This document shows positions 1 to 64,000 of a stretch of DNA of 64,000 bases, in pieces. Below the pieces are notes generated by a model. That model was not told the origin of the DNA. It saw only the letters and a program-made list of their open reading frames with translations, and did not search any database. Source of the DNA: a virus; IMG/VR virus record IMGVR_UViG_3300045988_089199, positions 1-64,000 of that record. The stretch is one strand, 5' to 3'. Positions within the stretch are counted from its first letter, which is position 1, and every line of letters begins with the position of its first letter. Made by a program: the position numbers and the translations under genes.

Positions 1-42
1 AACATTTCCCTCAACCCCTTTTATTTATCTTTTATTAACATT

Positions 43-71
43 ATTATACTGCTACTTATATAATTATGCAA
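43..71 (-). promoter_or_regulatory. sigma-A-type promoter, copy A1 (TTGCAT-N17-TATAAT)
   Basis: Minus strand has TTGCAT at 71..66, a 17-nt spacer and TATAAT at 48..43. Downstream are a GGGGTTGAGGG RBS and an ATG at 5..3 that runs off the window. The core TTGCATAATTATATAAGTA is identical to the copy at 20702..20730. Confidence 0.55.
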
Positions 72-90
72 TAGTTTTTTGAAAAAAATA

Positions 91-119
91 AAAAAAAATC
101 CCACATTTTTTATGTGGGA
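91..119 (-). terminator. rho-independent terminator
   Basis: 8-bp stem TCCCACAT/ATGTGGGA (99..106 and 112..119) with a 5-nt loop, followed on the minus strand by a T-run (91..98). Lies just after the stop of ORF 129..329. Confidence 0.7.
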
Positions 120-128
120 CTGTATTCT

Positions 129-329
129 CTATAATTCTAAGCTATCAAGTGTATCTATAAGTAAGTTCACATCATCTACTACCAGCATAAATTTTACATG
201 AGCAGTATCATTATTTACTGTTAATGTACGTAGTGAGCAATCTACTTTATTATCCTTTAATATGGTCATTACCTTGATTAATTCATCCATTGTTAACTTA
301 TTCAATCTTTCATATACCTCATTTGCCAT
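129..329 (-). CDS. hypothetical protein (66 aa)
   Basis: ORF with AAGGAG RBS upstream of the ATG and a terminator downstream. No recognisable motif. Confidence 0.5.
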   Translation of the reverse strand: MANEVYERLNKLTMDELIKVMTILKDNKVDCSLRTLTVNNDTAHVKFMLVVDDVNLLIDTLDSLEL

Positions 330-341
330 ACTATCATCTCC

Positions 342-857
342 TTATTGGTTTTTATATTCTCTTTCCACTAACCATAGTAAACAATAATTAGCTAAATCTA
401 ATATAGTATCATCAATCTTCTCGTCCTTTACTTTTTGCTCTGGAGCATTTGGATTACATAATGTCATTAATCTATTATATTTATCTGTAATTCTTACTAA
501 GAATGATATATCACCGAATTTTTCATAAGTATCAGCAACGCTATTGCCATAATCATTATTTTTATTTTTATAAGTTTCAGCTAAATTATTTAGTAGATAG
601 TCATATATAGTTTGTCTAGTTATTTTAGTTTGTTTTGCCCCCTTATCGGGTATAAATGGTTCTACCATGTCTTTATTCCATGCAAAAGAATTATTATTAT
701 CAGCTAAATATAAATCACCGTCCATATCTATATCTACTATGTTATCAATTTTACCTCTAAATTTTAGCATAGGTTCATTAACATTACATTCTCCATATTT
801 TTCCCCTGCTTGTATACTCTCTCTTATTTTAACTGAATCACCTATTTTATATTCCAT
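342..857 (-). CDS. DUF1599-like helical domain protein with extra N-terminal domain
   Basis: C-terminal half (KNKNNDYGNS..FG..VRITDKYNRL..DDTILDLANY) matches the DUF1599 signature as I remember it. GGGAGG RBS. Confidence 0.55.
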   Translation of the reverse strand: MEYKIGDSVKIRESIQAGEKYGECNVNEPMLKFRGKIDNIVDIDMDGDLYLADNNNSFAWNKDMVEPFIPDKGAKQTKITRQTIYDYLLNNLAETYKNKNNDYGNSVADTYEKFGDISFLVRITDKYNRLMTLCNPNAPEQKVKDEKIDDTILDLANYCLLWLVEREYKNQ

Positions 858-858
858 A

Positions 859-1047
859 TTATTTTTCCTCCCTTAAATAGTTATCTAAGAACTGACATAA
901 GTTTATTTTATTCCTATCAGTATAAACAATGCAGTCAAAACATAAGTGGCAAAACTCACATTGTCTATGCTCTTTTAACCTTTCAATATTGCAGGGCGCT
1001 AAGACCCTGCTTTCTATTTGTTCATTAGTGTAATAATATTCGTTCAC
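859..1047 (-). CDS. Cys-rich small protein (GTG start)
   Basis: 62-aa ORF with a CEFCHLCFDC cluster. Its start abuts the stop of the upstream small ORF. Confidence 0.4.
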   Translation of the reverse strand: MNEYYYTNEQIESRVLAPCNIERLKEHRQCEFCHLCFDCIVYTDRNKINLCQFLDNYLREEK

Positions 1048-1200
1048 TTATTTTTCCTCCTTATATGTTAAGTAACCACAACCTAATGCAGTTGCTACAA
1101 TAATTCCTAAGCTAACAGGTAATGAAAATCCAGCTATAATAGTACAAGCAGTTATTCCTCCCATTGTTACTACGTCAGCAATAATTGTATTTTTACTCAT
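1048..1200 (-). CDS. small membrane protein (50 aa)
   Basis: Below the ORF-track cutoff; found by reading. ATG at 1200..1198, hydrophobic core GGITACTIIAGFSLPVSLGIIVATALG, TAA at 1050..1048. Confidence 0.4.
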   Translation of the reverse strand: MSKNTIIADVVTMGGITACTIIAGFSLPVSLGIIVATALGCGYLTYKEEK

Positions 1201-1390
1201 TATCTGATCCTCCTTTACTTAATATATACTGCATATAAGCTAACCTACAGTCCGCAGTTTCATATTGTGTTAGGGGACAATCTTTACATCCCCTAGTTTT
1301 TCCGTCATACATACTATCACAAAATAATTTTACTCTATCTGTTAGGTCAGCTATTAATTCTCTATCACTTTTATTTTTTCTTCGGCTCAT
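1193..1390 (-). CDS. hypothetical Cys-containing protein
   Basis: Track ORF 1193..1399. The ATG at 1390 is better placed after the AAAGGGTG RBS. Overlaps the thyX-like stop. Confidence 0.45.
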   Translation of the reverse strand: MSRRKNKSDRELIADLTDRVKLFCDSMYDGKTRGCKDCPLTQYETADCRLAYMQYILSKGGSDNE

Positions 1391-2063
1391 ATAATCCACA
1401 CCCTTTCAATTCTGGGCAGTACCCTAATTTTTTACATTGTGGAACTAATAATTCTTCATATCTTGGCTCAACTGCAATTACTTCTTTTATCATTTGTTGT
1501 GTTAAATAGTGTATCGGTAATTCAGCTCTATTACATAATCTTACATTTGCTAAATGTATAAGACCTTCTATGTTTACTGCAAAGCTACAAGCACTCGCTA
1601 CTCCAATTGGTACAAAAGTTCTTGCTATCTCGTTTGCACGCTCTTTACTAATACCCTTTTGTCTCATCCTTTCGACTGTCAACTGATAACTAGTTGCAGC
1701 ATATTCTTCACTCATATAATGGTCCCTAACTAGTAATGGGTCCTTTATTATGTCGGGTGCAGCATATACATCCATTTTACCTTTTGTAACGTATCTTAAA
1801 CTTTGTACATTTTTTACTACGCCTACTTCATGTCTTACTAGTTGATCTATTGTGAAACGTGGTATTCTTTGTAAGTCAAATACAAAATATAAATGTCTAC
1901 TGCCACTTAAATGCCCACTCTTTAAACAGTGTAATCCTACTTTTTCCGCTTGTTCTTTTGGTGTATCATAACATACACAAGCAAATTCACCATGTTTCTT
2001 TATAAATTGTGCTACCTCTTCTTTGTTAACTAAAGTTACTTTAAACTCTTTTTCACCAAACAT
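1371..2063 (-). CDS. thyX: flavin-dependent thymidylate synthase-like protein (ThyX family, divergent motif)
   Basis: GHLSGSRH...RIPRFTIDQLVRHEVGVVKNVQSLRYV aligns to the ThyX HxSxxEH / RHRxxSxxxxSxRY signature, but with E->R and R->E changes and one extra residue. Confidence 0.65.
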   Translation of the reverse strand: MFGEKEFKVTLVNKEEVAQFIKKHGEFACVCYDTPKEQAEKVGLHCLKSGHLSGSRHLYFVFDLQRIPRFTIDQLVRHEVGVVKNVQSLRYVTKGKMDVYAAPDIIKDPLLVRDHYMSEEYAATSYQLTVERMRQKGISKERANEIARTFVPIGVASACSFAVNIEGLIHLANVRLCNRAELPIHYLTQQMIKEVIAVEPRYEELLVPQCKKLGYCPELKGCGLYEPKKK

Positions 2064-2320
2064 TATCTAGTTACCTCCTCATATTCTTCTTTTGTTATAT
2101 TTACAACCTCACCACATCTAACGCATCTAACAAAGTAGTGAGTTGGCATAATTAACATAAATACCGCTAATATAAAACATATTGGAGCAGCTATCCAACC
2201 AAGTATTGGAATCCACATCATACATCCACCTGTTAGTAAAAATATTAAACTATAACTACCTCTACCCATTTTACAATATTCCACATCACCATTACATTTT
2301 TTACATTTACGTCTTGTCAT
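2063..2320 (-). CDS. membrane-embedded zinc-ribbon protein (LITAF-like layout)
   Basis: An N-terminal CKKC knuckle and a C-terminal CVRCG knuckle are separated by a roughly 40-aa hydrophobic stretch. Confidence 0.45.
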   Translation of the reverse strand: MTRRKCKKCNGDVEYCKMGRGSYSLIFLLTGGCMMWIPILGWIAAPICFILAVFMLIMPTHYFVRCVRCGEVVNITKEEYEEVTR

Positions 2321-2569
2321 TTATTTCCCCTCCTTCAAACTCTTTTTAATATCTTTTTCCAGCTTGTTTAATGTATCTAATACTGTTCTTAGATCTTTTA
2401 ATTCTGTCTCTAATATACCTAATCTTAAACAGTCAACTAATGCCTTCTCTAATGTCGGATAATATCTTTCTTTTGTTGTGTATGTGCCAACCTTAGTCTT
2501 ATAAGTTTGAATTAATACATAATTTTTATCCTTGTCAGTAGTAATTTCAAATTCTTTATTTATTTTCAT
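2321..2569 (-). CDS. hypothetical protein
   Basis: ORF with the ATG at 2569 placed 9 nt after AAGGAG. Preceded by the class B motif at 2586..2619. Confidence 0.5.
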   Translation of the reverse strand: MKINKEFEITTDKDKNYVLIQTYKTKVGTYTTKERYYPTLEKALVDCLRLGILETELKDLRTVLDTLNKLEKDIKKSLKEGK

Positions 2570-2585
2570 TACTATCATCTCCTTG

Positions 2586-2619
2586 TATATAGTATAGAAA
2601 AAATTACCATTTTGCTAAC
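2586..2619 (-). promoter_or_regulatory. class B phage promoter motif, copy 1
   Basis: Minus strand reads GTTAGCAAAATGGTAATTTTTTCTATACTATATAC. There are 22 nt from the G of GTTAG to CTATAC. The stop codon of the upstream gene (2615..2617) lies inside the GTTAGC box. Confidence 0.6.
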
Positions 2620-3514
2620 AATAACTTAAAATTTCTATTATTAAACTATAACAAGCTACTACACCTTCATATTTGCCTGTCTTTACTCCCTGATCATACT
2701 TTTGTACTAATCGTAGTGCAGTAAGTAATTTAGCAGGCTCTATACGGTTATAACGTAGTATATTATTACATATCCAACTATTAATACCAGTTATTTTAGC
2801 AATATCTTCTTCCCCTCTATATCCTTCTACTAATACACATTTATGGAGTTGAGAATATATGGCATATATAATACCCATTGCATTATTTTTATCCTCCAAT
2901 AACTGGTCTAATAATCTAAATGTCAATTGTTCATCTTTTTTCATTATGGCATCTGCTAGTTGAAATACAGTCACTTCTTCTTTTGTTGGTATATACTCAT
3001 CTACTATCTTTTTATTCAGTTCTTTTATTCCTGATCTCTTGAATATATCAAGATAATTATTTATTGTATTCAAATCATTATTACACGCCTCTATAAAATA
3101 TTGTTTATTACTTACACTACAGTCCATATTGACCACATTTAATAGTTGTTTTGTTGTCATATGATTGAATTCTACTACACAATTATTTAATTCCTTTATA
3201 AATTTTTTACATTTACTCGGCGTTGTAACTTGTACTACTAATACTGCATTTCTAATTTTATTACTTATACTGCCCCACGTTTTTTCACTCTTAATAAAAT
3301 CCATATCATCTCTAACTACATATACTGCAAATTTACCGCCTATTAGTTTACTTGTTATTTTGTTATATATGTCAGCCACTCTATCTATACGCACTACATT
3401 ACCCATTTGTTTTAAGTATATATTTTGCAGCTCAATTTCTTCTCCAGTAAAAATATAAAAGGGAAGTAAATTACCTTCCCTTATTTGCCCCTGTAAGTCT
3501 AATAAACCTAACAT
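2615..3514 (-). CDS. holA: DNA polymerase III delta subunit-like clamp-loader protein
   Basis: N-terminus LLPFYIFTGEEIELQNIYL resembles the HolA start. About 300 aa and adjacent to the delta-prime and gamma/tau genes. Start moved to the ATG at 3514 after the GGGAGGA RBS. Confidence 0.5.
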   Translation of the reverse strand: MLGLLDLQGQIREGNLLPFYIFTGEEIELQNIYLKQMGNVVRIDRVADIYNKITSKLIGGKFAVYVVRDDMDFIKSEKTWGSISNKIRNAVLVVQVTTPSKCKKFIKELNNCVVEFNHMTTKQLLNVVNMDCSVSNKQYFIEACNNDLNTINNYLDIFKRSGIKELNKKIVDEYIPTKEEVTVFQLADAIMKKDEQLTFRLLDQLLEDKNNAMGIIYAIYSQLHKCVLVEGYRGEEDIAKITGINSWICNNILRYNRIEPAKLLTALRLVQKYDQGVKTGKYEGVVACYSLIIEILSYC

Positions 3515-3666
3515 AATTTTATTCCTCCCACTATTTGGATTAAATACCATATAGATAATGCTATTACTATAGCACTTATACCATCAATATCCCTATCGCC
3601 TATTGTTTGTGTTATCCAATCAATTACTATACTCATTGCAACTATTAAAACCATAAAATTAAACAT
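3508..3666 (-). CDS. small two-TM membrane protein (52 aa)
   Basis: Found by reading. ATG at 3666; two hydrophobic segments (FMVLIVAMSIVI and ISAIVIALSIWYLIQIV). Stop overlaps the holA-like start. Confidence 0.35.
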   Translation of the reverse strand: MFNFMVLIVAMSIVIDWITQTIGDRDIDGISAIVIALSIWYLIQIVGGIKLC

Positions 3667-3667
3667 A

Positions 3668-3991
3668 TTATTTTCCTCCCTTTTGTTTTTTACGTTTTAT
3701 CCCATGTTTCTTAATGTCCTGTTTTTCCTTTATGTTGTGTTGTTCCTTCATATATAGTATATTATTTAATGTAATTTTACTAAATTCATCTATAAATAAT
3801 TTTTTATTTTTCTTGCTTATCTTGATCCCATTCTCATCTTCATTGATAGCACATACAGTTTCAAAGTGTCTTGCAGCAAACCCACGAACATATTTTTCTT
3901 CACTATACCAAGCAAAACAGTCCTTATAGGCCTCTGCAAATTGTTTAGCGAATTTCTTAATCTCTCTAGCATCATTTTTTAATGGTAACAT
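3668..3991 (-). CDS. hypothetical protein with basic C-terminus
   Basis: 107-aa ORF with AAGGGGG RBS. No motif recognised. Confidence 0.5.
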   Translation of the reverse strand: MLPLKNDAREIKKFAKQFAEAYKDCFAWYSEEKYVRGFAARHFETVCAINEDENGIKISKKNKKLFIDEFSKITLNNILYMKEQHNIKEKQDIKKHGIKRKKQKGGK

Positions 3992-3992
3992 A

Positions 3993-4796
3993 TTATTTCC
4001 CCCTTAAAGTTCTAATATTTAGTACAAATATATCGAATATTAATGGTTTATTTGCTCCTCTTATTCTTAAGTCTCTTAAGGCTAAACTAGTATACTCTAT
4101 CATTTTATAGTCTACATAACTACTATGTTTTTGCTCGTCTATTACCACTTGTTTAAACAGTTCTAAAAATAGTTCCACTGGGTAGCCATCATTCTCTTTA
4201 AATCCTATTGGATTACATATTTTAAAGGCATTACCTGTGCTAACTCTTAATATATTGTTGTATACCTTTAATGCATATTGATACATATTGATGAAATCCT
4301 TATCAACATATTCCAACATTTGGCCCGGTGTTGTGGCTACTTTACATAGTATATCTCTTGGCACTTCTCCTAAGTCGTATAAGTCAAATATATCGTTTAA
4401 CTCATGAGCACTGTAATTATCCATTATTAGTAGTTTCGCTCTACTACGTATTGTTGCTAATAGGTTATCTACATTCCTTACTGCAATCATTATGTAACCC
4501 TTACTAGGTGGTTCCTCCACTAACTTTAGTAGGGCATTTTGTGCAGGAATGGATAGGTTATCACCTTTAATGTAAAATAATGTTGGTGTAGATATAGCAG
4601 TACAATCTTCTATTAATTGTCTAATACCTTCGATATTATTATCTACTAATACATAATTGTAATGATTATTATCAGCTATTATTTTACTCATTAAATGCTT
4701 CCCAGAACCCCTATCACCCCACAATATAAAAAAGTGAGGTATAGGTTGACCATTCAGCTTGGCTTGTAACTTAGCCTGACCTATTATTTTAGACAT
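3993..4796 (-). CDS. holB: DNA polymerase III delta-prime-like clamp-loader subunit
   Basis: Degenerate P-loop GDRGSGKH, LLKLVEEPP box and SRxxx motif (TIRSRAKLL). Start overlaps the end of dnaX. Confidence 0.6.
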   Translation of the reverse strand: MSKIIGQAKLQAKLNGQPIPHFFILWGDRGSGKHLMSKIIADNNHYNYVLVDNNIEGIRQLIEDCTAISTPTLFYIKGDNLSIPAQNALLKLVEEPPSKGYIMIAVRNVDNLLATIRSRAKLLIMDNYSAHELNDIFDLYDLGEVPRDILCKVATTPGQMLEYVDKDFINMYQYALKVYNNILRVSTGNAFKICNPIGFKENDGYPVELFLELFKQVVIDEQKHSSYVDYKMIEYTSLALRDLRIRGANKPLIFDIFVLNIRTLRGK

Positions 4797-5797
4797 AAGA
4801 GTATCAACTCGCTTTCAACTAAATTTTTAGGATTCTGCTCATATTTTATCTTGTCTAATAAGTTATTGATCCCATCCAATATATCTACTAAGTCATACTT
4901 TGAAGTATTAGTTGCTATATGGATACATTGTCGCATTATATCAGTTGGTATCATTGTTAACTCTTTATTTCTTGTTATATTCAGCTTACATAAATCTAGT
5001 ACAAACTTATTTAAGTCCTTTACAAATAGTTTTAAGTCTTTTCCGTCTCTATATATCTTGTCGATTATTTGTATCGGTTCATCTGGTTGTTTATTTATAA
5101 TCCCTTGTACTATTCCTAATAGATGTTCATAATTAGTAATTCCTAAGCAATCTAATACTGCTTGTAGTGTTATCTCATTTGTATAACCTAGTACTGTATC
5201 TAGTTTCATTATGGCATCTCTCATTCCCCCGTCAGCTAATTTTGCTATATACTCTATTGCCTCTACGTTATATGTTAATATACCTTCCTTTTTTAAGATA
5301 TACTCTAATCTTTGTACTATATCGAATTGTGGTATACGTTTAAAGTCAAAACGTTGTAGTCTACTTAATATAGTCGCTGGTATTTTATGTGGATCAGTTG
5401 TACATAGTATAAATATTACTCCCTTTGGTGGTTCTTCTAACACTTTTAATAGGGCATTGAATGCACCGAGACTCAACATATGAACTTCATCTATTATGTA
5501 TACTTTGTATTTACTGTCTAAACTTTTCATTTTACAGTCATCAATTATACTACGTATATTATCAACACCATTATTACTAGCACCGTCTATTTCTATTGGT
5601 TTTCCTTTACCTTCATTTACGTCATTTGCAAATATCCTAGCACTAGTAGTTTTACCAGTTCCAGGGCTTCCGGCGAACAAATAAGCTTGTTTTATCTCTC
5701 CAGTTTCCAATTGGTTAGTTAATACCCTTTTTATATTATCTTGACACACCACGTCATTAAATGTTCTTGGTCTATATTTAGTTGCTAATGCTTCCAT
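4784..5797 (-). CDS. dnaX: DNA polymerase III gamma/tau-like clamp-loader ATPase
   Basis: KYRPRTFNDVVCQ, Walker A GSPGTGKTT, Walker B YIIDEVHML, LKVLEEPP and SRLQRF sensor motifs. Only 337 aa, so gamma-length. Confidence 0.85.
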   Translation of the reverse strand: MEALATKYRPRTFNDVVCQDNIKRVLTNQLETGEIKQAYLFAGSPGTGKTTSARIFANDVNEGKGKPIEIDGASNNGVDNIRSIIDDCKMKSLDSKYKVYIIDEVHMLSLGAFNALLKVLEEPPKGVIFILCTTDPHKIPATILSRLQRFDFKRIPQFDIVQRLEYILKKEGILTYNVEAIEYIAKLADGGMRDAIMKLDTVLGYTNEITLQAVLDCLGITNYEHLLGIVQGIINKQPDEPIQIIDKIYRDGKDLKLFVKDLNKFVLDLCKLNITRNKELTMIPTDIMRQCIHIATNTSKYDLVDILDGINNLLDKIKYEQNPKNLVESELILLCLK

Positions 5798-6129
5798 TAT
5801 AATTCCTCCCTTAATTTTTCTATATAGTCTTTTAGATCCTGTAATGGTATTACTGCATATTCTTCCCCCACCTTCCCAAAGTCAAATACTAACGCACTAT
5901 ATGGTCTATGCATTGCTAATGATTGTTGTTGTAGTTTAGTTATCCATTCTTTCTTTATGGTAAATTGTGTTGCTGGTTGCATTTTAGTCTTACACTCCAC
6001 TATATAAAATGTATCAACTAATACATCGCCCTTTTTCGTATGTCCCGCACCACTATTTGGTGTAACTTCTCCATCCAAGTAGTTTGCTACATATTGTTCT
6101 TGTTCATCACTCTTACTTCTTGTACTCAT
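5797..6129 (-). CDS. Hjc-type PD-(D/E)xK Holliday junction resolvase-like nuclease
   Basis: E..SG..GDVLV..YIVECKTK layout (E, SG, D and ExK in Hjc order), about 110 aa. Confidence 0.55.
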   Translation of the reverse strand: MSTRSKSDEQEQYVANYLDGEVTPNSGAGHTKKGDVLVDTFYIVECKTKMQPATQFTIKKEWITKLQQQSLAMHRPYSALVFDFGKVGEEYAVIPLQDLKDYIEKLREEL

Positions 6130-6158
6130 ATAAAAACACCTCCTTAAATTAAAACCTC

Positions 6159-6195
6159 CTATATATAGTATAGGAGGTATCTCTTATTCGCTAAC
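6159..6195 (-). promoter_or_regulatory. class B phage promoter motif, copy 2, with the -10 box inside a hairpin
   Basis: Minus strand reads GTTAGCGAATAAGAGATACCTCCTATACTATATATAGGAGG with the same 22-nt offset. CCTCCTATA/TATAGGAGG forms a 9-bp stem followed by TTTT. The sigma-gene stop lies inside the motif. Confidence 0.5.
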
Positions 6196-6810
6196 TTGTT
6201 CTTTAACTTTTTTAAAAAAATCCTTTACCACACGGGATACATATGCAGGTGATACACTGTACTGATATGCTATGTATGTACCTTTTATGCCGCACAGATA
6301 ATCAGCTATTATAGCACGTTGTTTGTCATTCTTCACATTCTTTAGTTCTTCCCTAATAATTTCTTTTAACTCACGTACTAAAGCACTAAGCTCTACATCT
6401 TCCTTGCTCTCCAAATAATTTTCTAATGAGGTATATCTAATATGTCCATGATGCTTGAGTTGTATATATCCGTCTATAGATAATATCTTATATATATTCT
6501 GTTCTCCATCTGTGGTATATCTATTATGTTTATCCATTCTATTTCTATATTGTCGTAGTTCTCTTTTTATAGCTGGATAAGCAAATGTCGTGAATAATGT
6601 GCCATAGGATGGGTCATAATGGTCGACACACTTCATTATACACTGCCAAGCAACTTGGTACATCTCATCTCTATCATTGTATAATTTATATGGTTTTAAT
6701 AGAGAATATACCATATTGTCTATGTACTGGGGTAATTCATTTATTGCCTCTTTATCTCCATTTTTATATCGCAGAACTATTTCCTGGCACTTATTCCCGT
6801 TATTACTCAT
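6184..6810 (-). CDS. phage sigma-70-family factor (small, about 200 aa)
   Basis: Region 2-like segment YQVAWQCIMKCVDHYDPSYGTLFTTFAYPAIKRELRQY and a C-terminal HTH-like segment IAYQYSVSPAYVSRVVKDF. Confidence 0.65.
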   Translation of the reverse strand: MSNNGNKCQEIVLRYKNGDKEAINELPQYIDNMVYSLLKPYKLYNDRDEMYQVAWQCIMKCVDHYDPSYGTLFTTFAYPAIKRELRQYRNRMDKHNRYTTDGEQNIYKILSIDGYIQLKHHGHIRYTSLENYLESKEDVELSALVRELKEIIREELKNVKNDKQRAIIADYLCGIKGTYIAYQYSVSPAYVSRVVKDFFKKVKEQVSE

Positions 6811-7969
6811 CCAACATCACCCCATTTAGTCTAGTTAGTAATTCATGAACTACATATTCATGTTCATGTAGATAATTTAAAAATCTAGTCATACCTTGGA
6901 AGTTCAATTCATTGCCTTCCTTGTCTAATACTATATTACCTTGTTCATCTATTACTCTATACCAAGATCCTGCTTGTTGTACTATTTTATAATACATACA
7001 TACATTAATCATATCATATAAGGTATCCACACCCTCTAAATATTTTAATGTGTAATAACCTAGTCGTCTATTTGGTTTACATACTTTAGTTTTAATTATT
7101 TCCATCCCAACTCTGTTGCCGGCTGGATTTTCTGCTCTACTACTAAGTTCCTTATTATTTTCATCTAATAATGTATCTTTTCTAAATCTAATCCTTAAAC
7201 TGCAAGCGTGCTTAAATCCTTTTCCTCCAGGTGTGCTTATAGTACTATACATACTACTTAAATCTTCACGTATTTGATTAATTCCTATGAATGCACATTG
7301 ATTAACTGTTAGGTGAGGTAAAATTTTACTACAAAACACAGTTAGAGGTTGTGATATACCGCCATAGGCTTTTTTCTCCATACTCTCGTCAAATATTTGT
7401 TGTGGCACCAAACAAGGTATACTATCTAATACACATAACCCCACATTCCCAGTACTAATTAATTCAATTATTATTTGTAGCACCTGTTCTGCAGTTTGTT
7501 CTTGTGGTCTTACTAATATCATCTTCTCTGTATCTACACCTAATAACTTAGCCCATTCAGTATCCAAAGTTTGTTCTGTATCTATATATAATACTAGTTT
7601 TTCACCTTTTTCCTGTACTTTATCTAATTCTGCGCTTAATTTTGTAATTTCCTTTTGTGCTTGTTTTGTATTAGTTTCCTGCAATAGTTCAAGCTGTTGT
7701 GTTAACTCACTAACTTTTTTATCGTAAACCTCATGGAATTTCTTTTGAGCATTACCACAAATATCAAGGGCGGAGGTTGTTTTTCCTCCCCCTTCACCCC
7801 CAAAGAACTCAGTTATTTTTCCAATGGGAACTCCACCATAAGTCATGTAGTTTGCCATTGGTGAACTAAATGGTATTTTATCAACTTCTATTATATCAGT
7901 TCCTTGTTGTATTATATCAGCACCAAATTTTTTATTTAGTGCGGCCATTTTTAGATCAATCTCCCTCAT
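6803..7969 (-). CDS. recA: RecA-family recombinase with an insertion after Walker A
   Basis: Walker A GGEGGGKTT, Walker B LVLYIDTE, LGVD, and L2-like NQIREDLSSMYSTISTPGGKGFKH. Start set at the ATG 7969, 9 nt after AAGGAG. Confidence 0.85.
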   Translation of the reverse strand: MREIDLKMAALNKKFGADIIQQGTDIIEVDKIPFSSPMANYMTYGGVPIGKITEFFGGEGGGKTTSALDICGNAQKKFHEVYDKKVSELTQQLELLQETNTKQAQKEITKLSAELDKVQEKGEKLVLYIDTEQTLDTEWAKLLGVDTEKMILVRPQEQTAEQVLQIIIELISTGNVGLCVLDSIPCLVPQQIFDESMEKKAYGGISQPLTVFCSKILPHLTVNQCAFIGINQIREDLSSMYSTISTPGGKGFKHACSLRIRFRKDTLLDENNKELSSRAENPAGNRVGMEIIKTKVCKPNRRLGYYTLKYLEGVDTLYDMINVCMYYKIVQQAGSWYRVIDEQGNIVLDKEGNELNFQGMTRFLNYLHEHEYVVHELLTRLNGVMLDE

Positions 7970-7983
7970 CAAATACATCTCCT

Positions 7984-8988
7984 TTATATAAATAAATTTC
8001 TAAATATTGCTTCTAGTACATCAACAACTATACTATTTCCTGCCATTTTATATTGTTGTGTATTACTTATACCTGCTTGTTGTATCTTATCTATGTCATC
8101 ATCTTTTAGTCCCATAAGTCTAAAACATTCTCTAGGTGTTAATTTTCTTATTCTATAATCACAATATACAAAAGTATTTGAATTCCCTGCTCTTAATGTA
8201 GGAGTTACCTTTATACCTACTTGATTATCTTGCCATCCACTTTCACACTTACATTGATATATTTCTTTTTCACTTACTGCTATATCATATTTTTCTCTCT
8301 CAAAATTTTTTCTTACACTTGGTTTTATATTACTATCAACTAATATTTCAGGTTGTGTATTTTTATTCATTTGAAGATTTACATTATCAACAAAGTTTTC
8401 ATTCGTATCATCTTCTAATATATCAGCTATACATTTATCTAATTTAATGGGTTCAGGAAATTTATAGGGTTTATGTTCACCTAATATACTAACAACAAAT
8501 ACTCTTTCTCTATTTTGTGGTACACCATAATCTTTAGCATTTAGAACTTGTGGATAATTCGTATATCCTAAACTTTTTAAATATCTTAACCACTCATAAA
8601 ACTGTGGTCTAAATTTTTTACTAACTAGGTTTTTAACATTTTCCATCAATAAATATTTAGGCTTACAATATTCTATTATCTTTTCGCATTCATATAGTAA
8701 TCCACTTCTAGTTTGACCTCTAACGAGTCCTGCTTGTTTCCCTGCAACTGATAAATCTTGACAAGGAAAAGAATATGTAAATAGATCATGTTCTGGAATA
8801 TCTTTTACATCAATTTTACTAATATCACCTAAATTTAATGTTGATCCATGTATTGCCTCATACGCTTGTATTGCATACTTGTCTATTTCACTTATAGCTA
8901 CTACCTCGTAGTCTATTCCTATATTCCTTAATGCTATTGATTGACTACCATATCCTGCAAAAGCCTCAAATACCTTAAGTTTACTCAT
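7984..8988 (-). CDS. DNA (cytosine-5) methyltransferase
   Basis: Motif I FAGYGS, motif IV FPCQDLS, ENVKNL, QNRERVF and the C-terminal GNS motif. Confidence 0.9.
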   Translation of the reverse strand: MSKLKVFEAFAGYGSQSIALRNIGIDYEVVAISEIDKYAIQAYEAIHGSTLNLGDISKIDVKDIPEHDLFTYSFPCQDLSVAGKQAGLVRGQTRSGLLYECEKIIEYCKPKYLLMENVKNLVSKKFRPQFYEWLRYLKSLGYTNYPQVLNAKDYGVPQNRERVFVVSILGEHKPYKFPEPIKLDKCIADILEDDTNENFVDNVNLQMNKNTQPEILVDSNIKPSVRKNFEREKYDIAVSEKEIYQCKCESGWQDNQVGIKVTPTLRAGNSNTFVYCDYRIRKLTPRECFRLMGLKDDDIDKIQQAGISNTQQYKMAGNSIVVDVLEAIFRNLFI

Positions 8989-9012
8989 CAAACCACTCCT
9001 TTATTTGTATTC

Positions 9013-9056
9013 TATATATAGTATAGAAAAAGTGGGTGATTTACTAACCACCCACT
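9013..9056 (-). promoter_or_regulatory. class B promoter motif, copy 3, fused to a terminator hairpin
   Basis: Minus strand reads AGTGGGTG-GTTAGTAAAT-CACCCACT-TTTT-CTATACTATATATAG. The -35-like box is the loop of an 8-bp hairpin, and the hairpin T-tract is the promoter spacer. Confidence 0.6.
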
Positions 9057-9061
9057 CTGTT

Positions 9062-9520
9062 TTATTTCCCTGTAGTACCATATGATCCGCGATCTTCATT
9101 GCCTAATATATCAACCTCATCTATATCTAATGGAGTACTCTTTTTAACACTTATTTGTACCAATCTATCGCCCTTCTTAAAGGCCCCATATCTAGTACTA
9201 TAGAACATTGCTAACCATTCATCATTATCTCCACAGTACGTATCATCAACTAATCCCATACTATTAGTAAGTAATAATCCAGTATGTTTGAATGTGCTAC
9301 TACGAGGTAATATATAACCCTCGTAGCCTTTTCCCATGTCCATAGAAAATCCTAAGTTAACTACTACTATATCTCCTGGAGAGAACCTTACTACATTACC
9401 AGTAGGCTCTACACCATTTACACTTGCTGTACGTACATAACAATCATACCAATTTCCATTATTACTTTGTGGTGCTTTTCCACCTTCAAATACTTTTACT
9501 TTTACCTTTTTATTTGCCAT
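9062..9520 (-). CDS. dut: trimeric dUTPase
   Basis: Motifs PRSS, GLVDDTYCGDNDEW and C-terminal RGSYGTTG. Confidence 0.85.
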   Translation of the reverse strand: MANKKVKVKVFEGGKAPQSNNGNWYDCYVRTASVNGVEPTGNVVRFSPGDIVVVNLGFSMDMGKGYEGYILPRSSTFKHTGLLLTNSMGLVDDTYCGDNDEWLAMFYSTRYGAFKKGDRLVQISVKKSTPLDIDEVDILGNEDRGSYGTTGK

Positions 9521-10029
9521 TAAAAATCCCTCCCATTGGATAACATATTATTTCTAGTAACATTAAATTCATTAAGTCTTAAGTTCATTAATTTTTTCAA
9601 ACTACTGTGCAACATGTCAGCAATGTCTAATTTCTTTTCACATTGTTTGTATACTCTTATATAAATGTCTTCGATAAATTGTTCTTCCTCTACCATTAAT
9701 TGAGCATCACTTGTTTTTGCTGCAACAGTACTTTCGTCACTGTGCATATATGCAGTGTTAAAACGTGTTTTCTTTTGTGTTTTAGCTGCATCCACCCTAA
9801 CACCTAATACTTGCATTTTGTCTATTAATTCATACATTAAAACAGGTAATAAGGCTATATACTTTTCTAAGTCGTCATTACTTAGTGTAGAGGTATTTTG
9901 TAGTAATTCCTTAACATCGTATATGCAGTCGTCCAAGGTACCTGTATATTTTTCACTAATAGTTAATGCGGTATTAACTATATCATCACATTGTTTATTA
10001 AACTCTTTTATAATATCCAATTTACTCAT
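9520..10029 (-). CDS. hypothetical protein
   Basis: 169-aa ORF with AAGGAG RBS. No motif recognised. Confidence 0.5.
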   Translation of the reverse strand: MSKLDIIKEFNKQCDDIVNTALTISEKYTGTLDDCIYDVKELLQNTSTLSNDDLEKYIALLPVLMYELIDKMQVLGVRVDAAKTQKKTRFNTAYMHSDESTVAAKTSDAQLMVEEEQFIEDIYIRVYKQCEKKLDIADMLHSSLKKLMNLRLNEFNVTRNNMLSNGRDF

Positions 10030-10507
10030 CACTACAACACTCCTTTAATTGAGCCATTAAGAATAACCTACTGTCAAAGGTTTCTTTATTCAAAGTAAAA
10101 TTAATCCTTTGGTACGTAACTGGTAATTTGGAAATAGCTACTATAATCTCACAATCATCTACAGTTAAACTTTGTTTATTATTTTGCATTGTTCTATTTA
10201 TAGTACTCCATGGTATCATATATACTTGTTTATGCTCTCTGAACTCCACTACTACCATTGGATTACAACCTTGTACATGACTATAGAAGTCCAACTGTTC
10301 CTTTTGGTTATCTGTTATATTACTAAAATCAAACCTACTGCCCTTTACACTTTTTAGCTCAAATAAATACTGATATGGATATTTGTAGTAGATAAAATCA
10401 CAGGGGTTTTTTACCCCTGCATATCCATTAGTGGTGTCGTATAATCTAACTAATTCTTTACCAACACCCTTTTTAAAATTATTTTCAAACTTCTTACCAT
10501 AGTTCAT
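10022..10507 (-). CDS. recU: RecU-like Holliday junction resolvase
   Basis: MNYGKKFE start, DF..YLFELKS (D..ExK) and NITDNQKEQL motifs in RecU order. Start moved to the ATG at 10507 to remove the long overlap with the HNH gene. Confidence 0.55.
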   Translation of the reverse strand: MNYGKKFENNFKKGVGKELVRLYDTTNGYAGVKNPCDFIYYKYPYQYLFELKSVKGSRFDFSNITDNQKEQLDFYSHVQGCNPMVVVEFREHKQVYMIPWSTINRTMQNNKQSLTVDDCEIIVAISKLPVTYQRINFTLNKETFDSRLFLMAQLKECCSDE

Positions 10508-11015
10508 TTGTATCCTCCTCAACATAGCGCCAGTGATAGCCACCAGCAGTTTTTCTTTTTCCTTTACAAACGGCACTAATACTGGATTGACTAATTCCAG
10601 TTTGTTTACCAGCTTTATTTATTGATTCGTACTGTGTGTTAGTTTCCACACATATAACTTTTATAGCTCTAGTAGATTTCAATAATCCCGTATCATATGC
10701 GTGTTTTACATTATAACTAGCAGTGCACCACTCCAAATTATATAAGGCGTTATTTTGTTTATTACCGTCAATATGGTTAACATAGGGTAAATTATCCGGG
10801 TTTGGAATAAAGGCTTCTGCTAGTAATTTATGTAAACATTTAGGCACTGCTTTTTCTCCATCAAACAACGTTACTTGATAATAACCTGTATTATTAATAT
10901 GAGGACTAATATACTTAGGTGTAATATTTTTTAAAGATAATACATCACCTTTTGTATTTATAAAATACATAGGAAAATTATTTAGTTGTTTCCATGGTGT
11001 ATTTTTAACTTTCAT
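10494..11015 (-). CDS. free-standing HNH homing endonuclease (NUMOD4 / HNH_3 type)
   Basis: WKQLNNFPMYFINTKGDV, then HKLLAEAFIPNP..VNHIDGNKQNN..NLEWCT, plus a C-terminal HTH-like tail. Start taken at MKVKNTPW (11015). Confidence 0.8.
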   Translation of the reverse strand: MKVKNTPWKQLNNFPMYFINTKGDVLSLKNITPKYISPHINNTGYYQVTLFDGEKAVPKCLHKLLAEAFIPNPDNLPYVNHIDGNKQNNALYNLEWCTASYNVKHAYDTGLLKSTRAIKVICVETNTQYESINKAGKQTGISQSSISAVCKGKRKTAGGYHWRYVEEDTNELW

Positions 11016-11772
11016 CTCGCATGCACACTCCTCGGTACTTACAATAGTTACATTTAGGTTCCTTTGGTGGCAACACGTCAAATTTAACACAGTCATTTAC
11101 ATATTGGATAGTGTCTTCTATACTCTCAATCATTTCTTGTGGCACTTCAAATAAATAACCTTTTTTGCTGCAATTGTCTCTATTTTCATAAATAAATATT
11201 ACTTTTGGAACTCCTATACACATTGAGTAACAAGCTGCTTGTAATTTGTGTCCTTGGTGTGGCTCCTCGTGGGAGTTGTATTTGTGGGTACTTTCAGTTT
11301 TAATTTCTATTATATAGTACTCACCTTTATATTGCACTAATCCATCACACATAAAACGCATATTATATTTCTTACTAAATAACTTAGTTTCATTACCTTC
11401 CTGTGATACCACTTGGGGATCAGTAACTCCCTTACTATGTAAATAATCACCAACATTTATCCATTTGCAATGCCCGGTGTATTTTGCCATTTGTTGTATA
11501 TAATCTTGTATTGTCTCATGTCTATCAGTCCCACTCTCACAGATGCCAACTAAATTTACACCACTACTTTGTTCATCTGGTTGTGCTCCTATCATTTGGT
11601 AATACAAACTTCTTTTACATCCAGCTATCCCACTAGGTTTATATGATCTAGTGGGTATATAATCACTCTCATTCTCCTTCTCTATTGTATATATTAAGTC
11701 ATTTACAAATTGTTGAGCTATCTCATTACTCTTTTCAGCTCTAACCATTTTGGCTATTTTATTTAACTTCAT
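11005..11772 (-). CDS. Cas4/RecB-like PD-(D/E)xK exonuclease with Cys cluster
   Basis: CDG..IIEIKT (D..ExK), QAACY, one N-terminal Cys (GCKRSLYY) and C-terminal CNYCKYRGVC, giving a 4-Cys Fe-S-type layout. Confidence 0.7.
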   Translation of the reverse strand: MKLNKIAKMVRAEKSNEIAQQFVNDLIYTIEKENESDYIPTRSYKPSGIAGCKRSLYYQMIGAQPDEQSSGVNLVGICESGTDRHETIQDYIQQMAKYTGHCKWINVGDYLHSKGVTDPQVVSQEGNETKLFSKKYNMRFMCDGLVQYKGEYYIIEIKTESTHKYNSHEEPHQGHKLQAACYSMCIGVPKVIFIYENRDNCSKKGYLFEVPQEMIESIEDTIQYVNDCVKFDVLPPKEPKCNYCKYRGVCMRDES

Positions 11773-11783
11773 ATAAGAACCTC

Positions 11784-12842
11784 CTATTCTTCGTCGGCAG
11801 TTGCCAACATCATTATACTATCCTTAGTACATAGCTTAATAGTTTCATCTGTCCCAAATTCTATTGTCACTCCCGGTTCATCTACTGCACTAAATAAGTC
11901 CTTTAAATAACCCCCATTTACGCTTATCATAAATGGTTCCGGTAAATCTATCCCTTTAGTATATTCAACCACCTCTACGGACTTGCTAGAGGTTGCTATG
12001 GTCATATTACTGTCACTAAATACTAAGTCTATAATACCTCTATCATATGGACCCACAAATAAGTTCAATCTATCTAGTGCTTGTAAAACTTTCTTAACAT
12101 CCACCTCGCAAGTATATGGATATTTACCATTCAATAATGGAACTACATTTGGATACTCAGCTGCCCCTTCCTGTAATGCTCCTGTAATAATTATGTTCTG
12201 TCCTATTGCTCTTAATAATGTACAATCCTTATTTACCGTAAATATTACCTTCTCTGTATCTATAGATTGTAATAAATTGGCTAAAGTTGGAGGTATTAAT
12301 AATTCCATGTCATCCAGATACTCACCGTCCAACTCTGTACTATATACCTTTATGGCATCTGCAGTAATAAGTTGATTATCTCGTAGTAAGTAACTATATA
12401 ATACACCATCATTAGATGATGTACTTTTGGCTTTTGCACCATCAACTATTGCATTACTCAAAGTTGTATATGTTATCATAAACTCTTTATCAGCATCTAT
12501 ATCCAAAGTTGGATATACTTCATCACTAACTATTTCTACTTTATATGTACCATTACCTTTTACCTCTAAATAATTGTCCATTAATTTAAGTCCTACTGTA
12601 TCTTTAGTAGTTTTATTTATCAACTTACTAAATTGATCAGCTTTAACTATAACATTCATTTCATCCTCGCATTTTGTTGGATGATTAATTGTTATGAAGT
12701 TAACTCCATCTGTAGCTCTAAGAGATATACCCTCAACACTAAAATCTAATTCATAGTAATTAGTTATTTCTAATAATTTACTAGGTTTGCATCTACTCGC
12801 TGCACTTAACATATTCTTTAAAACACTTGTATCTAATTTCAT
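11784..12842 (-). CDS. dnaN: DNA polymerase sliding clamp (beta-like)
   Basis: 352 aa. The N-terminus (L..ML..A.....KP..LEI...) resembles DnaN. Lies between the polymerase and the nuclease, and clamp-loader genes are present. Confidence 0.55.
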   Translation of the reverse strand: MKLDTSVLKNMLSAASRCKPSKLLEITNYYELDFSVEGISLRATDGVNFITINHPTKCEDEMNVIVKADQFSKLINKTTKDTVGLKLMDNYLEVKGNGTYKVEIVSDEVYPTLDIDADKEFMITYTTLSNAIVDGAKAKSTSSNDGVLYSYLLRDNQLITADAIKVYSTELDGEYLDDMELLIPPTLANLLQSIDTEKVIFTVNKDCTLLRAIGQNIIITGALQEGAAEYPNVVPLLNGKYPYTCEVDVKKVLQALDRLNLFVGPYDRGIIDLVFSDSNMTIATSSKSVEVVEYTKGIDLPEPFMISVNGGYLKDLFSAVDEPGVTIEFGTDETIKLCTKDSIMMLATADEE

Positions 12843-12878
12843 TATAGAACATCTCCTTTATTTTTTTTCTTCCATACA

Positions 12879-12916
12879 ATTATAGTATAGAAAAAACCCG
12901 GTATTTACTAACCGGG
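12879..12916 (-). promoter_or_regulatory. class B promoter motif, copy 4, with the -35 box in a hairpin loop
   Basis: Minus strand reads CCCGG-TTAGTAAATA-CCGGG-TTTTTT-CTATACTATA. Same architecture as copy 3 but with a 5-bp GC stem. Confidence 0.5.
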
Positions 12917-12928
12917 CTTTCAATATTT

Positions 12929-15286
12929 TTAAATTTCTATTCCTTCTCCATACCATCTGTATGTTACTTCAATGTCGGTTTTCATTGGTATTTCAAATAT
13001 GCCATCTACTACGTGTACCATTATATGTTCTAATATGTCTCTTACTTCTTCGGCATTCTCTTTTGGGCAAACCCCCAACACTTCGTCATGGACAGGTATA
13101 ATTAATTTATATCCCAACTCTTGTAATCGTTTATTATCATGTATTTGTATCATGGCAATCTTGGTCATATCAGCAGCACTTCCTTGAATAATACTATTAA
13201 CACATTGTCTTTGAGCATCAGCTATATATCCACCGTTGTCTACTAATTTATATCCTTCATCCTTGGCCATTTGTTTAATCTTCTCTTTAGCCTCCTTACC
13301 AAACGCCTTTCTCATTAATTTAAGATATTTAAAATAAACTTCATCGCTCACCTCTGTAGTGGATCCACCGGTAAAATCTAATGGATTAAATGTATCAACT
13401 AAGTTAGGGTTCTCCACTGTTATTTCAATTGGGTCTAACTGCATATTTGGTAGTCTTCTTTTTCTACCCCATGCAGTCTCTACAAAACCGTAAGTTCTAG
13501 CGTTTTCTTGTGCAAAGTCAACAAAACCTTTTACATTTGGGAACTGATCATAAAAGTCATTAATAACTTGTTGTGCTTCCTCTTTACTAATATTCATTTG
13601 CTCAGCTATACTTGTTACGCCTCTACCATACATTATCCCTAATAATATAGGTTTAACACTACTTCTTCTATTTTTTCCTTCTGGATTAACTGTTCCATCC
13701 GGTCTAAACTCTTTACATTCTTCATATGGTTGATTGTACAATTTACTAGCTATGGTACTATATAAATCTTTACCATCTAAATATGCTTGTATCATATGTT
13801 TATCACCACTCATATGTGCAAGACATCGCGGCTCCTGCTGCGAAAAGTCTCCACCAATTATTACATTACCTTCACCAGCTATAAACATTTGTCTTATATC
13901 ATGTCCAGCATCTATTACAGTGCCATCACTTAATTTCTTTGTTTTACTGGGTAAATTTTGCAAATTTGGATTACTACTACTAAATCTACCGGTCTTAGCG
14001 CCATACTGATTGAAGTTCGCGTGTAACTTACCAGTTCTTTTGCTTATATGGTCAGGAATGGCGTCAATATAGGTACTTAATAGTTTACTCATACCTCTAT
14101 ATTCTAATATACAACTCACTAATGGATGGTTTAATTGTTTTAGTTGTTCTTCACCAACACTTCGTTGTCCCTTTGGTGGGTCTAATTTTAAGACATCATA
14201 GAATAGTATTACTAGTTGTTGATTACTTCCTATGTTAATGTTTACTTCCCCTAACTCACTTATTTTACCATATTTATCCGGGTGTTTTACTCTTAAGTCA
14301 TTGAATGCACCTTGTTCATCAAGTTGTACCACCTGTGTATTAAATTCATTAAGGGCATTATCCATATACGTAGTATATCGTTGTTTTAATTGTTGTGCTA
14401 AGTTTGTATCTATGTCTACTCCTTGTGCCTCCATATCGAATACTACTTCTATTAATGGCATTTCTATGTTTCTAAATACATCCGCCACCCTTTCGAGTCC
14501 TTTTTTATAGCAGTACTTCCCATCTCTATCCAAATATTCACGTTGGAAATCGTATAACTCGTATGTCATTATAGGGTCAAAGGCTGCATACATATATCCA
14601 ACATCTGGAGGTATTTTGTTAAATTCTATACCATTAAATAACTCACCGAATTTCCCTACCTCTGCACTCTCACCTGTGCAATACTTTTGCCATAAGGCTT
14701 TTAGTCCGTGCGGTTCATTCTCATTAAGTAAATATCCTCCTATTAGTGTATCCCAGTATGGCACTATTTTAACTCCTATCATCCAATATAATATGTGCAT
14801 ATCATATTTACTATTTTGTAGGACATACTTAATATTTTCCCTATTACATACTTCAAAGAAGTTACGCATAAATTCTTTACTTACATTATTCTTTAATTCC
14901 ATATTAGTCATATAACTTACGTGTCCTACTGGAATATATATTCCTTTTTCTCCCGGTGTATATAGACATATACCAGCTATTTTTCCATCTATTCTATCAA
15001 GTCCGTTTGTTTCGGTATCTACTGCCAATATACCATTATCTAATACTTTATCCAAATATTGATCAATACGTTCTTCTGAGGTTACTAATTCCATTCTATC
15101 TAATCTATCGCTAAATATTTTAGTGGACATCATCTTAGCATACTCCACTTTATCTTTCATTGTTTTTGGCACTACTGTTGTTACTGGTGCTCTTTTATTT
15201 TTCTTTTTATTCAACACTTCCAAGGCTTTTTTATTAGTCTCTTTATTGTTATTACAACGACTGAATGTATCTTTAAATAAGCTCAT
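12929..15286 (-). CDS. polA: family A DNA polymerase with 3'-5' exonuclease domain
   Basis: ExoI AVDTETNGL, motif A DFSQQEPR, motif B RRSSVKPILLGIMYGRG and motif C VHDEV. Confidence 0.92.
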   Translation of the reverse strand: MSLFKDTFSRCNNNKETNKKALEVLNKKKNKRAPVTTVVPKTMKDKVEYAKMMSTKIFSDRLDRMELVTSEERIDQYLDKVLDNGILAVDTETNGLDRIDGKIAGICLYTPGEKGIYIPVGHVSYMTNMELKNNVSKEFMRNFFEVCNRENIKYVLQNSKYDMHILYWMIGVKIVPYWDTLIGGYLLNENEPHGLKALWQKYCTGESAEVGKFGELFNGIEFNKIPPDVGYMYAAFDPIMTYELYDFQREYLDRDGKYCYKKGLERVADVFRNIEMPLIEVVFDMEAQGVDIDTNLAQQLKQRYTTYMDNALNEFNTQVVQLDEQGAFNDLRVKHPDKYGKISELGEVNINIGSNQQLVILFYDVLKLDPPKGQRSVGEEQLKQLNHPLVSCILEYRGMSKLLSTYIDAIPDHISKRTGKLHANFNQYGAKTGRFSSSNPNLQNLPSKTKKLSDGTVIDAGHDIRQMFIAGEGNVIIGGDFSQQEPRCLAHMSGDKHMIQAYLDGKDLYSTIASKLYNQPYEECKEFRPDGTVNPEGKNRRSSVKPILLGIMYGRGVTSIAEQMNISKEEAQQVINDFYDQFPNVKGFVDFAQENARTYGFVETAWGRKRRLPNMQLDPIEITVENPNLVDTFNPLDFTGGSTTEVSDEVYFKYLKLMRKAFGKEAKEKIKQMAKDEGYKLVDNGGYIADAQRQCVNSIIQGSAADMTKIAMIQIHDNKRLQELGYKLIIPVHDEVLGVCPKENAEEVRDILEHIMVHVVDGIFEIPMKTDIEVTYRWYGEGIEI

Positions 15287-15299
15287 TATATCCCTCCTA

Positions 15300-15329
15300 T
15301 AAAAATACCAGGTAATTTATACCTGGTAT
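15300..15329 (-). terminator. hairpin plus T-tract between the SSB and polymerase genes
   Basis: 10-bp perfect stem ATACCAGGTA/TACCTGGTAT (15305..15314 and 15320..15329), followed by TTTTT on the minus strand. Confidence 0.55.
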
Positions 15330-15351
15330 TTACTTGTTATTTATTTGTATT

Positions 15352-16035
15352 CTAAAATTCATCATCTACAACTCTACGTCTTCTACTTTCCCTTCTTGGT
15401 GCTTCTTCACGTCTAGTTGGAGCAGGCTCAACATCATTATGAGATTTATTTCCGCCCCAGTCATATATACCGTCCACTATATCTATCATGTCCGCTTTAC
15501 TAACTTTTGTAATATAAGTTCCTTCTATATTAACTTTTTCAGGGAAGTCATCTAAACATTTACCATCTTTTTCTAATGCGAACATTTCATAAGTTGTATT
15601 AGTATCACCTTTTTTACCCTTACGTTCTATTTCTATTGGACGTTCTACCAAGCTGCCATATCTATTTAAGAAACTAACTATTTTTCCTACAAAGTTTTTA
15701 CCTCTCTCCCAAATTTTAAGTTTGCCATCTGTCTCATCATATAATTGTAGGAATAGTTTTTCTTGTGTTCTATATCCAGCTTTACATAGTGGGCAATCAT
15801 CTTTATGTATATGTCCATCCTCATCTACTGCATTACAACTTACATATTTTCTTACTTTCTTACCGTTGACCTCAATCTCTATTTGATGTACTAAGAAGAA
15901 ATCCATATCTCCACCTTCTGGATCATCATACAACATTCTTACTTGAGCTATATCTCCATCATCTTTTAATGTGAAATATTCACTTGTACCCACATTTGTA
16001 AATTTACCTGCATCTTTAATATTTATTCTAGCCAT
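15352..16035 (-). CDS. gp32-like single-stranded DNA-binding protein (putative)
   Basis: Zn-type cluster C-x7-H-x-H-x3-C-x2-C (CNAVDEDGHIHKDDCPLC), an Arg-rich linker and an acidic C-terminal tip DDEF. Located in the replication module. Confidence 0.45.
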   Translation of the reverse strand: MARINIKDAGKFTNVGTSEYFTLKDDGDIAQVRMLYDDPEGGDMDFFLVHQIEIEVNGKKVRKYVSCNAVDEDGHIHKDDCPLCKAGYRTQEKLFLQLYDETDGKLKIWERGKNFVGKIVSFLNRYGSLVERPIEIERKGKKGDTNTTYEMFALEKDGKCLDDFPEKVNIEGTYITKVSKADMIDIVDGIYDWGGNKSHNDVEPAPTRREEAPRRESRRRRVVDDEF

Positions 16036-16071
16036 TTAACATCACTCCTTATTTTTTATTAATTTATCTTA

Positions 16072-16107
16072 CATATATAATATAGAAATATGTTACCATT
16101 TACTAAC
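16072..16107 (-). promoter_or_regulatory. class B promoter motif, copy 5
   Basis: Minus strand reads GTTAGTAAATGGTAACATATTTCTATATTATATATG with the 22-nt offset conserved. Confidence 0.55.
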
Positions 16108-16140
16108 TAACTTTTCTATTTTTTATAATTTTTTCAAATA

Positions 16141-16171
16141 AAATAAGGTAGGGTGTTAACCTACCTTATTT
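16141..16171 (-). terminator. hairpin terminator after the HNH gene
   Basis: 12-bp stem AAATAAGGTAGG/CCTACCTTATTT with a 7-nt loop. The U-rich 3' arm continues into TTATTTG. Confidence 0.5.
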
Positions 16172-16271
16172 GTATTAATCACATTTTATAATATAATTTA
16201 TAAAACATTAACATTGACATTCTTAATTTTGTTATACTCTTAAACATTTGTTCATTCATATAATCATCTCC

Positions 16272-16742
16272 TTAATCACATTTTATATAATAACCTTTAC
16301 CAAGTTTAATCCAATTGTCTACAGTGTGTCTACACACTCCCAATTTCTCTGCTGCTTCGGATTGACTCGCGTAATATTCTCCATTTATAACGCAAGGCTT
16401 ATAACCCGGAGTTGATAGCCCTGTTTTAAACGCATGTATATTATTGTATGATTGAGTACACCATTCCAAATTCTCAATCCGATTATTTGCTTTATTCCCA
16501 TCTATATGATTGATTATTGGTAATTTATTGGGATTAGGAATAAAAGCTTCTGCTACTAATCTATGCGCCTTATAATCTTTTCGCTTTCCTGTTACAGTAT
16601 CTCTTATATAATAATGTACATAACCATTCTTATCCCTACGAATATTTAATAATCTAAATCTTCTAACAAGGGATATTACAAATCCCCTGTTAGATATAAA
16701 ATACTTGTGATTAAATTCTAACCTATGATATTTTAATACCAT
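16272..16742 (-). CDS. free-standing HNH homing endonuclease
   Basis: HRLVAEAFIPNPNKLPIINHIDGNKANNRIENLEWCT plus a C-terminal HTH-like tail. Immediately downstream of nrdJ. Confidence 0.85.
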   Translation of the reverse strand: MVLKYHRLEFNHKYFISNRGFVISLVRRFRLLNIRRDKNGYVHYYIRDTVTGKRKDYKAHRLVAEAFIPNPNKLPIINHIDGNKANNRIENLEWCTQSYNNIHAFKTGLSTPGYKPCVINGEYYASQSEAAEKLGVCRHTVDNWIKLGKGYYIKCD

Positions 16743-16755
16743 ATAATCACCTTCC

Positions 16756-18201
16756 TTAACTACAACGACTATATCCGCATTCAGGACAACTATTACATCC
16801 TCCTGTAAAGTTTAATTTGCCTCCACATTCAGGACAAGTACTAACTTTTGTTTCCGGTTCTTCTAATTTTTCAAGTTTCATTTCAGCATGATCTGTAATA
16901 TATCTTTGGTTTAGTTCTAATAGTGCTTTACCTATAGCACTCGGACAACAATTACCAACACTTGTATCTTTTTTAGCATAAGTTCTAACAGTATAAGATG
17001 GACAAGCAGGTACACTTTTTAGTTGGTCAACTATCTCTTGAACTGTAGCACCTTTTTTCCCTGCTAATGATATTAATCTTGATAATCCTACCATAAAACT
17101 ATTACATCCACCTGTACTACCTTTGTCTAAGAATATATGACATAATTGACCAGTTTGCTTATGGAAATATACTGACATCCATAAACTACCACATCCTGTA
17201 GTTAATTGAGTGCCATATGCCACACAGTTATCAATTGAAGTATCACTTAATGGTATGTGTATAGGGTCTTTCACTGGTTGTTCTTTTGGTTTATCTACCA
17301 CTAATACACCTTCTTTTTTACATCCTGCTCTATAAATTGTTAACCCTTTGCATCCTTCTTCCCATGCGGCTTGATATAAATCTCTTATAGTTTCAACACT
17401 AGTATCATTAGTTACATTGACTGTACTACTTATACTAGCATCAATATATCTTTGCCATCTAGCTTGGATTGTAACTCTATCGAATGGATCTATATTTTGA
17501 GCAGTGGCTATATTATCCACTTTTCCTTCGTCTATTAAGTCCATATCAATCATCTTTTGTATTATTGGAGTATATACCTTGTAATATACATCTTCTCCGT
17601 GAAGTGATTCAGTTTTTCTTGTATAGTGTGTAGCAAATATTGGCTCTACACCTCCACTTACACCGAGCATAGTACTTATACTTCCAGTCGGTGCTATAGT
17701 GAATAATTGGCTATTTCTAAGTCCATATTGTTTTATCAATTCAATAGTATTACCTTCAATAACATTGTGGTTTCTTAATACTGTTATAAAATCACTTGAT
17801 AACAATAATTTTGAATCACATTGTGGAAAACATTCTGTCTCATTAGCTAATATCGCACTCTCTTTAAGTCCTGTATTAACTAATGTACTACCAACTGTAT
17901 GGATTAGATCCAAAGCACGTGCTGAGTCATATTGACAACTCATTTTTAATAACATATCAGCAAATCCCATTATACCAAGTCCTATTTGTCGCCAATCACG
18001 TACACTATTTCTTTGCTCTTCTAACGGGTGTAATTCTAATCCTTCATCTAATACATTGTTTAATGCTCTAATAGCTATTCTTACTGCACTTTTAAACTCT
18101 GGTATATTAAATGCTGCCTGTGGAGTAAATGGATTCTCTACGAATTCAGATAAATTTAATGCTCCTAATAAACAACTACCACCAGCTGGTAAAGGTTCTT
18201 C
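16756..18201 (-). CDS. nrdJ: class II (B12-dependent) ribonucleotide reductase, exon 3 of 3
   Basis: The frame is open from 18201 (EEPLPAGGSCLLGALNLSEF...), upstream of the track's M at 17970. Contains TIAPTGSIS and the C-terminal CPECG..CNSCPECG zinc ribbon. Confidence 0.8.
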   Translation of the reverse strand, partial: EEPLPAGGSCLLGALNLSEFVENPFTPQAAFNIPEFKSAVRIAIRALNNVLDEGLELHPLEEQRNSVRDWRQIGLGIMGFADMLLKMSCQYDSARALDLIHTVGSTLVNTGLKESAILANETECFPQCDSKLLLSSDFITVLRNHNVIEGNTIELIKQYGLRNSQLFTIAPTGSISTMLGVSGGVEPIFATHYTRKTESLHGEDVYYKVYTPIIQKMIDMDLIDEGKVDNIATAQNIDPFDRVTIQARWQRYIDASISSTVNVTNDTSVETIRDLYQAAWEEGCKGLTIYRAGCKKEGVLVVDKPKEQPVKDPIHIPLSDTSIDNCVAYGTQLTTGCGSLWMSVYFHKQTGQLCHIFLDKGSTGGCNSFMVGLSRLISLAGKKGATVQEIVDQLKSVPACPSYTVRTYAKKDTSVGNCCPSAIGKALLELNQRYITDHAEMKLEKLEEPETKVSTCPECGGKLNFTGGCNSCPECGYSRCS

Positions 18202-18474
18202 CAGTTTGTTATCGTAGAGGCTTTTTATCCTCTACCTCTTACAGTTTCCTGTAAGCTCGGCATATATTTTCACTCTTGCGAGTGTTGGGGGCTCGTGGAG
18301 GGATTATTGCTTTCATCTTAACGCTCACCCTCTATGCTCTACGGATAGTATTAGATATTACTACCCTCGGTATTACCATATCCTATTACAAGGACTTAGG
18401 CTCTCTTACCACCTTAGCCTTTCAGCTTGGTTGACCGATACACCCCAATTTTTTACTTGAGCCAACTAACCTCT
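18202..18474 (-). mobile_element. group I intron 2 (ORF-less, 273 nt)
   Basis: Interrupts NPCA|EEPLP. The 5' exon ends in T (GCT) and the insert ends in G (CTG). The segment is visibly GC-richer and more stem-rich than its flanks, and has stops in all frames. Confidence 0.7.
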
Positions 18475-18879
18475 AGCACAAGGGTTTACTCCTGCATATT
18501 CAAAGTTGTCAAAGTTATTTAATAAGTTATAACTTTTTATTGTATCCCAGTATAACATCCCCGGTTCAGCCCAGTCATAATTATTTTTAGCAATGTGGTC
18601 TAGTATATCGCCTCTATTTGCCATGTCCTCATCACTCATTTGTACTGAGATATTACATTTTTCTAGTTTGTTATCTAGTTTAGCATCGATAAAATCATGT
18701 ACATCAGGGTGACTACTATCTATACTAATCATTAATGCTCCACGACGTCCATTCTGACCAATAACTCTTGCAGTTTGTTCTAAAACATCCATAAATGATA
18801 CTGCGCCACTAGTTGTAAGGGCTGCATTGTGTACCGCTGCTCCTTTTGGTCTTAATGTACTAATATCAACACCACATCC
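18475..18879 (-). CDS. nrdJ: class II ribonucleotide reductase, exon 2 of 3
   Basis: The frame is open from 18879: GCGVDISTLRPKGAAV..SGAVSFMDV..GRRGALM..YAGVNPCA. It is in frame with track ORF 18466..18792. Confidence 0.8.
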
Positions 18880-19681
18880 CGTTTACACCCCTACTTTCGT
18901 AGTACTTTAACACATTTTATTTCAAATGTGGGACTAGACTATCTCTTCACCTTCAACTTCACTTGTTAAGGTGTCCTGCACTTCGAGTGGCAGCCTATCT
19001 TCCACCCTACTATTAGTCGTTACACTTTTCAATACTAACATTCCCGGTTTTATAAAAATGTCTTAAGCTCGATATACTAGAGCTATAATGTTTATTTGCA
19101 TATTCAGCAGCTTCTTTTATACTGTTAAACTCACCTACAATTTTATCATCAACTTTTAGTTTGCACTTAATATCTGTAGTATGGTTCCCTTTTCTCCCTA
19201 AGTGTGTATATGAATATCTAGTATTGTAAGCGGCTGTGCACCATTCTAAATTAGTAAAATGATTATTTTTAATGTTCCCATCCATATGATTTACTACCTC
19301 ATAATTATTAGGATTATTTAGAAATGCTTTAGCCACCAATTGATGGATTCTTCTAAAGTATCTACCTTATCATTTCTTAATCCTATGTATAAATAACCAT
19401 CCTTATCCAATTTAGGTTTCATGATTCTTAAATTCTTTTTACCATATACTTTATATATAGTTCCATATTCATTTATTATGTAATTTGGGAATTCTTCAAT
19501 TATTCTCCACATAATATCACCCCTATGTGGAAATGTTAGTATTAACTTAGCACGGTATTGTCCTCGACTTCACGTTAGGAGTTCCACCGTTAGCACGATT
19601 TCTCGTACACCCCTAGGCAATAGGGTTCACAGGATTATTTTCTATCTTATTTCTAAGATAGGGTGGCTAAACTTATTGTCT
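18880..19681 (-). mobile_element. group I intron 1 (802 nt) carrying an HNH endonuclease ORF
   Basis: Interrupts SYGG|GCGVDIS. The 5' exon ends in T (GGT) and the insert ends in G (AAACG). GC-rich structured flanks (19513..19681 and 18880..19012) surround the HNH ORF. Confidence 0.7.
19013..19512 (-). pseudogene. intron-encoded HNH homing endonuclease, disrupted by a 1-nt frameshift
   Basis: Two overlapping ORFs (19318..19512 and 19013..19339). Read together they give ..DKDGYLYIGLRNDK/GRYFRRIHQLVAKAFLNNP..VNHMDGNIKNN..NLEWCT, colinear with the intact HNH genes at 10494 and 16272. The frame changes near 19370. Confidence 0.6.
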
Positions 19682-19981
19682 ACCACCATAACTAAATGTA
19701 CGAGCTAACTTCATAGCAGCAGTATATATACCTTCAATACTATCTTCTGGGGGTGCTACTACATAACAGTTACTATAAGTTACTCCTCTATCTGTAATAC
19801 CTCTATTACTAAGTATTCTGCCACCAAATAAGAACTTCTTATCTACTATTAGTTGTGCCACTTGTTTATCTCCACCTGATACTCTATCTAGCCATTGGTC
19901 AAAACTTTCATCATTACGTTGATATTTTTTCTTCCAAATATCTTCTCCTAATTCACTTAATTTCCAATCTTTTAATTTCAT
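19682..19981 (-). CDS. nrdJ: class II ribonucleotide reductase, exon 1 of 3
   Basis: MKLKDWKLSELGEDIWKKKY...ARTFSYGG. The track ORF runs 4 codons (including the stop) into the intron. Confidence 0.75.
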
Positions 19982-20016
19982 ACAACTACCTCCTTTATTC
20001 TATTAAAAAGTCTTAC

Positions 20017-20052
20017 TATATATAGTATAGTAAGACCTCCCTATTTACTAAC
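20017..20052 (-). promoter_or_regulatory. class B promoter motif, copy 6, with the -10 box in a hairpin
   Basis: Minus strand reads GTTAGTAAATAGGGAGGTCTTACTATACTATATATAGTAAGAC. GTCTTACTATA/TATAGTAAGAC forms an 11-bp stem (20009..20035) followed by TTTTT. The sigma-gene stop TAG lies in the GTTAG box. Confidence 0.55.
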
Positions 20053-20650
20053 CTAATAAATAATTTAATTTCTTTTGTAATGCTCTTCTAATACCGACAA
20101 CACCTGCAGTGCTAACTCCAATTTCTCTCGCCATATGAGATTGTTGTAAGTCACACATATGGTCTAGTGCTACCATGCAATATTGAAGTTGTTTTGGTGA
20201 TAGATCTTCTTTATTAACTAAATCGGATAATTCAACTTTATCGTATTCATCTTCAATGCTTGTTTCTTCCCATCTATCCTCAGTTGTTTCAAAGCAACTC
20301 ATTGGAGTACATTGATCACCATTGTTGGCTTTTCTCTTATTGCTTGAGTTACTTTGTGTTAGAGTTCTAAGAGCATTCTTAATATAAACACATATCATAC
20401 TAGTTAATTTACCACTACTATTCTTTTCAGGATTATAATTTTCAAAACATTTCCAAATTTGTTCTAATATAATACTTGTAACTTCGTCAGTACTTACACC
20501 AACATATTTTTTACTTACTTGGTAAAATAAATTTTTATTCATTTCAAATACATATGCAATAACTTCATTATGTAATCCTGCTTGGTAATCTTTTAATAAT
20601 TCCTCATCAGTGTGTTCCATTCCATATACTTTTACTACATCATTAAACAT
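20048..20650 (-). CDS. phage sigma-70-family factor (small, about 200 aa)
   Basis: Region 2-like segment IILEQIWKCFENYNP..MICVYIKNALRTL and region 4-like HTH LSPKQLQYCMVAL..MAREIGVSTAGVVGIRRALQKKL. Preceded by sigma-A-type promoter A2. Confidence 0.6.
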   Translation of the reverse strand: MFNDVVKVYGMEHTDEELLKDYQAGLHNEVIAYVFEMNKNLFYQVSKKYVGVSTDEVTSIILEQIWKCFENYNPEKNSSGKLTSMICVYIKNALRTLTQSNSSNKRKANNGDQCTPMSCFETTEDRWEETSIEDEYDKVELSDLVNKEDLSPKQLQYCMVALDHMCDLQQSHMAREIGVSTAGVVGIRRALQKKLNYLLG

Positions 20651-20701
20651 ACATCATTCCCCCTGGTAACTTATATTTTTTTATCTTTTATTTATACTTA
20701 T

Positions 20702-20730
20702 ATTATATTGTTACTTATATAATTATGCAA
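20702..20730 (-). promoter_or_regulatory. sigma-A-type promoter, copy A2
   Basis: TTGCAT (20730..20725), 17-nt spacer, TATAAT (20707..20702). About 50 nt upstream of the sigma-like gene start. Confidence 0.6.
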
Positions 20731-20737
20731 CTATTTT

Positions 20738-21730
20738 TTATAAGTTTATTGGTGAAATTTTTAATTTGCTAAATTCCGTGTCTAAATCGTTGATGTCTCT
20801 ACTATCTAAGTAGTTTACTTTGCTCAATAACTTTGTCTTACCTAAATGATGTAATAATTTTCTACTTCCTTTTTTACCCGCCTCATCGGGGTCCAATGCT
20901 ATTATATAATGTCTAATAGGTAACTTATTCAACATAGCATACTGATTCCCTCCTCCAGTACCAAATAAACATATTGCTGGGTGTCCTAACTTCCACAGTG
21001 TTAGCATATTAAAAGGTGATTCCACTATATATACTGGTTGTTTATATAGTTTTAATTTCATAACTTCACTTGCCCCTAATAGATAATCAGTTTTACTAAC
21101 CCCACTTGGTATATAGTAGGTTTTCCCTATAATACTTCTACGTTGTATCCATTTTACCTCACCTTTTAAATTGGGAACTGGTATAGTTATGCAGTCATCT
21201 CTACGGTCATATCCAATATCAAACTGTTCAATAATGTCATCCGTTAAACCACGCGAATACATATAACCAACAGTGTATCTGTAACCTTGTAGCACCTCCT
21301 GTGGCACGTTTGGTAGGTCTTCTTGAGTAATTCTTCGTCTACTTAAATTTAGCTCCACCTTACGGGTTTTAACAGTTAGTCCTGTATTATACTGAGCTTT
21401 AATCCATTTATTCCCAAATATTCCACCATCGTTATATCCAAAACAAGAACTGATAAAACTGGTTAGTGAAGCAGTATATCCACAAGTAAAACAATGCACT
21501 GTCCCAGGTTCTATTAGTTTAGATCCCTGATACTTCGGTACAATAGAAACCCCACAAGAGGGCTTATGCTCATGTCCGTCTTTATGTACTGGACAAGTTA
21601 TCATAATATTATCTCCTGTGGGTTTTATATCATTTAATAAAAATATGCCATTACTCATCAAACTACCTTTTAAATCAATTAATAATTGATGATACGTTGT
21701 ATCAATTTCCATGCCATTTACATTAATCAT
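20738..21730 (-). CDS. dnaG: DnaG-type DNA primase (zinc finger plus Toprim)
   Basis: CPVHKDGHEHKPSC...CFTCG zinc-binding motif. Toprim E (VESPFN) and DPDEAG. Confidence 0.75.
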   Translation of the reverse strand: MINVNGMEIDTTYHQLLIDLKGSLMSNGIFLLNDIKPTGDNIMITCPVHKDGHEHKPSCGVSIVPKYQGSKLIEPGTVHCFTCGYTASLTSFISSCFGYNDGGIFGNKWIKAQYNTGLTVKTRKVELNLSRRRITQEDLPNVPQEVLQGYRYTVGYMYSRGLTDDIIEQFDIGYDRRDDCITIPVPNLKGEVKWIQRRSIIGKTYYIPSGVSKTDYLLGASEVMKLKLYKQPVYIVESPFNMLTLWKLGHPAICLFGTGGGNQYAMLNKLPIRHYIIALDPDEAGKKGSRKLLHHLGKTKLLSKVNYLDSRDINDLDTEFSKLKISPINL

Positions 21731-21881
21731 TATCACACAACTCCCATCTACTATGGTTTTCTATCCACTCGTCTAAACATTCAGTACTACAAAAGTTTAA
21801 TTCTTTGTAACTGCAATAATCTGGAAGTTCTAACACAATGTAATCATAGTCTAATCTTTCCTCACATTGTTCACACTTCAT
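21723..21881 (-). CDS. small Cys-rich protein (52 aa)
   Basis: Found by reading: AGGAGGG RBS, then MKCEQCEERL...CSTECLDEW. Stop overlaps the primase start. Confidence 0.5.
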   Translation of the reverse strand: MKCEQCEERLDYDYIVLELPDYCSYKELNFCSTECLDEWIENHSRWELCDND

Positions 21882-21883
21882 AA

Positions 21884-22039
21884 TTATCCCTCCTGTACTT
21901 TATAAAGTAAATCAAACAATGGATCTAAATGTTCAAATAATAAATCCCCATTATCCACCGCTTTGTTTATAAGCCATTTTAATTCTTTTACTAAATCCTT
22001 TTCAATTTCCATTTCTCTTATTTTTTTACCTGTTAACAT
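21884..22039 (-). CDS. small hypothetical protein (51 aa)
   Basis: Found by reading: AAGGAG RBS, then MLTGKKIREMEIEKD... Its stop lies inside the RBS of the next ORF. Confidence 0.45.
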   Translation of the reverse strand: MLTGKKIREMEIEKDLVKELKWLINKAVDNGDLLFEHLDPLFDLLYKVQEG

Positions 22040-22055
22040 ATAATCAACTCCTTTA

Positions 22056-22089
22056 AATATATTATATTTTATTATTTAAATTTACTAAC
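22056..22089 (-). promoter_or_regulatory. class B-like promoter, divergent copy 7b (-10 reads TATAAT)
   Basis: GTTAGTAAATTTAAATAATAAAATATAATATAT, with the same 22-nt offset and CTATAC replaced by ATATAA. Confidence 0.45.
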
Positions 22090-22099
22090 TAACAAATTA

Positions 22100-22197
22100 A
22101 AAAAGAAAAACCCCTGACACTGTCCGCTCCAATGTCAGGGTAAAAAAAAGGGGAGTTATATTATGAGTAGAAGAATGTGCCTCCACATTTCCTCTAC
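22100..22197 (-). ncRNA. candidate small RNA 1 (promoter-to-terminator unit without an ORF)
   Basis: Bounded by class B copy 7a and the terminator at 22104..22140. Predicted RNA is about 95 nt with a 5' imperfect hairpin, an unpaired ACUCCCCUUUU tract and a terminator hairpin. No RBS plus start codon. Confidence 0.35.
22104..22140 (-). terminator. rho-independent terminator
   Basis: Stem CCCTGACA/TGTCAGGG (22112..22119 and 22133..22140), followed by GTTTTTCTTTT on the minus strand only. Confidence 0.7.
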
Positions 22198-22232
22198 ATA
22201 TATAGTATAGAAAAAAATGCCAATTTACTAAC
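22197..22232 (-). promoter_or_regulatory. class B promoter motif, copy 7a
   Basis: GTTAGTAAATTGGCATTTTTTTCTATACTATATATGTA. The dnaB stop TAG lies inside the GTTAG box. Confidence 0.6.
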
Positions 22233-23527
22233 TAAAAAACGTCAGTAACATCATTTATTTTATTTTTATTTTTCAAAGGTAGTTGTGGCTCAATGTCAGC
22301 TCCATCTTCCAGTTGTTCAGTCACAAATGAAAATATACCGTTATCTATATCCCACACATATAGTAGCTGCTTATTATTTTCGCCATATCTATTTTTAGTT
22401 ATTTTAAGGCTCAACCCCGCTTTAGTTTGTACTAAAGAAATTACTCTACTACTATTTTGTGCAATGCCATCACTCTCTCCTATATCAGCAAGTTCGGGGT
22501 TTTCCGGCTTATCCATATCCGCCTTATTACGGTTGGCTTGGGCATCCACTATAATTGGAATGCTAAATTCTATACTAATATTAAATAAATCTTGAGCTAT
22601 ATGTGTGTACTGTGTTCTTGTTTGATCTCCCTTTCCACGTCGTTCATCTTCCATTAATGATATCTGGTCTATACCAACTATATCCGGTTTATACTCTTTT
22701 ATAAGTGCTCTCAATTTAGATACAGTTAACATTTTACCTCCAAAGTCTACCGGAGTTACCACTATATATGGTGGTAATTCTTTATTAGTTTCTAGGTCGT
22801 TAATATATTGTTTATAGTCACCATCACCTATTGTACCTCTCATTAATTGAGAGTTAGTGTAGTTCATACCTAATGTATCATTTCTATATGCCACTTGTAA
22901 TACCCCCATCTCACCACTATAATGGAGTACTTTTTTATATTGTTTGTTGGCTTCGGTTAAAAACTTTTGTAGCAACCAAGATTTACCTTGATTAACTCTA
23001 CCAACTATAGTAACTAATTCTTCGCCAGGCAGCCATCCATTAAGTATCTTATCTAATTCAGGTAAGCCACTTCCAATTCCAAGCATACCACCTTTAGCAC
23101 GTTTATTCTCTAGGTCCTTTATTTTCTCATCTACCATGTTGTTAATATTTACACCACCACTTTGTACCGTTTGATCTAGTAGACGTTGTGCTCTTGTTAC
23201 TATGTGTTGTAAGCCATCAAAGGCGTTCTGTTCTAATATATCACCGCTAGATTGAAATAATGAAACCCCCTGATCAAATAAATAATTTTCCTTAAGGTTA
23301 TATATAATATATTTTAATGGCTCTAATACTTCCACGACATCAAAGTCCGGAAATTTTCCCATGAATGTTTCCCAGTCAGGTACTTTTCCATAAGTTCTAA
23401 AATGGGTACTTATAAACTCAAATTCTTCTTGATAGTCCTTGAAGTACTCTTTTGTTATTCCTTGGCCTGTGTATTGATCCAAGTTATTATTATTTAATAT
23501 ATCATTTATGGCTTGCAATTGTACCAT
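22232..23527 (-). CDS. dnaB: DnaB-type replicative helicase
   Basis: GIGSGLPELD...GEELVTIVGRVNQGKSWLL Walker A, IVGIDQISLM Walker B, and RecA-fold C-terminal half. Confidence 0.85.
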   Translation of the reverse strand: MVQLQAINDILNNNNLDQYTGQGITKEYFKDYQEEFEFISTHFRTYGKVPDWETFMGKFPDFDVVEVLEPLKYIIYNLKENYLFDQGVSLFQSSGDILEQNAFDGLQHIVTRAQRLLDQTVQSGGVNINNMVDEKIKDLENKRAKGGMLGIGSGLPELDKILNGWLPGEELVTIVGRVNQGKSWLLQKFLTEANKQYKKVLHYSGEMGVLQVAYRNDTLGMNYTNSQLMRGTIGDGDYKQYINDLETNKELPPYIVVTPVDFGGKMLTVSKLRALIKEYKPDIVGIDQISLMEDERRGKGDQTRTQYTHIAQDLFNISIEFSIPIIVDAQANRNKADMDKPENPELADIGESDGIAQNSSRVISLVQTKAGLSLKITKNRYGENNKQLLYVWDIDNGIFSFVTEQLEDGADIEPQLPLKNKNKINDVTDVF

Positions 23528-24246
23528 TATATTCTCACCCCTTTTGGTTTCCTTTGTGGCTTGTTAGTAAATTCAACTATTGTACTTGTATCTAATATTC
23601 TGCTTGCCAATCTACCCCCAATATTATCATCCAATTGTTCATCAATAACATTACTAGTAAATATATTAGCTTTGTTATTTACTATACGAGGATTGATTAA
23701 ACTGAATAATATTTGATGGTCATATTCTTTTAATTTTGTAACTCCTATGTCATCCCATACTATAAGGTCTACGCTTGGGATTAATTTTTCCATTTCTTCT
23801 AGTCTTAAGTCAGGTCGTTTTATGGCATTTCTTTTAGCCATTAGAAATTCATCTACATTGATGAATAGACCTCTACAACGAGTGCCATTGCCATTCCAAA
23901 TATTACTAAAATATTTACTCATTAACTTTATGGACCAAGTAGTTTTACCATTACCAAAGTAAGGACTGTATAAATATAGATTACATCCATCATGTACAAA
24001 TTCATTAATATTATTCTTCACACCATTAAGATATTCATACTTTTTAAGGTCATCTCCAGCGCTCAACTTCAAGTCCTCCGGTTGCTGCTTATTTGGTGGT
24101 ATATTTGCTAGATTAACTAAATAGTAATACTGAAAATATACACTACAACTACAATTGCAGTCCTTTGTATTATACATAGGACAGTTAGTCCTAAACCAAC
24201 ATCTATTTTTAATAAATTTAAAATCTTTTACATCATACATATGCAA
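23527..24246 (-). CDS. DnaC/IstB-like AAA+ helicase loader with N-terminal Cys cluster
   Basis: Walker A SPYFGNGKTT, Walker B LIVWDDIG, and N-terminal CPMYNTKDCNCSC. Confidence 0.65.
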   Translation of the reverse strand: MHMYDVKDFKFIKNRCWFRTNCPMYNTKDCNCSCSVYFQYYYLVNLANIPPNKQQPEDLKLSAGDDLKKYEYLNGVKNNINEFVHDGCNLYLYSPYFGNGKTTWSIKLMSKYFSNIWNGNGTRCRGLFINVDEFLMAKRNAIKRPDLRLEEMEKLIPSVDLIVWDDIGVTKLKEYDHQILFSLINPRIVNNKANIFTSNVIDEQLDDNIGGRLASRILDTSTIVEFTNKPQRKPKGVRI

Positions 24247-24257
24247 AACCTCCCTTT

Positions 24258-24292
24258 ACTTATAGTATAGTAAAAATTCTAATTTTACTAAC
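24258..24292 (-). promoter_or_regulatory. class B promoter motif, copy 8b
   Basis: GTTAGTAAAATTAGAATTTTTACTATACTATAAG, starting right after the terminator T-tract. Confidence 0.55.
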
Positions 24293-24295
24293 AAA

Positions 24296-24389
24296 GAAAA
24301 AACCCCCGATACCAAAGGGGGGAGGTACCGGGGTAAAAAAATAAAATATTAAGGGGTTGTGTATGTAAGGGAGGGGTTATTTCCCTTAC
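24296..24389 (-). ncRNA. candidate small RNA 2
   Basis: Bounded by class B copy 8a and the terminator at 24297..24333. Has a 5' hairpin AUGUAAGGGA/UCCCUUACAU with a C-rich loop, an unpaired AACCCCUUAA tract and a terminator. No ORF. Confidence 0.35.
24297..24333 (-). terminator. rho-independent terminator
   Basis: CCCCGGUACC/GGUAUCGGGG stem with a G-U wobble that pairs only in the minus-strand RNA, followed by UUUUUU. Confidence 0.7.
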
Positions 24390-24424
24390 ATATATAGTAT
24401 AGAAAAAATCATTGTTTTACTAAC
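24388..24424 (-). promoter_or_regulatory. class B promoter motif, copy 8a
   Basis: GTTAGTAAAACAATGATTTTTTCTATACTATATATGTA. Confidence 0.6.
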
Positions 24425-24434
24425 TAATATTTAA

Positions 24435-25154
24435 TTATTTTTTATATATTTCATTTACTAACCAATCTCTACCTTTTCCAGTCCAACGACGATTATAAAT
24501 TATTCTACCATCTTTAAGTTCATTTTGTTTTATACTAACAAAACCGTTTTCACTAAATTTAGCAGCTAATACCCATGTTCCATTCATTTTATATTGTAGT
24601 TTCTTTGATTCTAAATCTTTATTTAAAGCAGTTGCAGATTTAAATCCTAACTCTTTTGCTATCTCAGTTGTAGTATATGTTTTAGAAGTATGCACAAGAT
24701 TGTCATGTTTTTCTTCAATTAATTTCTTTTGTTCTTCTATTAATTGTTTTTCTTTATGTTCTTCTATCCATCTTGTAGCTCTTGCAACTGGGTCTTCTAT
24801 CATATAACTATCCATTTTACTATATTTTAATTGTTGCTCCATGTCGTTAAATTTATTAACATATTTAGCAGTAAATAATATTCCTTTTTCTCCAGTCATT
24901 TTATTTGCTAATAATTCACATCCCATTTTAGTACATTCATAATACTTATTTTGTTTACCGCTTGCATCTTTATAAGTCCCTTCAATAAAATAATCACTCA
25001 CACCCAATTGGGCTTCAGTAAGAGTTGGTATAATTCCAACATGAGATTTATCTCCTTCTAACATTCTTATTACTTTTGCATGAGATCTCCCCATCATCCC
25101 AGCTACTTCATAACTTGGTATAGTTTGTACTCCTGTTACTTGTAATTCCATCAT
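24435..25154 (-). CDS. Rha-family regulatory protein with KilAC-type antirepressor C-terminal domain
   Basis: N-terminal segment SYEVAGMMGRSHAKVIRML is Rha-like. C-terminal segment TTTEIAKELGFKSATALNKDL..NGTWVL is KilAC-like. Confidence 0.6.
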   Translation of the reverse strand: MMELQVTGVQTIPSYEVAGMMGRSHAKVIRMLEGDKSHVGIIPTLTEAQLGVSDYFIEGTYKDASGKQNKYYECTKMGCELLANKMTGEKGILFTAKYVNKFNDMEQQLKYSKMDSYMIEDPVARATRWIEEHKEKQLIEEQKKLIEEKHDNLVHTSKTYTTTEIAKELGFKSATALNKDLESKKLQYKMNGTWVLAAKFSENGFVSIKQNELKDGRIIYNRRWTGKGRDWLVNEIYKK

Positions 25155-25191
25155 ATAAATCACTCCTCCAAATTTTATTTATCTTGTGTTA

Positions 25192-25227
25192 CAAATATAG
25201 TATATAAATTTTCCAGTATTTACTAAC
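25192..25227 (-). promoter_or_regulatory. class B promoter motif, copy 9
   Basis: GTTAGTAAATACTGGAAAATTTATATACTATATTTG with the 22-nt offset conserved. Confidence 0.5.
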
Positions 25228-25228
25228 T

Positions 25229-26128
25229 TTAAAATAATTTTTTTTGTCGGTCATTATCTCTTTGTAGCTCAGGTATGTTTTTTATTAGATATTCATATAT
25301 TTGCCATAGTAATAAATTAGGTGTAGAGGTCATATAAAAATCTTTTTCTATATCCATATTTTCTATAACTTTTCTTATTTTATTTTTCATGTCTTTATTG
25401 TGAATATAAAACCCAACTTCCTTGGCGTAGTGTTCATCTTCATTCAGTATTTTTCCACATTGTCGTCCCCATGTACATATTCTAAAATCATAATCATTAT
25501 CTGGATACTCTCTTGAACGTTTTTCATTACCTTCTACATATATTTTTTCAAATAATTCAAAATCTTCAAATTTATATTTTTTCTTTTTATTTAATCCATA
25601 GCTAGGTCGTTTATATATGTTAAAAGTTAATTTTATGTTTTTATATAGGTCTTTAAACCCATCAGCACTAATTAATTCACTATATATTAAATCAAATTCA
25701 TACATATTTACAGTGTTATTAAATTGACTGCCAGGCAATATAAAAGCTATATAATCACCTTCATTTACACATTTTTTATAAAATTGCAATGCTAAATTAT
25801 TCCTAAATCCAAAAGGTGGATTTCCTATAAATAATCTTCCTTTCTTGTATTTTAAATCTAACCCTAAAAAATCTTGTTGAATAATATTCTCTCCTTCTGG
25901 TTCTATGTCATACGCTATACAATTCTCTATTTGATTACTAAAACTTCCATTCCCCGCACTTGGCTCTATTATTTCAGTTATATTTTCCTTTCCTATTATT
26001 TCATATGTTTTGTCTATGCAATATTTTGCTAAATCTACTGGAGTATAATATTTATCTTTATCTATTTTAGCATTAAATTTATGTCCATTTACATCATAAA
26101 GTTCTCTTTGTTTTGGTTTATAATTCAT
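25229..26128 (-). CDS. N6-adenine DNA methyltransferase (orphan)
   Basis: Motif I IIEPSAGNGSF, with motif IV IGNPPFG about 45 aa later. No adjacent restriction gene. Confidence 0.75.
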   Translation of the reverse strand: MNYKPKQRELYDVNGHKFNAKIDKDKYYTPVDLAKYCIDKTYEIIGKENITEIIEPSAGNGSFSNQIENCIAYDIEPEGENIIQQDFLGLDLKYKKGRLFIGNPPFGFRNNLALQFYKKCVNEGDYIAFILPGSQFNNTVNMYEFDLIYSELISADGFKDLYKNIKLTFNIYKRPSYGLNKKKKYKFEDFELFEKIYVEGNEKRSREYPDNDYDFRICTWGRQCGKILNEDEHYAKEVGFYIHNKDMKNKIRKVIENMDIEKDFYMTSTPNLLLWQIYEYLIKNIPELQRDNDRQKKLF

Positions 26129-26152
26129 AATTATCACCTCTTTAATTTTTTA

Positions 26153-26189
26153 TATTATATAATATATATAAATACCAAATTTTACTAAC
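26153..26189 (-). promoter_or_regulatory. class B-like promoter, divergent copy 10b
   Basis: GTTAGTAAAATTTGGTATTTATATATATTATATAATAT. Confidence 0.4.
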
Positions 26190-26199
26190 TAAAATAAAT

Positions 26200-26233
26200 A
26201 AAAAAATTCCAGTGGTTTACCATGCCACTGGAA
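26200..26233 (-). terminator. rho-independent terminator
   Basis: 9-bp stem TTCCAGTGG/CCACTGGAA (26207..26215 and 26225..26233), followed by 7 T on the minus strand. Confidence 0.7.
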
Positions 26234-26368
26234 TATAAATATGGGGATTGTTAATAATTTCTTAGTTGGTTATATGAAGTTAATCACCTACTCTCTTATT
26301 ATACACTATTGGGTCATATAAGAAAATAATAAAAATTAAAATAATAAAATAATTTAATAATAAGTTAC
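26200..26368 (-). ncRNA. candidate small RNA 3 (about 170 nt, or about 95 nt from an internal TGTATAAT box)
   Basis: Bounded by class B copy 10a and the terminator at 26200..26233. Very AT-rich 5' part, an unpaired CAAUCCCCAUA tract before the terminator, and no RBS plus start. Confidence 0.3.
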
Positions 26369-26403
26369 ATATATAGTATAGAAAAATTGATCAATTTACT
26401 AAG
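26368..26403 (-). promoter_or_regulatory. class B promoter motif, copy 10a
   Basis: CTTAGTAAATTGATCAATTTTTCTATACTATATATGTA. The upstream gene's stop TAG lies in the box. Confidence 0.6.
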
Positions 26404-26638
26404 TAGAATATGAAACTTTTTTAACATCATTGGAATATGTCAGATATGCTACAAAGTTATAATCATCTACCTTTTGACTAATGTAATCATCTTTACCTTT
26501 TACAGTAAAAAATGTCTTAATATCTACTATATCTCCTAAATAATTCATCTTAAAACATACCCAAATAGGAAAACCTTGTCGTTTGCCATATTTAGCTAAT
26601 TCCTCTTGTCGTTGTTTAGTTAGTTCTATATCATTCAT
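26399..26638 (-). CDS. hypothetical protein
   Basis: ORF with the ATG at 26638 after a GAGGTGA RBS. No motif. Confidence 0.5.
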   Translation of the reverse strand: MNDIELTKQRQEELAKYGKRQGFPIWVCFKMNYLGDIVDIKTFFTVKGKDDYISQKVDDYNFVAYLTYSNDVKKVSYST

Positions 26639-26649
26639 AAGTATCACCT

Positions 26650-26919
26650 CTAAAAAAACATTTTCATTTCTTCTTTATCTAATTTCACTACATATATATT
26701 ATCCTTAATAATAAACTTATTTCTAGTTCCTCCCTTTTTAATAGGATCTCTAAAATTGTTATTTTTAATATGTGTTCTAATACAACTATTAAAACTTTTT
26801 AACTGAGTAGCATTAAGTCTATAACAACTATGTTTTATACTATTAATAATATGTCTAATATCATTGCATAAATAATAGTTGTTTGGAGTTACAACTAAAT
26901 AGTTATTAGTACTGATCAT
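26650..26919 (-). CDS. hypothetical basic protein
   Basis: 89-aa ORF with AAGGAGGG RBS. No motif. Confidence 0.5.
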   Translation of the reverse strand: MISTNNYLVVTPNNYYLCNDIRHIINSIKHSCYRLNATQLKSFNSCIRTHIKNNNFRDPIKKGGTRNKFIIKDNIYVVKLDKEEMKMFF

Positions 26920-26946
26920 ATAAAACCCTCCTTTTTAGTTGTGAGA

Positions 26947-26969
26947 ATTATGCAACTTTGTTGCATAAT
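26947..26969 (-). promoter_or_regulatory. perfect 10-bp inverted repeat in the 5' leader (operator or RNA stem-loop)
   Basis: ATTATGCAAC-AAA-GTTGCATAAT. The half-site GTTGCATAAT equals the -35 region of promoters A1 and A2. Outer GUGGGA/UCUCAC arms (26941..26979) extend the structure in minus-strand RNA. Confidence 0.4.
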
Positions 26970-27023
26970 AATGTCCCACCGACCGATTCTTTATTTATTT
27001 TCAGTCTAACTAATTTTATTATT

Positions 27024-27059
27024 TATATATAGTATAGGAAAAAACTCGATTTTACTAAC
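27024..27059 (-). promoter_or_regulatory. class B promoter motif, copy 11b
   Basis: GTTAGTAAAATCGAGTTTTTTCCTATACTATATATAA. Confidence 0.55.
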
Positions 27060-27099
27060 TACAAATTTAAAAAATTTTTATTTTAAAAAAAAGGTTTTT

Positions 27100-27134
27100 T
27101 TATATAGTATAGAAAATTTGAGCGTTTTACTAAC
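27100..27134 (-). promoter_or_regulatory. class B promoter motif, copy 11a (in tandem with 11b)
   Basis: GTTAGTAAAACGCTCAAATTTTCTATACTATATAA, 75 nt upstream of copy 11b. Confidence 0.55.
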
Positions 27135-27142
27135 TTAAATAT

Positions 27143-27173
27143 AAAAAAAAATAGAAGGATTAAATCCTTCTAT
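27143..27173 (-). terminator. rho-independent terminator overlapping a gene end
   Basis: 10-bp stem ATAGAAGGAT/ATCCTTCTAT around the TAA stop of ORF 27160..27519, followed by 8 T on the minus strand. Confidence 0.65.
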
Positions 27174-27519
27174 TAGTTGTGTCATGTTTATAATCATTTT
27201 CAACTTGATAACTAGCACGATTACTACGTGGCATGGGTTGATTAACATAGTTTTCCATTTTAGAACTAAATAGAGTTTGTGGTCTAATATATATTTCCAT
27301 ATTAGTTCCACCCCACTCAGCTATTTTTACATCAATCACATATTTAAAATCTTCTAATGTATAACCTTCTTTTAGACGAGCAGAGATATATTTAACAGTA
27401 TTTTTAGCATCATGTTTATATTTAGTTCCTGCTCTATTATTAAGATAGTCTATAATTTCTTCTATTAATTTAGTTTGTACAGTAGGTACTTTATTAACAT
27501 TAAATCCAGGTAGAGCCAT
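27160..27519 (-). CDS. DnaD-like / conserved phage C-terminal domain replication protein
   Basis: YLNNRAGTKYKHDAKNTVKYISARLKEGYTLEDFKYVID..W....IRPQTLFS matches the phage replisome-organizer C-terminal domain pattern as I remember it. Confidence 0.5.
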   Translation of the reverse strand: MALPGFNVNKVPTVQTKLIEEIIDYLNNRAGTKYKHDAKNTVKYISARLKEGYTLEDFKYVIDVKIAEWGGTNMEIYIRPQTLFSSKMENYVNQPMPRSNRASYQVENDYKHDTTNRRI

Positions 27520-27902
27520 TATTTCACCCTCTTTACTCTTAAAGTTTTATATTGTTTCTCTCTATAAGCTGGAGCTATGTCGTCGGTACTTATTAGACCA
27601 CCATACATTAATTCCTCTAATTTATCTTCATCTACAGTATAAGTTTTAATTAGACAGTCCATTATTTCAGGTTTTTCTTGTGCCATATTTAATAATATTT
27701 GGATAAGTGTATCATCATCTAATTCACTTTTAGTATTAGTAGTATAAGAAACTTTTATGCCATCATATTCTCCTTTAGTAATACCTTGTTCATCTAACAT
27801 CATTTTAGTGCTCTTAATTAAGTCATTTTCAATCTCTTTATTCTTTTTATTGAGTTCTTTTATCTCAGCTAACTCACTTAATAAAACCCCTAAGTCCTTC
27901 AT
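27519..27902 (-). CDS. hypothetical coiled-coil protein
   Basis: 127-aa ORF with AAGGAGG RBS. Stop/start overlap (ATGA) with the next gene. Confidence 0.5.
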   Translation of the reverse strand: MKDLGVLLSELAEIKELNKKNKEIENDLIKSTKMMLDEQGITKGEYDGIKVSYTTNTKSELDDDTLIQILLNMAQEKPEIMDCLIKTYTVDEDKLEELMYGGLISTDDIAPAYREKQYKTLRVKRVK

Positions 27903-27978
27903 TTTTTAGCCTCCTTAAGTAATTAATCTATGAACCACATAAAACCTATTTTAGGTAGGTTCTATGAGGTTATATCCC

Positions 27979-28014
27979 TATATATAGTATATAATTTATT
28001 TATTATTTGCTAAG
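27979..28014 (-). promoter_or_regulatory. class B promoter motif, copy 12 (inside a gene 3' end)
   Basis: CTTAGCAAATAATAAATAAATTATATACTATATATAG. Overlaps the last codons and stop of ORF 27996..28274. Confidence 0.5.
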
Positions 28015-28274
28015 TTACCGTTGTATTTATCACTGACATTTTTCATAGTCCCTCTTTTATTAGTTTTCATGAACTCAGTAAATGTGTCAATGTCATGTGC
28101 TGCAAAATATTTAGCGTGTTGTTGACCTAATGTTATGTAGTTTGGTAATCTACGTTGTTCTACAGGTAACTGATCTTCGTACTCATACCATCTTAAAATA
28201 GTAGCTTTAGTTCTACCAATAATAGATCCTATCTCTGTTAAACTATAATACATATTTCCGTCTATTATTTTCAT
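27996..28274 (-). CDS. helix-turn-helix DNA-binding protein (MerR/excisionase-like HTH)
   Basis: YSLTEIGSIIGRTKATILRW HTH at the N-terminus. Confidence 0.5.
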   Translation of the reverse strand: MKIIDGNMYYSLTEIGSIIGRTKATILRWYEYEDQLPVEQRRLPNYITLGQQHAKYFAAHDIDTFTEFMKTNKRGTMKNVSDKYNGNLANNK

Positions 28275-28276
28275 AT

Positions 28277-30946
28277 TTATCCCTCCATTATATCTTTAAA
28301 TAATTTTTTATTATCCACTACCTCACTTGATAGTGCTTGTTTACTTTTTACTATATTATGTATTCTCTCGTCTATGGTATCCTTGCACATAAGAGTAATA
28401 ATATTAACTGTACCCTTTGTTCCTATTCTGTGGCACCTGTCCTCAGCTTGTTGTTTATCTGCACTAGTAAAAGGCTCATCTAAAAATATTACTGTATTAG
28501 CTTCATTAAGAGTAAAACCAGTACCTAGACACCCTATTGTACCTAATATAACATGGCAATTAGGGTTTTCCTTGAACTCCTTGAGTAATTTATCCTTGTC
28601 CTTCACTTGGGAGGTTATACAAGCTGGATTGTACTTTTGTAGTAGTTTGGATGCCGGTTCGATGACCTTTGCCCAGTTACTAAAAATAATAACTTTACCT
28701 CCATTGTTAACTACTTCCTCAACTAATTCTTCCATACGTTTATATTTGACATTGTTTACTTTATGTGTAGTCAGAATATCTGGATTACCCGTAACTTGTC
28801 TCAAACGTGTTAGAGCAGTTAATGGATTCGGTAATAGAAGTATTTTATCAATATTATCTTGTATAGTTTGTTCTACTTCTTTATATAACTTAGTTTGTAT
28901 TTTATCCATTTCTAACAATTCATCAGTGTATATCTTAGGTGGTAAGTCTAATACATCCTCTTTTCTACGTCGTAGCATATATTTATCTAGTCTACCTTGT
29001 AATTCATCCAGATGTTTATAGCCAACAATCTGGTATCCTCCAAATCCACCCATAATACAGTAGTGATTCTTAAACTGAGTTAGACTGTGGTTCTCAACTT
29101 CTAACCATTTTAATACATTATATAAATCAATGGCCGCATTCATTATTGGTGTTCCTGTAAGCGCCAACTTATAATAAGAACAACAACAATGGATGGCCTT
29201 ACCTTGGATGCTGGTAGAGTTTTTGCACTTGTGGATCTCATCTATAATGGTCATACCTATTACACCGCACGTACAAAGTATTTTAATATATTCCTGTATT
29301 TTAGTGTCACGTAGTGTTTCAATATTAGTAACCAGAAAAAATTCCTCATGTTTATTTTGTAGGTCTAATAACCTATCATGTACACTACCAATTTTACCAT
29401 CCTTAAATCCTAATATATGTGCTTGTTCATTAGTATGTACTGATACTTCATTTACCCAGTTCCACTTCAATTCATTGACTCCACAAACTATAAGACAATG
29501 TTTCATTTGTCCTTTTTTACTTACTGCTATGTCCAAGGCTTGTTTAGTGTTATGCGTTAATATACAATTTTTTAATGCATATAAACTGTCGACTGCATCA
29601 ACTTCAATACAAGCTCCGGGATAATATCCAATATATTCAATACTATTTATTATCCTTCTTGGATTAAATCGCTTAGGATTTAATCTTACTAATCGACGTT
29701 GCAATTTAAATGGTTGGATATCTTTTGGTAAATGAATTTGAGTAATTACGTGACATTCTTTACAAGGAATGGAAATTCCATTCTTTTTATATGTACCATG
29801 TTTCATTTTACGCCCACAAGTTCCACCGAGTTGTGTAATTAATGCAATAACATCATCTGCTAGTGTTTTCGATGTTGTATAATATTCAATAGTTGTGCCA
29901 TTTTTACTAATATATCCGTCAGTATCTAATAAGCCCTGTAGCAATTCAATCCTATCCTGTATACCTGAATATTTATAGTCATTAGGTATAAATTTAGTAT
30001 CAGAATGGGTGTGTAATAAATTGTAATATTTTAACCATTTCACCAAGTCACCATTTTTATACCCATAAGTATTAGGGGTAGAAGGATATTTCGTAAATAC
30101 TCCATGATCTAATTGTTCATTTAAAATGTCAATCATGTCAGCATCATCTGTAGTTATACTTGGGGTTCTGTTTAAGTATCCATCCCCTAATAATACACCT
30201 AACACATAAGGGGGTATGTGTAGTTCTTTAGGTGGATAATATACTGGGTCTATCATAGGTATATAACATCTATTATGTTCAATAATATTCTGCAATGTCT
30301 TTGTATCAGCTACCCTATGATATTTACCATATCTATAACCATTTTTTAATCTGTCATCATTGTGAAGTTTATATCCCCATAAATGGTCTTGACAACACTC
30401 TACATACTCACCGGTATTAAATGTCACTTTAAACATCTTTAAGTTATTGTGAATATATTTATTTAAAATCTTTGTAGGTTTTCCATTACTGCCTACTACA
30501 TAATCTCCTACATTTAAGTCATTCATTTGTTTATATCCATTAGGTGTCAGTACCAATGTATTTAGTGGTACAGCTTTACCAAGACCTTGTTCATCTGCGA
30601 GTAGAAATTTTGTGTGGTCTTTAGAATATAAAAAACTATCCATCTGATAACTATATGGCATGGTTTTACTTTCATACTCTGGTAGTGGTTTATCGTAGTT
30701 GTCCAGTAACTTTAGATAATTCTCAAATTCTTTGGGTATTTTACCGACTATATCAATATTACAATCTCTGCATTTATCTAATATAGTTTGGAATGCACCT
30801 TTTGGGAGTTCCCACATATTTTTATTCTTATGGTAATAACAGTTGAATGATCTAATTACATCTAAATACTCTAACTCATCACCGACTATTTTAATGAATA
30901 GTGAACTACCTCTAAACTTTATTCCTTTGTCTATTTTTAATTTCAT
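28277..30946 (-). CDS. SNF2-family helicase precursor containing an intein
   Basis: Extein motifs: I LADEQGLGK|T, II IIDEIHKCKN, III LTGTPIMN, V/VI GTGFTLNEANTVIFLD..QAEDRCHRIGT. The extein is 547 aa after removing the 342-aa insert. Confidence 0.88.
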   Translation of the reverse strand: MKLKIDKGIKFRGSSLFIKIVGDELEYLDVIRSFNCYYHKNKNMWELPKGAFQTILDKCRDCNIDIVGKIPKEFENYLKLLDNYDKPLPEYESKTMPYSYQMDSFLYSKDHTKFLLADEQGLGKAVPLNTLVLTPNGYKQMNDLNVGDYVVGSNGKPTKILNKYIHNNLKMFKVTFNTGEYVECCQDHLWGYKLHNDDRLKNGYRYGKYHRVADTKTLQNIIEHNRCYIPMIDPVYYPPKELHIPPYVLGVLLGDGYLNRTPSITTDDADMIDILNEQLDHGVFTKYPSTPNTYGYKNGDLVKWLKYYNLLHTHSDTKFIPNDYKYSGIQDRIELLQGLLDTDGYISKNGTTIEYYTTSKTLADDVIALITQLGGTCGRKMKHGTYKKNGISIPCKECHVITQIHLPKDIQPFKLQRRLVRLNPKRFNPRRIINSIEYIGYYPGACIEVDAVDSLYALKNCILTHNTKQALDIAVSKKGQMKHCLIVCGVNELKWNWVNEVSVHTNEQAHILGFKDGKIGSVHDRLLDLQNKHEEFFLVTNIETLRDTKIQEYIKILCTCGVIGMTIIDEIHKCKNSTSIQGKAIHCCCSYYKLALTGTPIMNAAIDLYNVLKWLEVENHSLTQFKNHYCIMGGFGGYQIVGYKHLDELQGRLDKYMLRRRKEDVLDLPPKIYTDELLEMDKIQTKLYKEVEQTIQDNIDKILLLPNPLTALTRLRQVTGNPDILTTHKVNNVKYKRMEELVEEVVNNGGKVIIFSNWAKVIEPASKLLQKYNPACITSQVKDKDKLLKEFKENPNCHVILGTIGCLGTGFTLNEANTVIFLDEPFTSADKQQAEDRCHRIGTKGTVNIITLMCKDTIDERIHNIVKSKQALSSEVVDNKKLFKDIMEG
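29549..30574 (-). mobile_element. class 3 intein with LAGLIDADG homing endonuclease domain (342 aa)
   Basis: Starts AVPLNTLVLTPNGY (Ala1, block A) and has block B ECCQDHLW (His, then Trp two residues later). LAGLIDADG motifs are LLGDGYL and LLQGLLDTDGYIS. Block F is GACIEVD (Cys at the usual Asp position) and block G is CILTHN, followed by Thr+1. Splits GLGK|T of helicase motif I. Confidence 0.8.
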
Positions 30947-30992
30947 GTTGCACCTCCTAATTAATGACCCCCTTTATTTATATTCTATATAT

Positions 30993-31021
30993 ATTATATA
31001 ATTTCTTGTATAATTATTCAA
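30993..31021 (-). promoter_or_regulatory. sigma-A-type promoter, copy A3
   Basis: TTGAAT (31021..31016), 17-nt spacer, TATAAT (30998..30993). Lies between the endolysin terminator and the SNF2 gene. Confidence 0.55.
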
Positions 31022-31032
31022 CTATTCTTCAA

Positions 31033-31064
31033 TAAAAAAAATTCCCACATAATAAATGTGAGAA
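31033..31064 (-). terminator. rho-independent terminator ending the late operon
   Basis: UUCUCACAU/AUGUGGGAA stem (G-U wobble only in minus-strand RNA), followed by 8 U. Same CCCACAT arm as the terminator at 91..119. Confidence 0.75.
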
Positions 31065-31073
31065 TTTCTTATT

Positions 31074-31952
31074 CTATACGTATCTAACAAATTCTAGGTA
31101 TTTTTTATTTACCCAATATCCGGCTTTGCCTTTACACCAAGTACCTCCATCAACTTCTTTTTCTTCTATTATGGTTATTGCTACACCTTTATTTATGACA
31201 TCCACTACATCGTATTTTATACCAGGTCCTTTTCTACAATTAAGATCGTTAGTAGTGCAACGTGCTATATATTGTTTAAATTCTTTAGGTTTTTCTTCTT
31301 TATGTTCTTCTTCCTTTTTACCATTTACATAATTCTTAACATCTTTGATGAAGTGAGCAAATCCATCAACAGAGCAGCCATGACCCCAAAACGCAGTACC
31401 AGGACAAGTTTTAGCACTTCTACTAGAGTTATATTTTCCTAAGTATGTTCCACTAGCAGTAAACCAGCAATGTGGTCTTATATGAGTTGTATTTACAGGT
31501 ATATCAAATCTTTTACACAATTCACCATAAAGATATATTACTGCTTTCTTTTGTGCAGCAGTCATTTTATCATGACCTTTGTCGAAACATCCGTATATTT
31601 CTATACATATAGCATTTGTGTTCCAACCCCTAATACCAATTGGAGTGGAATTTAAATTACGTCCTGTTGTTATTTTTCCATCTGGGAAAACATTGAAGTG
31701 TTGAGCAATATAATGACCATGTCCATCACTATAATGCCATGTTCTTTTTCCATAATCATCTAGTGATTGGGTTCTTCCAAAATGAGGCTCGGAAAAGACC
31801 TTTTTATCGGTCTTTTCCCATGTACTGTAGCTAGGCATATCCATATGGTGTACTTGTAATTTTGTTATTGTTCTACTTACCTTTTGTTTCGCTAACCAGT
31901 TTTTAACATCCTTTTGATTCTCTAAAAGTGTAAAACTATTTTTAGTCTTCAT
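31074..31952 (-). CDS. endolysin: N-acetylmuramoyl-L-alanine amidase (Amidase_2/PGRP type) plus C-terminal SH3b
   Basis: Start taken at MKTKNSF (GAGGTGG RBS). HHMDMPS, a conserved His and CPG residues. C-terminal CRKGPGIKYDVVDVINKG...GYWVNKKYL is SH3_3-like. Confidence 0.8.
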   Translation of the reverse strand: MKTKNSFTLLENQKDVKNWLAKQKVSRTITKLQVHHMDMPSYSTWEKTDKKVFSEPHFGRTQSLDDYGKRTWHYSDGHGHYIAQHFNVFPDGKITTGRNLNSTPIGIRGWNTNAICIEIYGCFDKGHDKMTAAQKKAVIYLYGELCKRFDIPVNTTHIRPHCWFTASGTYLGKYNSSRSAKTCPGTAFWGHGCSVDGFAHFIKDVKNYVNGKKEEEHKEEKPKEFKQYIARCTTNDLNCRKGPGIKYDVVDVINKGVAITIIEEKEVDGGTWCKGKAGYWVNKKYLEFVRYV

Positions 31953-31980
31953 TATTATACCACCTCGTTTTAAATTATAA

Positions 31981-32009
31981 GTCATGCTAATACAAAGTAT
32001 TAACATGAC
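31981..32009 (-). promoter_or_regulatory. 13-bp hairpin in the endolysin leader
   Basis: GUCAUGUUAAUAC-UUU-GUAUUAGCAUGAC, with one G-U that pairs only in the minus-strand RNA. No T-tract follows; it lies about 20 nt before the RBS. Confidence 0.35.
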
Positions 32010-32031
32010 TTTATTTTTATAAACATATTTC

Positions 32032-32056
32032 TTACGCAATTGATTCAAATTGTGTA
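32032..32056 (-). repeat. 25-bp direct repeat, copy 1 (TACACAATTTGAATCAATTGCGTAA on the minus strand)
   Basis: Exact 25/25 match to 34397..34421. Lies 27 nt after the stop of SGNH gene 32083..32832. Confidence 0.9.
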
Positions 32057-32082
32057 GTTCGTAATATTTTTAAATTGTGAAC

Positions 32083-32832
32083 TTAATGATTTATCAAATA
32101 ATTTACTATATAATTACCTATTAATGGTACACCAACTGCGTTTGGATGTATATCATCATCAGAATATAAAGATATATTTTTTCTACATATACCACATTCT
32201 CCATACACATCTATTACAGGTATAGAATACATATTTCCTAATTCTTTTAATGCTTTTTGAGCTACAGGAGTAGTTTTTATATATCTAGTATTATCAGATT
32301 GAATCGGAGTTATTAAATATATTTGTATTGTATTTTTTTTAGCTCGAATATATTCTATACAACTAGCTACATTACAATAAAAATCTACATTATATTTAGA
32401 ATAATCAGAACCGCTTTCTACAGGAACGGTTGAAATACTTTCGTTAACTATGTTGTCACAATTATGACCAATCATAATAAAAACATAATCAACATTGGTT
32501 AAATCTGTAGGAGTAGTATAATTAGACGTTCCATCTCCTGTTAAAATACCTCGCATTCTTGATGAATCTCCACCACTAGATGCTTTATTTATTAATGTCA
32601 TTCCTAATTTATCGCATACATATTTAGGATATGTTGGATTTCCTGATACAGAAATGCTATCACCTAACCATAATGCTGTTTTTCCTAAATATTTATTATC
32701 AGTGCTTCCTAACTGTAAAGAATTTAAAAAATCTTTTACAGTTGTAGCAGTACCGTCACCCATATAAACACATTCAGCTAATGTTACCAAAGCTGTATCT
32801 TTTAAAACTTTTTTATTTAATTCTGTGTTCAT
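32083..32832 (-). CDS. SGNH/GDSL-family esterase
   Basis: Block I LWLGDSIS, block III-like GHN, and block V DDIHPN. Confidence 0.7.
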   Translation of the reverse strand: MNTELNKKVLKDTALVTLAECVYMGDGTATTVKDFLNSLQLGSTDNKYLGKTALWLGDSISVSGNPTYPKYVCDKLGMTLINKASSGGDSSRMRGILTGDGTSNYTTPTDLTNVDYVFIMIGHNCDNIVNESISTVPVESGSDYSKYNVDFYCNVASCIEYIRAKKNTIQIYLITPIQSDNTRYIKTTPVAQKALKELGNMYSIPVIDVYGECGICRKNISLYSDDDIHPNAVGVPLIGNYIVNYLINH

Positions 32833-34367
32833 TAGTTACCACCTCCTGCATTATTTAATAATTTGGTTGAAATTTCTTGTATTTTAGATGTGTCCAATAA
32901 TGTGTTATATACAGCCCAATTATAAAATTTTATTTTACCACTATCTGTACTATATCCATCACTTACACCTAGATATTCAGCAACTTTTCCCTTTACCATA
33001 ATTACCTTAGAATCTTGTTCATTTAAAAGAGTGCCGTCTTTATAAATATAGTCTTTTTTATTTGTATCATCATGTTTAAATGTTAGTGTGCATAAACTTC
33101 CTATACAAGATTTTGTGTCACTTTGGACTTCATTAAAAGTGTCTTGGTAAGCACTAAAAATTATAACACCATGTTCATATGTACAAGAAGCAAAACCACC
33201 ACTATCTTCAAGTGCAAATAGTGCTTCTTTACCTATATCGCTATCCATCATAACAGTTATAAAAAATGTAATATTATTATCATTAAAAACATTTTTAAAT
33301 TGGTCACCACCTGAATCATGCGGTGAATATTGAGGGTCATTTAATATATTAGTATATGGGTTATTTCTAGTATAATATCCATCACCCATTGTCATATTAT
33401 TTGGATATATGGTCATATCCCTACCATTACCACTAATATCTAATATTTTTGTATTATCATCATTTAAATGATTCATTCGATAATATCCTTGTAAATTTGT
33501 AGAATCAATATCACAATCTGAAGGCGCTACTATTCCTGTAGATACAGTTATATTATGAGTAGCGGTTTTATTATTGTCCTCTGTTGTAGCAGTTATTATT
33601 GAATTACCTTCAGTAACCCCTGATACTTCACATTTTAAACCTCTTGGAGTTAAATTAACATTATCATTATCTTTTGTCCAAGTAATATTTTTATTTGTTG
33701 CATTACTTGGAGTTATGTTTGCAGTTAATATAATAGATGTTGATGTACTCACTTCTGTATCTCCTGAAATTGATACACTTTGTACACTCACATTAGTGCA
33801 AGTAACATCGCAAGTAGCTTTTATTGTTCCATTTGTTGTATCATTACTTGTTGCAGTTATTACACAACTTCCAGCTTTAAGAGCAGTAACAGTTCCACCT
33901 TCAACTTTAGCATTATCATTACTACACGACCAAATTATAGTAGATGATGTCGCATTATCTGGTGTAATTGTAGGAATTAATGTTTCACTATCTCCAACAT
34001 TTAAATTTAAAGTTGATTTATTTAAAGCAACTGCCGTAACTGGTATGTTTGCCGTAAATGTTTTCAATACAAAAATTTCTCCGTTTTGAACATCTCTTAA
34101 ATTTAAAGACCCAGTTCCAATATTATCAATTTTTTTCGCAATATCTTTATATTGTGCAGCAACTTCATTTACTGCACCTTTAACATCTTTAGCAGTTGTA
34201 GTTAGTTCATCGGTACCTAAATCAGTTTTAATGCTATCTATGTCGGTTTTCATATTATTATTTTTTGTAGTTTGGCTTTCCCCTGTACTATCAATTACTA
34301 GGTCAGGAGAGGTATAAGGATAATATTTATTATCTTTACCTTTTCTAGTTTTTATATTTTTAGACAT
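32832..34367 (-). CDS. tail fibre-like protein with two Big_2 Ig-like domains and a lectin-like C-terminal domain
   Basis: Fibre-type N-terminus (KTDIDSIKTDLG..VKGAVNEV). Two LN.STL.L.VGDSETL..TI.P.NAT...I.W..SN..VA...G.VTA...G Big_2 repeats. Confidence 0.6.
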   Translation of the reverse strand: MSKNIKTRKGKDNKYYPYTSPDLVIDSTGESQTTKNNNMKTDIDSIKTDLGTDELTTTAKDVKGAVNEVAAQYKDIAKKIDNIGTGSLNLRDVQNGEIFVLKTFTANIPVTAVALNKSTLNLNVGDSETLIPTITPDNATSSTIIWSCSNDNAKVEGGTVTALKAGSCVITATSNDTTNGTIKATCDVTCTNVSVQSVSISGDTEVSTSTSIILTANITPSNATNKNITWTKDNDNVNLTPRGLKCEVSGVTEGNSIITATTEDNNKTATHNITVSTGIVAPSDCDIDSTNLQGYYRMNHLNDDNTKILDISGNGRDMTIYPNNMTMGDGYYTRNNPYTNILNDPQYSPHDSGGDQFKNVFNDNNITFFITVMMDSDIGKEALFALEDSGGFASCTYEHGVIIFSAYQDTFNEVQSDTKSCIGSLCTLTFKHDDTNKKDYIYKDGTLLNEQDSKVIMVKGKVAEYLGVSDGYSTDSGKIKFYNWAVYNTLLDTSKIQEISTKLLNNAGGGN

Positions 34368-34396
34368 TTTTTATCACCTCATTTTTTAATTTTTTA

Positions 34397-34421
34397 TTAC
34401 GCAATTGATTCAAATTGTGTA
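34397..34421 (-). repeat. 25-bp direct repeat, copy 2
   Basis: Exact match to 32032..32056. Lies 2 nt after the stop of SGNH-domain fibre gene 34424..36508. Confidence 0.9.
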
Positions 34422-34423
34422 TA

Positions 34424-36508
34424 CTAAAATACTATTGGCTCAAATCTTTTTAAGCCATTAATAACTTCATTTGCGATTAATTTTCCACCTTCTACATTAG
34501 GATGTATTAAATCAGCTATATAAGTAGTATGGTTTAGCGTGTTTATTCCACTATTCGCATTAATATCTATACATGGTATTCCATAGTAAGCACTTACTTC
34601 TTTCACTGCATTAGCAAAATCAGTCATACATAAATCTCTTATATAAAATTGTTTATCTTGATTTGTTGATTCTTCTTCTGTACGTCCTCCAACTGGTGTC
34701 ATAGTTACAATTCTTGCATTAGGACATCTTATTTGAATTTTCTTAATCATTAACGCAAAAGCGGATTTAAACGATACACTTTCACTTAGACTGTCTGTTT
34801 TTAAATCTCCCATATTTATAACAGCATTGCTCCAGTCATTATGACCACCAAATATTAATATTACATCACTATCTGTAGGTATAGTTTCAATTCTTGTGTC
34901 ACTACTCATATGGTTAGTAGACGAGTTAAATTGAGTTACAGTTGTTCCTCCTACTCCTCTATTATAAAATGAGCAATTAAAATATGAACTAACATAAGAT
35001 TGCCATTTATTTTGCTCTGTTACACTATCGCCATACGCACATATCTTTTTGCCTTTATACCAACTTTCTGTTTTACTCATATCTTCTATTTTATCTTTTG
35101 GGATATATAATTTATCGTTTTCATATGGTTTACCTTGGTCTGTTATCCAATATGTTGCTAATGTTGCATCATCAGTTGTGACGAAGGTATATCTTATATA
35201 TTTTATTTTGGTATCTGATTGTGGTAATGCTACTATACCTGCTGGAGTCTCTGAACTTTGAGGTGTTATTGATTTTAAGAAATTTTTACTCGCATCATAA
35301 TAATATATATACCCATTTGTATTACAATATGTTGATTCACACCCATCTCTTAATTCTATATAATCAGTAGATGTTCGTGCTTTTCCTGGAACAGAATCAG
35401 GTAATCCATAAGAGGGATTTATTGCATATTCTTTTTGAAGGGTTACATTTTTTAATAAATTGTCTACTTTTGTGAAAAATGTACATTGTTCAGGAGTTAT
35501 ATTCTTAATTTTCCCCTGTACATTTTCAATAGTTTTTGATTTAGGTTGTGTCTTAAAATTATCATAAGTATCATGAAAATCACCAATATAAAATGTTTTA
35601 ATAACTTTATCATAAGTAGCCCAACTTCCAATGACTACTTGGTCATATTTAGCATAGTTATCGGATGATACTAATGTTCCTGTTGCAGATAGTGTTAAAT
35701 TATCCACTTCGCCAGTACTACATTTAAGAGACCAAAAGAATCCATTATTAACATCTGGAGAAGTCTCATCTTCAAATTCTATGAAACCTTTTATTTTGTT
35801 CGATTTAAGTTTTGCGTCAAGTGTAAAAGTTTTAGACTCATTTCCATTATGTCCAATTAACGTATCGAAATTTTTTCCTACATATTTTGAATCATCAATA
35901 CAGTTATTTGAAATTGGCACATATTCTATATCTAATAATGTATTTAAATTACCACATTGAGTTCTTATGGCATCTCCTATATTTTTGTATATAGTGCCAT
36001 TAGCACCTGTTCTTCCATCTATTAATTCAGCATCACCAGTAGTACTTCCTTCAGTTAGTGTAGTTAAATTATCTATTCTAGTTTTTTGAACTTGTATATC
36101 AGTTTTAACACTAGTATCATCATAATTTTCTAAACTAGATAATTTAGTTCGTTCTTCAGTTGTGATAGTTTTGTTCGCAATATCTTTACATTGTGCATTA
36201 ATTTCATTAATGCCGCCTATTAATGTTTTATCCTGTGTATTTAATGTAGGATATTCATTGTCTTTTATGCCTTCCATAGATGTCTCATCTTCAACTAAAT
36301 TTACTGCATTAGTTTTTAGAGTTTGAATATCAGCTTTTATTTTAGTGTCATCATAAGGTGTTGAACTATTTTTGGCTTCTTCTATTTTCTTTTCTAGTTC
36401 TTGTTTAGCACTTTTGCCAGTACCATCATAATCCACATCGGCTAAATCAACTAGCTTAAAGTCGCCATTATTCTTTTGAGTTAATTTACCTATTATCTCA
36501 ATACCCAT
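34424..36508 (-). CDS. tail fibre protein with C-terminal SGNH esterase domain
   Basis: Coiled fibre N-terminus with repeated D(D/T)..IK.DI motifs. The C-terminal 200 aa carry AYGDSVTEQ, GGHND and DLIHPN. Confidence 0.65.
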   Translation of the reverse strand: MGIEIIGKLTQKNNGDFKLVDLADVDYDGTGKSAKQELEKKIEEAKNSSTPYDDTKIKADIQTLKTNAVNLVEDETSMEGIKDNEYPTLNTQDKTLIGGINEINAQCKDIANKTITTEERTKLSSLENYDDTSVKTDIQVQKTRIDNLTTLTEGSTTGDAELIDGRTGANGTIYKNIGDAIRTQCGNLNTLLDIEYVPISNNCIDDSKYVGKNFDTLIGHNGNESKTFTLDAKLKSNKIKGFIEFEDETSPDVNNGFFWSLKCSTGEVDNLTLSATGTLVSSDNYAKYDQVVIGSWATYDKVIKTFYIGDFHDTYDNFKTQPKSKTIENVQGKIKNITPEQCTFFTKVDNLLKNVTLQKEYAINPSYGLPDSVPGKARTSTDYIELRDGCESTYCNTNGYIYYYDASKNFLKSITPQSSETPAGIVALPQSDTKIKYIRYTFVTTDDATLATYWITDQGKPYENDKLYIPKDKIEDMSKTESWYKGKKICAYGDSVTEQNKWQSYVSSYFNCSFYNRGVGGTTVTQFNSSTNHMSSDTRIETIPTDSDVILIFGGHNDWSNAVINMGDLKTDSLSESVSFKSAFALMIKKIQIRCPNARIVTMTPVGGRTEEESTNQDKQFYIRDLCMTDFANAVKEVSAYYGIPCIDINANSGINTLNHTTYIADLIHPNVEGGKLIANEVINGLKRFEPIVF

Positions 36509-36522
36509 ATTATTTACCTCCT

Positions 36523-37743
36523 TTATTTTATAGTTACATTAGTGTTACCTAAGTTAGCATTATCTGATTTATATATGTCGTATTTTTCTTTATACTTATC
36601 ACTATTAGTAAAATCTATAGTTGCTACCTTGCTAAATCCTCCGTCAAAACCACCAACGTTGAAACTACAAGCACCTAATCTACTAGGGATGCAATAGAAT
36701 ATATATTCTCCAGCTCCTGCATTTACTGTTATAGTTCTATTTTTAGAATTGGATAATTGTTTTGTTAATCCACTAATTAGAGCTGCATCATAAGTTGATG
36801 TAGTAGATTTTCCATAGTAAACACCATTAGCAAATGTAATAGTAACACTCTTTGATTTTTGTGCATCGCTGTTAGAAGTTGCAGCTAAAGTGTAAGTAGT
36901 TGTTGCAGTAACTCCTGTAAATGTTTTCGTTCTTAATGTTTTGTCAACGGCTGCACTATTAATAGTTTGGCTTTTTATTTCACTGTGTGTATAGTTCCAT
37001 GTTAATTTTGGACTAACAGTGCTACCCATTTGAGCTGTATTTGGTTCAACTGAAAGCGCTGAAATATTGAAAGGATTTTGAATATCCCATATTTTACTTT
37101 TTAGTTCAGATATATCAGCTTTTATTGCCGTATCATCATAGGCCTTACCAGTGCCGGCTTTTATATCCTTAGTGTTAGTTTCTAATGCTTCTTCCCATTT
37201 ATTGAATAGTTCTGCAGTTATAACTTCACCATTGTTATGTATTTCTCTTACATAATTACCTTCACTATCGAAAGCATTTTTTATTTCTCCAGTAGCAGCT
37301 TTACTTAATCCTAATAACGCTTTTCCTGTAACTGCATCATCACTTACAAGTGGCTCACATACGTGTAACTGCTTAGTTACAATAGGCATGGAAATCATAC
37401 TTGTTTTATCATCATCCAATAAGGATATTTGGAAATCATACTCACCTACTTCTATAGGGTCGTCTATAAGGTCATCTGTTATTTTTAATATAGCTTTTCC
37501 ACCGTCTGTAGGTTGTATGGCAAATGTATATTTTATATCGGCATTCTTATACAATCTAACTTGAAAATATGCAGCTTGTGTTTGTGCTATTATATTATTT
37601 AAGTCGCTTTTGTCAAATTTGTATTTATTGTTAACTATTGTAAAATGTAGCTCTATATTTTTATCTAGTCTATAAAGATATATGTCCTCATCAAGTGTAG
37701 CACCATTTTTATTAATGGTCATAATACATTGTTTATAAATCAT
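36523..37743 (-). CDS. BppU-like baseplate/fibre protein
   Basis: The N-terminus (TINKNGATLDEDIYLYRLDKNIELHFTI) resembles the BppU N-terminal Ig-like domain. Has the fibre motif DDTAIKADISELK. Confidence 0.4.
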   Translation of the reverse strand: MIYKQCIMTINKNGATLDEDIYLYRLDKNIELHFTIVNNKYKFDKSDLNNIIAQTQAAYFQVRLYKNADIKYTFAIQPTDGGKAILKITDDLIDDPIEVGEYDFQISLLDDDKTSMISMPIVTKQLHVCEPLVSDDAVTGKALLGLSKAATGEIKNAFDSEGNYVREIHNNGEVITAELFNKWEEALETNTKDIKAGTGKAYDDTAIKADISELKSKIWDIQNPFNISALSVEPNTAQMGSTVSPKLTWNYTHSEIKSQTINSAAVDKTLRTKTFTGVTATTTYTLAATSNSDAQKSKSVTITFANGVYYGKSTTSTYDAALISGLTKQLSNSKNRTITVNAGAGEYIFYCIPSRLGACSFNVGGFDGGFSKVATIDFTNSDKYKEKYDIYKSDNANLGNTNVTIK

Positions 37744-37744
37744 T

Positions 37745-37996
37745 TTATTTCACCTCCTTATGTTCTATACCATCTAATCCAGGGGTACTGTTATCATTCC
37801 ATATTCCAAGGAATGCAGTAATTACCGCTACTACAGATACTGGATTATCTACAATATTTAATAATGCTTGACCTAATAATTGCCAGCTTGTTAGTTGATT
37901 AAAATCCACTCCACTCGCACTGAATATAAGTGCTATTACGGATAAATAAAAATATGGATTTTTAAGTTTTGGATGATTAAATAAAAATTGTTTCAT
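37745..37996 (-). CDS. holin (two-TM, phiLC3/LL-H-like)
   Basis: Start at MKQFLFNHP after an AGGAGGTG RBS. TM1 is YFYLSVIALIFSA and TM2 is VSVVAVITAFLGIW, with a polar C-terminus. Confidence 0.65.
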   Translation of the reverse strand: MKQFLFNHPKLKNPYFYLSVIALIFSASGVDFNQLTSWQLLGQALLNIVDNPVSVVAVITAFLGIWNDNSTPGLDGIEHKEVK

Positions 37997-38007
37997 ATTA
38001 ACACCTC

Positions 38008-38307
38008 CTAAAATAAAATAGTAGTTAATACTGTTAGCACAACACTGAACATAGCGAGCCCTAATGATGTCCATAATCCCTTGTTTGTTTTGTCCTTCTC
38101 CACTAAAGTGTTGCGTACATATTCTTCCAGTTTGCTATTTCTGTTTTCTAAACCTTTTATTACTCGTTCTTGCTCTCTAGTTTGTGCCTCAATTAAGTCC
38201 AATCTACTTGCTAGCCTCTGTTCATTAATATTGTCTAATTTTGTGTTAATTGTTGCCACATCTTCAATTAACTTTAGTAATAGTTCTTGCACCTTCTCAT
38301 CACTCAT
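38008..38307 (-). CDS. xhlA: XhlA-like lysis accessory protein (coiled coil plus C-terminal TM)
   Basis: Coiled-coil N-terminal part and a single C-terminal TM LWTSLGLAMFSVVLTVLTTILF. Sits directly upstream of the holin, as in the PBSX xhlA-xhlB order. Confidence 0.55.
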   Translation of the reverse strand: MSDEKVQELLLKLIEDVATINTKLDNINEQRLASRLDLIEAQTREQERVIKGLENRNSKLEEYVRNTLVEKDKTNKGLWTSLGLAMFSVVLTVLTTILF

Positions 38308-38315
38308 ACATTCAC

Positions 38316-38483
38316 CTACTTTTTAGGCGGATTCTGGGCCTCCTCTAATTGCTTTTTAAGCTGTTCCACCTGTTGTTTATATATTTCACATTGTGCTTCC
38401 AACATCACCTTCTTTTCATTAGCATCTGCTAATTCTCTTTTGTATGTTGTGCATATTGTGTTTAACAAGTTTAATGCATCCAT
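38316..38483 (-). CDS. small coiled-coil protein (55 aa)
   Basis: Found by reading: TAGGAGGT RBS, then MDALNLLNTICTTYKRELADANEKK... Confidence 0.45.
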   Translation of the reverse strand: MDALNLLNTICTTYKRELADANEKKVMLEAQCEIYKQQVEQLKKQLEEAQNPPKK

Positions 38484-38525
38484 TGTATTACCTCCTATAT
38501 ATCATATTCACTTAAATATATTAGT

Positions 38526-38555
38526 TAAAAAAGGACTAGATTAAACTAGTCCTTT
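38526..38555 (-). terminator. rho-independent terminator inside the late region
   Basis: 10-bp stem AAAGGACTAG/CTAGTCCTTT (38530..38539 and 38546..38555), whose 3' arm runs into TTTTTT on the minus strand. Confidence 0.6.
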
Positions 38556-38561
38556 AAAATT

Positions 38562-40526
38562 TTATTCGGTATAAGTAACTTTCATTGATACACTACCACT
38601 ACATACTGCATAATTACTAGAATTATAAGTAGATTGAATACCAAATCCTTTTACAGTTCCATTAGAAATTGCATTTAATATAGTACTATTAGTTATAGTT
38701 AATTTACCACTATCACCGACTGCAATATTAACACTACCACAATTAGACCCGAATGAAGGTTTTCCACTTGGCCTACTTGAGTAGTTATGAGTTTTAACTA
38801 CAATCGGAACTGCTGCATGGATACCTCCGGAAATTCTCTTAATAGTAAGTTCAATTTTACTGATATTCTTATCCTTAAATTGATTAAATTGACTACCAAA
38901 GAACCAACATCCATTACAGTCTCCATAACCATAGTCACCTTGACGTGCCGTATTATCTTTCTTCCAGTTATTATATACGGAACTTCTATAAGTATCACCA
39001 CTATTAGATTTTATTGTTATAGTCTTTCTAGTCGATGTAGAAGGAGCTTGGTTGCCGTCCGTAGTTTGGTTTCCCCCTTCGTATGTAGCCTTACTATGTG
39101 CTATTATTTGTCCAGGTAAACTTTGATTAGTATTTTCAGTAGTACCTCCACAATGAGATCCATTTGCTATAGTTATAAAAGCACCACTAGTAGTTTGAAA
39201 TCCATATTGACTACATACACCACTAGAAGTAGCAACGTGTATTCTAGCGCCAGCACTTCCTCTAAATCCTATATCACAATTGACAAATTGCACTTCCTTA
39301 TAGTAGCCAGTAGCAAAGGAATCGCCTACAATACCGACAGTCGCAGAATTTCCGTCACTAGCTTTATAATCACTACCATATATTTTTAAACTATATCCAT
39401 TAATTGGTGAGTTTTCTTGTCCAACTAGGCTGGCAGTTCTACCCGCAACTGCACATCCTGTACTTGGATGTATTACACCAGTCCTAGCAGTTTCAAATTT
39501 CATATAACCTCCATATACATTCACCTTAGCAGAACTCATATAATTTCTAACCCATCCATATACGGTACTACCGTCTAAATATAAGTTAATTCTACCACTG
39601 GAGAAGAATCTAATGTCTATATTTTCATAAATATCTTCTTGTATCCATATATCAACTTTTTTTCCATTTAAGAACTTAGGTAGAGCCTCTAGTGCCCCGC
39701 TTACTGTAGCAAAGGATACTCCGTCATATAATTCATTATCATCACTACCACCACTATTAATTGATATTTGAATGTCATCTTCTAAAGTACCAGGATAACG
39801 ACCACCATTAATTTTGTTGGCAGTTATAATATCCGCAGTAAGTTCACCCTCAACTGAGAAACTATCTCCTATAACTTCACTACCTTGTATTTGAGCCCCT
39901 GTTATATTACCGTTACTATCTACACTAAAAGTATCATTCTCATTTCTAAAAGTACTACCTATTATAGTAGCACCTGTAATAGTTTTACCGTCAATAGCAC
40001 CGTCAACTATCATATCGCCACTTATTTTTACTTGCTTAGCTATAACCTCTAACATCTCATCTGTTAAGGTCATTGAACTTGAACTATTACCTCTAACCAT
40101 CCAAGAAAATCTATCTGCTAATTGTTGGTATTTAGTTTCAGTGGCCTTAATTACAGAACTTTTAGTAATAGCTGCCACAGGTATAGTTTTATTTACTGTG
40201 GTTTTTCCTTCTATATTAATAGCGGCGTGTATTTCTCCTGCATTACCTGTTGTAGTCAAGAGAGTGATAGTTTTATAATCACTCTCTAGTTTTGCAGTAC
40301 AGTTAGTAGTATCTGTTATAGTTACTTTGTATTGACCTTTACTTGGAGTTGTATTAACTGCGACTAATGGAGTAGTTCCATTATATATATCAATTCTAGT
40401 ATTTTTACTAGTTTCCCCTACAACTGCCTTATTTATAGTTGTTGTAAATGTATTACTGTATATAGCAGTACTTGTGGTCGCTCTATTAACTTTTGATGTG
40501 AATGAATTACTAAATATTTCACTCAT
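38562..40526 (-). CDS. tail/baseplate structural protein (function unknown)
   Basis: 654-aa Ser/Thr/Gly/Asn-rich ORF in the tail-tip block. No catalytic motif recognised. Confidence 0.5.
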   Translation of the reverse strand: MSEIFSNSFTSKVNRATTSTAIYSNTFTTTINKAVVGETSKNTRIDIYNGTTPLVAVNTTPSKGQYKVTITDTTNCTAKLESDYKTITLLTTTGNAGEIHAAINIEGKTTVNKTIPVAAITKSSVIKATETKYQQLADRFSWMVRGNSSSSMTLTDEMLEVIAKQVKISGDMIVDGAIDGKTITGATIIGSTFRNENDTFSVDSNGNITGAQIQGSEVIGDSFSVEGELTADIITANKINGGRYPGTLEDDIQISINSGGSDDNELYDGVSFATVSGALEALPKFLNGKKVDIWIQEDIYENIDIRFFSSGRINLYLDGSTVYGWVRNYMSSAKVNVYGGYMKFETARTGVIHPSTGCAVAGRTASLVGQENSPINGYSLKIYGSDYKASDGNSATVGIVGDSFATGYYKEVQFVNCDIGFRGSAGARIHVATSSGVCSQYGFQTTSGAFITIANGSHCGGTTENTNQSLPGQIIAHSKATYEGGNQTTDGNQAPSTSTRKTITIKSNSGDTYRSSVYNNWKKDNTARQGDYGYGDCNGCWFFGSQFNQFKDKNISKIELTIKRISGGIHAAVPIVVKTHNYSSRPSGKPSFGSNCGSVNIAVGDSGKLTITNSTILNAISNGTVKGFGIQSTYNSSNYAVCSGSVSMKVTYTE

Positions 40527-40539
40527 TAATAATCACCCC

Positions 40540-42660
40540 CTATTTACCACGTATTGTACCATTACTTACTGTTAATGTTATTTGTTTTGATGCACCTGAG
40601 TGAGAAGTGGCAGTAATTATTACCTCACCATTAGCACCTGCATAAGTACTACATAGTCCACTATGTACCCAAACTAGGTCTGAATTATTAGATGACCATG
40701 TTAATGATTTATTGATGCAATTATCGTTAAAAGTAGGTCGTACCATACAGTTATGTGAGTTATCATTCCAATCCATAGCTGTTAGCGTAAAATCACTAGA
40801 ATTTAATACCACATTATCAGTACTTAGTGGATAATATTTTACCCAGTCTACATATTGAGTTATTTCAGTGGTATTACTATCAGGAGTACCTCCACTAGCA
40901 CCAATTGCTTGATTAAGTAATATAAAGTGTGGTATATGGAATGCTCTATTATCAGTAGCACTTGTTCTTGATAATTCATGTCCGTCAATAGAGAAAATTA
41001 GACTACCATCTGTTTTCCACTCCATTGCAAATTCATGCCAGTCACCAGTTGGATAATTGTTATACCATACACGTCCGCTTTCTTCTTTTTCATTAAAGAA
41101 TGTACCACAAGTTAATTTTCCGTTATAGAATTCCATTACGTCAAACTCACCACAATATGCCCACCATTCACCTAAAGTATCAGGATTACCATTTTCTTTA
41201 TATCCAAATTCAAAACTATCTCCTAGAGTCCAAAATGCACCAAATGCTCCATTATAATTACAAGCTCTAACTCTAGCAACTATTTTACCATACATAAAAG
41301 CAAAATGTCCTTTGGAAATTATAGACGCAGAAGTCCAAGAACCGTCACTTGCTTTTTTACCTCTTAAGGCTAATATTCCGTCGTTAACTTCAGCATTTGT
41401 ATTTGTATATTTTTGAGTTTCACCATTTCTTACATATCCTAATTCATATGACCATTTATTAGAATCTACTGTATTACTTGAAAAGTCATCTATAACGTAA
41501 GCACCATCACTATCTAATAATCCACCTGTACTTCCACCGGAAGAAGATTTTGTAAGTGTACCTGTTACTTGCGTATTATCACTTGTACCACATATTCTAA
41601 TATATGAAGCACTTGCTGGGATATTAATTGTTGTTGATAATGAACCAACTGACCAGTCTGGTGTATTATTTTCTATAAATCCTCCTGAATCATTACCTAA
41701 ATAAGTATCACTACTATTATAGAAACATACACAAACATAACTTACAGGATTTAAATCAAGCGTATATTTTCCGGATGGAGTTACTGCTATTTTATCAACT
41801 GTACTATAGTATTTTCCATCTGTAGTATCCGTAACTACACCGTTATCTAATTTTTTATATTGAGTGAAAGTTAATCCACTATTATCCACTAATGTAACTG
41901 TAAATATATTACTTGTCTTAGTTGTACCCTTAGCAGTTGTAACTCTTATAGCCATATTATATGTTCCCGCATTCGCTTTATCATCATGTAAAAACTTATG
42001 GTTATTCCCACTAGACGTAACTTCACTAGTTTTATCGTAGAATGTATGTCCACCATCCCATGATACCTCATGTTTTACTACTGCTATATTTGTAGTATAT
42101 TCGATATAGAATGATGTTTTAGTGTTTTGTGTTATGTTTGATATATTACTTATAGTTAATGTTTCAGGTGGAGTACTTTGTTCGATAGCTTTAGCAGTTA
42201 TTACTATATTTCCAGTAACTTCACTAATAGTTATAGTATCACCACTTACTACACTACTTGTTATATCTGTACCACCCATAGTAACTTTTATAGTTGATAG
42301 ATTATATCCACTATCAGGAGTTATAGTAGCAACATACATCCTATTAGCTTTTATAGAGTTAAGAGTATTACTAGTAGTACAATTAGTTAAATTATTAGTT
42401 ATTGTATAAGTAGTAGGAGTAGTTCCTCCACCACTCTCAGTATATACACATTTTAATTTACAATTATCATATGTTCCATTACTCCAACTACTAACGTTAA
42501 AAACGGCGCTAGTACTGTTAAATGAAGTAGCACTCGTATAAGTATCACCTCCATCCTTACTAATTAGTATATCTGAAATATTGGTAGCATCCGTTGTAAA
42601 ATTGACTGTTAATGTATCTCCAGTTGTACTGGGATTACTTGAAACTGTTATACTTGCCAT
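40540..42660 (-). CDS. tail-associated protein with a GH16-type glucanase domain and C-terminal Big_2 domain
   Basis: ExDxxE catalytic motif GEFDVMEF (41131..41148) within a concanavalin-like segment (about 40816..41508). Ig-like repeats at the N-terminus and a Big_2-like C-terminus. Confidence 0.6.
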   Translation of the reverse strand: MASITVSSNPSTTGDTLTVNFTTDATNISDILISKDGGDTYTSATSFNSTSAVFNVSSWSNGTYDNCKLKCVYTESGGGTTPTTYTITNNLTNCTTSNTLNSIKANRMYVATITPDSGYNLSTIKVTMGGTDITSSVVSGDTITISEVTGNIVITAKAIEQSTPPETLTISNISNITQNTKTSFYIEYTTNIAVVKHEVSWDGGHTFYDKTSEVTSSGNNHKFLHDDKANAGTYNMAIRVTTAKGTTKTSNIFTVTLVDNSGLTFTQYKKLDNGVVTDTTDGKYYSTVDKIAVTPSGKYTLDLNPVSYVCVCFYNSSDTYLGNDSGGFIENNTPDWSVGSLSTTINIPASASYIRICGTSDNTQVTGTLTKSSSGGSTGGLLDSDGAYVIDDFSSNTVDSNKWSYELGYVRNGETQKYTNTNAEVNDGILALRGKKASDGSWTSASIISKGHFAFMYGKIVARVRACNYNGAFGAFWTLGDSFEFGYKENGNPDTLGEWWAYCGEFDVMEFYNGKLTCGTFFNEKEESGRVWYNNYPTGDWHEFAMEWKTDGSLIFSIDGHELSRTSATDNRAFHIPHFILLNQAIGASGGTPDSNTTEITQYVDWVKYYPLSTDNVVLNSSDFTLTAMDWNDNSHNCMVRPTFNDNCINKSLTWSSNNSDLVWVHSGLCSTYAGANGEVIITATSHSGASKQITLTVSNGTIRGK

Positions 42661-42676
42661 TTTATTACCTCCTTAC

Positions 42677-44371
42677 TTAATCACACGTAGTTACTAAACA
42701 CTCTTTACTAAGTATTATAGTGTAACCATCTAAATTTTGAATTGACTCTTTTATTTGGTTTAATCCATCTTTTGTTGCATATGTATCACTAACTGTCATT
42801 TTAAACCCATCCAATGATTGTTCTAATTTTGACTGCTTACTAGTTACATCTTTTACATTTGTTTCTAATTTCCCAATTGTAGTTGTATGTTTATCGACGG
42901 TATCTTTTGTACTGTTATATTCGTCTTTTAACTGTGTCACAGTTCCATCTGTCTTAGTAATAGTAGTGTTACTAATTAATTGACTGATTTGTCCTTGTGC
43001 CACACTAATATTAGTTGTATTAGTGGTCACTTGTTCTATTACGCTACTTAAGTCCCCATCTACAGTAATATCCTTAATTGTATCAACGGTTTTTTTAAGT
43101 TTATTGAATGATACGTCCAATGTTTGTTCGGTATCATCAAATTTAATATGACTGGCTTTTATGGTATTTGTGTTATTGTTTATACTACTGATAACACTAC
43201 TAATATCCAATTTACTACCTGCAATATTGGCGTTATCAGCTACTTTAGCATCTACTATTAATCCATCCTTAATCGCATCACTTGATTGAATACCATTCTG
43301 ATTAATAAGTTGCCCTTTACCGGTTTCATCATATAATACAAATGTAAAATTACCTTTAGCATCTTTTCCTATTTGAATACGTACATTGCCTTTGTCGTCT
43401 TTGAACTGTTGCAAGTTACCTTGTAATAACATACTTCCATCTTTTGATTGTATTTGCACATTATTTGTATTAAGAATACCTGTATTAATTTTATTGGCAC
43501 TAACAGTATCAATCATAGCATCTTTTATTAATGCATTAGCTATAGTCACTTTATCACTTGTTAATACTAAAGAGTGGATATTATCCATAGTTAAGTTTCC
43601 ACCTATTAGCGTTTGTATCTGTGCTACTGTAGCTTTTAAGTTAGTGATAGTCGCATTAATAGCATCTAAATCGCCAACTTTTAAGTTATCTATTTTAGCA
43701 TTAACTGCCGTAAAATTTTTAGTAGTAAGATCTTTGAACTCACCGTAATCGGCTTTTATTTTCTGTGCTTCCAATTCTACTACTTTTAATTTTGGTACAC
43801 TCTCTCCATCTAATAATAAATTACCTTCATCATCTATATATAGCCATGGAGCCTTTCCATCTTTTGTAAGTGTCTCCAACAGTTCTTGTAAATTTTGTGG
43901 AATTTTAGTATCAGGGTCAGTTTGTAATACTTTAGTTTCAGGGTCACCGCATAGATCAGTTATAGTTTGCTTAGCAGTTTGCAGGTTGTTAGTTGCATCT
44001 TGTAGTTCTGCACTCATTGTTTCAGTCATTTCTTCCGTGCTCAACGCTTGAGTTAATATACCAACAATTATATCCATAGCCTCGTTATAATCTTCACCGG
44101 CTTGTTGAATATCTCCTATTTTAGCATCTTGACATTCTTCATCTTCTATACTCTCAACTTGTACATCAATTCTATCTTGGTCATCTTCTACAGTGTCGGG
44201 TACTTCATAATACGTATCATCTTCTGTAGTATCGTCAGAAGTAGCTACAGTAGCTACTTCTGATTCCTCTGCAAATTCTTCCATATCATCATCTAGTGTT
44301 GGCCACACAATCATCTCACCGTCATCATCATATATGGGTCTATCAACATGCTCTTGTCCGTCACCAACCAT
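42677..44371 (-). CDS. tail fibre/baseplate coiled-coil protein with acidic N-terminus
   Basis: 564 aa, with an Asp/Glu-rich first 100 aa followed by long heptad-like segments. Confidence 0.45.
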   Translation of the reverse strand: MVGDGQEHVDRPIYDDDGEMIVWPTLDDDMEEFAEESEVATVATSDDTTEDDTYYEVPDTVEDDQDRIDVQVESIEDEECQDAKIGDIQQAGEDYNEAMDIIVGILTQALSTEEMTETMSAELQDATNNLQTAKQTITDLCGDPETKVLQTDPDTKIPQNLQELLETLTKDGKAPWLYIDDEGNLLLDGESVPKLKVVELEAQKIKADYGEFKDLTTKNFTAVNAKIDNLKVGDLDAINATITNLKATVAQIQTLIGGNLTMDNIHSLVLTSDKVTIANALIKDAMIDTVSANKINTGILNTNNVQIQSKDGSMLLQGNLQQFKDDKGNVRIQIGKDAKGNFTFVLYDETGKGQLINQNGIQSSDAIKDGLIVDAKVADNANIAGSKLDISSVISSINNNTNTIKASHIKFDDTEQTLDVSFNKLKKTVDTIKDITVDGDLSSVIEQVTTNTTNISVAQGQISQLISNTTITKTDGTVTQLKDEYNSTKDTVDKHTTTIGKLETNVKDVTSKQSKLEQSLDGFKMTVSDTYATKDGLNQIKESIQNLDGYTIILSKECLVTTCD

Positions 44372-44382
44372 ATTAATCCCTC

Positions 44383-47300
44383 CTATCCTATCATAAATCT
44401 ACCTACAAATAATATATTTTTACTTGCAAGTTCTTTTACTTTTACTTTTCTAAATACACCATTGGTTAAACCATTTGTGCACTCAAGTGCCACATAATCT
44501 CCGGCTTTGTCTTTTTCTATTACTATTGCAGTATGGGATATAGCCATAAATTCACCATTATTTTTACTGTCTGCATCCATAAATATAATATCACCAATCG
44601 CTAAATTCTTAAATGTTTCTAAATCTGCCACATCTACTACCCAATTCTTTTGCACAAAATATTTTCCTATGTTAGCTTCATTTCTAGTGCTTGGAATTGC
44701 CCAGCTAACATCACTATTTCTATTATTATTAGTTTTCTTTTCGTTGCCATATGGAGATTTTTCATAAGTCCATCCAGTTAAAACGTAGTTAAGAAAACAA
44801 CTATCGTCTATTTGGTACTTATTATTCACCTTCCATTTACTGATATTTTCGGCTGGGTTTTTAAAGTCACAAGGAGTAGTGGCATTATACTTAAACTTAC
44901 TATTATTATTGTAGTAACTGTTGGCAATTTTAACTAAATCTGCAGAATATTTGAATAGTGGTTGTGCGTAATTGCTGCCTTTTTTCTTAGCTCCGACACT
45001 TCCTAAATACGCTTTATCACTAATAGTAGTATCTGGATTATAATACACAGATATAATATAAGTAGTATTTTCCTTCGGTAATAGTACTCCGTTCTTACAG
45101 TCTACACCTTCTAAATATACACTGTCAGGTTGAATTAACTTGAATCCTTTTGCAGTAGTGAAAACAATACGTGCATAATAACTATCATTGTAGTTAGTGG
45201 ATGAAGTTGCTGGCACCCTAAATTGTAGTTTTTTCAATGGTTTATTATAAGTATATACACGTTGACTATCTAACATCTTATTACTAGTTGCACTGTCGCT
45301 CTCCCATTCTGCTCCTTCTCCAAAGTATAATATCTTCTTCTTATATTCTTTGTAATAAGTCTGAGTAGATGCTTTGTCTTTCATTCTATATCCGTCAGTA
45401 GTTAAACTACTTAACCAATAGTGATTATCTGTTGTATCACACATATCCTTTGGTTTCTTTAGAAATATTACATATTTTGTCTTGTTACAGTAGTCTAACA
45501 TCATAGTATTAAGTGAGTCTATAGCCTCATTCATTTGCTGATAATTACCAGATTGAGAACTTCTTAAGCGAGGTTCTTGACATACAAATATAGGTTTCTT
45601 TGGATACTTTTTCAATAGTGCTTTTATAAGTGATTGATAATCTTCCACAACATTATCCACATTATCCCCTAGTGCAGGAACTCCGAAAGCTAGCATTATA
45701 TGACTTACAGTCTTAGGGTATGGCGTTTTGTCTGTAACACCATTTACAGTAATATTAGTAATAAGTTTTCCACCCTCTACAAAATCTTTAGGTGCTGCAC
45801 TATTAAGTCCTTTAAATGTAACTTCATAAGTTGCCCCGTCATCATCGTCTACTATGTCTTTTGGTGGTGTTGGCTTAGTAGCTGATTGATTTTTAACTTT
45901 GGCTTCTTTATCAGCTCTTGCTAAGTCCCAAGGTCTAAGTATTATACCATGTGTATACCAGTGTGTCATACTACCTCTTGAACTATATGTTATACTCATA
46001 TCTTCATATCTTATTGCTCTAGGCCACTTATGGCCCCCACTAGCATGCGCTATCATACGTTTACCATTAACTTTACCACAATATACAACAACGTGGTGAG
46101 TACCGGCTTTGGCATATTTACTATCTCCGCCTGGTTTTGATGCCCACGACACAGTAACATTTGAAGGTACAGTGGCATTACTTAGCATTATTAAGTCACC
46201 AGGTAATAATTCATTAATTGTTGTGCTTGTTAATTTCTTTAGTGTATATCCACTATATTTTGTAGCACTTCTTACAAGAGAACCATATGCACAGTTGGCT
46301 CCACCATATTTTGCAGTTACACTTCTAAGTCCTGCATATAGATAGGCACAACTACTAAGAGAAGAACACACATAACAGTATGGATTTTTAATACCATGTA
46401 TAGTACCACTTACTCTATATCTTTTACTATCGTCGTATATACATGCTCCGCCATAATAAGTAGCTTTTTTATACTTTTGGTGTAGGTCACAAATTTCTCT
46501 AGCCTTATTGACTATTTTCTTTCTAACATTTTCAGCAACACCCTTTTTATTTGTAGTGTTACCTTCTATTTTCCATGTAGGAGCATTCTTAACACTTGCA
46601 GCTCTAGTCATAGATGACTCTGTTGATACGGCAGTAGCTTCCGCACTCTTATTTGATGTGCCTGGTTTTATTGCTCCATAACCTCTTTTTTGGCCTTTAC
46701 TATCAATACAGTATGGTAATTGACCGTCTACTATCTTGTACCATCTAAGGTAACCTTCAATATTTTCTATAGTACCCCATCCAGTAACTTGTTTATATTT
46801 TTTTCTATAATTTTTCCACGGTGCCTGCATAGTGTCTATTACTTCCCAGTATTTCTTTTTAACTGCTGCGGATTGTTTATATAATAATGCACTTTTTCCG
46901 TTATTAGTTACAACTATATTTAGTTTGTATCTATCTTTTATATAGTGCATAACCACCCATTGAAAACCACCTACTCCAAAGTTATATCCTACTAATGAAG
47001 CAAATATATTAAAATGGTAGTCTTCCAATCTGGCTCTCATCTCATTACACCCAACCATTATTTGGTTGCATATAGCTTTATCTACTTTTACTCCATTTAT
47101 TATTTTAGTTCCACACGATTTTGGTTTCATATTGGAATAACTCGGTGTAAAGTATTCAACTTTTCCGTCTAAATATTTAATTTTCATTTTCTTATTAAAA
47201 TATGTACCACGTTCACATTGCATAAGACCATAACCACCTGTTGGGTCTTTTGTAGCATCATATGGGTTGGCACTAGACTCAGCATACATCATAGCATAAA

Positions 47301-48951
47301 CTAGTTGTGGATCAAGTCCAAATTTTTTACTATAATATTCAACTGGTGCGTATATTTTCCAATGGTTAGATTTACTTCTCATATTTCTAACATCACTATA
47401 TTTATCACTCCATTTACCTAGTCCAAATCCTGCATAATAATCTACGGCTGCTTTGTATTGTTTTGCAGTTTTACTACTATCTTCTTTTTTATCAGGTTGT
47501 GGTTGAGTAGTAGGTGTTTTACCTTTTATTTCTCCACATTTGTATTTTATACAGTCATGAATTCTACTATCTCCTAACCATAATCCATTGTCTATTTTCT
47601 TTATATTTATTGATCTATAATCTTCTGTGTCATCACTTATGTTGGTTGTATCATCACCAGGTTTTATAGGGTCTGGCACTACTTTGTCTGTATATTGTTT
47701 AATAAGTTTGTCTATTAATTTTTTATCCACGCCTAGTTGGTTAAGGTAATTTCTAATTGCAAGTAAGTCACTAGCTGTTAATTTACCGTGTTTTTTAATA
47801 ATGTCTACTACGTCATTGACTATATCATCTTTATTTAATGACTTCATCTTACTACGTATTTGTTTATAATTTCCTAGAGTTACACTATTTTTAGAACGGT
47901 CAGTAAAACTAATTTCAAATTTTGTAATACGTGCTTCTAACTGAATTGGAGGATTAAATTTTCTACTTACAACGTAGTTAGTATCACCAACATCAATTTC
48001 CTCATAGTCACGTTCAGTCATATATACAGGAATTTCATAACTGAATTTAGTTTTGTTTAACTCTTTTAGTTTGGCATACCCTTCGTGTATTAATGTGTAT
48101 ATATCATCAGCATCACTTTTGTATTTCATTAATACATATTTCCCACCATTATTAAGCATTTCATGTGCCTTTTCATCAAATATATAATTTTGTCCTAGTG
48201 GTTTATTTGTTGGGTCTCCTTGTTCCTTTTCCCATTTTACATCACTAATAGTAAGTCCATTTTTACCTACTGGAATAATACCGCTACAAAAGTTTGTAAT
48301 ATCTCCGGTACGTTTCATTCCATAACTATTTCTATCACTCTCAAAACGTTTATATCTCTTAGTACCTCTCTCACCATTAGCAAAACAATCTACATAAAAG
48401 TCAAATTTACCTCTTTTTATGTCCACTGGCACTGTTCTAAATTGCCACTCACATTCGTATAAAATTGAAGTGGCGTTTTGTATAACTGAGTATACACTAG
48501 TAACCTCTGTAGCTTCTACCCTAAAGGCTTCCTCGTCTAATGATGGACTTACATACCCTACCTTGTAATTAGTATCCATTAATATAGTTTCCAATAGTTT
48601 TGTGGCTGTGCCGTCTGCAACGAATTTATCTACATAGCTATTATATAGTTCAATCCCTATAAACTCAGCATATACAGTAATAGTTACGTCGTCTATGTGC
48701 TCAATACTAGTAGTCTTTTTAATTTGCATAAGTTTAAACTTGTCCTGCCAGTAAAATCCAATATAGTTACCTTCTAAAAATATTGGTTGATCTTGATAAC
48801 TTACTTTAAAAGAGGCTGTATAAGTTTCAGCCCCTGTTAAAAGTTCACTAGTATAAGTATCATCATAAACTTTAATATTATTTGTGTTTGTGGTATTTAT
48901 AAGTTTTAGTAATTTTTTATTATTGTCGAAAATATATAAGTTTTTATTCAT
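44383..48951 (-). CDS. tail-associated lysin (Tal) with SLT and two NlpC/P60-like domains
   Basis: Start at MNKNLYIF after AAGGAGG. N-terminal Tal-like fold. SLT motif MMYAESSANPYD..GGYGLMQ (about 46933..47340). Cys..His peptidase-like segment CYVCSS..GTHHVVVY (about 45928..46515). Second DDSC..ISHTAIV segment in the last 150 aa. Confidence 0.75.
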   Translation of the reverse strand: MNKNLYIFDNNKKLLKLINTTNTNNIKVYDDTYTSELLTGAETYTASFKVSYQDQPIFLEGNYIGFYWQDKFKLMQIKKTTSIEHIDDVTITVYAEFIGIELYNSYVDKFVADGTATKLLETILMDTNYKVGYVSPSLDEEAFRVEATEVTSVYSVIQNATSILYECEWQFRTVPVDIKRGKFDFYVDCFANGERGTKRYKRFESDRNSYGMKRTGDITNFCSGIIPVGKNGLTISDVKWEKEQGDPTNKPLGQNYIFDEKAHEMLNNGGKYVLMKYKSDADDIYTLIHEGYAKLKELNKTKFSYEIPVYMTERDYEEIDVGDTNYVVSRKFNPPIQLEARITKFEISFTDRSKNSVTLGNYKQIRSKMKSLNKDDIVNDVVDIIKKHGKLTASDLLAIRNYLNQLGVDKKLIDKLIKQYTDKVVPDPIKPGDDTTNISDDTEDYRSINIKKIDNGLWLGDSRIHDCIKYKCGEIKGKTPTTQPQPDKKEDSSKTAKQYKAAVDYYAGFGLGKWSDKYSDVRNMRSKSNHWKIYAPVEYYSKKFGLDPQLVYAMMYAESSANPYDATKDPTGGYGLMQCERGTYFNKKMKIKYLDGKVEYFTPSYSNMKPKSCGTKIINGVKVDKAICNQIMVGCNEMRARLEDYHFNIFASLVGYNFGVGGFQWVVMHYIKDRYKLNIVVTNNGKSALLYKQSAAVKKKYWEVIDTMQAPWKNYRKKYKQVTGWGTIENIEGYLRWYKIVDGQLPYCIDSKGQKRGYGAIKPGTSNKSAEATAVSTESSMTRAASVKNAPTWKIEGNTTNKKGVAENVRKKIVNKAREICDLHQKYKKATYYGGACIYDDSKRYRVSGTIHGIKNPYCYVCSSLSSCAYLYAGLRSVTAKYGGANCAYGSLVRSATKYSGYTLKKLTSTTINELLPGDLIMLSNATVPSNVTVSWASKPGGDSKYAKAGTHHVVVYCGKVNGKRMIAHASGGHKWPRAIRYEDMSITYSSRGSMTHWYTHGIILRPWDLARADKEAKVKNQSATKPTPPKDIVDDDDGATYEVTFKGLNSAAPKDFVEGGKLITNITVNGVTDKTPYPKTVSHIMLAFGVPALGDNVDNVVEDYQSLIKALLKKYPKKPIFVCQEPRLRSSQSGNYQQMNEAIDSLNTMMLDYCNKTKYVIFLKKPKDMCDTTDNHYWLSSLTTDGYRMKDKASTQTYYKEYKKKILYFGEGAEWESDSATSNKMLDSQRVYTYNKPLKKLQFRVPATSSTNYNDSYYARIVFTTAKGFKLIQPDSVYLEGVDCKNGVLLPKENTTYIISVYYNPDTTISDKAYLGSVGAKKKGSNYAQPLFKYSADLVKIANSYYNNNSKFKYNATTPCDFKNPAENISKWKVNNKYQIDDSCFLNYVLTGWTYEKSPYGNEKKTNNNRNSDVSWAIPSTRNEANIGKYFVQKNWVVDVADLETFKNLAIGDIIFMDADSKNNGEFMAISHTAIVIEKDKAGDYVALECTNGLTNGVFRKVKVKELASKNILFVGRFMIG

Positions 48952-48964
48952 CCAAAATACCTCC

Positions 48965-51172
48965 TTACTCACTAGTTAAATTTAAATTTTGTGGCGGGGT
49001 ACTTCTATCCTCGTCTACCACGCCTAACCATTTTTCCCTTACTAATACACCTAAACTAGCTGACTTATCATCACTGACTACTTGTAATGTAGTTTCCCCT
49101 TCGTCTACAGTAAAGTATATACTGCCTATGTCCACCAAATCATTTCTTAATTCGTTGTTTAAATAACAGTCACCATTCTCAAAATCCAAGTCTAATTTAT
49201 CACCGCTCTCAAAGTATTTTACATTAACTTGCTCCTCACTTTCCGGGCTCAGGTCATATACTCTTATATCACTAATACCAACACCACAAGCATTTTCTAA
49301 ACTGTCGGCCATTGTACCTATATATATTGCTAAGTAACTTAATGCATTAGTGGAAAACTCACTGCTACGTTTGTTATTAGCTGATATAGACTGAGTAAAT
49401 TTCCCATCATCATTCTTTTGTATCTGTGCACTATATACATAGTTTTTACCGGTTTTCTTTCTAGTTAATGTAAAGTAAGCGTTGGCATCATTCCAGGTAC
49501 CGTGTTTACCACTCATATAATGGTTAGTAACAATTTTACCATTATTATCAACTGTTTGATCAGTTTTTTCCTTTGGTTTATCATTACTTGTAATTAATAT
49601 GGATTTTTTACTAACACTTACCTCTGCTTGGTTATATTCGAAGTAAGGGTTAATATCACCTAAATACAATCTAAATATTTGAGTACCATTAACATCAAAA
49701 CCATACACCTCGGCTATTCCGGTTTTATGGTCTGCATATGCTGGGTCATCACTATAATCAACACTATTATCCATTGCTGCTGCGCCTTTAAGGTTATCTA
49801 CATTTATATATCCATAATGGTTTTTGCCATTTTTATCCTTCCAAGGTTTATATATTCTATAGTATGTTATTGTTTGTGAAGCACTATTAGAATCCTTTGG
49901 TTTATATGTATAGGATCTTTGTATTATTCTAAGTTTTGTACCGTATGGTATAGTACATTCTACCTTACTGCCTGGGTTAGGTTTCGTATATACAACACCA
50001 CTACCACCTGTTAGTGTCTTACTTGGTGTTAGCCACATATTAGCCACTGTGAATTCCTTAACAGTACTTTTAGAATTGTCCTTTACTTTCTTCTTTATAT
50101 ATTTTGCTGATACATAATATGTCTTAGTTTTGTATTTTATCTTTGCCCAGCCATTTTGAATTGTTACATCCGTTAATTTTGTTCCTTTAGGTATAATACC
50201 TTGGGATTTTCCTTTTGTGCTTGGTTGAGTTCTGTAATTAACCCCGTTGGCAGTTACTTCATAGTAAGTAACTTTGCCACCCTCTACTACAGTCTCTTTA
50301 ACTTTTTCCTGCTCACTTAAAACATTGTTAGGGTCACCATTTTTACCACTTGACCTGCATTGCATTCTCACCATAACTTTAAAATCATCAATATTTTTAC
50401 TTAATGCAATACGTGCGCAGGCGCCTTTTATTTTCTCAGTACTACTACCTAATTCACTAAGTATAAAACTTTCACCACCAGAAGATATAGTAAAAGAACC
50501 ACCAGTTCCACGATCAGAATTAATATTTGCTCCACTTTGAATCAATGTACCTACACTGGTGCAAGGGTCATGTAATATTAATGTTTGCTCTTTCTTTGTG
50601 GTACTTAATTCCAAATGCGGATAATCTCCTACTAATATTTTTTCTCCAGTTTTATTATTTTGTAACTGAGCAAAATGTGCATCCGCACCAAATCCTATAC
50701 TCACATATGGAAGAGTTGGTAATTCACCATTGTTTTCCACCACTACAGTCTGTTGGTTATCTTCTGCATTGTATGCCTGCACATTATCACTATAACTATA
50801 AGGTGTATGGCATATTAGTTCAATGTCAGCATAACCACTCATACTATTCTTTTTCTTTACTTTTAGTGCCCCTTTTAACATTCCGTAAATTGTAATATTC
50901 TCACAAAATTTTATCGGCACTTCTTGTTTTGTACTAAGAATATCATGTAAACATTGAACACGAGTTTTATACTCGTTCTCCGTAGCACCTATTATCGCAA
51001 GAGATATAGGAATAGAGATGGGGTCATATTTTGCCCCATCAAATATTTCCCCGTCCCTACTGGAAACACTAATAGTATCAATAGATTTTTCCGGTATATA
51101 TGGTTTCTCTATACTAGTTACTATGGCTAAATCATTAATTTGTGTGCCATTAAAATTGAAATAATTATACAT
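48965..51172 (-). CDS. distal tail protein (Dit) with inserted SH3b-like domains
   Basis: Start at MYNYFNFNGTQ (overlaps the TMP stop; RBS GAGGTGAGAAGG). Dit-like N-terminus. Two SH3_3-like segments (VNYRTQPS..GWAKI and MWLTPSKT..). Confidence 0.65.
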   Translation of the reverse strand: MYNYFNFNGTQINDLAIVTSIEKPYIPEKSIDTISVSSRDGEIFDGAKYDPISIPISLAIIGATENEYKTRVQCLHDILSTKQEVPIKFCENITIYGMLKGALKVKKKNSMSGYADIELICHTPYSYSDNVQAYNAEDNQQTVVVENNGELPTLPYVSIGFGADAHFAQLQNNKTGEKILVGDYPHLELSTTKKEQTLILHDPCTSVGTLIQSGANINSDRGTGGSFTISSGGESFILSELGSSTEKIKGACARIALSKNIDDFKVMVRMQCRSSGKNGDPNNVLSEQEKVKETVVEGGKVTYYEVTANGVNYRTQPSTKGKSQGIIPKGTKLTDVTIQNGWAKIKYKTKTYYVSAKYIKKKVKDNSKSTVKEFTVANMWLTPSKTLTGGSGVVYTKPNPGSKVECTIPYGTKLRIIQRSYTYKPKDSNSASQTITYYRIYKPWKDKNGKNHYGYINVDNLKGAAAMDNSVDYSDDPAYADHKTGIAEVYGFDVNGTQIFRLYLGDINPYFEYNQAEVSVSKKSILITSNDKPKEKTDQTVDNNGKIVTNHYMSGKHGTWNDANAYFTLTRKKTGKNYVYSAQIQKNDDGKFTQSISANNKRSSEFSTNALSYLAIYIGTMADSLENACGVGISDIRVYDLSPESEEQVNVKYFESGDKLDLDFENGDCYLNNELRNDLVDIGSIYFTVDEGETTLQVVSDDKSASLGVLVREKWLGVVDEDRSTPPQNLNLTSE

Positions 51173-53762
51173 AATCCTTCTCACCTCTAAATCTTTCCTT
51201 TTGGTTATTGTAGTAATCATTTGTATCCTGTACGGACTTAGCAACCTTTTGACCTACTAATACTTTATCCATTACAATTGGTGTATTTGTATCTTCTAAC
51301 GCTTTTTTATATTGTTTACCCATTTCTTTATAATCAAATTCTTGTTTACTGTCCTGCATTGCTTGTGCCATACCTTTTATGGCATAAAGTAAATTACTAT
51401 CAACTGTGTTTTCACTATTTATATTAATACCTGCCGTGCTCATATTAACTTTACCTAGGAATTTATTTGTGTCTATAGTAGTCACTAAACTACTAGCATA
51501 ATCTTTAATAGCTTTTATAGTTTTGCCTGCATTTGCCTCTATACCGACAGTTACACCGGCAGGAATCATTTTCCCTACCATATCCCTAAATACTGTTGAA
51601 GGTGAATGTATACCCAACGCACTCTTTGCGGCATTTAATGCCCTACCTGCTATATCTTTCATTGTACTAAATAATCTACCACATGCACCTGTAATACCTC
51701 TAATAATACCACTTATGATATCACTTCCTATACTTACCATTCGACTAGGTAAATTCCTAATACCATTAATAATATTATCTTTAAATCTTTGTGCAGCTTC
51801 TCTACCCTTTTGAGCAAAGCGTATGGCAAAAGCTATTACTTTTGCAATTGTTGTTAATAGAAAAGACCATACACGACCCGGTAATTGTTGTATAAACGTA
51901 ACTACACTATGTAAGAATTTACTACCAGCTTGTTGTGCTTTACTTGCCATTTGTACTACCCAGTTACCAACTTTACTAATAGTAGTAGTTAACCAAGTCC
52001 ATACTTTACCAGGCAATTGTTGGATAAATGTAATAGCATTTTGTACAAATTTTGAACCAGCTTCATATGCCTTTTGTGCCATTTGTGCTACCCATAGTAC
52101 TGCATACGCTACTACATAACATAACCAGTACCAAATAGTTGCGGGTAAGTTACTAAACCAATTTCCTATATCACTTATCATTTGTGGAATAGTTTGAGTA
52201 AAGAAGTTTTGTAATGATTCTAAAGCATTACTGGCCATAGTTTTTATATTCTCCCATAAGTCAATCCAAAATTCTTTAAAACCGTCAATATTATTCCATG
52301 CCCATATAAAACCAGCTACAAGTGCTGCAATTGCTGCTACAACTAATACAATAGGGTTATCTAATAATACTCCCCAAAGACTTTGTAATGCAGGAATTAC
52401 AGTGTCTGTTATTACTGGTACAATTGTATCTAATAGAATAGATTTAAAAATTAAGAAGGTTGTTCTTACTGTATTAAATGCAGCTTTTAATATTCCTATT
52501 GCTTGTTTCATTTTTAAAAATGTATCAATAGCTTTACCACCTATCCACAAAATCGGTCCAATGGCAGCTACCATTAAGGCGAATGAAACTATAATTTGTT
52601 TTACGGGTCCTGGTAAACTTTTTAGCCAACGTACTAATAATGTAAGTCCATTAACTATCTTTGTTAATACTCCAGTAGTATCACCTAAATCATATTGTAA
52701 TCCTTCCCAGGCACTACTTAATTGTTTTAATGCCCCACTTAACGTACTACTCAATGTGTTAGCCATATCTTCTGCAGTCCCGTCACTGTTTTTAAGTTCA
52801 TTAGTAAATTTATCAATATTGTCTGCTCCTGTGTTACATAGAATACCCATACCCTTAATACTGTCTGCAGTAAATGTTGTCATTAATGCAGCGGTTCTTT
52901 GTGCATCTCCCATACCTTCTGTCGCTTTGTCTACATCTCTTATTATGTCAGTCATACTTCTAAAGTTACCATTAGCGTCCTGTACTTGTACTTTTGTATT
53001 CCCTATGGCTATTGCTCCATTTTTCATCTTTTGAGTCATATCTCTTATGATTGCATTTAAGGCTGTACCACCTTCACTACCTTTAAGACCCGCATCTGCG
53101 AATCTACCTAATATAGCAGTAGTTTCTTCTAAACTCATACCTGCATTATGTGCATTAACCGCACAGTTTTTAAATGCCTCACCTAACATTTCTGTTGTTG
53201 TGTTTGAATTAGCTTGGGCATAAGATAGCACGTCTGCCATACGGCCTGCTTGGTCAGCCTCAAGTCCAAATGCAGTTAGATAATCAGTTACCAAGTCGGA
53301 TGCTTGTGCTAAGTCCATACTAGAAGCTGCCGCTAAGTTTAATACCCCTGGTAATCCATCTGCTGATTGTTGTGCATCCCAGCCCGCAAGTGCCATATAT
53401 CCTAGGGCATCTGCGCATTCTGAGGCACTAAAGACTGTGGACTCGCCAAATTTCTTAGCGGTATCCTCTAACATTTGAAAATCTTTTCCAGTGGCACCTG
53501 AAAGCGCCTTTACTTTTGCCATTGAATCTTGGAATTTCATTTGTGTTTTTACAACACTTGCTCCCAATGCTACAACTGGAGCAGTTACTCCAGCTGTAAG
53601 TGCTGCACCAACAGTTGACAAACTTTCCCCTGTAGCCTTTAACCCACTAAAACTGTTTTGAGTTTGTTGCACTTGTTCTACAGCTCTATTTAAGTTACTA
53701 TTAAAATCACTCATTTCTAATTTTAGGTGAGCAACAATGCTCCCCAAATCTACACCAGCCAT
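51165..53762 (-). CDS. tail tape measure protein
   Basis: About 865 aa, TP901-type core (ALSGATGKDF..GESTVFSA..ADALGYMALAGW), hydrophobic middle section and a tandem 41-aa repeat. Confidence 0.88.
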   Translation of the reverse strand: MAGVDLGSIVAHLKLEMSDFNSNLNRAVEQVQQTQNSFSGLKATGESLSTVGAALTAGVTAPVVALGASVVKTQMKFQDSMAKVKALSGATGKDFQMLEDTAKKFGESTVFSASECADALGYMALAGWDAQQSADGLPGVLNLAAASSMDLAQASDLVTDYLTAFGLEADQAGRMADVLSYAQANSNTTTEMLGEAFKNCAVNAHNAGMSLEETTAILGRFADAGLKGSEGGTALNAIIRDMTQKMKNGAIAIGNTKVQVQDANGNFRSMTDIIRDVDKATEGMGDAQRTAALMTTFTADSIKGMGILCNTGADNIDKFTNELKNSDGTAEDMANTLSSTLSGALKQLSSAWEGLQYDLGDTTGVLTKIVNGLTLLVRWLKSLPGPVKQIIVSFALMVAAIGPILWIGGKAIDTFLKMKQAIGILKAAFNTVRTTFLIFKSILLDTIVPVITDTVIPALQSLWGVLLDNPIVLVVAAIAALVAGFIWAWNNIDGFKEFWIDLWENIKTMASNALESLQNFFTQTIPQMISDIGNWFSNLPATIWYWLCYVVAYAVLWVAQMAQKAYEAGSKFVQNAITFIQQLPGKVWTWLTTTISKVGNWVVQMASKAQQAGSKFLHSVVTFIQQLPGRVWSFLLTTIAKVIAFAIRFAQKGREAAQRFKDNIINGIRNLPSRMVSIGSDIISGIIRGITGACGRLFSTMKDIAGRALNAAKSALGIHSPSTVFRDMVGKMIPAGVTVGIEANAGKTIKAIKDYASSLVTTIDTNKFLGKVNMSTAGININSENTVDSNLLYAIKGMAQAMQDSKQEFDYKEMGKQYKKALEDTNTPIVMDKVLVGQKVAKSVQDTNDYYNNQKERFRGEKDYV
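51865..52113 (-). repeat. tandem 123-nt (41-aa) repeat inside the tape measure gene
   Basis: AQKAYEAGSKFVQNAITFIQQLPGKVWTWL / ASKAQQAGSKFLHSVVTFIQQLPGRVWSFL, with a weaker third unit. Boundaries are approximate. Confidence 0.6.
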
Positions 53763-53786
53763 ATTATTCACCACCTTTATATAATT

Positions 53787-53816
53787 AAAAAACAGTAGAA
53801 CCTTCGTCCTACTGTT
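53787..53816 (-). terminator. hairpin plus T-tract between the chaperone and tape measure genes
   Basis: 8-bp stem AACAGTAG/CTACTGTT (53791..53798 and 53809..53816), followed by TTTTTT on the minus strand. Possibly an attenuator. Confidence 0.4.
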
Positions 53817-53823
53817 AATTTTA

Positions 53824-54084
53824 TTACCCTAATAGTAAATCTAAACCCGGATTTTTAGTTTTACTTTCTTTAATATCTTCTATGAATGTTGGTTTTTTAG
53901 TTTTGCCATCTTTATCAGGTTGCATCATATTGTATAGATATGTTGCAGCTTCATCTATGCAATAACGACCATACACGTCATCTTCATCTATTCCTAATAG
54001 ATCACTAGGTCTACATCCAAAAGTCTTAGCAGTAGAAATAACATTTAGTATCCTCCTACTTTTGAATAGAGGGTATAGCCGCAT
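53824..54084 (-). CDS. tail assembly chaperone, downstream (T-like) ORF
   Basis: Overlaps the end of ORF 54056..54454 in the +1 frame. Its own ATG at 54084 is preceded by AAGGAAATGTGA. Confidence 0.45.
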   Translation of the reverse strand: MRLYPLFKSRRILNVISTAKTFGCRPSDLLGIDEDDVYGRYCIDEAATYLYNMMQPDKDGKTKKPTFIEDIKESKTKNPGLDLLLG

Positions 54085-54454
54085 TCACATTTCCTTGTGC
54101 TTCACCCATTATTTGCATCTTTTGAGTATCTGTAATTACATCTTTAATTTCTTCATATGTTGGCTCTACTAGACTTTGTTCACATACTAAATCTATTATT
54201 TCCATTATATCTTTTATTTTATTTTCATCTTGTTCAAATAATTGCATTGCTTGTGCGTTGTCCTTTTGTTCAAATAGATCATTTACTGTACCTAAAAGAT
54301 TATTTGGAAGTTTTCCACTCATCATAAGATTTAATAGACTTGCCGGTTTTATTCTTACTGCTATTTTTTCTCCTGGCTCAAATCCATCAATCTCTATTAT
54401 TCTAGTCGCCTTTTTTCTAAACTCTCTTGCGCTTATTACTTTTAACTCACTCAT
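54056..54454 (-). CDS. tail assembly chaperone (G-like)
   Basis: 132-aa acidic ORF between the major tail and tape measure genes. AGGAGGG RBS. Confidence 0.6.
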   Translation of the reverse strand: MSELKVISAREFRKKATRIIEIDGFEPGEKIAVRIKPASLLNLMMSGKLPNNLLGTVNDLFEQKDNAQAMQLFEQDENKIKDIMEIIDLVCEQSLVEPTYEEIKDVITDTQKMQIMGEAQGNVNAAIPSIQK

Positions 54455-54480
54455 TGTATTTCCCTCCTATATACTTTATA

Positions 54481-55050
54481 TTATTGTGCAGGGTCTTCTG
54501 GTAAAGCATCCACAAATGTTATTTCTTTTATTGGTAGATTTGCTTTAGTATTTTCTCTAGCTTTTATTTCAAACTCTGGAGCAAAGAATCCATCTCCTAC
54601 TGTCATTGTAGGGAATTTACCAGTACATTTATTCAATGTAACTTTTGCATAGTTAACAATTGAATCTCCAATGTAGTTAGCAACATATAAGTCCAGTCTA
54701 AATGGTTTTGCCACGTTCCCTTCACTCATCATTGGAGTTGATAACTTTTTAGTACCAGATACAGTCCCATCCTCTACTTTATATCCAGCAACCAGCCCCG
54801 CCATTGTATCATCAAATTGATTATCTGTTAGTTTTATATCGTATCCATAAATTAAATCTTCTGTTCTAACAACTGCTAATATACTAACATCATTTCTTAG
54901 TATATCTTCTTCACCTTCACTAAGTACTGGTTCTAATTCAGCCTTTTGTGCAGTTTTTATATGAGCCACAACTCCACTGTCTTTAGCTGCCCCTGTAGTT
55001 GGGTCAAGTTCAGTTATTACCGCCTTTTTAATATTATATAATATAGCCAT
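54481..55050 (-). CDS. major tail protein
   Basis: 189-aa ORF in the canonical position upstream of the chaperone pair. AGGAGGT RBS. Confidence 0.6.
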   Translation of the reverse strand: MAILYNIKKAVITELDPTTGAAKDSGVVAHIKTAQKAELEPVLSEGEEDILRNDVSILAVVRTEDLIYGYDIKLTDNQFDDTMAGLVAGYKVEDGTVSGTKKLSTPMMSEGNVAKPFRLDLYVANYIGDSIVNYAKVTLNKCTGKFPTMTVGDGFFAPEFEIKARENTKANLPIKEITFVDALPEDPAQ

Positions 55051-55064
55051 ATTACACTTACCTC

Positions 55065-55427
55065 CTATTCGTTATCATCATAATCATAATTAAAAATTAC
55101 CGGTGTTCTACAAGTTATAGAACACACATAACATCTTAAATCTTGGTCATACATATCATCACTCATATCATGAGTAATTTCAATGCCAGCTAAATATAAT
55201 GCTTTTCTAACCTTGTTTCTCAACGTATCTAGTTGTAGAGGACTGTGTGGAGTATAGATATATATAATCCAGTTATCCCATCCACAAAGAGTATTATCGA
55301 AACTTTGGTTAGCACTTGTTCTCATTATTATTGCAGTATCCTCTGTGATACGTGCAGGACGGTCATGTACTGGCACTGTTTTAATCACGTCTTTTATTAC
55401 ATTATATATATTAAGTCTCGCACTCAT
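55065..55427 (-). CDS. tail completion / tail terminator-like protein
   Basis: 120-aa ORF, called by position in the neck gene series. Confidence 0.4.
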   Translation of the reverse strand: MSARLNIYNVIKDVIKTVPVHDRPARITEDTAIIMRTSANQSFDNTLCGWDNWIIYIYTPHSPLQLDTLRNKVRKALYLAGIEITHDMSDDMYDQDLRCYVCSITCRTPVIFNYDYDDNE

Positions 55428-55441
55428 TTTTTAACCCTCCT

Positions 55442-55792
55442 TTAAAACAAGTTTTGTATCATACCTTTAAAGTTATCGACCTCACTGTTCCTTGCTTCCT
55501 CTAATATTTTGTATTTACCATCAAAGTCCTTTCTTGTTTCTAAGTAGTACCCATAGTCCACGCCATGTGCAATGCTAATATCTAAATCATTCTCAGTTAC
55601 TTTATATTTACCTTTTAACTTATTCTGTGCTGATTTAGTTCTATTAGTCCAAGGGTGATTGGCTTTAGCATATGTTTGCATATTCTTACTAATAGTACTA
55701 CCTACCACCTTTAACTCAGCCTGCATAGTTTTATTGAAAGTTTTTATTTTATCATTAAATTCTTTAGTATCAAATGTTATTGTATTCGCCAT
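55442..55792 (-). CDS. HK97 gp10-like neck/tail component
   Basis: 116 aa with an ..AKANHPWTNRT.. motif resembling the HK97 gp10 family. Confidence 0.45.
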   Translation of the reverse strand: MANTITFDTKEFNDKIKTFNKTMQAELKVVGSTISKNMQTYAKANHPWTNRTKSAQNKLKGKYKVTENDLDISIAHGVDYGYYLETRKDFDGKYKILEEARNSEVDNFKGMIQNLF

Positions 55793-56186
55793 CTAAATCA
55801 ACCCTTTCCAATGAAACTTGGTATAGTAGATTATAATGTACTACATCGCTTATTTCTATCACCTTGTAATAAGTATCTTCATAAACTATGAAGTCATCTT
55901 CCTGTAATGGAAAGTCTTTTGTATATGTAGCATACAGCGTAGCATATGAATAACCTTTTATAATACCTTGGTTATTATTAGTTATGCTCTTACTTCTGCT
56001 ACTGGAACTATTATCTATTACACATTGTAAATCTTGTACATGAATCATCTCTTCCTTTAGTACTTTACATCCCATTGCATCCACTTCATATATATCCCTA
56101 TATATTGGTACTGGATAGCCATAACTATTTATAGCACTCTGTACCTTCTTTATTGTAGCGGCCTGTATTGTTTGCCTATTGCTCAT
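55770..56186 (-). CDS. head closure / head-tail adaptor protein
   Basis: 138-aa ORF, called by position. Overlaps both neighbouring genes. Confidence 0.4.
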   Translation of the reverse strand: MSNRQTIQAATIKKVQSAINSYGYPVPIYRDIYEVDAMGCKVLKEEMIHVQDLQCVIDNSSSSRSKSITNNNQGIIKGYSYATLYATYTKDFPLQEDDFIVYEDTYYKVIEISDVVHYNLLYQVSLERVDLDGEYNNI

Positions 56187-56475
56187 CTACTCTACGTGGC
56201 ACCTTTCCTGTTATGGAGGTTGCTATGCCGCCTTTGAGTTCTCGATTATATTGGTCTAAGAACATCTTAGCCATGTTATTCCACATATCAGCACTATTTT
56301 TTATTTTAATAGCACCTATGGTAATCTCATCTGCACTGGCTTTAGCCAAACAACATATATAGGCTAATTGGTATATATTGTCATACATAATTGCCATGGC
56401 CTCTAGTTGTTCGTCTGTAAATGTAGGATACTGGTCTTCCATTATTAAGACTTTTAATTGCTCAATATTTACCAT
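56176..56475 (-). CDS. head-tail connector (gp6-like) protein
   Basis: 99-aa ORF directly after the capsid gene terminator. Confidence 0.45.
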   Translation of the reverse strand: MVNIEQLKVLIMEDQYPTFTDEQLEAMAIMYDNIYQLAYICCLAKASADEITIGAIKIKNSADMWNNMAKMFLDQYNRELKGGIATSITGKVPRRVDEQ

Positions 56476-56490
56476 ATAACCACCTCCTAT

Positions 56491-56532
56491 AAAAAAATTG
56501 GTTAGGCTAAGCCGTGTTAGCCTCGCCTAACC
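56491..56532 (-). terminator. hairpin terminator after the major capsid gene
   Basis: Stem GGTTAGGC/GCCTAACC (56500..56507 and 56525..56532) with inner pairing, followed by AATTTTTTT on the minus strand. Confidence 0.6.
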
Positions 56533-56565
56533 TGTATATATAAGGGAATACAATGAGCTATTTAA

Positions 56566-57666
56566 TTATTCGCCAATAGCACCTTTGCTAGCTACATCTA
56601 TTACTGCACAATTGTCTATTGCTTCAAATGATGGAATCATTACACATGAAACAACAGTTACAACTTGTACTGGATGTTTTTCTTTGAAAGTAGTAACAGT
56701 AGTACCATAAGCAGCTTGTGCAACTTGTGCATCTGTTCCTGACATTAAGTCAGATGCTTCTGGAGTAGTACCATAAACAGTATTACCTAAGTTTCCACTT
56801 GGCATTAATACAACTTTATTATCTGGTATTAATACTTCTTGCTGTGTAGCACTTGCTAAACCTGTTCCATGATCTAATTTACCAAATTTTTTACTATATA
56901 CATAAATTGATACACCAGTTACTTGTTCTATAAATGATTTCTTTTGTTGTTCACTTACAAAGTAATGCATTGTAGAATCATCTGGATACATCATTTTTTG
57001 AACTGTATCACAGTTAATCATATTTAGGAATGTATTTCTATTCATAACTGCTCTTGAAGGTCTTATACCTGTTTTAAGTTCCATATCATCACATATATCA
57101 ATTAAGTCCCTAACTGGATCAGCAGTAGCTTTAGCAGCTGGTTGCCATTCAGCTCTAACAGCTTTGTATAAGTTTGTCATTCCATAATCATATACATAAC
57201 GAGCTCTACCATCTGCACTAGCAACATTTATTTTACCAGTTGTCATTAATTGACATCTCATTATTTCAGCTTGAACTCTAGCACCTTCTATTAATCTAGC
57301 AGCTTCATCAAATATTTTTCTAATTAAAGGTAATGCAACTGTATTATCAGGATGAGCTAATAATAAGTTTAATTGTTGTCTATCTTTTTCACCTATTCTC
57401 ATAGCTTCTCTAAAGAATGCCATTTCAGTAGCAACTGCCTCGAAGCCTTCTTTTTCTCTCATACGTGCTTTAACATCGTATTCAGATGGTTGTAATGCTA
57501 CTGGAAGTCCATTAGCACCTTTTAACCAGCTTATATCAGTTCCCATACTAGTTCTTGAAGGGAATAAAGTTTCAGCGAAGTATGGTTCTTTGTTTATTGG
57601 GTTTTCTTTTACATATGCAGCTATTTCTTTTGCGTTTATATAATCAAATAAATTTACATTTGCCAT
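56566..57666 (-). CDS. major capsid protein (gpE-like family)
   Basis: 366 aa. The N-terminus MANVNLFDYINAKEIAAYV...PYFAETLFPSR is typical of the major capsid protein E family. Position after the scaffold and decoration genes. Confidence 0.8.
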   Translation of the reverse strand: MANVNLFDYINAKEIAAYVKENPINKEPYFAETLFPSRTSMGTDISWLKGANGLPVALQPSEYDVKARMREKEGFEAVATEMAFFREAMRIGEKDRQQLNLLLAHPDNTVALPLIRKIFDEAARLIEGARVQAEIMRCQLMTTGKINVASADGRARYVYDYGMTNLYKAVRAEWQPAAKATADPVRDLIDICDDMELKTGIRPSRAVMNRNTFLNMINCDTVQKMMYPDDSTMHYFVSEQQKKSFIEQVTGVSIYVYSKKFGKLDHGTGLASATQQEVLIPDNKVVLMPSGNLGNTVYGTTPEASDLMSGTDAQVAQAAYGTTVTTFKEKHPVQVVTVVSCVMIPSFEAIDNCAVIDVASKGAIGE

Positions 57667-57680
57667 TTACAATACACCTC

Positions 57681-58094
57681 CTAGTTATTTACCACGTGAA
57701 TTAAATCACCAAAGTCTAAATTTTCTTTGTCGCCTATTAATCTATCTTTTCTTACAAATCCATGTACTAATACAGCTGCATTAACAAATGGGTCTGTAAC
57801 TTTGTCATAGTCTGCTATGTCTATAGTATTGAATAATACTGCATTAGCTTTTGTTCCGCTAGTAGCCTCTGCAGAATAAGTTGGTTTTGTAACAACACCG
57901 TCAGCATCCATATGTACTAAAGTACCTCTGGCAATAACTTTACCACTTTTTTCTCCATAAGTAGCTTCATCTGTAGTAGCTAACTTAGCTAATTCTTCAA
58001 AAGCAATTTTACCAGGTAAATTTACATAGTGGTCTGGGAATGCTAAGAATTGTCTTTCTGGTGGTAATATTTTTTTAGTTCTTAATTTTGGCAT
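57681..58094 (-). CDS. head decoration / DUF2190-like protein
   Basis: 137-aa ORF between the scaffold and capsid genes. Start at the ATG 58094 after AGGAGGTG. Confidence 0.35.
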   Translation of the reverse strand: MPKLRTKKILPPERQFLAFPDHYVNLPGKIAFEELAKLATTDEATYGEKSGKVIARGTLVHMDADGVVTKPTYSAEATSGTKANAVLFNTIDIADYDKVTDPFVNAAVLVHGFVRKDRLIGDKENLDFGDLIHVVNN

Positions 58095-58114
58095 AAATGC
58101 CACCTCCTAATTTA

Positions 58115-58771
58115 TTATTTATCATTGTTACCAAAGAAATAATTACTATCAACTTGTTGTGCTTGTTCACTACATTGTTTTCCTAATAGTGAACCAAAGT
58201 CGCCTTCGTGTGTAGTTTTACTACCAAAGGCATTTAGATTACTTGGTTTTCCAGGAGAACCAAGATTTAAAAAACCCTTGTTAGGTTGTGATTGTGATTC
58301 TACATTATCGAATAGGTAGGCCTTGTCCTTTTGTAATGTAGCTAACTGGTCTGTTAATCCATCAACAGTACCATCATCTTTTAATACGACTTTTTCCATA
58401 TCTAAGAATTTCAATAAGTCGTTTACATCTTTAGGTTTAGCATCTGCTAACTCCTTATTTATGGCATTTGTTAATTTATCTTTTTTAGCCTTCGCCTCCA
58501 TGCCGGCAATTTTTTCTTGTAAGGCTTTAACTTGTTCATCTGCTCCTGTAGTGTCTTTTACTTGCTTTTGTAAGGTATCTATTTCCTCGTTAGCCTCTGC
58601 TAACTCCGCTATCTTAGAATCTAAACGGTTTTTAGGTACATATCTATTATCCTTACCATCATCTATTAATACTTTACATCCTTGTTCTTCTAAGGCTTTT
58701 GTTATAGCTAACTCTACTTCAGCAGCATTATCAAGTCCAGCTAAAAATTCTCTTAATTTTCTTTTCGCCAT
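58115..58771 (-). CDS. capsid scaffolding protein (GP20-like)
   Basis: Start at MAKRKLREF after a GGAGG RBS. RYVPKNRLDSKIAEL motif, coiled coil, and Gly/Asn-rich C-terminus. Confidence 0.6.
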   Translation of the reverse strand: MAKRKLREFLAGLDNAAEVELAITKALEEQGCKVLIDDGKDNRYVPKNRLDSKIAELAEANEEIDTLQKQVKDTTGADEQVKALQEKIAGMEAKAKKDKLTNAINKELADAKPKDVNDLLKFLDMEKVVLKDDGTVDGLTDQLATLQKDKAYLFDNVESQSQPNKGFLNLGSPGKPSNLNAFGSKTTHEGDFGSLLGKQCSEQAQQVDSNYFFGNNDK

Positions 58772-58800
58772 ATTTACCTCCAGTTTAACGTCCATCGACG

Positions 58801-58809
58801 ATTATATCA
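58801..58809 (-). promoter_or_regulatory. extended -10 box TGATATAAT (candidate late promoter)
   Basis: The minus strand reads TGATATAAT, 30 nt upstream of the scaffold ATG. No good -35 box. Confidence 0.35.
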
Positions 58810-58895
58810 TTGTTTTGAGAAAACAAAGAAAACATCATTAATACGAGGTTTTAATGGGTAACCAAGAACCTTTGTCATATCTATATATTAATTTT

Positions 58896-58925
58896 ATGGA
58901 CAAAATATTAACTAAAAATGGACAA
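58896..58925 (-). repeat. two direct TTGTCCAT boxes spaced 22 nt apart
   Basis: atggacaa occurs at 58896..58903 and at 58918..58925 (plus strand), between the terminator and the extended -10 box. Confidence 0.5.
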
Positions 58926-58955
58926 TAAAAAACACCCAACTGTTAAGTTGAGTGT
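58926..58955 (-). terminator. rho-independent terminator
   Basis: ACACUCAAC/GUUGGGUGU stem (the U-G wobble pairs only in minus-strand RNA), followed by UUUUUU. Confidence 0.7.
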
Positions 58956-58963
58956 TTAATAAG

Positions 58964-59332
58964 TTATTTAGTTTCTTCCTCTGGAGGATACTTCTCATCA
59001 AATTCCTCTGGTGTTAGTGTTAAATCGGGATTATCTAGTAATACCTGGTGCATCATTACCCCTATACCGTCTATAACATTCTCAAAGTCATCATAACTTA
59101 GTCCTAATACTTGTAAATCTATTCCACGCTCAAACATCATTGCGTGAGCTAGTTCGTGGTAAAAGGTTTGTATTAAACTTTGGTCATCTTGTAGTGATGG
59201 ATCTAATTGTATCTCGTGAGTATACTTATCACATAATCCCAAACACTGTCTACCATTTAGTATTATTGGTTTATCAACTAATTCCACTTTATAGTACACA
59301 CTTCCAACTCTTACTTCTTCAGGTATTACCAT
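58964..59332 (-). CDS. HExxH zinc metallopeptidase-like protein
   Basis: THEIQLDPSL...FYHELAHAMMFERG motif (HELAH), 122 aa. Confidence 0.5.
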   Translation of the reverse strand: MVIPEEVRVGSVYYKVELVDKPIILNGRQCLGLCDKYTHEIQLDPSLQDDQSLIQTFYHELAHAMMFERGIDLQVLGLSYDDFENVIDGIGVMMHQVLLDNPDLTLTPEEFDEKYPPEEETK

Positions 59333-59344
59333 ATAAATCCCTCC

Positions 59345-59494
59345 CTATTTATAAAATATTTCTCCATAAGTTTTATTGCTAGTTATGCATCTATCTATTA
59401 TGTCTATTATCTCTTGCTCAGTAAGTCCTTCTACATCCATTAATGGAAAGTATTGTTCAAATTTGTCTAAGTAGTTTTGTAATTTTTCTCTCAT
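59345..59494 (-). CDS. small hypothetical protein (49 aa)
   Basis: Found by reading: AAGGAG RBS, then MREKLQNYLDKFEQYF... Confidence 0.45.
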   Translation of the reverse strand: MREKLQNYLDKFEQYFPLMDVEGLTEQEIIDIIDRCITSNKTYGEIFYK

Positions 59495-59507
59495 ATTATC
59501 AACTCCT

Positions 59508-59543
59508 TATATATAGTATAGAAAAACTTATCTATTTACTAAC
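59508..59543 (-). promoter_or_regulatory. class B promoter motif, copy 13 (inside the head module)
   Basis: GTTAGTAAATAGATAAGTTTTTCTATACTATATATAAGGAG. Confidence 0.6.
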
Positions 59544-59549
59544 TAATAA

Positions 59550-60530
59550 TTAACTATTTTCATTTTCATATATAGTATCCATTAAACCACTATTTGGTTC
59601 TCCATTAGCCCACGCTTTCATATCTTTAGCAATATCTTCTGGTGTTGCTTCTTTACCATTAATCATCCATACAGGCTCTAGCCAACACGCTCCATTTGGG
59701 TGATCAAGTGGTATTTCGTCCTTGCCTACTATAAATATATGTCCATCTCTCTCATTGCACAAATCACAAGTTCTACCTGCTTCGTGGTTGCTATGCCACT
59801 TTACTCCCCCCATATAAGGATTAACGCTTTTAGTATTTATTACAGCTATTTGTGCTTGATGTGTTATTGTAGTTCGTGCTAATCGTAGTGACTCATAGTC
59901 TAATCCACCACTATATTTTCTTGCATATCCACTACCTAGTTTTTCTCTTATTTTATTTTTACTCCATGTATGATGGCCACCCATAGCAAATTGTTTTAAG
60001 TTCTCAGCCATCTCAGCAGCTCCCATACCTTCGGCAATGCAGGAAGTAATTGCTAAATTAAGTTTATCTTTTGAGCATTTAGTTGCATCCCATAACATTT
60101 CATCTAATCCACGACCATTATAATATATGTTTCCCTTTATCATTTGTTCTACTAATTCTTTATTAGTAATATCCACTAAAACTTGTAATTTATGTTTACC
60201 CTCTACTATTTTAGTTTGGTTTTCTAAAACTTCTTGTAATAAGTCTGCCATTGACTCCTTCTGTATATTTAGTATAGCTTCGGTTTCATCTATTATCCCT
60301 TGTTTTATTAATGGATAAAGCTCATCATATATTTGAGTTTGATATGCTCTTAATAATCTTTGTCTATATTTATTGTCTGTACATTTTTCTAATTTCTTCT
60401 CAAGGTCCTTAAATGCCTTAAGGTATATTTTTCCAATTTGTTCTTCTTGCTCTCTTGTCAGTTTCTTAGGTAGTTGTCTTACTAAGTTCTGTATATCTTT
60501 AGCATATTGTTCATAACTTGTTTTACTCAA
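59550..60530 (-). CDS. head morphogenesis protein (SPP1 gp7 / Mu F-like)
   Basis: 326 aa, TTG start after GGAGGTG. C-terminal ..CDLCNERDGHIF..DHPNGACWLEP resembles the MuF C-terminal motif. Confidence 0.6.
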   Translation of the reverse strand: MSKTSYEQYAKDIQNLVRQLPKKLTREQEEQIGKIYLKAFKDLEKKLEKCTDNKYRQRLLRAYQTQIYDELYPLIKQGIIDETEAILNIQKESMADLLQEVLENQTKIVEGKHKLQVLVDITNKELVEQMIKGNIYYNGRGLDEMLWDATKCSKDKLNLAITSCIAEGMGAAEMAENLKQFAMGGHHTWSKNKIREKLGSGYARKYSGGLDYESLRLARTTITHQAQIAVINTKSVNPYMGGVKWHSNHEAGRTCDLCNERDGHIFIVGKDEIPLDHPNGACWLEPVWMINGKEATPEDIAKDMKAWANGEPNSGLMDTIYENENS

Positions 60531-60552
60531 TATATCACCTCCAATGTAATTA

Positions 60553-61293
60553 TTAAATTGAAGCTATAATACGTTGTGCTAATGGTCTTAATCTCTCATA
60601 CCAACCAACACGCTCTGCATCTTTTATTTGTGTACCATACATTTCAATATATAATTGTGTTACCTTTTGTGCCATATTTTCAAGTTCTTTGTTAGTTAAT
60701 CGCTTTTTAGGTTCATTACCATGTTGATATGCTATTAAATTATTTTCCTTATAATAATGTAAAATATAGTCCTGTTCTGTCATAGGTTTTAATAATTCCC
60801 AATTTTCCCATTGTAGATCATCGATCCATGGTATCGCATATACATCCCCATCAAATACATCTTGCTTGTTGTATTGTGGTTTATGTTTATTAATTAAATA
60901 TCGTTCAGCAACCATTTGGTTGGCTTTATTATTAATTCTCACACATTTAATAGCAGCAACTTTATCATAACATTCCTGTACTAAATGTCCATCTTTCGTA
61001 AAATGTTCACGAGTTAATCTTGTTAATAATCTATTTGTTTTTCCAACATATATTATAGTTCCATATTTATCATAAAATAAATATAACCAAGAACCACTAT
61101 ATTTATTTTTCATATCTTCCTTATATTGTTTATAGGCTTCCTTAGCCTCATTCATAGCTAAATTATGTTTTAAGTTCCAATTCTTCACTGTCTTATAATA
61201 TTCGTAGTTTATATATTCTTCTGCATGCTCTTGTATTTCTTCTTCAGATAAAGTTGTAAAGTCCCCATATATTTCATTGAAAGTTATTTTCAT
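60553..61293 (-). CDS. GIY-YIG domain nuclease (free-standing, putative homing endonuclease)
   Basis: WLYLFYDKYGTIIYVGKTNRLLTRLTREH ... AERYLINKHKPQYN, with the GIY, YxG, R, E and N elements in order. Confidence 0.65.
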   Translation of the reverse strand: MKITFNEIYGDFTTLSEEEIQEHAEEYINYEYYKTVKNWNLKHNLAMNEAKEAYKQYKEDMKNKYSGSWLYLFYDKYGTIIYVGKTNRLLTRLTREHFTKDGHLVQECYDKVAAIKCVRINNKANQMVAERYLINKHKPQYNKQDVFDGDVYAIPWIDDLQWENWELLKPMTEQDYILHYYKENNLIAYQHGNEPKKRLTNKELENMAQKVTQLYIEMYGTQIKDAERVGWYERLRPLAQRIIASI

Positions 61294-61333
61294 ATATAAA
61301 ACCCCCCATAATAATTATATCTCTTTTAATATA

Positions 61334-61362
61334 ATTATATTATATGGGAGGTTATTATGCAA
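61334..61362 (-). promoter_or_regulatory. sigma-A-type promoter, copy A4
   Basis: TTGCAT (61362..61357), 17-nt spacer, TATAAT (61339..61334). About 40 nt upstream of the GIY-YIG gene. Confidence 0.5.
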
Positions 61363-61365
61363 CAA

Positions 61366-61797
61366 CTATTTTATATATCCTTTATATTTTTCTTTTAATT
61401 CTTTACCTCTCTCAGCTATATCTCGTCTAAGCTCTGTTATTGTGTCCATATAATCTTTTTCCTTCTTATTTACTCTATCTTGTATCTCTTGTGGTACAAA
61501 TCCACGTATTTTAATTTGTTCATTTACATCATATCTATTCTTATATTGGATCTTTGTAAAAGTTTCTAAGAGATCTTGTAGTTGTGCCATCTCTCTACGT
61601 AGTTGATTATCAGTTACTACAGTTACATACTGTTTACCACATCTACATTCAAACCCTCTAATAATTATACATCCTTTTAGTAGCATTAATTCTTTTTCTC
61701 TTGGGTAAAACTCTCTACCACATTTATCACATTTAGCTTTAAATTTTAATTGTTTTTCCCCTTTACGTCCTTTAGTCCATCCACCTTGTTTACTCAT
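61366..61797 (-). CDS. zinc-ribbon protein
   Basis: CDKCG...CRCG motifs followed by a coiled-coil C-terminus. ATG at 61797 after GGGAGG. Confidence 0.5.
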   Translation of the reverse strand: MSKQGGWTKGRKGEKQLKFKAKCDKCGREFYPREKELMLLKGCIIIRGFECRCGKQYVTVVTDNQLRREMAQLQDLLETFTKIQYKNRYDVNEQIKIRGFVPQEIQDRVNKKEKDYMDTITELRRDIAERGKELKEKYKGYIK

Positions 61798-61824
61798 ATC
61801 AATCAACCTCCCAAATTTTTTATT

Positions 61825-61861
61825 CTATATATAGTATAGAAAATTATTCAGTTTTGCTAAT
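61825..61861 (-). promoter_or_regulatory. class B promoter motif, copy 14 (overlaps the portal gene end)
   Basis: ATTAGCAAAACTGAATAATTTTCTATACTATATATAG. The portal stop lies inside the motif. Confidence 0.5.
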
Positions 61862-63436
61862 TGATCCTCTAAAATCTGTCATACTATTTTGTGTCATGTT
61901 GACTTTATCCATCTCATCTAATATCTCATCAAATTCTTTATCAGCTTCCTCAGCTGAACCAAACTCTCTAATATAACTTTGTTTACTACGTACATTTGCT
62001 TCTACTTCTTTTATTGCTATTGTCTTAGTATCAATCTCATCATCTGGAATTGGATAGTTATGAGTTAAATCTAAACTTACTTTGTACTGCATAGCTTGAT
62101 TGATAGAAGGGTCATCTGGATATAAATTACTCTTTAATACGATTTCCTCAATTAATTTTAGCATCCATAGAATAGCTTCATCCCATGCGGACCATTTTTC
62201 TTCACAACGTGTAATAAGGTCATCATATAACATACGTAGAGCCTTACCACTAGCCACATTTACTAATGATTCTGGTAGTGGTTGTTCCATACACTCATAC
62301 ATATCTTTTTTCAATCTCTCAAGATAAGCATCTGCTGCACCTTGGAAGGTGAACTCGCTACCGACCTTTTGTATAGATGCTTGTTTATAACTACCATTTG
62401 CACTACCCATTCCTAAAGATGTATCTGTTTTAATATCTAAGATTGCCCCGGGTGCCACTACTATTCCTTCAATAGAAGCACTATCTGCATCAATAAAGGC
62501 CGTTTGGTCAAACATTGCAAAACGTAAACTGTCTCTATAATCACTAATAGTTTTATTATAGTCCATTTGCATATCCATTAAGTCTTTTACATCACTACGT
62601 CCTCTAATATCTCCTGTAAGTCCGTCATTAAATATAACTGTACATGGTATGCAGCTTAATCCAGTATTCCACTCACTACGTATTTCCACTTGTTGCATTT
62701 GTTGTTCATCTTGTTGTTCTCCTGCAATACTACTATTAAGTATATTTGGTACTTCTGCATAGGCTATCGTGTTAGTACCGTCTACTACCATATATGTACA
62801 CCAACATTCTTCGCCTCTCATTTCATAGATCCATTTATGCCATCTTTGCTCATTTTGTAGTTTACCTACTGTGCTCTCATCTTGGTAAGCTATTTGCACT
62901 TTGATTAACTTATCACAGTCATTTGGGTCATATTCATATAAGAACTCTGGCATTGTGTAAAATCTAAATTTAATTGGGGCATTGTCTATTGGATTGCCAT
63001 AATCATCTACATCCAACATCAATGCTAATAATACACGTTTACCAATGACACAATCCATAAATGCTTTACTAAACTTATTCCAAAACTTTCCATCATCTAA
63101 TATTTTTTCATAGGCAATTCGTTTATCATCCACCAACGTTGGATCAGTACCATCTACGCTCTTTACTACTATTGTAGGTGGAACACTAGTCATAAATCTT
63201 CCTTGTTTTTTAAGTAGCTTCTTTGTTAAGTTTCTTATCTCTCTTGTTGGTCTATAATCTCTGTCTTTTACTGCCCATAGTTGGCCAGTTGAATCTTCTA
63301 AATCATCTTCTAATTGTTCAGGTCTACCTTCGTAGAACTCGTAGTACGATTTAACCTGTTGTAATTCTTCTAAGAATCTTCTATCTGTACTGTATAGTCC
63401 TACTAATGCTCTATCTATACTGTTATACAAACTCAT
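61844..63436 (-). CDS. portal protein (SPP1 gp6-like)
   Basis: 530-aa ORF immediately downstream of the terminase gene, with an acidic C-terminus. Confidence 0.7.
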   Translation of the reverse strand: MSLYNSIDRALVGLYSTDRRFLEELQQVKSYYEFYEGRPEQLEDDLEDSTGQLWAVKDRDYRPTREIRNLTKKLLKKQGRFMTSVPPTIVVKSVDGTDPTLVDDKRIAYEKILDDGKFWNKFSKAFMDCVIGKRVLLALMLDVDDYGNPIDNAPIKFRFYTMPEFLYEYDPNDCDKLIKVQIAYQDESTVGKLQNEQRWHKWIYEMRGEECWCTYMVVDGTNTIAYAEVPNILNSSIAGEQQDEQQMQQVEIRSEWNTGLSCIPCTVIFNDGLTGDIRGRSDVKDLMDMQMDYNKTISDYRDSLRFAMFDQTAFIDADSASIEGIVVAPGAILDIKTDTSLGMGSANGSYKQASIQKVGSEFTFQGAADAYLERLKKDMYECMEQPLPESLVNVASGKALRMLYDDLITRCEEKWSAWDEAILWMLKLIEEIVLKSNLYPDDPSINQAMQYKVSLDLTHNYPIPDDEIDTKTIAIKEVEANVRSKQSYIREFGSAEEADKEFDEILDEMDKVNMTQNSMTDFRGSISKTE

Positions 63437-63452
63437 TATTACCTACCTCCTT

Positions 63453-64000
63453 TTAATATATTGCACCTTTACCTGAAAGTACTTTAAGTGCATCATCTAA
63501 CGTTCTATAATTAATACTATCTGTCATTACTGCATAACGTATTTTATCCATAGCATGGTCATTCATTTTTAATATTTCTTCCACGCCTTTGTCCAGTTTA
63601 TCTTCGTCCCAACAATAGGACCCAAATTCTTCTATATCACTTTTACAACTTGGATCTAATGTAAACTTATCTTGATTCAATAAATAACTGACTAGTTGTA
63701 TTCCTAGTTCTACGTTGTTCTTAGCTGGTACTACCTTGATATGATGTCTTTGGAAAAATTTATTCTTCTTTACTTCTACTATTAATGGTGCAGCACTTGG
63801 GTCAATTGTTATGTATTCTGGCATTACATTATTCTCCTGTATAAAAGCAATTAAATCTGTCACGTACTCAGCGACAGTCTTTTGTCCTTCTTTTCTACCA
63901 TTATGATAATAACTTGCTATTTGGTGATATCTCTTTGTAGGAGCATAGTAACCAAATATACCAAATGTCGTAGCATTCTGAATACCAAAGTCAGCACTAA
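63453..64000 (-). CDS. terminase large subunit, C-terminal part (partial; continues beyond the window)
   Basis: The frame stays open to the window edge (..FGIFGYYAPTKRYHQIASYYHNGRKEGQ..). Nuclease-domain end motif DHAMDKIRYAV. Confidence 0.75.
   Translation of the reverse strand, partial: SADFGIQNATTFGIFGYYAPTKRYHQIASYYHNGRKEGQKTVAEYVTDLIAFIQENNVMPEYITIDPSAAPLIVEVKKNKFFQRHHIKVVPAKNNVELGIQLVSYLLNQDKFTLDPSCKSDIEEFGSYCWDEDKLDKGVEEILKMNDHAMDKIRYAVMTDSINYRTLDDALKVLSGKGAIY

Follow-up and report, generated by a model that had tools for sequence, protein, structure and literature searches.

The genome of this uncultured gut phage (~68 kb) carries a long, rigidly spaced motif beside many of its genes, which raises the question of whether the motif is a promoter and, if so, which sigma factor reads it. 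The window, i.e., the whole stretch of 64,000 nucleotides analysed here, lacks ~4.3 kb of that genome.

Copies, spacing and placement of the motif

The motif spans 36 bp and has the form GTTAGYAAA-N13-CTATACTATATAT. A pattern search allowing up to three mismatches found 19 copies in the window (Table 1), with 0.03 expected by chance. All of them lie on the minus strand, which is the gene strand, and none on the opposite strand. The spacer is 13 nt in every copy, and no copy with a spacer of 12 or 14 nt was found on either strand. A matrix built from the copies scores them at 24-44 bits, and on both strands every other site of the window stayed below 8 bits, the lowest score listed; an unsupervised motif finder applied to the intergenic gaps returned the identical 19 copies. 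The preliminary description had listed 18 copies of fixed spacing and single orientation, all of which were recovered in place, and a weaker copy (3750-3784) brings the total to 19. At least one more is present in the missing ~4.3 kb, as seen in a 95%-identical relative (L010, at ~10040), and the genome total is ~20.

The non-coding share of the window is 7% (92.8% coding), and 18 of the 19 copies are located in gaps or at gap edges (binomial P ~5e-20). The exception is the newly added copy inside an ORF, and the placement described earlier is borne out for the copies listed then; the search for strand and intergenic bias suggested at that time gives, for the window, no opposite-strand copy and one of 19 inside a gene. 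In six cases (copies ending at 2619, 6195, 20052, 26403, 28014 and 61861) the motif contains the stop codon of the preceding gene, and the first base of copy 22232 touches a seventh, which accounts for the seven overlaps previously counted. From 28014 to 59509 a matrix scan found no copy, and the long structural operon is thus devoid of the motif, as had been stated. In the head region, three copies had been claimed but the window has only two (59543 and 61861).

Table 1. Motif copies and associated features in the window, with their coordinates, strand and surroundings
Feature	Coordinates	Strand	Context
Motif copy, ATTAGCAAA-N13-CTATACTATATAT	61827..61861	-	Overlaps portal stop codon; 29 nt upstream of ORF 61366..61797
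Motif copy, perfect match	59509..59543	-	14 nt upstream of 49-aa ORF 59345..59494, followed by a 122-aa ORF, a terminator and the scaffold gene
Motif copy, weaker	27980..28014	-	Overlaps stop of ORF 27996..28274; 77-nt leader to ORF 27519..27902
Motif copy, first of tandem pair 75 nt apart	27100..27134	-	After terminator 27174-27150
Motif copy, perfect match	27025..27059	-	105-nt leader to ORF 26650..26919
Motif copy	26369..26403	-	Overlaps stop of ORF 26399..26638; then ~180 nt, AT-rich and ORF-less
Motif copy, weak (29 bits)	26155..26189	-	26 nt upstream of ORF 25229..26128
Motif copy	25193..25227	-	38 nt upstream of Ant/KilAC-like ORF 24435..25154
Motif copy, perfect match	24390..24424	-	Would drive ORF-less unit 2
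Motif copy	24258..24292	-	11 nt upstream of DnaC-like/DnaB operon (23527..24246, 22232..23527)
Motif copy, top score (44.5 bits)	22198..22232	-	First base is last of DnaB stop; would drive ORF-less unit 1
Motif copy, weakest (24 bits)	22055..22089	-	15 nt upstream of two small ORFs and primase gene 20738..21736
Motif copy, perfect match	20018..20052	-	Overlaps sigma2 stop; 36 nt upstream of ribonucleotide reductase exon 1
Motif copy	16073..16107	-	37 nt upstream of SSB gene 15352..16035, then DNA polymerase gene
Motif copy	12878..12912	-	35 nt upstream of sliding-clamp gene 11784..12842
Motif copy, perfect match	9014..9048	-	Would drive C5-methylase/RecA/sigma1 operon
Motif copy	6161..6195	-	Overlaps sigma1 stop; 31 nt upstream of resolvase gene 5797..6129 and clamp-loader genes
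Motif copy, absent from earlier list (28 bits)	3750..3784	-	Within ORF 3668..3991
Motif copy	2585..2619	-	Overlaps stop of clamp-loader gene 2615..3514; 15 nt upstream of ORF 2321..2569
Sigma1, sigma-70-family protein, 208 aa	6184..6810	-	Translationally coupled to RecA; putatively transcribed from motif copy 9048
Sigma2, divergent sigma-70-family-like protein, 200 aa	20048..20650	-	Proposed motif reader
Sigma-A-consensus promoter, TTGCAT-17-TATAAT	43..71	-	Would fire into ~4.3 kb outside the window
Sigma-A-consensus promoter, TTGCAT-17-TATAAT	20702..20730	-	Directly upstream of sigma2
Sigma-A-consensus promoter, TTGAAT-17-TATAAT	30993..31021	-	After endolysin terminator, before 889-aa helicase gene
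Sigma-A-consensus promoter, TTGCAT-17-TATAAT	61334..61362	-	Before endonuclease-like ORF 60553..61293
Candidate late-class promoter, boxes TTAGTTAATATTTT and TTAATATATAGATATGACAA, variable spacer	58872..58911	-	Upstream of scaffold gene, after terminator
ORF-less unit 1, ~93 nt	22105..22197	-	5' hairpin from motif position 36, C-rich single strand, terminator
ORF-less unit 2, ~94 nt	24296..24389	-	Layout as unit 1; conserved in lineages W and X

Anatomy of a putative promoter

Close relatives (1.2 Mb, 246 distinct copies) show that both boxes are near-invariant, while the spacer is uninformative except for a T-run. All 246 have A as the third base of the upstream hexamer, and 100% have a purine at position 36, which the search matrix does not cover. 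The invariant TATACT matches the sigma-A -10 element TATAAT at five of six positions, and TTAGTA is found 16 nt upstream. In the proposed anatomy, GTTAGTAAA would take the -35 position, TATACT, 16-17 nt downstream, would serve as the -10 and ATATAT as the discriminator, and transcription would probably start at the purine of position 36. The distance to the start codon is 11-38 nt in twelve copies. Both ORF-less units (~95 nt) lie behind a motif copy and are bounded by a terminator, and the conserved hairpin at their 5' end starts precisely at position 36.

Judged by its sequence, the 36-bp motif is a promoter. An alternative would be that the copies are binding sites of a protein of replication, partition or packaging, or that they are remnants of terminators. 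The replication module does have the highest copy density, the spacer ends in a T-run, and in two copies a box lies within a terminator-like hairpin: copy 12878..12912 has its upstream box as the loop of an 11-bp hairpin ending in a T-run, and the box of copy 9014..9048 sits in the loop of a 13-bp hairpin. However, a real hairpin surrounds the box in just these 2 of the 19 copies. The strict orientation, the location directly ahead of ribosome-binding sites, the TATACT, which resembles a -10 and has an invariant purine after it, and the 5' hairpins of the predicted downstream RNAs, which begin at that purine, make such a role extremely improbable.

A second promoter class and the host sigma factor

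The window contains a second promoter class, the canonical sigma-A type TTGnnT-17-TATAAT (TTGCAT or TTGAAT), in four copies, and window scans found no intermediates between it and the motif class. The preliminary description held that conservation beyond two hexamers argues against sigma-A. This argument is weak, as the sigma-A-type promoters of the window are equally stereotyped outside their hexamers, and hence the uniformity of the motif proves nothing alone. Rather, a difference of the motif class from the host sigma-A type is supported by the discreteness of the two classes, by consistent wiring and by drift between lineages. The geometry and gene positions of the motif are constant, but its box reads GTTAGTAAA in lineages W and X, CTTAACA in Y, GTTAACA in V and U, and GTAAACA in Z. 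In phiCTP1 the form is CTTTAAT-N13-TGATATAAT (8 copies), and in Dp-1 it is GGTTTACAAA...GTATAAT. The sigma-A class is canonical in all of these lineages, whereas the upstream box of the motif varies among them (TTAGTA, TTAACA, TAAACA, CTTTAAT).

Since TATACT is a near-consensus sigma-A -10, transcription could be carried out by the host holoenzyme alone, or by host sigma with a phage activator. If the copies were phage-flavoured sigma-A promoters used by the holoenzyme alone, their uniformity would reflect selection for a set strength and the phage sigmas would serve later genes only. The hexamers TATACT and TTAGTA, the stereotypy of the true sigma-A-type promoters and the GenBank record of Dp-1, which labels such sites as ordinary, generic -35/-10 promoters, are all consistent with this. 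So are the boxes of sister lineages (TTAACA or TTTACA with TATATA or TATAAT), which are near the sigma-A consensus, so that the host holoenzyme may use the sites, at least weakly. On the other hand, the G of TTG occurs in 0 of 246 upstream hexamers, and nothing lies between the two classes. The canonical class shows no change between lineages or hosts, whereas the motif boxes drift far from consensus (TTAGTA, CTTTAAT), which is unexpected if one conserved host sigma-A reads both. Reading by the holoenzyme alone is regarded as unlikely, though it keeps an appreciable share of the probability.

Two sigma-like proteins

Two small sigma-70-family proteins had been named in the window, with no distinction drawn between them as readers of the motif. 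For sigma1 the assignment is clear (Pfam Sigma70_r2, E=3.9e-7; phrog_351, E=9e-23). Sigma2 is weakly sigma-like by sequence (phrog_351, E=1.6e-8; Pfam region 2, E=0.11), with no significant Pfam or PDB sequence match, the best PDB profile match being region 4 of SigF at E=0.17. Its predicted fold is sigma-like: sigma factors account for 17 of the top 20 Foldseek PDB matches, none of them at E<=0.001, and the N-terminal domain superposes on region 2 of sigmaE with a TM of 0.67-0.70 in a mediocre model (pLDDT 63). The PHROG match and this model together suggest that sigma2 is sigma-like. It has a C-terminal helix-turn-helix, ...REIGVSTAGVVGIRRALQKKL.

The second possibility raised above is that host sigma-A reads TATACT while a phage DNA-binding protein, possibly the product of 20048..20650 as an activator instead of a sigma, occupies the GTTAGTAAA box and so replaces a -35 contact, in the manner of MotA at T4 middle promoters. 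A near-consensus sigma-A -10 does adjoin a non-sigma-A upstream box, the protein combines a clear helix-turn-helix with marginal sigma signatures by sequence, and its phiCTP1 homologue (gp43, at the sigma2 position) is annotated as 'response regulator'. Such sigma appropriation is nevertheless rather improbable, given that sigma region 2 is matched by the predicted N-terminal domain, that most fold matches are sigma factors and that a scan of ~50 window proteins turned up nothing resembling MotA or AsiA. Moreover, the downstream box drifts too (TATACT, TATATT, TATATA, TGATATAAT), and this drift between lineages fits a factor reading both boxes.

The motif class is most likely read by the host core RNA polymerase with sigma2. 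A sigma-A-type promoter precedes sigma2 in W, X, U, V, phiCTP1 and Dp-1. In the window, read-through from motif copy 22089 could also reach sigma2, which counts against the sigma2 model. Sigma1 always belongs to an operon behind a motif copy, and the lineages compared leave no room there for a further promoter. Since in every lineage its transcription would start from a motif copy (9048 in the window), it cannot be the first activator of the class. Both sigmas diverge in parallel across the lineages.

The change of the upstream box tracks the predicted DNA-recognition helix of sigma2 and not that of sigma1. The sigma2 helix VSTAGVVGIRRA pairs with TTAGTAA over TTAACA by 452:8 (49 loci) and the helix ISRAGAN.. 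with TTAACA by 241:10 (31 loci), in a comparison that left out the sigma2 of the key lineage Y and whose co-variation reflects few clade-level events, so that the counts are not statistically independent. Between lineages W and X, whose sigma2 proteins are only 67% identical, neither the sigma2 helix nor the box differs. One exception is the small contig L103 (4 copies), in which a W-like sigma2 helix, STAGVLG, is found with a TAACAAAA box.

It is also conceivable that sigma1 reads the motif in a self-reinforcing loop, with the 20048..20650 product otherwise employed, e.g., at late genes or as a co-factor. Sigma1 has the significant Sigma70_r2 domain, its stop codon is spanned by a motif copy in every lineage, and the divergence of both sigmas parallels that of the motif. 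However, sigma1 has no sigma-A-type promoter of its own with which to start the class; its recognition helix is almost constant between W and Y despite their different boxes, and it varies freely, with at least five forms, among lineages that have TTAACA in common. Hence, reading by sigma1 is considered improbable.

The proposed cascade

The genes behind the motif copies encode SSB, DNA polymerase, clamp, clamp loader, RecA, resolvases, dUTPase, DnaC/DnaB, primase and RNR. A motif driving a replication, recombination and nucleotide-metabolism module fits a 'middle' class. Of the earlier proposal that these are middle promoters read by a phage sigma, the distinct class, the two sigma-like genes and the replication regulon hold; the dependence on a phage sigma is probable.

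A cascade from host sigma-A through sigma2 and the motif (replication genes and sigma1) to the late genes is given a probability of about 0.6. In the first step, the host sigma-A holoenzyme would transcribe from the few canonical TTGnnT-17-TATAAT promoters, one of which lies directly before sigma2. Sigma2 would then act at the ~20 motif copies and turn on genes of replication, recombination and nucleotide metabolism, together with two small RNAs, the sigma1 operon and a few small genes of the head region. Finally, sigma1, a candidate late sigma, would probably direct transcription of the structural operons, where promoter-like elements of another kind lie behind terminators.

Relation to known phage systems

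The nearest cultured relatives are Dp-1 of Streptococcus and phiCTP1 of Clostridium (DNA polymerase ~45% and capsid ~48% identical). They share the synteny (primase followed by the sigma2-position gene, sigma followed by resolvase) and both promoter classes, with a TTG..-17-TATAAT promoter before the sigma2-position gene, but their motif boxes are unlike those seen here. A literature search found no transcription study of Dp-1 or phiCTP1.

Middle promoters of T4 combine a MotA box with a sigma-70 -10 and depend on sigma appropriation. The motif likewise pairs a host-like -10 with a phage-specific conserved box in place of the -35. Unlike T4, the proteins scanned here include sigma-like proteins rather than MotA/AsiA homologues, and the box occupies the -35 position, at a fixed distance from the -10.

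In phiEco32 and Salmonella phage 7-11, a phage sigma was taken to be the reader of intergenic motifs of low copy number and good conservation, beside host-sigma promoters, and the motifs then served for the prediction of temporal classes (PMC4331800). The reasoning here is of the same type. Those phages are Gram-negative podoviruses with one sigma, phiEco32 having been validated biochemically, whereas here there are two sigmas and ~20 copies, and the cross-lineage co-variation may serve as added support.

The middle promoters of SPO1 have the consensus AGGAGA/TTTNTTT and the late ones CGTTAGA/GATATT. The motif differs from these and keeps a sigma-A-like -10. SPO1 uses host sigma-A at its early promoters, including that of the gene for the small phage sigma gp28, which reads a distinct middle class that includes the late-sigma gene(s) gp33/gp34 (PMC13401047). 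The likeness is one of cascade logic, with sigma2 placed here behind a sigma-A-type promoter and sigma1 behind the motif. SPO1 is a 130-kb myovirus, whereas the present phage has a ~68-kb, single-orientation, siphovirus-like genome whose cascade is proposed from its sequence. If the cascade is true, it would be a new example of a familiar type of gene-timing cascade in phages.

Identification and placement of the motif

A search of the window for GTTAGYAAA-N13-CTATACTATATAT, with at most three mismatches allowed, returned 19 matches, where shuffled sequences would give 0.03; every match has the minus orientation. These include each of the 18 copies listed in the preliminary description (named here by their end coordinate, such that 9048 stands for 9014..9048) and a weaker nineteenth copy. 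The spacer measures exactly 13 nt in all 19, and the same window holds no copy with an N12 or N14 spacer or on the opposite strand. With a log-odds matrix built from the copies, these scored 24-44 bits and no other site on either strand appeared at 8 bits, the lowest score listed. A blind seed-and-refine motif finder, purpose-written for this analysis and supplied with the intergenic gaps, arrived at the identical 19 sites.

The window is 92.8% coding, with every gene on the minus strand. The strand and intergenic bias claimed for the motif is borne out, as every copy has the orientation of the genes and 18 of 19 (P about 5e-20) are situated in gaps or across the stop codon of the preceding gene, and no locus among the close relatives (612 matches in 1.2 Mb) has matches on both strands. 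The seven copies said to contain the stop codon of the upstream gene comprise six with the stop inside the motif and one in which it touches the first base. The long structural (late) operon is free of the motif, as had been described, since no copy lies between 28014 and 59509; of the three copies placed in the head region, only two lie there.

The motif as a promoter

Judged from its sequence and setting, the 36-bp element is a promoter, and its standing as a real, phage-specific promoter class is well supported. Twelve copies end 11-38 nt upstream of a start codon, and therefore the ribosome-binding site comes almost immediately. Copies 22232 and 24424 have no ORF after them; each is followed by a unit of ~95 nt that ends in an intrinsic terminator, and the conserved 5' hairpin of both units, which are kept in relatives, starts at motif position 36. 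Across 246 distinct copies (from the 612 matches), positions 1-9 (GTTAGTAAA) and 23-35 (CTATACTATATAT) are near-invariant, while within the spacer positions 10-17 are essentially information-free and positions 18-22 are T-rich. Though it lay outside the search matrix, position 36 is a purine (G or A) in 100% of the 246 and is the expected +1 site if TATACT is taken as the -10 hexamer.

A role other than that of a promoter is very unlikely because of the geometry and placement of the motif. The identity of an intrinsic terminator (a GC-rich hairpin with a T-run) was considered and rejected, as 17 of the 19 copies have no real hairpin; an automated hairpin flag performed no better on the copies than on a shuffled control. 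In copies 9048 and 12912, the upstream box is the loop of a terminator hairpin, whose T-run doubles as the spacer. Such terminator-promoter composites, with two clear cases in the window, are commoner in the sister lineages X and Y (L079, L080, L084-L086). They account for part of the TTTTT noted earlier at the end of the spacer, and not for all of it; the proposal that every such T-run is the tail of a terminator was rejected, a convincing hairpin being found in just 2/19 copies.

A canonical promoter class and its contrast with the motif

Reading of the motif-free gaps of the window revealed four copies of a second class, TTG(C/A)AT-17-TATAAT, with common flanks such as aaaaTAGTTGCATAATTATATAAGTA...TATAATATAAGTATAAA. 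This class fits the sigma-A consensus at TTG, at the 17-nt spacer and at TATAAT. The motif departs from it upstream: the hexamer TTAGTA at the -35 position matches TTGACA in 3/6 bases and lacks the TTG core, its third base being A in 246/246 copies. The -10-like TATACT, with T1, A2, T3, A4 and T6 invariant in the same 246 copies, stands 16 nt 3' of TTAGTA, within the 16-18 nt expected for sigma-A. A generic sigma-70 promoter scan of the window, which yielded 81 sites against 101 expected, was uninformative in such AT-rich DNA.

Because this -10 is near-consensus, it is possible that host sigma-A alone reads the motif, and weak use by sigma-A could bootstrap the system. However, none of the 246 copies has G at the third base of the upstream hexamer, and the two classes are discrete, with nothing scoring between them in a matrix scan of the window. 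The argument that conservation over so long a stretch excludes sigma-A fails by itself, because the canonical promoters in relatives are as stereotyped as the motif.

Coordinates of the features described in the text (window positions unless a relative's sequence is named)
Feature	Position	Strand	Setting
Weaker nineteenth motif copy	3750-3784	-	within ORF 3668..3991
Terminator-promoter composites	9014-9060; 12878-12925	-	-35-like box in loop of intrinsic-terminator hairpin, T-run as promoter spacer
Canonical promoter (TTGCAT/TTGAAT-17-TATAAT class)	20702-20730	-	directly 5' of sigma2
Canonical promoter (same class)	30993-31021	-	just past endolysin terminator, before 889-aa helicase gene
Canonical promoter (same class)	61334-61362	-	before endonuclease-like ORF, head module
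Canonical promoter (same class)	43-71	-	window start, directed into missing 4.3 kb
Candidate late promoter, third class	58872-58964	-	terminator hairpin after 122-aa ORF, bipartite element, ~110-nt leader, scaffold gene
Exact 24-nt repeat	32032-32055; 34397-34420	-	late-region gaps before 511-aa ORF and endolysin
ORF-less ~95-nt units	22105-22197; 24296-24389	-	flank DnaC/DnaB operon, each behind a perfect motif copy
Split ribonucleotide-reductase gene	16762-19981	-	exons 19981-19682 (aa 6-105), 18879-18472 (aa 106-241), 18201-16762 (aa 241-721)
HNH/endonuclease-like ORFs	10494..11096; 16272..16742; 60553..61293	-	inserted between conserved genes; 10494..11096 overlaps neighbours
Missing ~4.3 kb (between window 64000 and 1)	L010 6974-11313		small proteins, terminator and conserved leader, small terminase gene, large terminase start
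QueC-type cluster	L082 16453-18812; L084 629-3520; L079 2512-3033		sister lineages

Lineage-specific boxes

Relatives were fetched via homologues of both sigma-like proteins of the window (sigma1 and sigma2) and of the DNA polymerase, progressively more distant ones being included. All of them keep the gene orders primase, sigma2, ribonucleotide reductase and RecA, sigma1, resolvase. The motif, too, is present in all of them with the same geometry and in the same positions, for example across the sigma1 stop codon, but its boxes are specific to the lineage. Unlike these boxes, the TTG..-17-TATAAT class keeps its canonical form in each lineage. If the motif is read by a phage-encoded factor that co-evolves with it, such drift by lineage beside a fixed host-type class would be expected.

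Motif boxes in the window lineage and in related phages
Lineage	Boxes	Remarks
W (window and ~85%-identical relatives)	GTTAGTAAA ... CTATACTATATAT	
X	GTTAGTAAA ... aTATAtTATATAT	sigma1 67-72%, sigma2 ~67% identical
Y and Y'	(C/G)TTAACA ... TATATATT(G/A)TAT	
U and V	aGTTAACA-N17-TATATAATATA-tGTAAG	
Z	GT(A/T)AACA-N15-CTATATAW	
phiCTP1	CTTTAAT-N13-TGATATAAT	8 copies, all on one strand; unannotated in record
Dp-1	GGTTTACAAA ... GTATA(A/T)T	

The two sigma-like proteins

The window had been described as encoding two small sigma-70-family proteins. For sigma1 (6184..6810) this is clear from its profile matches (Pfam Sigma70_r2, E=3.9e-7; phrog_351, E=9e-23). Sigma2 (20048..20650) is divergent, with a weak sequence signal and a sigma-like predicted fold. 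It matches phrog_351 at E=1.6e-8, Pfam region 2 at only E=0.11 and, as the best PDB profile match, SigF region 4 at E=0.17, none of the Pfam or PDB sequence matches being significant. The AlphaFold model of sigma2, built from a narrower alignment, is mediocre (pLDDT 63; 70-86 in the N-terminal domain); sigma factors make up 17 of its 20 top PDB matches, none at E<=0.001, and the predicted N-terminal domain can be superposed on sigmaE region 2 in complex with -10 DNA (TM 0.67-0.70). A search of 185,579 species-representative bacterial genomes found no relative of sigma2 and gave no host or prophage clue.

Because the sequence signals of sigma2 are weak, a MotA-like activation mechanism may operate at the motif. 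Against it, the predicted fold of sigma2 favours a sigma factor, and a PHROG scan of ~50 window proteins from outside the tail region found no MotA or AsiA homologue.

The wiring of the two genes bears on which of them serves the motif. A TTG..-17-TATAAT promoter lies directly 5' of the sigma2 gene in W, X, U, V, phiCTP1 and Dp-1. Sigma1 is always the last gene of an operon that the motif drives, where no further promoter would fit, and therefore the first activator of the class must predate sigma1 synthesis.

W and X, whose sigma2 proteins share only 67% identity overall, have the same predicted region-4.2 recognition helix in sigma2 (VSTAGVVGIRRALQ), and the box of both lineages is GTTAGTAAA. 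In U, V and Z, whose box is T(T/A)AACA, this helix reads ISR(A/S)GA...; it is VSRS... in Dp-1 (box TTTACA) and ITSAGV... in phiCTP1 (box CTTTAAT). Over everything fetched, TTAGTAA and TTAACA stand at 452:8 with the VSTAGVV helix (49 loci), and TTAACA and TTAGTAA at 241:10 with the ISRAGAN helix (31 loci), ratios which represent a handful of clade-level events instead of independent data points and into which the sigma2 of lineage Y does not enter. That gene, the most informative case, was not found in IMG/VR, the protein database or the JGI/ENA metagenomes with the Y polymerase as query. A 4.5-kb contig (L103) is an exception, as it pairs a W-like sigma2 helix with a TAACAAAA box. The sigma1 helix has no fewer than five forms within the TTAACA lineages and is almost the same in W and Y despite their different boxes. 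The wiring and the helix/box co-variation, both read from sequence, thus favour sigma2 as the reader of the motif.

At position 2 of the sigma2 helix, Arg is found wherever the box has ACA (V and U, TTAACA; Z, TAAACA; Dp-1, TTTACA), and Thr or Ser where the box is without C (W and X, TTAGTA; phiCTP1, CTTTAAT). This position would correspond to R584 of sigma-70, which in the sigma-70/-35 structures contacts the C:G pair at -31. A tentative and, in our estimation, rather unlikely extension is that the sigma2 family and its promoters are natural orthogonal sigma/promoter pairs in which box specificity is set by the few residues starting the region-4.2 helix. If true, one or two substitutions could re-programme specificity, and the gut-phage lineages would provide a ready-made specificity table.

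The regulon, late genes and candidate small RNAs

The genes driven by the motif encode SSB and DNA polymerase, the sliding clamp, a Cas4-like nuclease and RecU, dUTPase, C5-methylase/RecA/sigma1, resolvase and clamp loader, DnaC/DnaB, primase, ribonucleotide reductase, an Ant-like protein, replication-initiator-like proteins and ThyX, a set typical of middle (delayed-early) genes. The two copies of the head region drive small genes without assigned function, and the unit after copy 59543 ends in a terminator.

The scaffold/capsid/tail operon begins past the terminator of this unit with an element other than the motif, the conserved boxes TTAGTTAATATTTT and TTAATATATAGATATGACAA around a variable spacer, an arrangement that holds in 11 relatives. 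The terminator hairpin before this element has compensatory changes in relatives, and the leader of ~110 nt is highly conserved; a similar layout of terminator and leader is found 5' of the small-terminase operon. A late-promoter pattern, TTAATAT-N14-TNATATATAG, was tried and rejected, as it is not enriched in the window (3 matches against 1.3 expected). Since no statistically supported late motif was defined, the assignment of the late genes to sigma1, a candidate role, rests on analogy with known cascades.

The late region also contains an exact 24-nt repeat, ACACAATTTGAATCAATTGCGTAA, which includes CAATTG palindromes; chance predicts no such repeat, and it may serve as a late promoter or as the site of a regulator.

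The two ORF-less units are candidate small RNAs by their predicted folding. Each opens with a 5' hairpin at the predicted +1, continues with a C-rich stretch that is unpaired (ACUCCCC / AACCCCUU) and closes with an intrinsic terminator, in which the loop is UCCCCCC. Both units are kept in W and X, where a few pairs are compensatory, and neither has an Rfam match. Their C-rich motifs might pair with Shine-Dalgarno sequences.

Genome organization and other features

A DNA search found no close relative among deposited phages; only patches of ~70-140 nt match, and these were rejected as a signal of relatedness, being ribonucleotide-reductase exon sequence. Dozens of contigs of ~65-72 kb and about 85% identity to the window are present in IMG/VR and public metagenomes. 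Comparison with a 95%-identical relative (L010) indicates that the genome is ~68 kb, circular or permuted, and that the window lacks only ~4.3 kb of it; this stretch holds one further motif copy (at ~10040 in L010) and a small protein with a lipoprotein signal peptide (MMKKLMSLGLVGILSASLMVGC...). Along the direction of transcription, the genes are arranged as packaging/head, tail, endolysin, terminator and a long replication module. The nearest cultured phages, Streptococcus phage Dp-1/MS1 and Clostridium phage phiCTP1, are distant, with identities of ~45% for DNA polymerase and ~48% for the capsid. Neither tRNA nor tmRNA genes occur in the window, nor does any Rfam family at the gathering threshold, and at E<=1 the stretch 17900-28100 gave none, bar one chance-level match on the wrong strand.

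The ribonucleotide-reductase gene is split, with exon junctions that are exact in protein coordinates and intervening sequences of ~802 nt (with ORFs 19318..19512 and 19013..19339) and ~270 nt. It is unsplit in six close relatives. The intervening sequences, which have no match to Rfam intron models at E<=1, probably represent self-splicing introns that this genome alone possesses. The positions of the three HNH/endonuclease-like ORFs differ among relatives, and these ORFs are likely to encode mobile homing endonucleases.

In sister lineages, a QueC / PTPS / radical-SAM / GTP-cyclohydrolase I cluster lies 3' of the DNA polymerase (with QueT in L079), and its gene content suggests 7-deazaguanine DNA modification. 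Dp-1 presumably carries similar queuosine-pathway genes. The window encodes a C5 cytosine methylase (7984..8991).

Relation to known phages and significance

In the SPO1 cascade, sigma-A leads to gp28, and gp28 to the middle genes, which include the late sigma genes (PMC13401047). The design proposed here, in which host sigma-A would transcribe sigma2, sigma2 the motif genes along with sigma1, and sigma1 possibly the late genes, is parallel to it. Likewise, the phage-sigma promoters of phiEco32 and 7-11 (PMC4331800) were deduced by an inference of the same type. Conceptually, this is another SPO1-type sigma cascade and brings no new principle.

No transcription study of Dp-1 or phiCTP1 was found in the literature. 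The gp43 of phiCTP1 (L162 10841-11467) is homologous to sigma2 by position as well as by sequence; its deposited name is 'putative response regulator'. In Dp-1, where the gene in the sigma2 position is L163 45034-45648, the record marks the corresponding class of sites as ordinary promoters; these 'generic' sites probably belong to the phage-specific class. Both phages are cultured, and hence the model is directly testable.

The analysis offers a testable transcription map for widespread uncultured gut phages with genomes of ~70 kb, found in human and other gut metagenomes and distantly related to Dp-1 and phiCTP1, and proposes roles for two sigma-like genes that are unannotated or mis-annotated. 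The lineage-specific box/helix pairs could also be orthogonal expression parts for Firmicutes. The main added value of the analysis lies in a testable two-sigma model together with a natural table of box/helix pairs.

Follow-up and report, generated by a model that had tools for sequence, protein, structure and literature searches.

The locus considered here raises the question of whether three coding pieces on the minus strand of a viral sequence make up one ribonucleotide reductase (RNR) gene restored by RNA splicing, or whether they are the remains of a gene, the parts of a divided enzyme or a product of assembly. It lies in a 64,000-nucleotide stretch of DNA (IMG/VR record IMGVR_UViG_3300045988_089199, positions 1 to 64,000; hereafter the window), and an earlier note had read it as a class II RNR gene split into three exons by two group I introns. 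We consider it very likely that this is the nrdJ gene of an uncultured AT-rich phage, interrupted by two mobile, spliced group I introns. Splicing, its autocatalysis, and the spread of the introns through homing driven by an endonuclease, with the adjoining exon sequence co-converted, are inferred.

The interrupted reductase gene

The coordinates of the three pieces (19981..19682, 18879..18475 and 18201..16756) were all verified, as were the gaps of 802 and 273 nt between them. Piece 1 ends in ..ARTFSYGG and, read through into insert 1, continues for RQ and a stop; piece 2 starts GCGVDIS.., ends ..YAGVNPCA and is followed by RG and a stop; piece 3 runs from EEPLPAGGSC.. to CPECG..CNSCPECGYSRCS and its stop codon. 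Joined, they form the predicted open reading frame (ORF) of 2151 nt (716 aa), TIAPTGSIS included, with these exons:

19682..19981, minus strand: nrdJ exon 1, codons 1-100, end ..SYGG, last base U of GGU (sequence, L001 alignment)
18475..18879, minus strand: nrdJ exon 2, codons 101-235, GCGVD..YAGVNPCA, last base U of GCU (sequence, L001 alignment)
16756..18201, minus strand: nrdJ exon 3, codons 236-716 and stop, EEPLPAGG.. (sequence, Pfam, L001 alignment)

The class II identity is borne out by the spliced protein, which scores 418.9 bits on TIGR02504 (NrdJ_Z, the NCBIfam NrdJ equivalog model; cut-off 399.95) and 212 on the class I model TIGR02506, below its cut-off of 341. Its Pfam domains are Ribonuc_red_lgC and TSCPD, the latter C-terminal in the exon 3 product together with a Cys-rich tail. 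Of the relatives with a solved structure, Thermotoga maritima NrdJ matches best; in the alignment to this reference both junctions are crossed without gaps, and NPCxE and the N-terminal Cys motif match. Judged by its predicted product, the interrupted locus is a single class II RNR gene (nrdJ), which by class would be adenosylcobalamin-dependent. Both insertion sites fall in the most conserved regions of the enzyme: intron 1 sits between the Gly codons of SYGG|GCG, and intron 2 within the active-site motif NPCA|EE.

The three-exon structure is upheld by more than 100 uninterrupted homologues of 712-716 aa (85-98% identity), many of which have 716 aa and are exactly colinear with the joined coding sequence. 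L001:3001-5151, the intronless allele of a relative with 98% identity, has neither insert; it aligns with the joined sequence at 2151 vs 2151 nt and zero gaps, and this base-for-base match therefore places the insert limits exactly at 19681..18880 and 18474..18202. Up to the junction, exon 1 matches L001:3001-3300 at 99% identity, and exon 3 is 97.6% identical to its counterpart, while exon 2 reaches only 92%, against 98-99% for the outer exons. Protein colinearity alone also permits a shift of -1 at each junction (GGG for GGT, GCG for GCT). The sites proposed earlier, with T as the last exon base at both (GGT| and GCT|) and G at the end of both inserts, are the sole choice that fits U(-1)/G(omega) plus P1 pairing. 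The remark that both inserts are richer in GC than their surroundings stands for intron 2 (42.9%, window 32%) and fails for intron 1 as a whole (33.2%), in which the ribozyme halves have 40.2% and 42.1% GC and the internal ORF 28.4%.

Ribozyme folds and an endonuclease gene

Each insert has a U.G pair at the 5' splice site in P1 and a terminal G, in keeping with the group I reading, and a group I core is detectable in both, with full P3-P9, a bulged P7, canonical helix order and compensatory changes. The terminal G of each intron aligns with the terminal G of its homologues. The folds were worked out on the window sequence itself, and their predicted elements are as follows:

18880..19681, minus strand: intron 1, group I of the T4 td type (IA2), 802 nt, start AGACAA, end ..GUAAACG, omega-G 18880
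19662..19667, minus strand: intron 1 internal guide sequence GCCACC (P1), read from sequence
19630..19634, minus strand: intron 1 P3 5' strand UCCUG, partner CAGGA 18978..18974 (covariation)
19529..19545, minus strand: intron 1 P6a 5' strand, partner 19045..19029 (inverted-repeat search, MFE fold)
19013..19512, minus strand: intron 1 HNH homing-endonuclease gene (NUMOD4 + HNH_3 + NUMOD1-like) in the P6a loop (Pfam)
19014..19018, minus strand: intron 1 P7 5' strand GACUA (R element AACGACUA, bulged C; RF00028 alignment, family)
18941..18937, minus strand: intron 1 P7 3' strand UAGUC (S element GAAGAGAUAGUCUAGUCC)
18202..18474, minus strand: intron 2, 273 nt, ORF-less group I, start AGAGGU, end ..CAAACUG, omega-G 18202
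18456..18463, minus strand: intron 2 internal guide sequence GGCUCAAG, read from sequence
18448..18443 with 18290..18285, minus strand: intron 2 P3, UUGGGG with CCCCAA
18335..18339, minus strand: intron 2 P7 5' strand G[A]GCA, partner UGCC 18262..18259

The guide sequence of intron 1 pairs with exon 1 GGUGGU (19687..19682), leaving a U.G wobble at the splice site. Three of the five P3 pairs show compensatory changes among five family members (CUCGG/CCGAG, CUCAG/CUGAG), and P7 is invariant in the family and in T4 td and nrdB, its R and S elements aligning to the RF00028 consensus. P6a, of 17 bp including two G.U, spans the 483-nt ORF loop, and extra hairpins lie between P3 and P4. Standard pairing holds for 98.9% of pairs in these five sequences, and both partners have changed in 21 pairs; none of 500 shuffles was as good, and slid controls were 36-44% paired. 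The ORF-less form has an MFE z of -7.1. Several other pairings were discarded, namely CCACCCUA with UAGGGUGG as P3, which conflicts with P1 and the covarying P7.2, GGAC with GUCC as P7, and closure of the ORF loop by UUCCAC/GUGGAA.

Group IA2 introns are defined by P7.1 and P7.2 between P7 and P3', joined by G-U-A (PMC3428280). The order P7 - (P7.1) - GUA - P7.2 - P3' - P8 - J8/7 - P7' in intron 1 is that of td, and P7.1-GUA-P7.2 is present in Geobacillus virus E3, L082, L083 and T4 td, with GUA and P7.2 retained and P7.1 lost in intron 1. Model R2, for which the family of intron 1 was the only input and T4 td and nrdB were left out, gives intron 1 119.6 bits and detects T4 td (46.3 bits, E=4.5e-7), T4 nrdB (39.8 bits, E=9e-6), an insert in the Twort terminase (48.2 bits) and phage r1t (33 bits). 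The T4 record annotates both td and nrdB with group IA introns. Intron 1 would therefore seem to belong with the T4 td/nrdB-type IA2 introns, though without P7.1, and homology to annotated group I introns is seen for it with T4 td/nrdB and for intron 2 with the JCL1032 terminase intron, at 126 bits with model R1. BLAST matches of the introns include Twort, r1t and ROSA. A reading of the Twort match as orf142 was set aside: the match falls in the terminase gene, and orf142 is a tail-tube gene according to a 2025 paper.

The P6a loop of intron 1 holds an endonuclease gene, an ORF absent from the earlier note. Its HNH_3, NUMOD4 and NUMOD1 matches are weak and below Pfam cut-offs. The gene is broken into overlapping ORFs (19512..19318 and 19339..19013) by a frameshift, one A lost near 19367-19369, and one added base restores a 166-aa ORF. 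In a related contig, L206, the ORF is intact (GATAAAGG vs GATAAGG in the window). The window gene reads as a pseudogene copy whose endonuclease is probably inactive, and because of the frameshift this copy of intron 1 is probably no longer mobile alone. Its final codons and stop overlap P6a', P6' and P7; the ORF of the Bacillus thuringiensis nrdF intron likewise begins in the P6a loop and spans P7 (PMC2248736).

In intron 2 the guide sequence GGCUCAAG pairs with exon 2 CUUGUGCU (18482..18475) at seven of eight positions, again with U.G at the splice site. It is identical in L023, L030 and L004, and the insertion site is the same in all homologues, so P1 offers no covariation signal. P3 covaries in L030 and L004. 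Of 98 family members, 97 retain the G-C pair beside the P7 bulge, and covariation is seen at the three remaining P7 pairs; other P7 candidates (CGAGC etc.) were rejected, bulged G[A]GCA/UGCC being confirmed by a compensatory change in ROSA and by the family alignment. Among four same-site homologues 98.6% of pairs are standard, 16 are doubly changed and none of 500 shuffles did as well; the wider family, with 100 distinct sequences among its 110 hits, is 98% paired and has double changes in 27 of 28 pairs. The MFE fold recovers P3-P9.1 (z=-3.7), R1 gives 168.5 bits, and a single clear covarying P7.1-like hairpin lies between P7 and P3'. A close relative of intron 2, from a Clostridioides phage, has an HNH gene within the P5 loop. 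Intron 2 is a member of an intron family with at least 100 phage copies, among them the JCL1032 terminase intron. The alignments used for covariation have no more than 4-5 sequences or, for A4, were fitted to the model; P4 and P7 are invariant in the small alignments and hence show no covariation there, and P10 is weak in both (2-3 bp).

The check with Rfam RF00028 proposed earlier turned out negative, with no match at the gathering score (50 bits) in the whole window. When the introns were searched alone, the 3' part of intron 1 reached 17.8 bits (E=0.06), and intron 2 gave nothing with RF00028 at E<=10, only a chance miRNA match; Rfam at E<=10 on 3.8 kb returned only a chance snoRNA match. 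The RF00028 model does not encode the P3/P7 pseudoknot, and in a published survey its matches were only partial where an endonuclease loop splits the intron (PMC11878797). We treat the miss as a limit of sensitivity and not as the failure of a defining feature. Elsewhere in the window, neither motif scans nor models R1 and R2 brought up another intron, and no tRNA genes were found.

Proposed splicing and mobility, and rival readings

In the proposed pathway a single pre-mRNA would be transcribed, and each intron would fold as a group I ribozyme whose P1 presents the last exon U paired with a G of the guide sequence. Free guanosine held in the P7 pocket would attack 3' of the exon U, and the freed exon 3'-OH would then attack 3' of the terminal G of the intron, ligating the exons into the 716-aa reading frame. 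The predicted spliced junctions are GGU|GGA and GCU|GAA, i.e. ..UAUGGUGGU|GGAUGUGG.. and ..CCUUGUGCU|GAAGAACC...

It might be objected that mobile DNA in nrdJ is never removed from the RNA and that the pieces are pseudogene remnants, a reading to which the sub-threshold RF00028 scores of both inserts and the frameshifted endonuclease gene of insert 1 lend something. We regard it as very improbable, since the three exons are intact and in register, the ribozyme cores are complete with helices preserved by compensatory changes, and the ribozyme parts are conserved above the exons (98.8-100% against 86-90% identity between L206 and the window). A comparison of two intron-bearing alleles, sampled independently and different at 12% of exon bases, gives a dN/dS of 0.09, which shows that the interrupted gene is under purifying selection. 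Chimeric joins by a metagenome assembler would be a concern for a window that apparently comes from an uncultured phage, the more so as the exact intron 1 junction was missing from IMG/VR and from the first metagenome pattern search. Against them, the independent contig L206 carries the two inserts at matching positions of a gene that has diverged, and L023, L030 and two Clostridioides phage genomes have intron 2 at the same codon; this is the least credible of the explanations, with next to no chance of being right.

Functional fragmented RNRs are known in phages, and the NrdA of Aeromonas phage Aeh1 is split by the endonuclease gene mobE (PMC3045599, in the account of it given in PMC3653736), so the HNH gene inside insert 1 could suggest that the pieces are separately translated and assemble into an active enzyme. 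Pieces 2 and 3, however, have no start codon at or near their first conserved residues (the first ATG lies 29 and 77 codons in, respectively), a break at NPCA|EE would sever the active-site motif, insert 2 lacks any ORF yet has a complete ribozyme fold, and the boundaries fit group I rules exactly. Separate translation is accordingly given very little weight, slightly less than a dead gene.

The distribution of the two elements fits the reading as mobile introns. Intron 1 was found at the same site in none of 73 related RNR loci, and among some 27 such loci intron 1 occurs in none and intron 2 in three. The exact junction pattern of intron 1 is absent from IMG/VR and JGI metagenomes, and a second, internal pattern matched one metagenome contig, L206 (OBSA01004240.1), with both introns at the same sites as in the window. 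In pCD1602_4, an RNR with only 42-51% protein identity is interrupted at the same codon, and the DNA of the intron there is 83-97% identical. Compared with relatives that lack introns, substitutions concentrate at both junctions. Patchy distribution, conservation of ribozymes above exons, clustered substitutions at the junctions and the low dN/dS together argue for mobile, spliced introns. A free-standing HNH endonuclease gene (16742..16272) lies directly after nrdJ and is missing from intronless relatives. That it mobilises intron 2, and perhaps the disabled intron 1, in trans is a speculative and rather unlikely suggestion; if true, nrdJ and its surroundings would form a cooperative homing cassette of three elements, with endonuclease and ribozyme apart ('collaborative homing').

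Relatives and significance

Intron 1 shares with the T4 td and nrdB IA2 introns (with I-TevI and I-TevIII) the R element AACGACUA, the order P7 - P7.1/GUA/P7.2 - P3' - P8 - S element - P9, the P4-P6 sequence ACGG..GGAAC..CAAUACCGUGCUAA, an ORF in the P6a loop and a nucleotide-metabolism gene as host; with nrdB it also shares a defective HNH endonuclease gene. It differs in that its host is class II nrdJ and not td or class Ia nrdB, in the lack of P7.1 and in two added hairpins between P3 and P4, and the similarity is modest (40-46 bits with the model of the intron 1 family). Its closest full-length ORF-less relative is an insert in the tape-measure gene of Geobacillus virus E3, annotated merely as two TMP CDSs. 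This insert has the P3.1/P3.2 hairpins, P4-P6, P7.2, S element and P9 in common with intron 1, with compensatory changes in P2, P3, P3.2 and P8, but resides in another host gene, has P7.1 and contains no endonuclease gene.

Intron 2 has nearly its whole 3' domain in common with the terL intron of Lactobacillus delbrueckii phage JCL1032 and an insert of Staphylococcus phage ROSA, including the blocks GUAGAGCAUAG..CCACGAG, AAAAUAUAUGCCGA, GGAUAAAAAGCC and GAUAACA..UG. These score 126-138 bits with model R1 and share the opening bases AGAG and the P1 design, whereas the host gene and guide sequence are others and P5 and P8 differ in detail. RefSeq annotates the JCL1032 terminase CDS as a join, and the JCL1032 intron reportedly self-splices in vitro.

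A parallel is offered by Firmicutes and their phages, which have group I introns in class I RNR genes (Twort nrdE, SPbeta bnrdE/bnrdF and nrdE/nrdF of the Bacillus cereus group). There are several introns in one gene, lying beside highly conserved functional residues, with HNH or GIY-YIG endonuclease genes, some degenerate, and introns and inteins occur in the same gene and patchily among close relatives (PMC3653736, PMC2248736, PMC2504315). The present locus is similar in these respects, but those host genes are class Ib/Ia and not class II. A 2013 survey of 128 phage genomes lists split nrdJ only in Thermus phage phiYS40 and Synechococcus phage P60, with ORFs 12 nt apart in the former and overlapping by 334 nt in the latter, neither being described as intron-bearing in the passages cited (PMC3653736).

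For annotation, nrdJ should be called as one 716-aa three-exon gene and not as three fragments or a pseudogene, and the same holds for related contigs, including two unannotated Clostridioides phage genomes. At least one large phage intron family, with 100 or more distinct copies in IMG/VR, escapes the RF00028 gathering score in the window, and standard pipelines may therefore miss some of the phage genes that introns split. The locus supplies a clear example of a class II RNR gene with group I introns, and also a coincidence of intron and intein at the NPC motif of the active site; both agree with the established view of mobile elements as homing to the best-conserved codons in genes of nucleotide metabolism. 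The class II nrdJ of gut phages may be a so far uncatalogued hotspot, in which an intein and a group I intron would independently target the same NPC codons.

Composition of the interrupted nrdJ gene

The nrdJ gene of this uncultured phage lies in three minus-strand coding pieces at 19981..19682, 18879..18475 and 18201..16756, exactly as the earlier note had placed them, and the stops said to follow each motif fall two codons after ..ARTFSYGG (piece 1) and after ..YAGVNPCA (piece 2). Joined, the pieces give an ORF of 2151 nt (716 aa). Its proposed identity as a class II ribonucleotide reductase (RNR) stands: the product passes TIGR02504, the NCBIfam equivalog model for adenosylcobalamin-dependent ribonucleoside-diphosphate reductase (418.9 bits, cut-off 399.95), carries the Pfam domains Ribonuc_red_lgC and TSCPD, and scores under the class I RNR model's own cut-off. 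Alignment of the conceptually spliced protein to an NrdJ reference, a check suggested at the outset, reveals no misalignment at the junctions, as Thermotoga maritima NrdJ, the best solved relative, aligns without gaps over both (SYGGGCGVD with KVGGGVGSN; NPCAEEPLP with NPCGEIGLS). More than 100 intact homologues, 712-716 aa long and 85-98% identical, came up in a protein search. The nearest cultured RNR has only 47% identity.

The DNA of the closest uninterrupted homologue, L001 (a 69 kb ENA contig, 98% identical), served as the boundary reference. The two coding sequences, 2151 nt each, align base for base with zero gaps, and the gene therefore holds exactly two inserts, 19681..18880 (intron 1, 802 nt) and 18474..18202 (intron 2, 273 nt). 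Shifting both sites by one base (-1) keeps the protein colinear at either junction; only with the splice sites of the earlier note does a U stand just ahead of the 5' site and a G end the insert.

Structures and relatives of the two introns

It is very probable that both inserts are group I introns, with splicing itself predicted. The assignment, made earlier from sequence features, is borne out by the U before each 5' site, the terminal G and P3-P9 cores with compensatory changes. The proposed search with the Rfam group I model (RF00028) gave no match in the window at the gathering score. Intron 2 searched by itself against Rfam had no RF00028 match even at E<=10, and intron 1 alone was weakly matched in its 3' part (17.8 bits, E=0.06; R element AACGACUA, S element GAAGAGAUAGUCUAGUCC). 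Because Rfam gave little help, the structures below were derived by hand and then tested on homologues.

Proposed helices (minus strand; positions counted within each intron)
Intron 1
P1: exon GGUGGU with GCCACC (15-20), U.G at splice site
P2: 21-27 with 34-40
P3: 48-52 with 704-708
Two extra hairpins: 57-60 with 68-71; 74-79 with 84-89
P4: 92-96 with 126-130
P5: 102-105 with 118-121
P6: 131-133 with 656-658
P6a, 17 bp, closing 483-nt ORF loop: 137-153 with 637-653; also found independently by repeat search
P7, bulged C: GACUA (664-668) with UAGUC (741-745)
P7.2, after GUA: 675-680 with 692-697
P8: 709-717 with 725-734
3' end: P9 hairpins, then omega-G at 802
Intron 2
P1: exon CUUGUGCU with GGCUCAAG (12-19)
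P3: 27-32 with 185-190
P4: 37-41 with 104-108
P5: 44-47 with 97-100; also two side hairpins
P6: 109-116 with 125-132
P7: G[A]GCA (136-140) with UGCC (213-216)
P7.1-like hairpin: 143-147 with 173-177
P8, GCAA loop: 191-195 with 200-204
P9, GAAA loop: 220-226 with 231-237
P9.1: 240-246 with 255-261
3' end: omega-G at 273

Intron 1 has relatives without the ORF: one divides the tape-measure gene of Geobacillus virus E3, and others lie in three IMG/VR contigs. Across five sequences, 98.9% of pair cells hold standard pairs and 21 pairs are changed on both sides, among them 3 of the 5 P3 pairs; none of 500 shuffles matched this, and pairing fell to 36-44% once the 3' partners were slid. With its ORF removed, the RNA has a folding z=-7.1, and folding it without constraints gives back P2, P3, the two extra hairpins, P4, P5, P6a, P7.2 and P8. 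A covariance model trained on nothing but the five 3' domains matched the T4 td (46.3 bits, E=4.5e-7) and nrdB (39.8 bits) introns, which the T4 record itself labels group IA, as well as a terminase-gene insert in Twort (48.2 bits) and a tape-measure-gene insert in phage r1t (33 bits). Set beside them, T4 td runs AACGACUA-UCCCuuugGGGA-GUA-GGGUCaaguGACUC-GAAAC-GAUAGA-P8-GAGAUAUAGUCU, and intron 1 and its relatives share this order of elements. Of the subgroup IA2 mark, GUA-linked P7.1 and P7.2 (PMC3428280), intron 1 keeps GUA and P7.2 and has lost P7.1. As P3.1 is a known optional group I pairing (PMC3873408), the hairpins after P3 are not a novel element type.

Two intron 1 family members lie in a different host gene (minus strands of L082:5703-5990 and L083:2526-2830), where no 5' splice site combining a preceding U, GUAGC guide pairing and a kept reading frame was found. 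Within intron 1, the guide-sequence region UUUAGCCACC is perfectly complementary over 10 nt to an endonuclease-ORF stretch, GGUGGCUAAA, which resembles the exon 1 end GGUGGU (window 19662-19671 and 19328-19337); this could be a rival P1-like pairing or mere chance (~0.3 expected in 802 nt).

For intron 2, the unconstrained minimum free energy fold recovers nearly the whole hand structure (z=-3.7). Same-site homologues interrupt RNRs of 83-87% (L023) and 55-61% (L030) protein identity and those of Clostridioides phages pCD1602_4 and ES-S-0107-01 (42-51%). The four-sequence alignment has 98.6% of cells paired and 16 pairs changed on both sides (0/500 shuffles). The 3' 70 nt match 139 phage records, and a 3'-domain model to which the terminase intron of Lactobacillus delbrueckii phage JCL1032 and the insert of Staphylococcus phage ROSA were added finds 110 copies in 86 loci. 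In that family 98% of cells are paired, a value somewhat inflated by fitting the alignment to the model, with double changes in 27 of 28 pairs; slid controls (34-45% paired) mark the signal as specific. As the guanosine-binding pair should be, the P7 G-C adjoining the bulge is conserved (97 of 98 sequences). The JCL1032 terminase CDS is a join in RefSeq, and its intron shares with intron 2 the opening AGAG, the P1 design and the in-frame ..AUG| end. Up to four family copies lie within a few kb in IMG/VR loci L086-L165 (e.g. L147, L089, L110), a single tape-measure gene (L084) has one intron from each family, and many of the host records are annotated as two separate CDSs or 'none'.

Endonuclease genes, mobility and selection

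The intron 1 ORF has NUMOD4, HNH_3 and NUMOD1-like segments (weak Pfam matches below the cut-offs), starting in the P6a loop and stopping in P7 (..AAC GAC UAA UAG), a layout like that of the B. thuringiensis nrdF intron (PMC2248736). In the window it occupies two overlapping frames, and one base added anywhere in intron positions 313-344 restores 166 aa. The second allele bearing both introns, L206 (metagenome contig OBSA01004240.1), has that extra base, reading GAUAAAGG (GATAAAGG as DNA) against GAUAAGG (GATAAGG) in the window, and its 166-aa ORF is intact; the A missing at ~19367-19369 (minus strand) could be a genuine inactivation or a homopolymer sequencing error. Translational masking has been described for other intron ORFs. 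A hairpin, CCACAU (19531..19526) with AUGUGG (19512..19507), minus strand, overlaps the P6a strand and contains a Shine-Dalgarno-like AGGGG and the endonuclease start codon, and by analogy may mask this gene.

Intron 2 has no ORF; in the pCD1602_4 relative, positions 45-86 (P5 extension) are replaced by an HNH ORF. One further endonuclease gene follows nrdJ:

16272-16742, minus strand: free-standing HNH endonuclease gene, 156 aa (HNH_3, NUMOD4, HTH), directly after the nrdJ stop

This region (~16740..16284) is a third insert relative to L001, apparently a further homing element that has no intron. The adjacent final 50 nt of nrdJ are 80% identical to L001, against ~99% nearby.

In a tblastn split check of IMG/VR (73 loci returned), intron 1 was absent from all 27 closer RNR relatives and intron 2 was present in two. 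In L206 the two introns occupy the insertion sites seen in the window; its exons are 86-90% identical to those of the window, its ribozyme parts 98.8-100%. Substitutions against the intronless L001 and L009 concentrate in codons 80-120, mid exon 2, codon ~235 and the final 50 nt, and the P1-forming exon bases differ (GGUGGU and CUUGUGCU in the window, GGCGGA and CAUGCGCU in the intronless allele), a pattern that would fit co-conversion during homing.

Between the two intron-bearing alleles (exons 1 and 2) dN/dS is 0.09, so the interrupted gene is under purifying selection, which would require removal of the inserts from the RNA. A dead gene, with inserts left in the RNA and the pieces as pseudogene remnants, is very unlikely given this value, the intact exons and the maintained ribozymes. 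Still less probable is a split gene expressed as separate pieces, as in Aeh1 nrdA, since the piece boundaries lack start codons and one break falls within NPCxE. Least credible of all is an assembly artefact, the inserts being carried by independent contigs.

Neighbouring elements and wider context

In nrdJ relatives L020:4706-5395 and L022:693-1382 (also L064/L065), an in-frame intein of ~230 aa with an HNH-like motif sits just before the Cys of NPC (..GVNP[CVTGDT..VIHN]CAEEP..). Intron 2 is inserted two codons further downstream, so intron and intein target one active-site motif. A shorter in-frame insert occupies the intein position in more distant RNRs, and Pfam's intein domain PF14890 occurs in the 951-aa protein P0103. 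Mid exon 2 holds a mosaic patch (joined CDS 420-540, window ~18760-18640) with 78-93% identity to the otherwise near-identical L001 and L009 and 98% to L011, adjoining neither intron. A terminator-like element at 20005-20036 (minus strand) separates the upstream gene from the nrdJ ribosome-binding site: a perfect palindrome of 11 bp, GTCTTACTATA c TATATAGTAAGAC, with TTTTT after it. The terminator scan did not flag it, probably owing to its few G-C pairs.

Group I introns are classic in phage RNR genes, the most often interrupted phage genes (PMC3653736). It is also known that one gene may hold several introns, that HNH genes degenerate and that introns and inteins coincide. What is new is the host gene, a class II nrdJ from an uncultured phage lineage, and the occurrence in one gene of both td-type and JCL1032-type introns.

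Follow-up and report, generated by a model that had tools for sequence, protein, structure and literature searches.

We found that a 342-residue insert in a phage helicase gene is very probably a functional, mobile class 3 intein that interrupts the Walker A motif of an SNF2-type helicase in a gut siphovirus. The gene lies in a window of 64,000 nucleotides of viral DNA (IMG/VR record IMGVR_UViG_3300045988_089199), which belongs to an uncultured SPP1-like gut siphovirus that is present on at least eight near-complete contigs. Because a megablast search with the helicase gene against GenBank phages gave zero matches, the phage appears to have no close cultured relative. A look-up showed that the precursor protein exactly matches NCBI DAZ48706.1, whose title is [quoted passage not shown] and in which annotation of an intein is absent. 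The initial annotation of this DNA gave no strand; the gene is on the minus strand and is organized as follows:

28277..30946, minus strand: gene for the SNF2-family helicase precursor, 889 aa plus stop (ORF; Pfam SNF2-rel_dom and Helicase_C)
30575..30946, minus strand: N-extein, aa 1-124, ending in DEQGLGK (30575-30595), the first part of Walker A
29549..30574, minus strand: intein, precursor aa 125-466 (342 aa), with a LAGLIDADG endonuclease domain lodged inside the HINT splicing domain
28280..29548, minus strand: C-extein, aa 467-889, starting TKQALDIAV, with the remainder of the helicase core (DEIH motif II, Helicase_C)

Pfam searches of the precursor matched SNF2-rel_dom (4.6e-26), Helicase_C (6e-15) and LAGLIDADG_3 (7.7e-8), while the Pfam Hint models gave a weak match (Hint_2, E=0.065). 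The insert begins AVPLNTLVLTPNGY, finishes CILTHN and is positioned within Walker A between GLGK and T (the GK|T site). Its extraction reproduced exactly the 342 aa between DEQGLGK and TKQAL, at 29549-30574, that had been proposed initially, and its removal leaves the 547-aa protein with GLGKT that had also been predicted. The insert boundaries were confirmed independently, as 14 closely related intein-free alleles have DEQGLGKTKQALDIAVS uninterrupted and the insert is a clean 1026-bp indel within otherwise syntenic DNA that is ~90% identical. In the intein-free alleles L003-L017 the Walker A sequence, DEQGLGKTKQ, is uninterrupted. The intein does not stand out as foreign in its GC content (30.9% vs. 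32.5%).

The splicing blocks of the intein, numbered from its first residue apart from the +1 position, are:

30533..30574, minus strand: block A, AVPLNTLVLTPNGY, with Ala1 encoded by GCT at 30572-30574
30371..30412, minus strand: block B, GEYVECCQDHLWGY, with His64 (B:10) at 30383-30385 and Trp66 (B:12) at 30377-30379
29573..29620, minus strand: block F, PGACIEVDAVDSLYAL, containing GACIEVD, with Cys322 (F:4) encoded by TGT at 29609-29611
29546..29569, minus strand: block G, NCILTHN plus Thr+1, with Thr340 (G:5), His341 (G:6) and Asn342 (G:7)

Class 3 inteins are defined by the WCT triplet (Trp B:12, Cys F:4, Thr G:5) together with a non-nucleophilic residue 1 (PMC2807308, PMC5222942, PMC7891396), and have been described as monophyletic (PMC4031507). 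By sequence and fold, the insert has HINT blocks A, B, F and G, Ala1, Trp B:12, Cys F:4, Thr G:5 followed by His-Asn, and Thr+1. With Ala at residue 1 the N-terminal nucleophile is absent; Ala1 was found in 41 of 59 homologues and in all three copies of the allele (the window, L072 and L078). Block B reads ECCQDHLW, in which Cys60 and Cys61 (B:6 and B:7) precede His64-Leu-Trp66; B:7 is Cys here vs. Thr, Ser or Asp in characterized inteins. Cys322, the predicted branch-point nucleophile, aligns to Cys118 of Msm DnaBi1 and Cys107 of gp41-1_WCT, and Thr467 (+1; ACT, 29546-29548) doubles as the Walker A Thr. The conservation of these residues was assessed in an alignment of 79 homologues, with denominators that vary by position: His B:10 was present in 67/69, Trp B:12 in 65/69, Cys F:4 in 58/65, Thr G:5 in 59/67, Asn G:7 in 62/68, and Thr or Ser at +1, where G-K precedes the intein, in 57/66. 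The block F His position, which often assists Asn cyclization, is Ser330 in this intein and is variable among the homologues, with His in 22 of ~64. Two other assignments were rejected. A class 1 intein was ruled out on residue 1, which is Ala and not Cys, Ser or Thr, and the insert does not fit class 2 (KlbA-type) inteins, having Thr+1, Cys F:4, His G:6 and WCT.

The endonuclease domain that splits the HINT fold comprises:

29678..30259, minus strand: LAGLIDADG homing-endonuclease domain, intein residues ~106-299 (Pfam LAGLIDADG_3)
30173-30211, minus strand: LAGLIDADG motif 1, PYVLGVLLGDGYL, including LLGDGYL, with Asp131
29906-29944, minus strand: LAGLIDADG motif 2, LLQGLLDTDGYIS, with Asp219

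Each of the two motifs thus has an acidic residue, and Foldseek comparisons showed a PI-SceI/I-DmoI-like fold. These residues are conserved in the homologues (D131 in 73/77, D219 in 78/79), as is K194 (77/78). The AF2 model of the intein (pLDDT 94.4, pTM 0.92) matched PI-SceI and TliVMA over the full length (TMq 0.7-0.77), and class 3 DnaBi1 and gp41-1 across the HINT part. Phmmer searches of the PDB with the intein found 6bs8 (5e-5) and 6rix (7e-5). When the family profile was used, 6rix (1e-26), 6bs8 (1e-25) and PI-SceI (4e-20) were matched, and this match to 6rix and 6bs8 points to common descent with proven class 3 inteins. The closest intein homologue had an E-value of 3e-67. The NCBIfam search produced zero dedicated matches and only weak ones, to intein-containing proteins. 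The motifs quoted in the initial annotation (ECCQDHLW, GACIEVD, CILTHN with Thr, and the LAGLIDADG motifs LLGDGYL and LLQGLLDTDGYIS) are all present, which is far beyond chance. Its placing of an intein in the P-loop of an SNF2 helicase is supported by Pfam, fold and homology. The signature that it named proved near-invariant among the 79 homologues, and its class 3 call is upheld by the full signature and the homology to 6bs8 and 6rix.

We infer the splicing chemistry and the endonuclease activity of the intein as follows, with the branched thioester deduced from signature and homology. With 342 residues between GLGK and T, the precursor would be unable to bind or hydrolyse ATP. Cys322, with His64 and Thr340 activating it and Trp66 packing against it, would attack the Lys124-Ala125 bond to form a block F branched thioester, and the N-extein would then be transferred to the hydroxyl of Thr467, giving a block G branched ester. 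Cyclization of Asn342 would free the intein, and an O-to-N shift would yield the 547-aa helicase with GLGKT intact. In homing, the monomeric two-motif LAGLIDADG domain of the freed intein (Asp131, Asp219, Lys194) would cut the P-loop sequence GGTAAA|ACN where it is uninterrupted in co-infecting relatives, and repair of the cut allele would copy the intein in. The WCT triplet alone is insufficient for splicing, because gp41-1 engineered to carry it mainly C-cleaves rather than splices (PMC7664689). Inteins bearing the signature could in principle take a class 2 route, until Cys F:4 is mutated (PMC5222942).

Among characterized inteins, the mycobacterial DnaBi1 inteins of Msm (6bs8) and Mch (6rix/6riy) share Ala1, WCT, His-Asn and insertion in a P-loop with the intein described here, including a Ser or Thr +1 that also serves as the hydroxyl residue of Walker A. 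However, they are mini-inteins that lack an endonuclease, their host is DnaB rather than an SNF2 protein, their B:7 residue is Asp and the block F His is present, and identity across the HINT core is ~26-27%. Full-length homologues of the same architecture, at 32-34% identity, were found unannotated at the same GK|T site in two cultured phages: Pseudomonas phage PhiPA3 gp233, an SNF2 helicase (GTGK|AQPL...THN|T), and Clostridium phage phi8074-B1 ORF42 (GNGK|AQPL...CCKEHLW...THN|T). These class 3 inteins represent separate lineages (at most 35% identity), hosted by other proteins or by distant SNF2 relatives. The Deinococcus radiodurans intein in a Snf2 protein, reportedly described by Brace et al. 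in 2010, resembles the present intein by description; it has a non-nucleophilic residue 1, WCT and Thr+1. Also likened by description is the class 3 prototype, the mycobacteriophage Bethlehem intein, which has a non-nucleophilic residue 1, WCT, Thr+1 and a LAGLIDADG domain (PMC2807308), and is 341 aa long vs. 342 aa here, although it has Pro1 and Ser B:7 and is located at terminase site c rather than in a P-loop. The host of this Bethlehem "DnaB" intein is actually TerL gp10 (PMC5050341); the sole intein in the 30-52 kb region of the Bethlehem genome is class 1, in gp52 (metallophosphoesterase). The best single-sequence PDB matches were gp41-1 (class 1, cyanophage-like; 6qaz) and its WCT variant 6riz (E=2e-7 and 6e-9). 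The HINT N-lobe, Cys B:6 and the THN C-terminus of gp41-1 are similar, whereas its Cys1, Phe B:12, Asp F:4 and naturally split form differ. PI-SceI/VMA-type inteins have the same HINT plus two-motif LAGLIDADG architecture (Foldseek TMq up to 0.77), but these class 1 inteins (Cys1/Cys+1) share only 14-17% identity with the present one and are larger, with an additional region for DNA recognition.

Comparison of related alleles showed that both the intein and the exteins are under purifying selection and that the intein has moved horizontally between helicase lineages. The dN/dS of the exteins was 0.04-0.06 between the window and intein-free alleles (median of 0.05 among intein-free alleles), and window-specific codon changes in the exteins were 13 synonymous and 4 non-synonymous. 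Judged from these substitutions, the host helicase gene is not decaying. For the intein, dN/dS was 0.05-0.08 overall, 0.04-0.05 in the HINT part and 0.06-0.13 in the endonuclease domain, and none of the 18 residues that vary among the three intein copies is catalytic. In the three intein-bearing alleles (window, L078 and L072) the inteins are 93-96.5% identical at the DNA level and the exteins 84-89%, with the inteins closer than their own exteins in 3/3 pairs; the exteins fall in different clades, adjoining intein-free alleles. The extein of L072 is 99.1% identical to that of the intein-free allele L011, and 3 of the 14 differences (positions 372, 375 and 378) are directly beside the insertion point, as in flank co-conversion. 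The mobility of the element is evident in such near-identical alleles with and without it, whose flanks are co-converted. The insertion-site codons are AAA|ACT in 3/3 intein-bearing alleles, and ACT was found in 0/14 intact intein-free alleles. Comparison of the window allele with L003-L005 revealed no long co-conversion tract or divergent patch beyond the wobble base of Thr+1. The pattern of identities, the L072 and L011 pair and the low dN/dS together indicate an element that is probably splicing-competent and was recently mobile.

An alternative mechanism is that splicing follows a class 2-like route, in which Thr+1 directly attacks the N-terminal peptide bond and Cys322 merely assists. Ala1 is common to the class 2 KlbA inteins, and either path is potentially open to inteins with the class 3 signature (PMC5222942). 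However, the known class 2 inteins, which are orthologues of KlbA, have Cys+1, Asp F:4 and Ser G:6 (PMC4031507), where this intein has Thr, Cys and His, respectively; all WCT inteins that the cited papers put to the test need Cys F:4; and direct attack of a Thr hydroxyl on an amide is chemically unfavourable. We therefore consider this route extremely unlikely. It is also highly improbable, based on the selection data above, that the insert is a relic, defective in splicing or chiefly cleaving itself, and that it interrupts a helicase that does not function and that the phage can do without. Cleavage by the WCT graft on gp41-1 would fit such a relic, as would the tolerance of a frameshift in the same P-loop by a sister clade. 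Yet the exteins of intein-bearing alleles are under purifying selection equal to that of intact alleles, and the intein, with its comparably low dN/dS, keeps all catalytic residues in three diverged copies. Purifying selection also acts on the two halves of the frameshifted alleles, from which we argue that the helicase is needed, and the occurrence of the phage on multiple near-complete contigs does not favour a relic either.

A different possibility concerns the role of the element rather than its chemistry. The Cys-Cys pair at B:6/B:7 could, with Cys322, form a redox- or metal-sensitive trap that delays helicase activation, making the intein a domesticated conditional switch, which we regard as unlikely. 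Such a delay would resemble the disulfide and zinc controls of Msm DnaBi1, a class 3 P-loop intein in which a disulfide to the catalytic Cys causes reversible inhibition (PMC6195587). The pair occurs in 24 homologues, Cys B:7 occurs in 36-37 of 67-68, and Cys-Cys is kept in all three copies of the allele. The case for a switch, however, comes from sequence pattern; Cys B:7 is absent from characterized class 3 inteins, and the hosts are probably gut anaerobes, for which control by oxidation is harder to see. That the endonuclease is intact and under selection, and that the intein recently spread horizontally, better fits a selfish element than a regulator. The functional, mobile class 3 intein is thus the reading that we prefer.

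A +1 frameshift, conserved in a sister clade, affects these same codons of the P-loop. It consists of a conserved 1-nt insertion, GGA CUC A GGC AAA, located between two intein insertion points: the class 3 intein is at GK|T in one set of lineages, and class 1 inteins are 9 nt upstream of it, at G|CGK, in more distant relatives. The frameshift site has the rarest Leu codon of the phage and an uncommon AGG in the 0 frame, and resembles the yeast CUU AGG C site. The 1-nt insertion would destroy both endonuclease targets and would require read-through via programmed +1 ribosomal frameshifting. We speculate, with little confidence, that the helicase P-loop codons of this gut-phage group are a contested homing site, at which recoding of an essential catalytic motif arose, or persisted, as a defence against homing by inteins.

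The intein is an unremarkable new addition to a family that is large and already known. Matches at E<=1e-10 number 12,221 cluster representatives; in addition, 596 GenBank phage records carry family members, and 1,701 class 3 inteins have been counted in the literature. The allele is divergent, with at most 44% identity to anything beyond its own cluster, and an exact-word search of IMG/VR for relatives of the intein allele found none. An HMM built from the homologue alignment and run over six frames of the window detected a single intein and no second one, and Pfam searches of its ten largest ORFs found no other Hint or endonuclease inserts. Class 3 LAGLIDADG inteins in the P-loops of phage helicases and ATPases are common and well described, and with such inteins so numerous in phage ATPases this one adds little conceptually. 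It is a divergent allele that the public record annotates merely as an ATPase, and wrong annotations, such as "DarB-like antirestriction" or "hypothetical protein", are routine for genes that inteins interrupt. The value of this locus is that three intein-bearing alleles, many intein-free alleles (one with a 99.1% identical extein) and a frameshift lineage coexist in human gut metagenomes as a natural experiment. With this set of lineages, homing, the length of co-conversion tracts and escape at the target site can be tested directly in uncultured phages.

Four features define the interrupted helicase gene.

28277..30946, minus strand: helicase precursor ORF, 889 aa
Precursor residues 1-124, minus strand: N-extein, C-terminal end DEQGLGK
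Precursor residues 125-466 (window 29549-30574), minus strand: intein, 342 aa, first residues AVPLNTLVLTPNGY, last residues CILTHN
Precursor residue 467 onward, minus strand: C-extein, starting TKQALDIAV

Deletion of the insert restored a normal Walker A motif, GLGKT, in a 547-aa protein. Pfam searches of the precursor returned an SNF2-rel_dom match that bridges the insert (residues 108-723, E=4.6e-26), a Helicase_C match, and a LAGLIDADG_3 match within the insert. When the spliced exteins were used to query IMG/VR, 15 close relatives (protein identity 89-96%) were found on phage contigs of 41-72 kb. All except one have an unbroken 547-codon gene with DEQGLGKTKQALDIAVS; the remaining relative, L015, is a frameshift allele. 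Alignment of the relatives' loci with the window (blastn) revealed a clean 1026-bp indel at 29549-30574 between syntenic flanks of ~90% identity. The intein-free alleles and the indel prove the boundaries independently. The initial annotation had placed a 342-aa P-loop insertion between DEQGLGK and TKQAL, with GLGKT recovered on its removal; the ORF, the extracted insert and the 14 uninterrupted relatives show its coordinates to be exact and the strand to be minus.

The phage in the window is an SPP1-like siphovirus; all of its ORFs of at least 500 aa lie on the minus strand, and among its products are a portal, tape measure, Dit, family A DNA polymerase and an amidase/SH3 lysin. No second intein of the same family was found in the window. 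Two GDSL-domain proteins, which may be receptor-modifying esterases, flank a Big_2-domain fibre protein.

32083-32832, minus strand: ORF of 249 aa with a GDSL-lipase/acylhydrolase domain, tail-fibre region
34424-36508, minus strand: ORF of 694 aa with a C-terminal GDSL-lipase/acylhydrolase domain, tail-fibre region

In class 3 inteins residue 1 is non-nucleophilic, B:12 is Trp, F:4 is Cys and G:5 is Thr (the last three being the WCT triplet); residue +1 is usually Ser or Thr, and most of these inteins reside in helicase-type P-loops (PMC2807308, PMC5222942, PMC5050341). The window intein has Ala1 (codon GCT), His64 at B:10, Trp66 at B:12, Cys322 at F:4, Thr340-His341-Asn342 and Thr+1. As Ala1, WCT, His-Asn and Thr+1 are all present, every class 3 feature readable from sequence is found. 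Class 1 calls for a nucleophile at position 1, occupied here by Ala1, and class 2 for Cys+1, Asp F:4 and Ser G:6, none of which the window intein has. Among 79 homologues drawn from 5.8 billion proteins, with 59-69 covered at any one position, the same residues recur: Ala1 in 41/59, the His in 67/69, Trp in 65/69, Cys in 58/65, Thr in 59/67, Asn in 62/68 and Thr or Ser at +1 in 57/66. Nearly all are preceded directly by G-K, and their host proteins include SNF2, PhoH, DnaB, terminase and further P-loop NTPases.

The AlphaFold2 model of the insert, built with 42 homologues as input, was confident (pLDDT 94.4, pTM 0.92). Foldseek matched it over the full length to PI-SceI and TliVMA, both bifunctional inteins, at E about 1e-16 and TMq up to 0.77. 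The splicing (HINT) part of the model matched gp41-1 and the class 3 inteins in DnaB of M. smegmatis and M. chimaera, and the middle part matched I-DmoI. By sequence, the top PDB match was 6riz, a gp41-1 variant engineered with the class 3 triplet (5.9e-9), followed by native gp41-1 and then the true class 3 inteins 6bs8 and 6rix; the family profile matched class 3 inteins at 1e-25 to 1e-26 and PI-SceI at 4e-20. The class 3 reading proposed initially is supported by the Ala1 and Trp66/Cys322/Thr340 residues and by homology to 6bs8/6rix, and both the observation and the interpretation of a class 3 LAGLIDADG intein are supported.

We infer that splicing would proceed via a Cys322 thioester branch. 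Cys322 would attack the Lys124-Ala125 bond (precursor numbering) to form the block F thioester branch, the N-extein would then be moved onto Thr467, and cyclisation of Asn342 would be followed by an O-N shift. Because the Walker A Thr would be both the splice nucleophile and a future Mg-ATP ligand, the helicase would be inactive before splicing. The WCT triplet is insufficient for splicing on its own, as in the case of gp41-1_WCT, and the window intein has Ser330 in place of a frequently found block F His. It also carries Cys60-Cys61 at B:6/B:7 (window 30392-30397), unlike characterised class 3 inteins, in which B:7 is Ser or Asp. In the nearest sub-family, whose consensus is CCxEHLW, a Cys-Cys pair just ahead of the block B His is conserved (CC in 24 homologues), and B:7 is Cys in 36-37 of 67-68 homologues. 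It is conceivable from these residues that Cys60/Cys61, partnering the catalytic Cys322, leave room for redox or metal control, under which Msm DnaBi1 is known to operate.

HMMER, run exhaustively over 1.84 billion cluster representatives, returned 17,899 relatives at E<=1e-3, of which 12,221 reached E<=1e-10; the intein's own cluster, P0081, was 97% identical and everything else at most about 44%. Homologues were present in 596 GenBank phage records, each at <=35% identity (tblastn). A 2020 survey covered 1,701 class 3 inteins, 82.5% of them with LAGLIDADG motifs (PMC7891396). Given this large known family and the low identities, the window intein is a divergent new addition to a well-described type. 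At least 8 near-complete contigs, each about 68 kb and drawn from several data sets, carry the precursor, and its NCBI entry, DAZ48706.1, is labelled only "Chromatin remodeling complex ATPase".

Among the GenBank phage homologues, labels also omit the class 3 inteins at the same GK/T site (slash, insertion point) in gp233 of Pseudomonas phage PhiPA3, an SNF2 helicase (L066 1021-4035), and ORF42 of Clostridium phage phi8074-B1 (L067 1240-2943). Intein-bearing P-loop proteins are labelled "Chromatin remodeling complex ATPase", "putative SNF2 domain helicase" or "hypothetical protein", and "DarB-like antirestriction" is a frequent RefSeq label for them. The class 3 intein known as "MP-Be DnaB" is really in TerL gp10 of Mycobacterium phage Bethlehem (PMC5050341); gp52 of that phage (L064 7578-9296), labelled "phosphoesterase", holds a class 1-type intein, GNHD/CSWTN...HLTGN/S.

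Other inteins interrupt more distant homologues of the helicase. A 53%-identical SNF2 homologue (L061, ORF 1576-4317) has a class 3 LAGLIDADG intein at about 1954-3000 in the identical GLGK/T site (ALALNT...VVTHN/TKQV); its identity to the window intein is just 35%, which points to either one ancient insertion common to both or a separate invasion of that site. The SNF2 homologues L045, L046 and L047 are about 50-56% identical in the C-extein. In L045 (ORF 2179-4842) and L047 (2056-4110) class 1 inteins interrupt this P-loop three codons further upstream, at G/CGK (GDEQG/C...HN/CGKS), that of L047 containing an HNH-type endonuclease domain. A second intein, a mini-intein at motif II (DEVHR/C...VHN/CKDSTS), is present in L045 and L046. 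With three or more insertion points, this helicase is thus a hot spot for inteins.

Two more intein-bearing lineages, L072 and L078, were retrieved with DNA. The dN/dS of the window-allele exteins against intein-free alleles was 0.04-0.06, the same as among the intein-free alleles themselves (median 0.05), and codons unique to the window allele's branch comprised 13 synonymous and 4 non-synonymous changes. Between the three intein copies dN/dS was 0.05-0.08 (HINT 0.04-0.05; endonuclease 0.06-0.13), none of the 18 variable residues was catalytic, and Asp131, Asp219 and Lys194 of the endonuclease are near-invariant across the wider family. From the low dN/dS and the retention of catalytic residues, selection thus appears to maintain both splicing and endonuclease activities.

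The three intein-bearing alleles also point to recent mobility: whichever pair is compared, the inteins were more similar in DNA (93.0-96.5%) than the exteins (84.3-89.3%). The extein tree grouped the window allele with intein-free L003 and L004, and L072 with intein-free L011, L016 and L017 in a separate clade; L078, placed by pairwise identity rather than in the tree, was nearest to L004 (96.0%). The exteins of L072 and L011 differ at 14 of 1641 positions (99.1% identical). Three of these (372, 375, 378) directly adjoin the insertion point, and at two of the three L072 has window-type bases, AAA/ACT where L011 reads AAG/ACC. The Thr+1 codon is ACT in all three intein-bearing alleles vs none of the 14 intact intein-free alleles. 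The intein/extein contrast and the flanking bases are the footprint expected from homing with a very short co-conversion tract. The sole other cluster of L072-L011 differences, a ~100-nt patch at extein 690-796 (about window 29124-29230) with window-type bases at 8 of 10 differing positions, suggests additional recombination, a second tract from an intein-bearing donor.

The frameshift loci lie outside the window and correspond to its positions 30575-30590 in intact and intein-bearing alleles. L015, L068-L071 and L073-L077, which come from at least 8 metagenome samples (Hadza among them), form a monophyletic, intein-free sister clade in which every allele has the same extra nucleotide within its Walker A codons (GGA CTC A GGC AAA AC).

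L015 about 2313; L068 3946-3960: frameshift insertion, 7 nt upstream of the class 3 insertion point

The insertion breaks the gene into two ORFs, one of 125 or 134 aa and one of 409 aa, and removal of the extra A recovers a perfect 547-codon ORF. Across divergence of dS 0.47-0.73, purifying selection stayed strong on both sides of the insertion (dN/dS 0.07-0.10 upstream, 0.035-0.074 downstream); the stretch from the insertion to the first downstream Met still encodes GKTKQALDIAVSKK with synonymous changes, and the 18-nt site CAGGGACTCAGGCAAAAC is invariant in the clade. CTC is the phage's rarest Leu codon (0.8 per 1000), the uncommon AGG (3.1 per 1000) falls in the 0-frame A site, and CUC AGG C resembles the yeast +1 frameshift site CUU AGG C (PMC2790909). 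The simplest reading is that Walker A in this clade probably contains a conserved, programmed +1 frameshift. As the insertion lies downstream of the class 1 site and upstream of the class 3 site, both homing sites would be destroyed.

Just downstream of the helicase, L068-L071 have a free-standing 300-aa HNH endonuclease gene (L068 5545-6447). It separates a 92-aa from a 127-aa ORF, which in the window lie next to each other at about 27902-27996. The window, L072, L073 and L078 lack this gene, and L076 has a different, 112-aa ORF there; the locus is polymorphic for insertion of a second mobile endonuclease. Clean population-level evidence of recent homing, together with the frameshift allele found at that P-loop site, adds slightly to the otherwise modest interest of the window intein.
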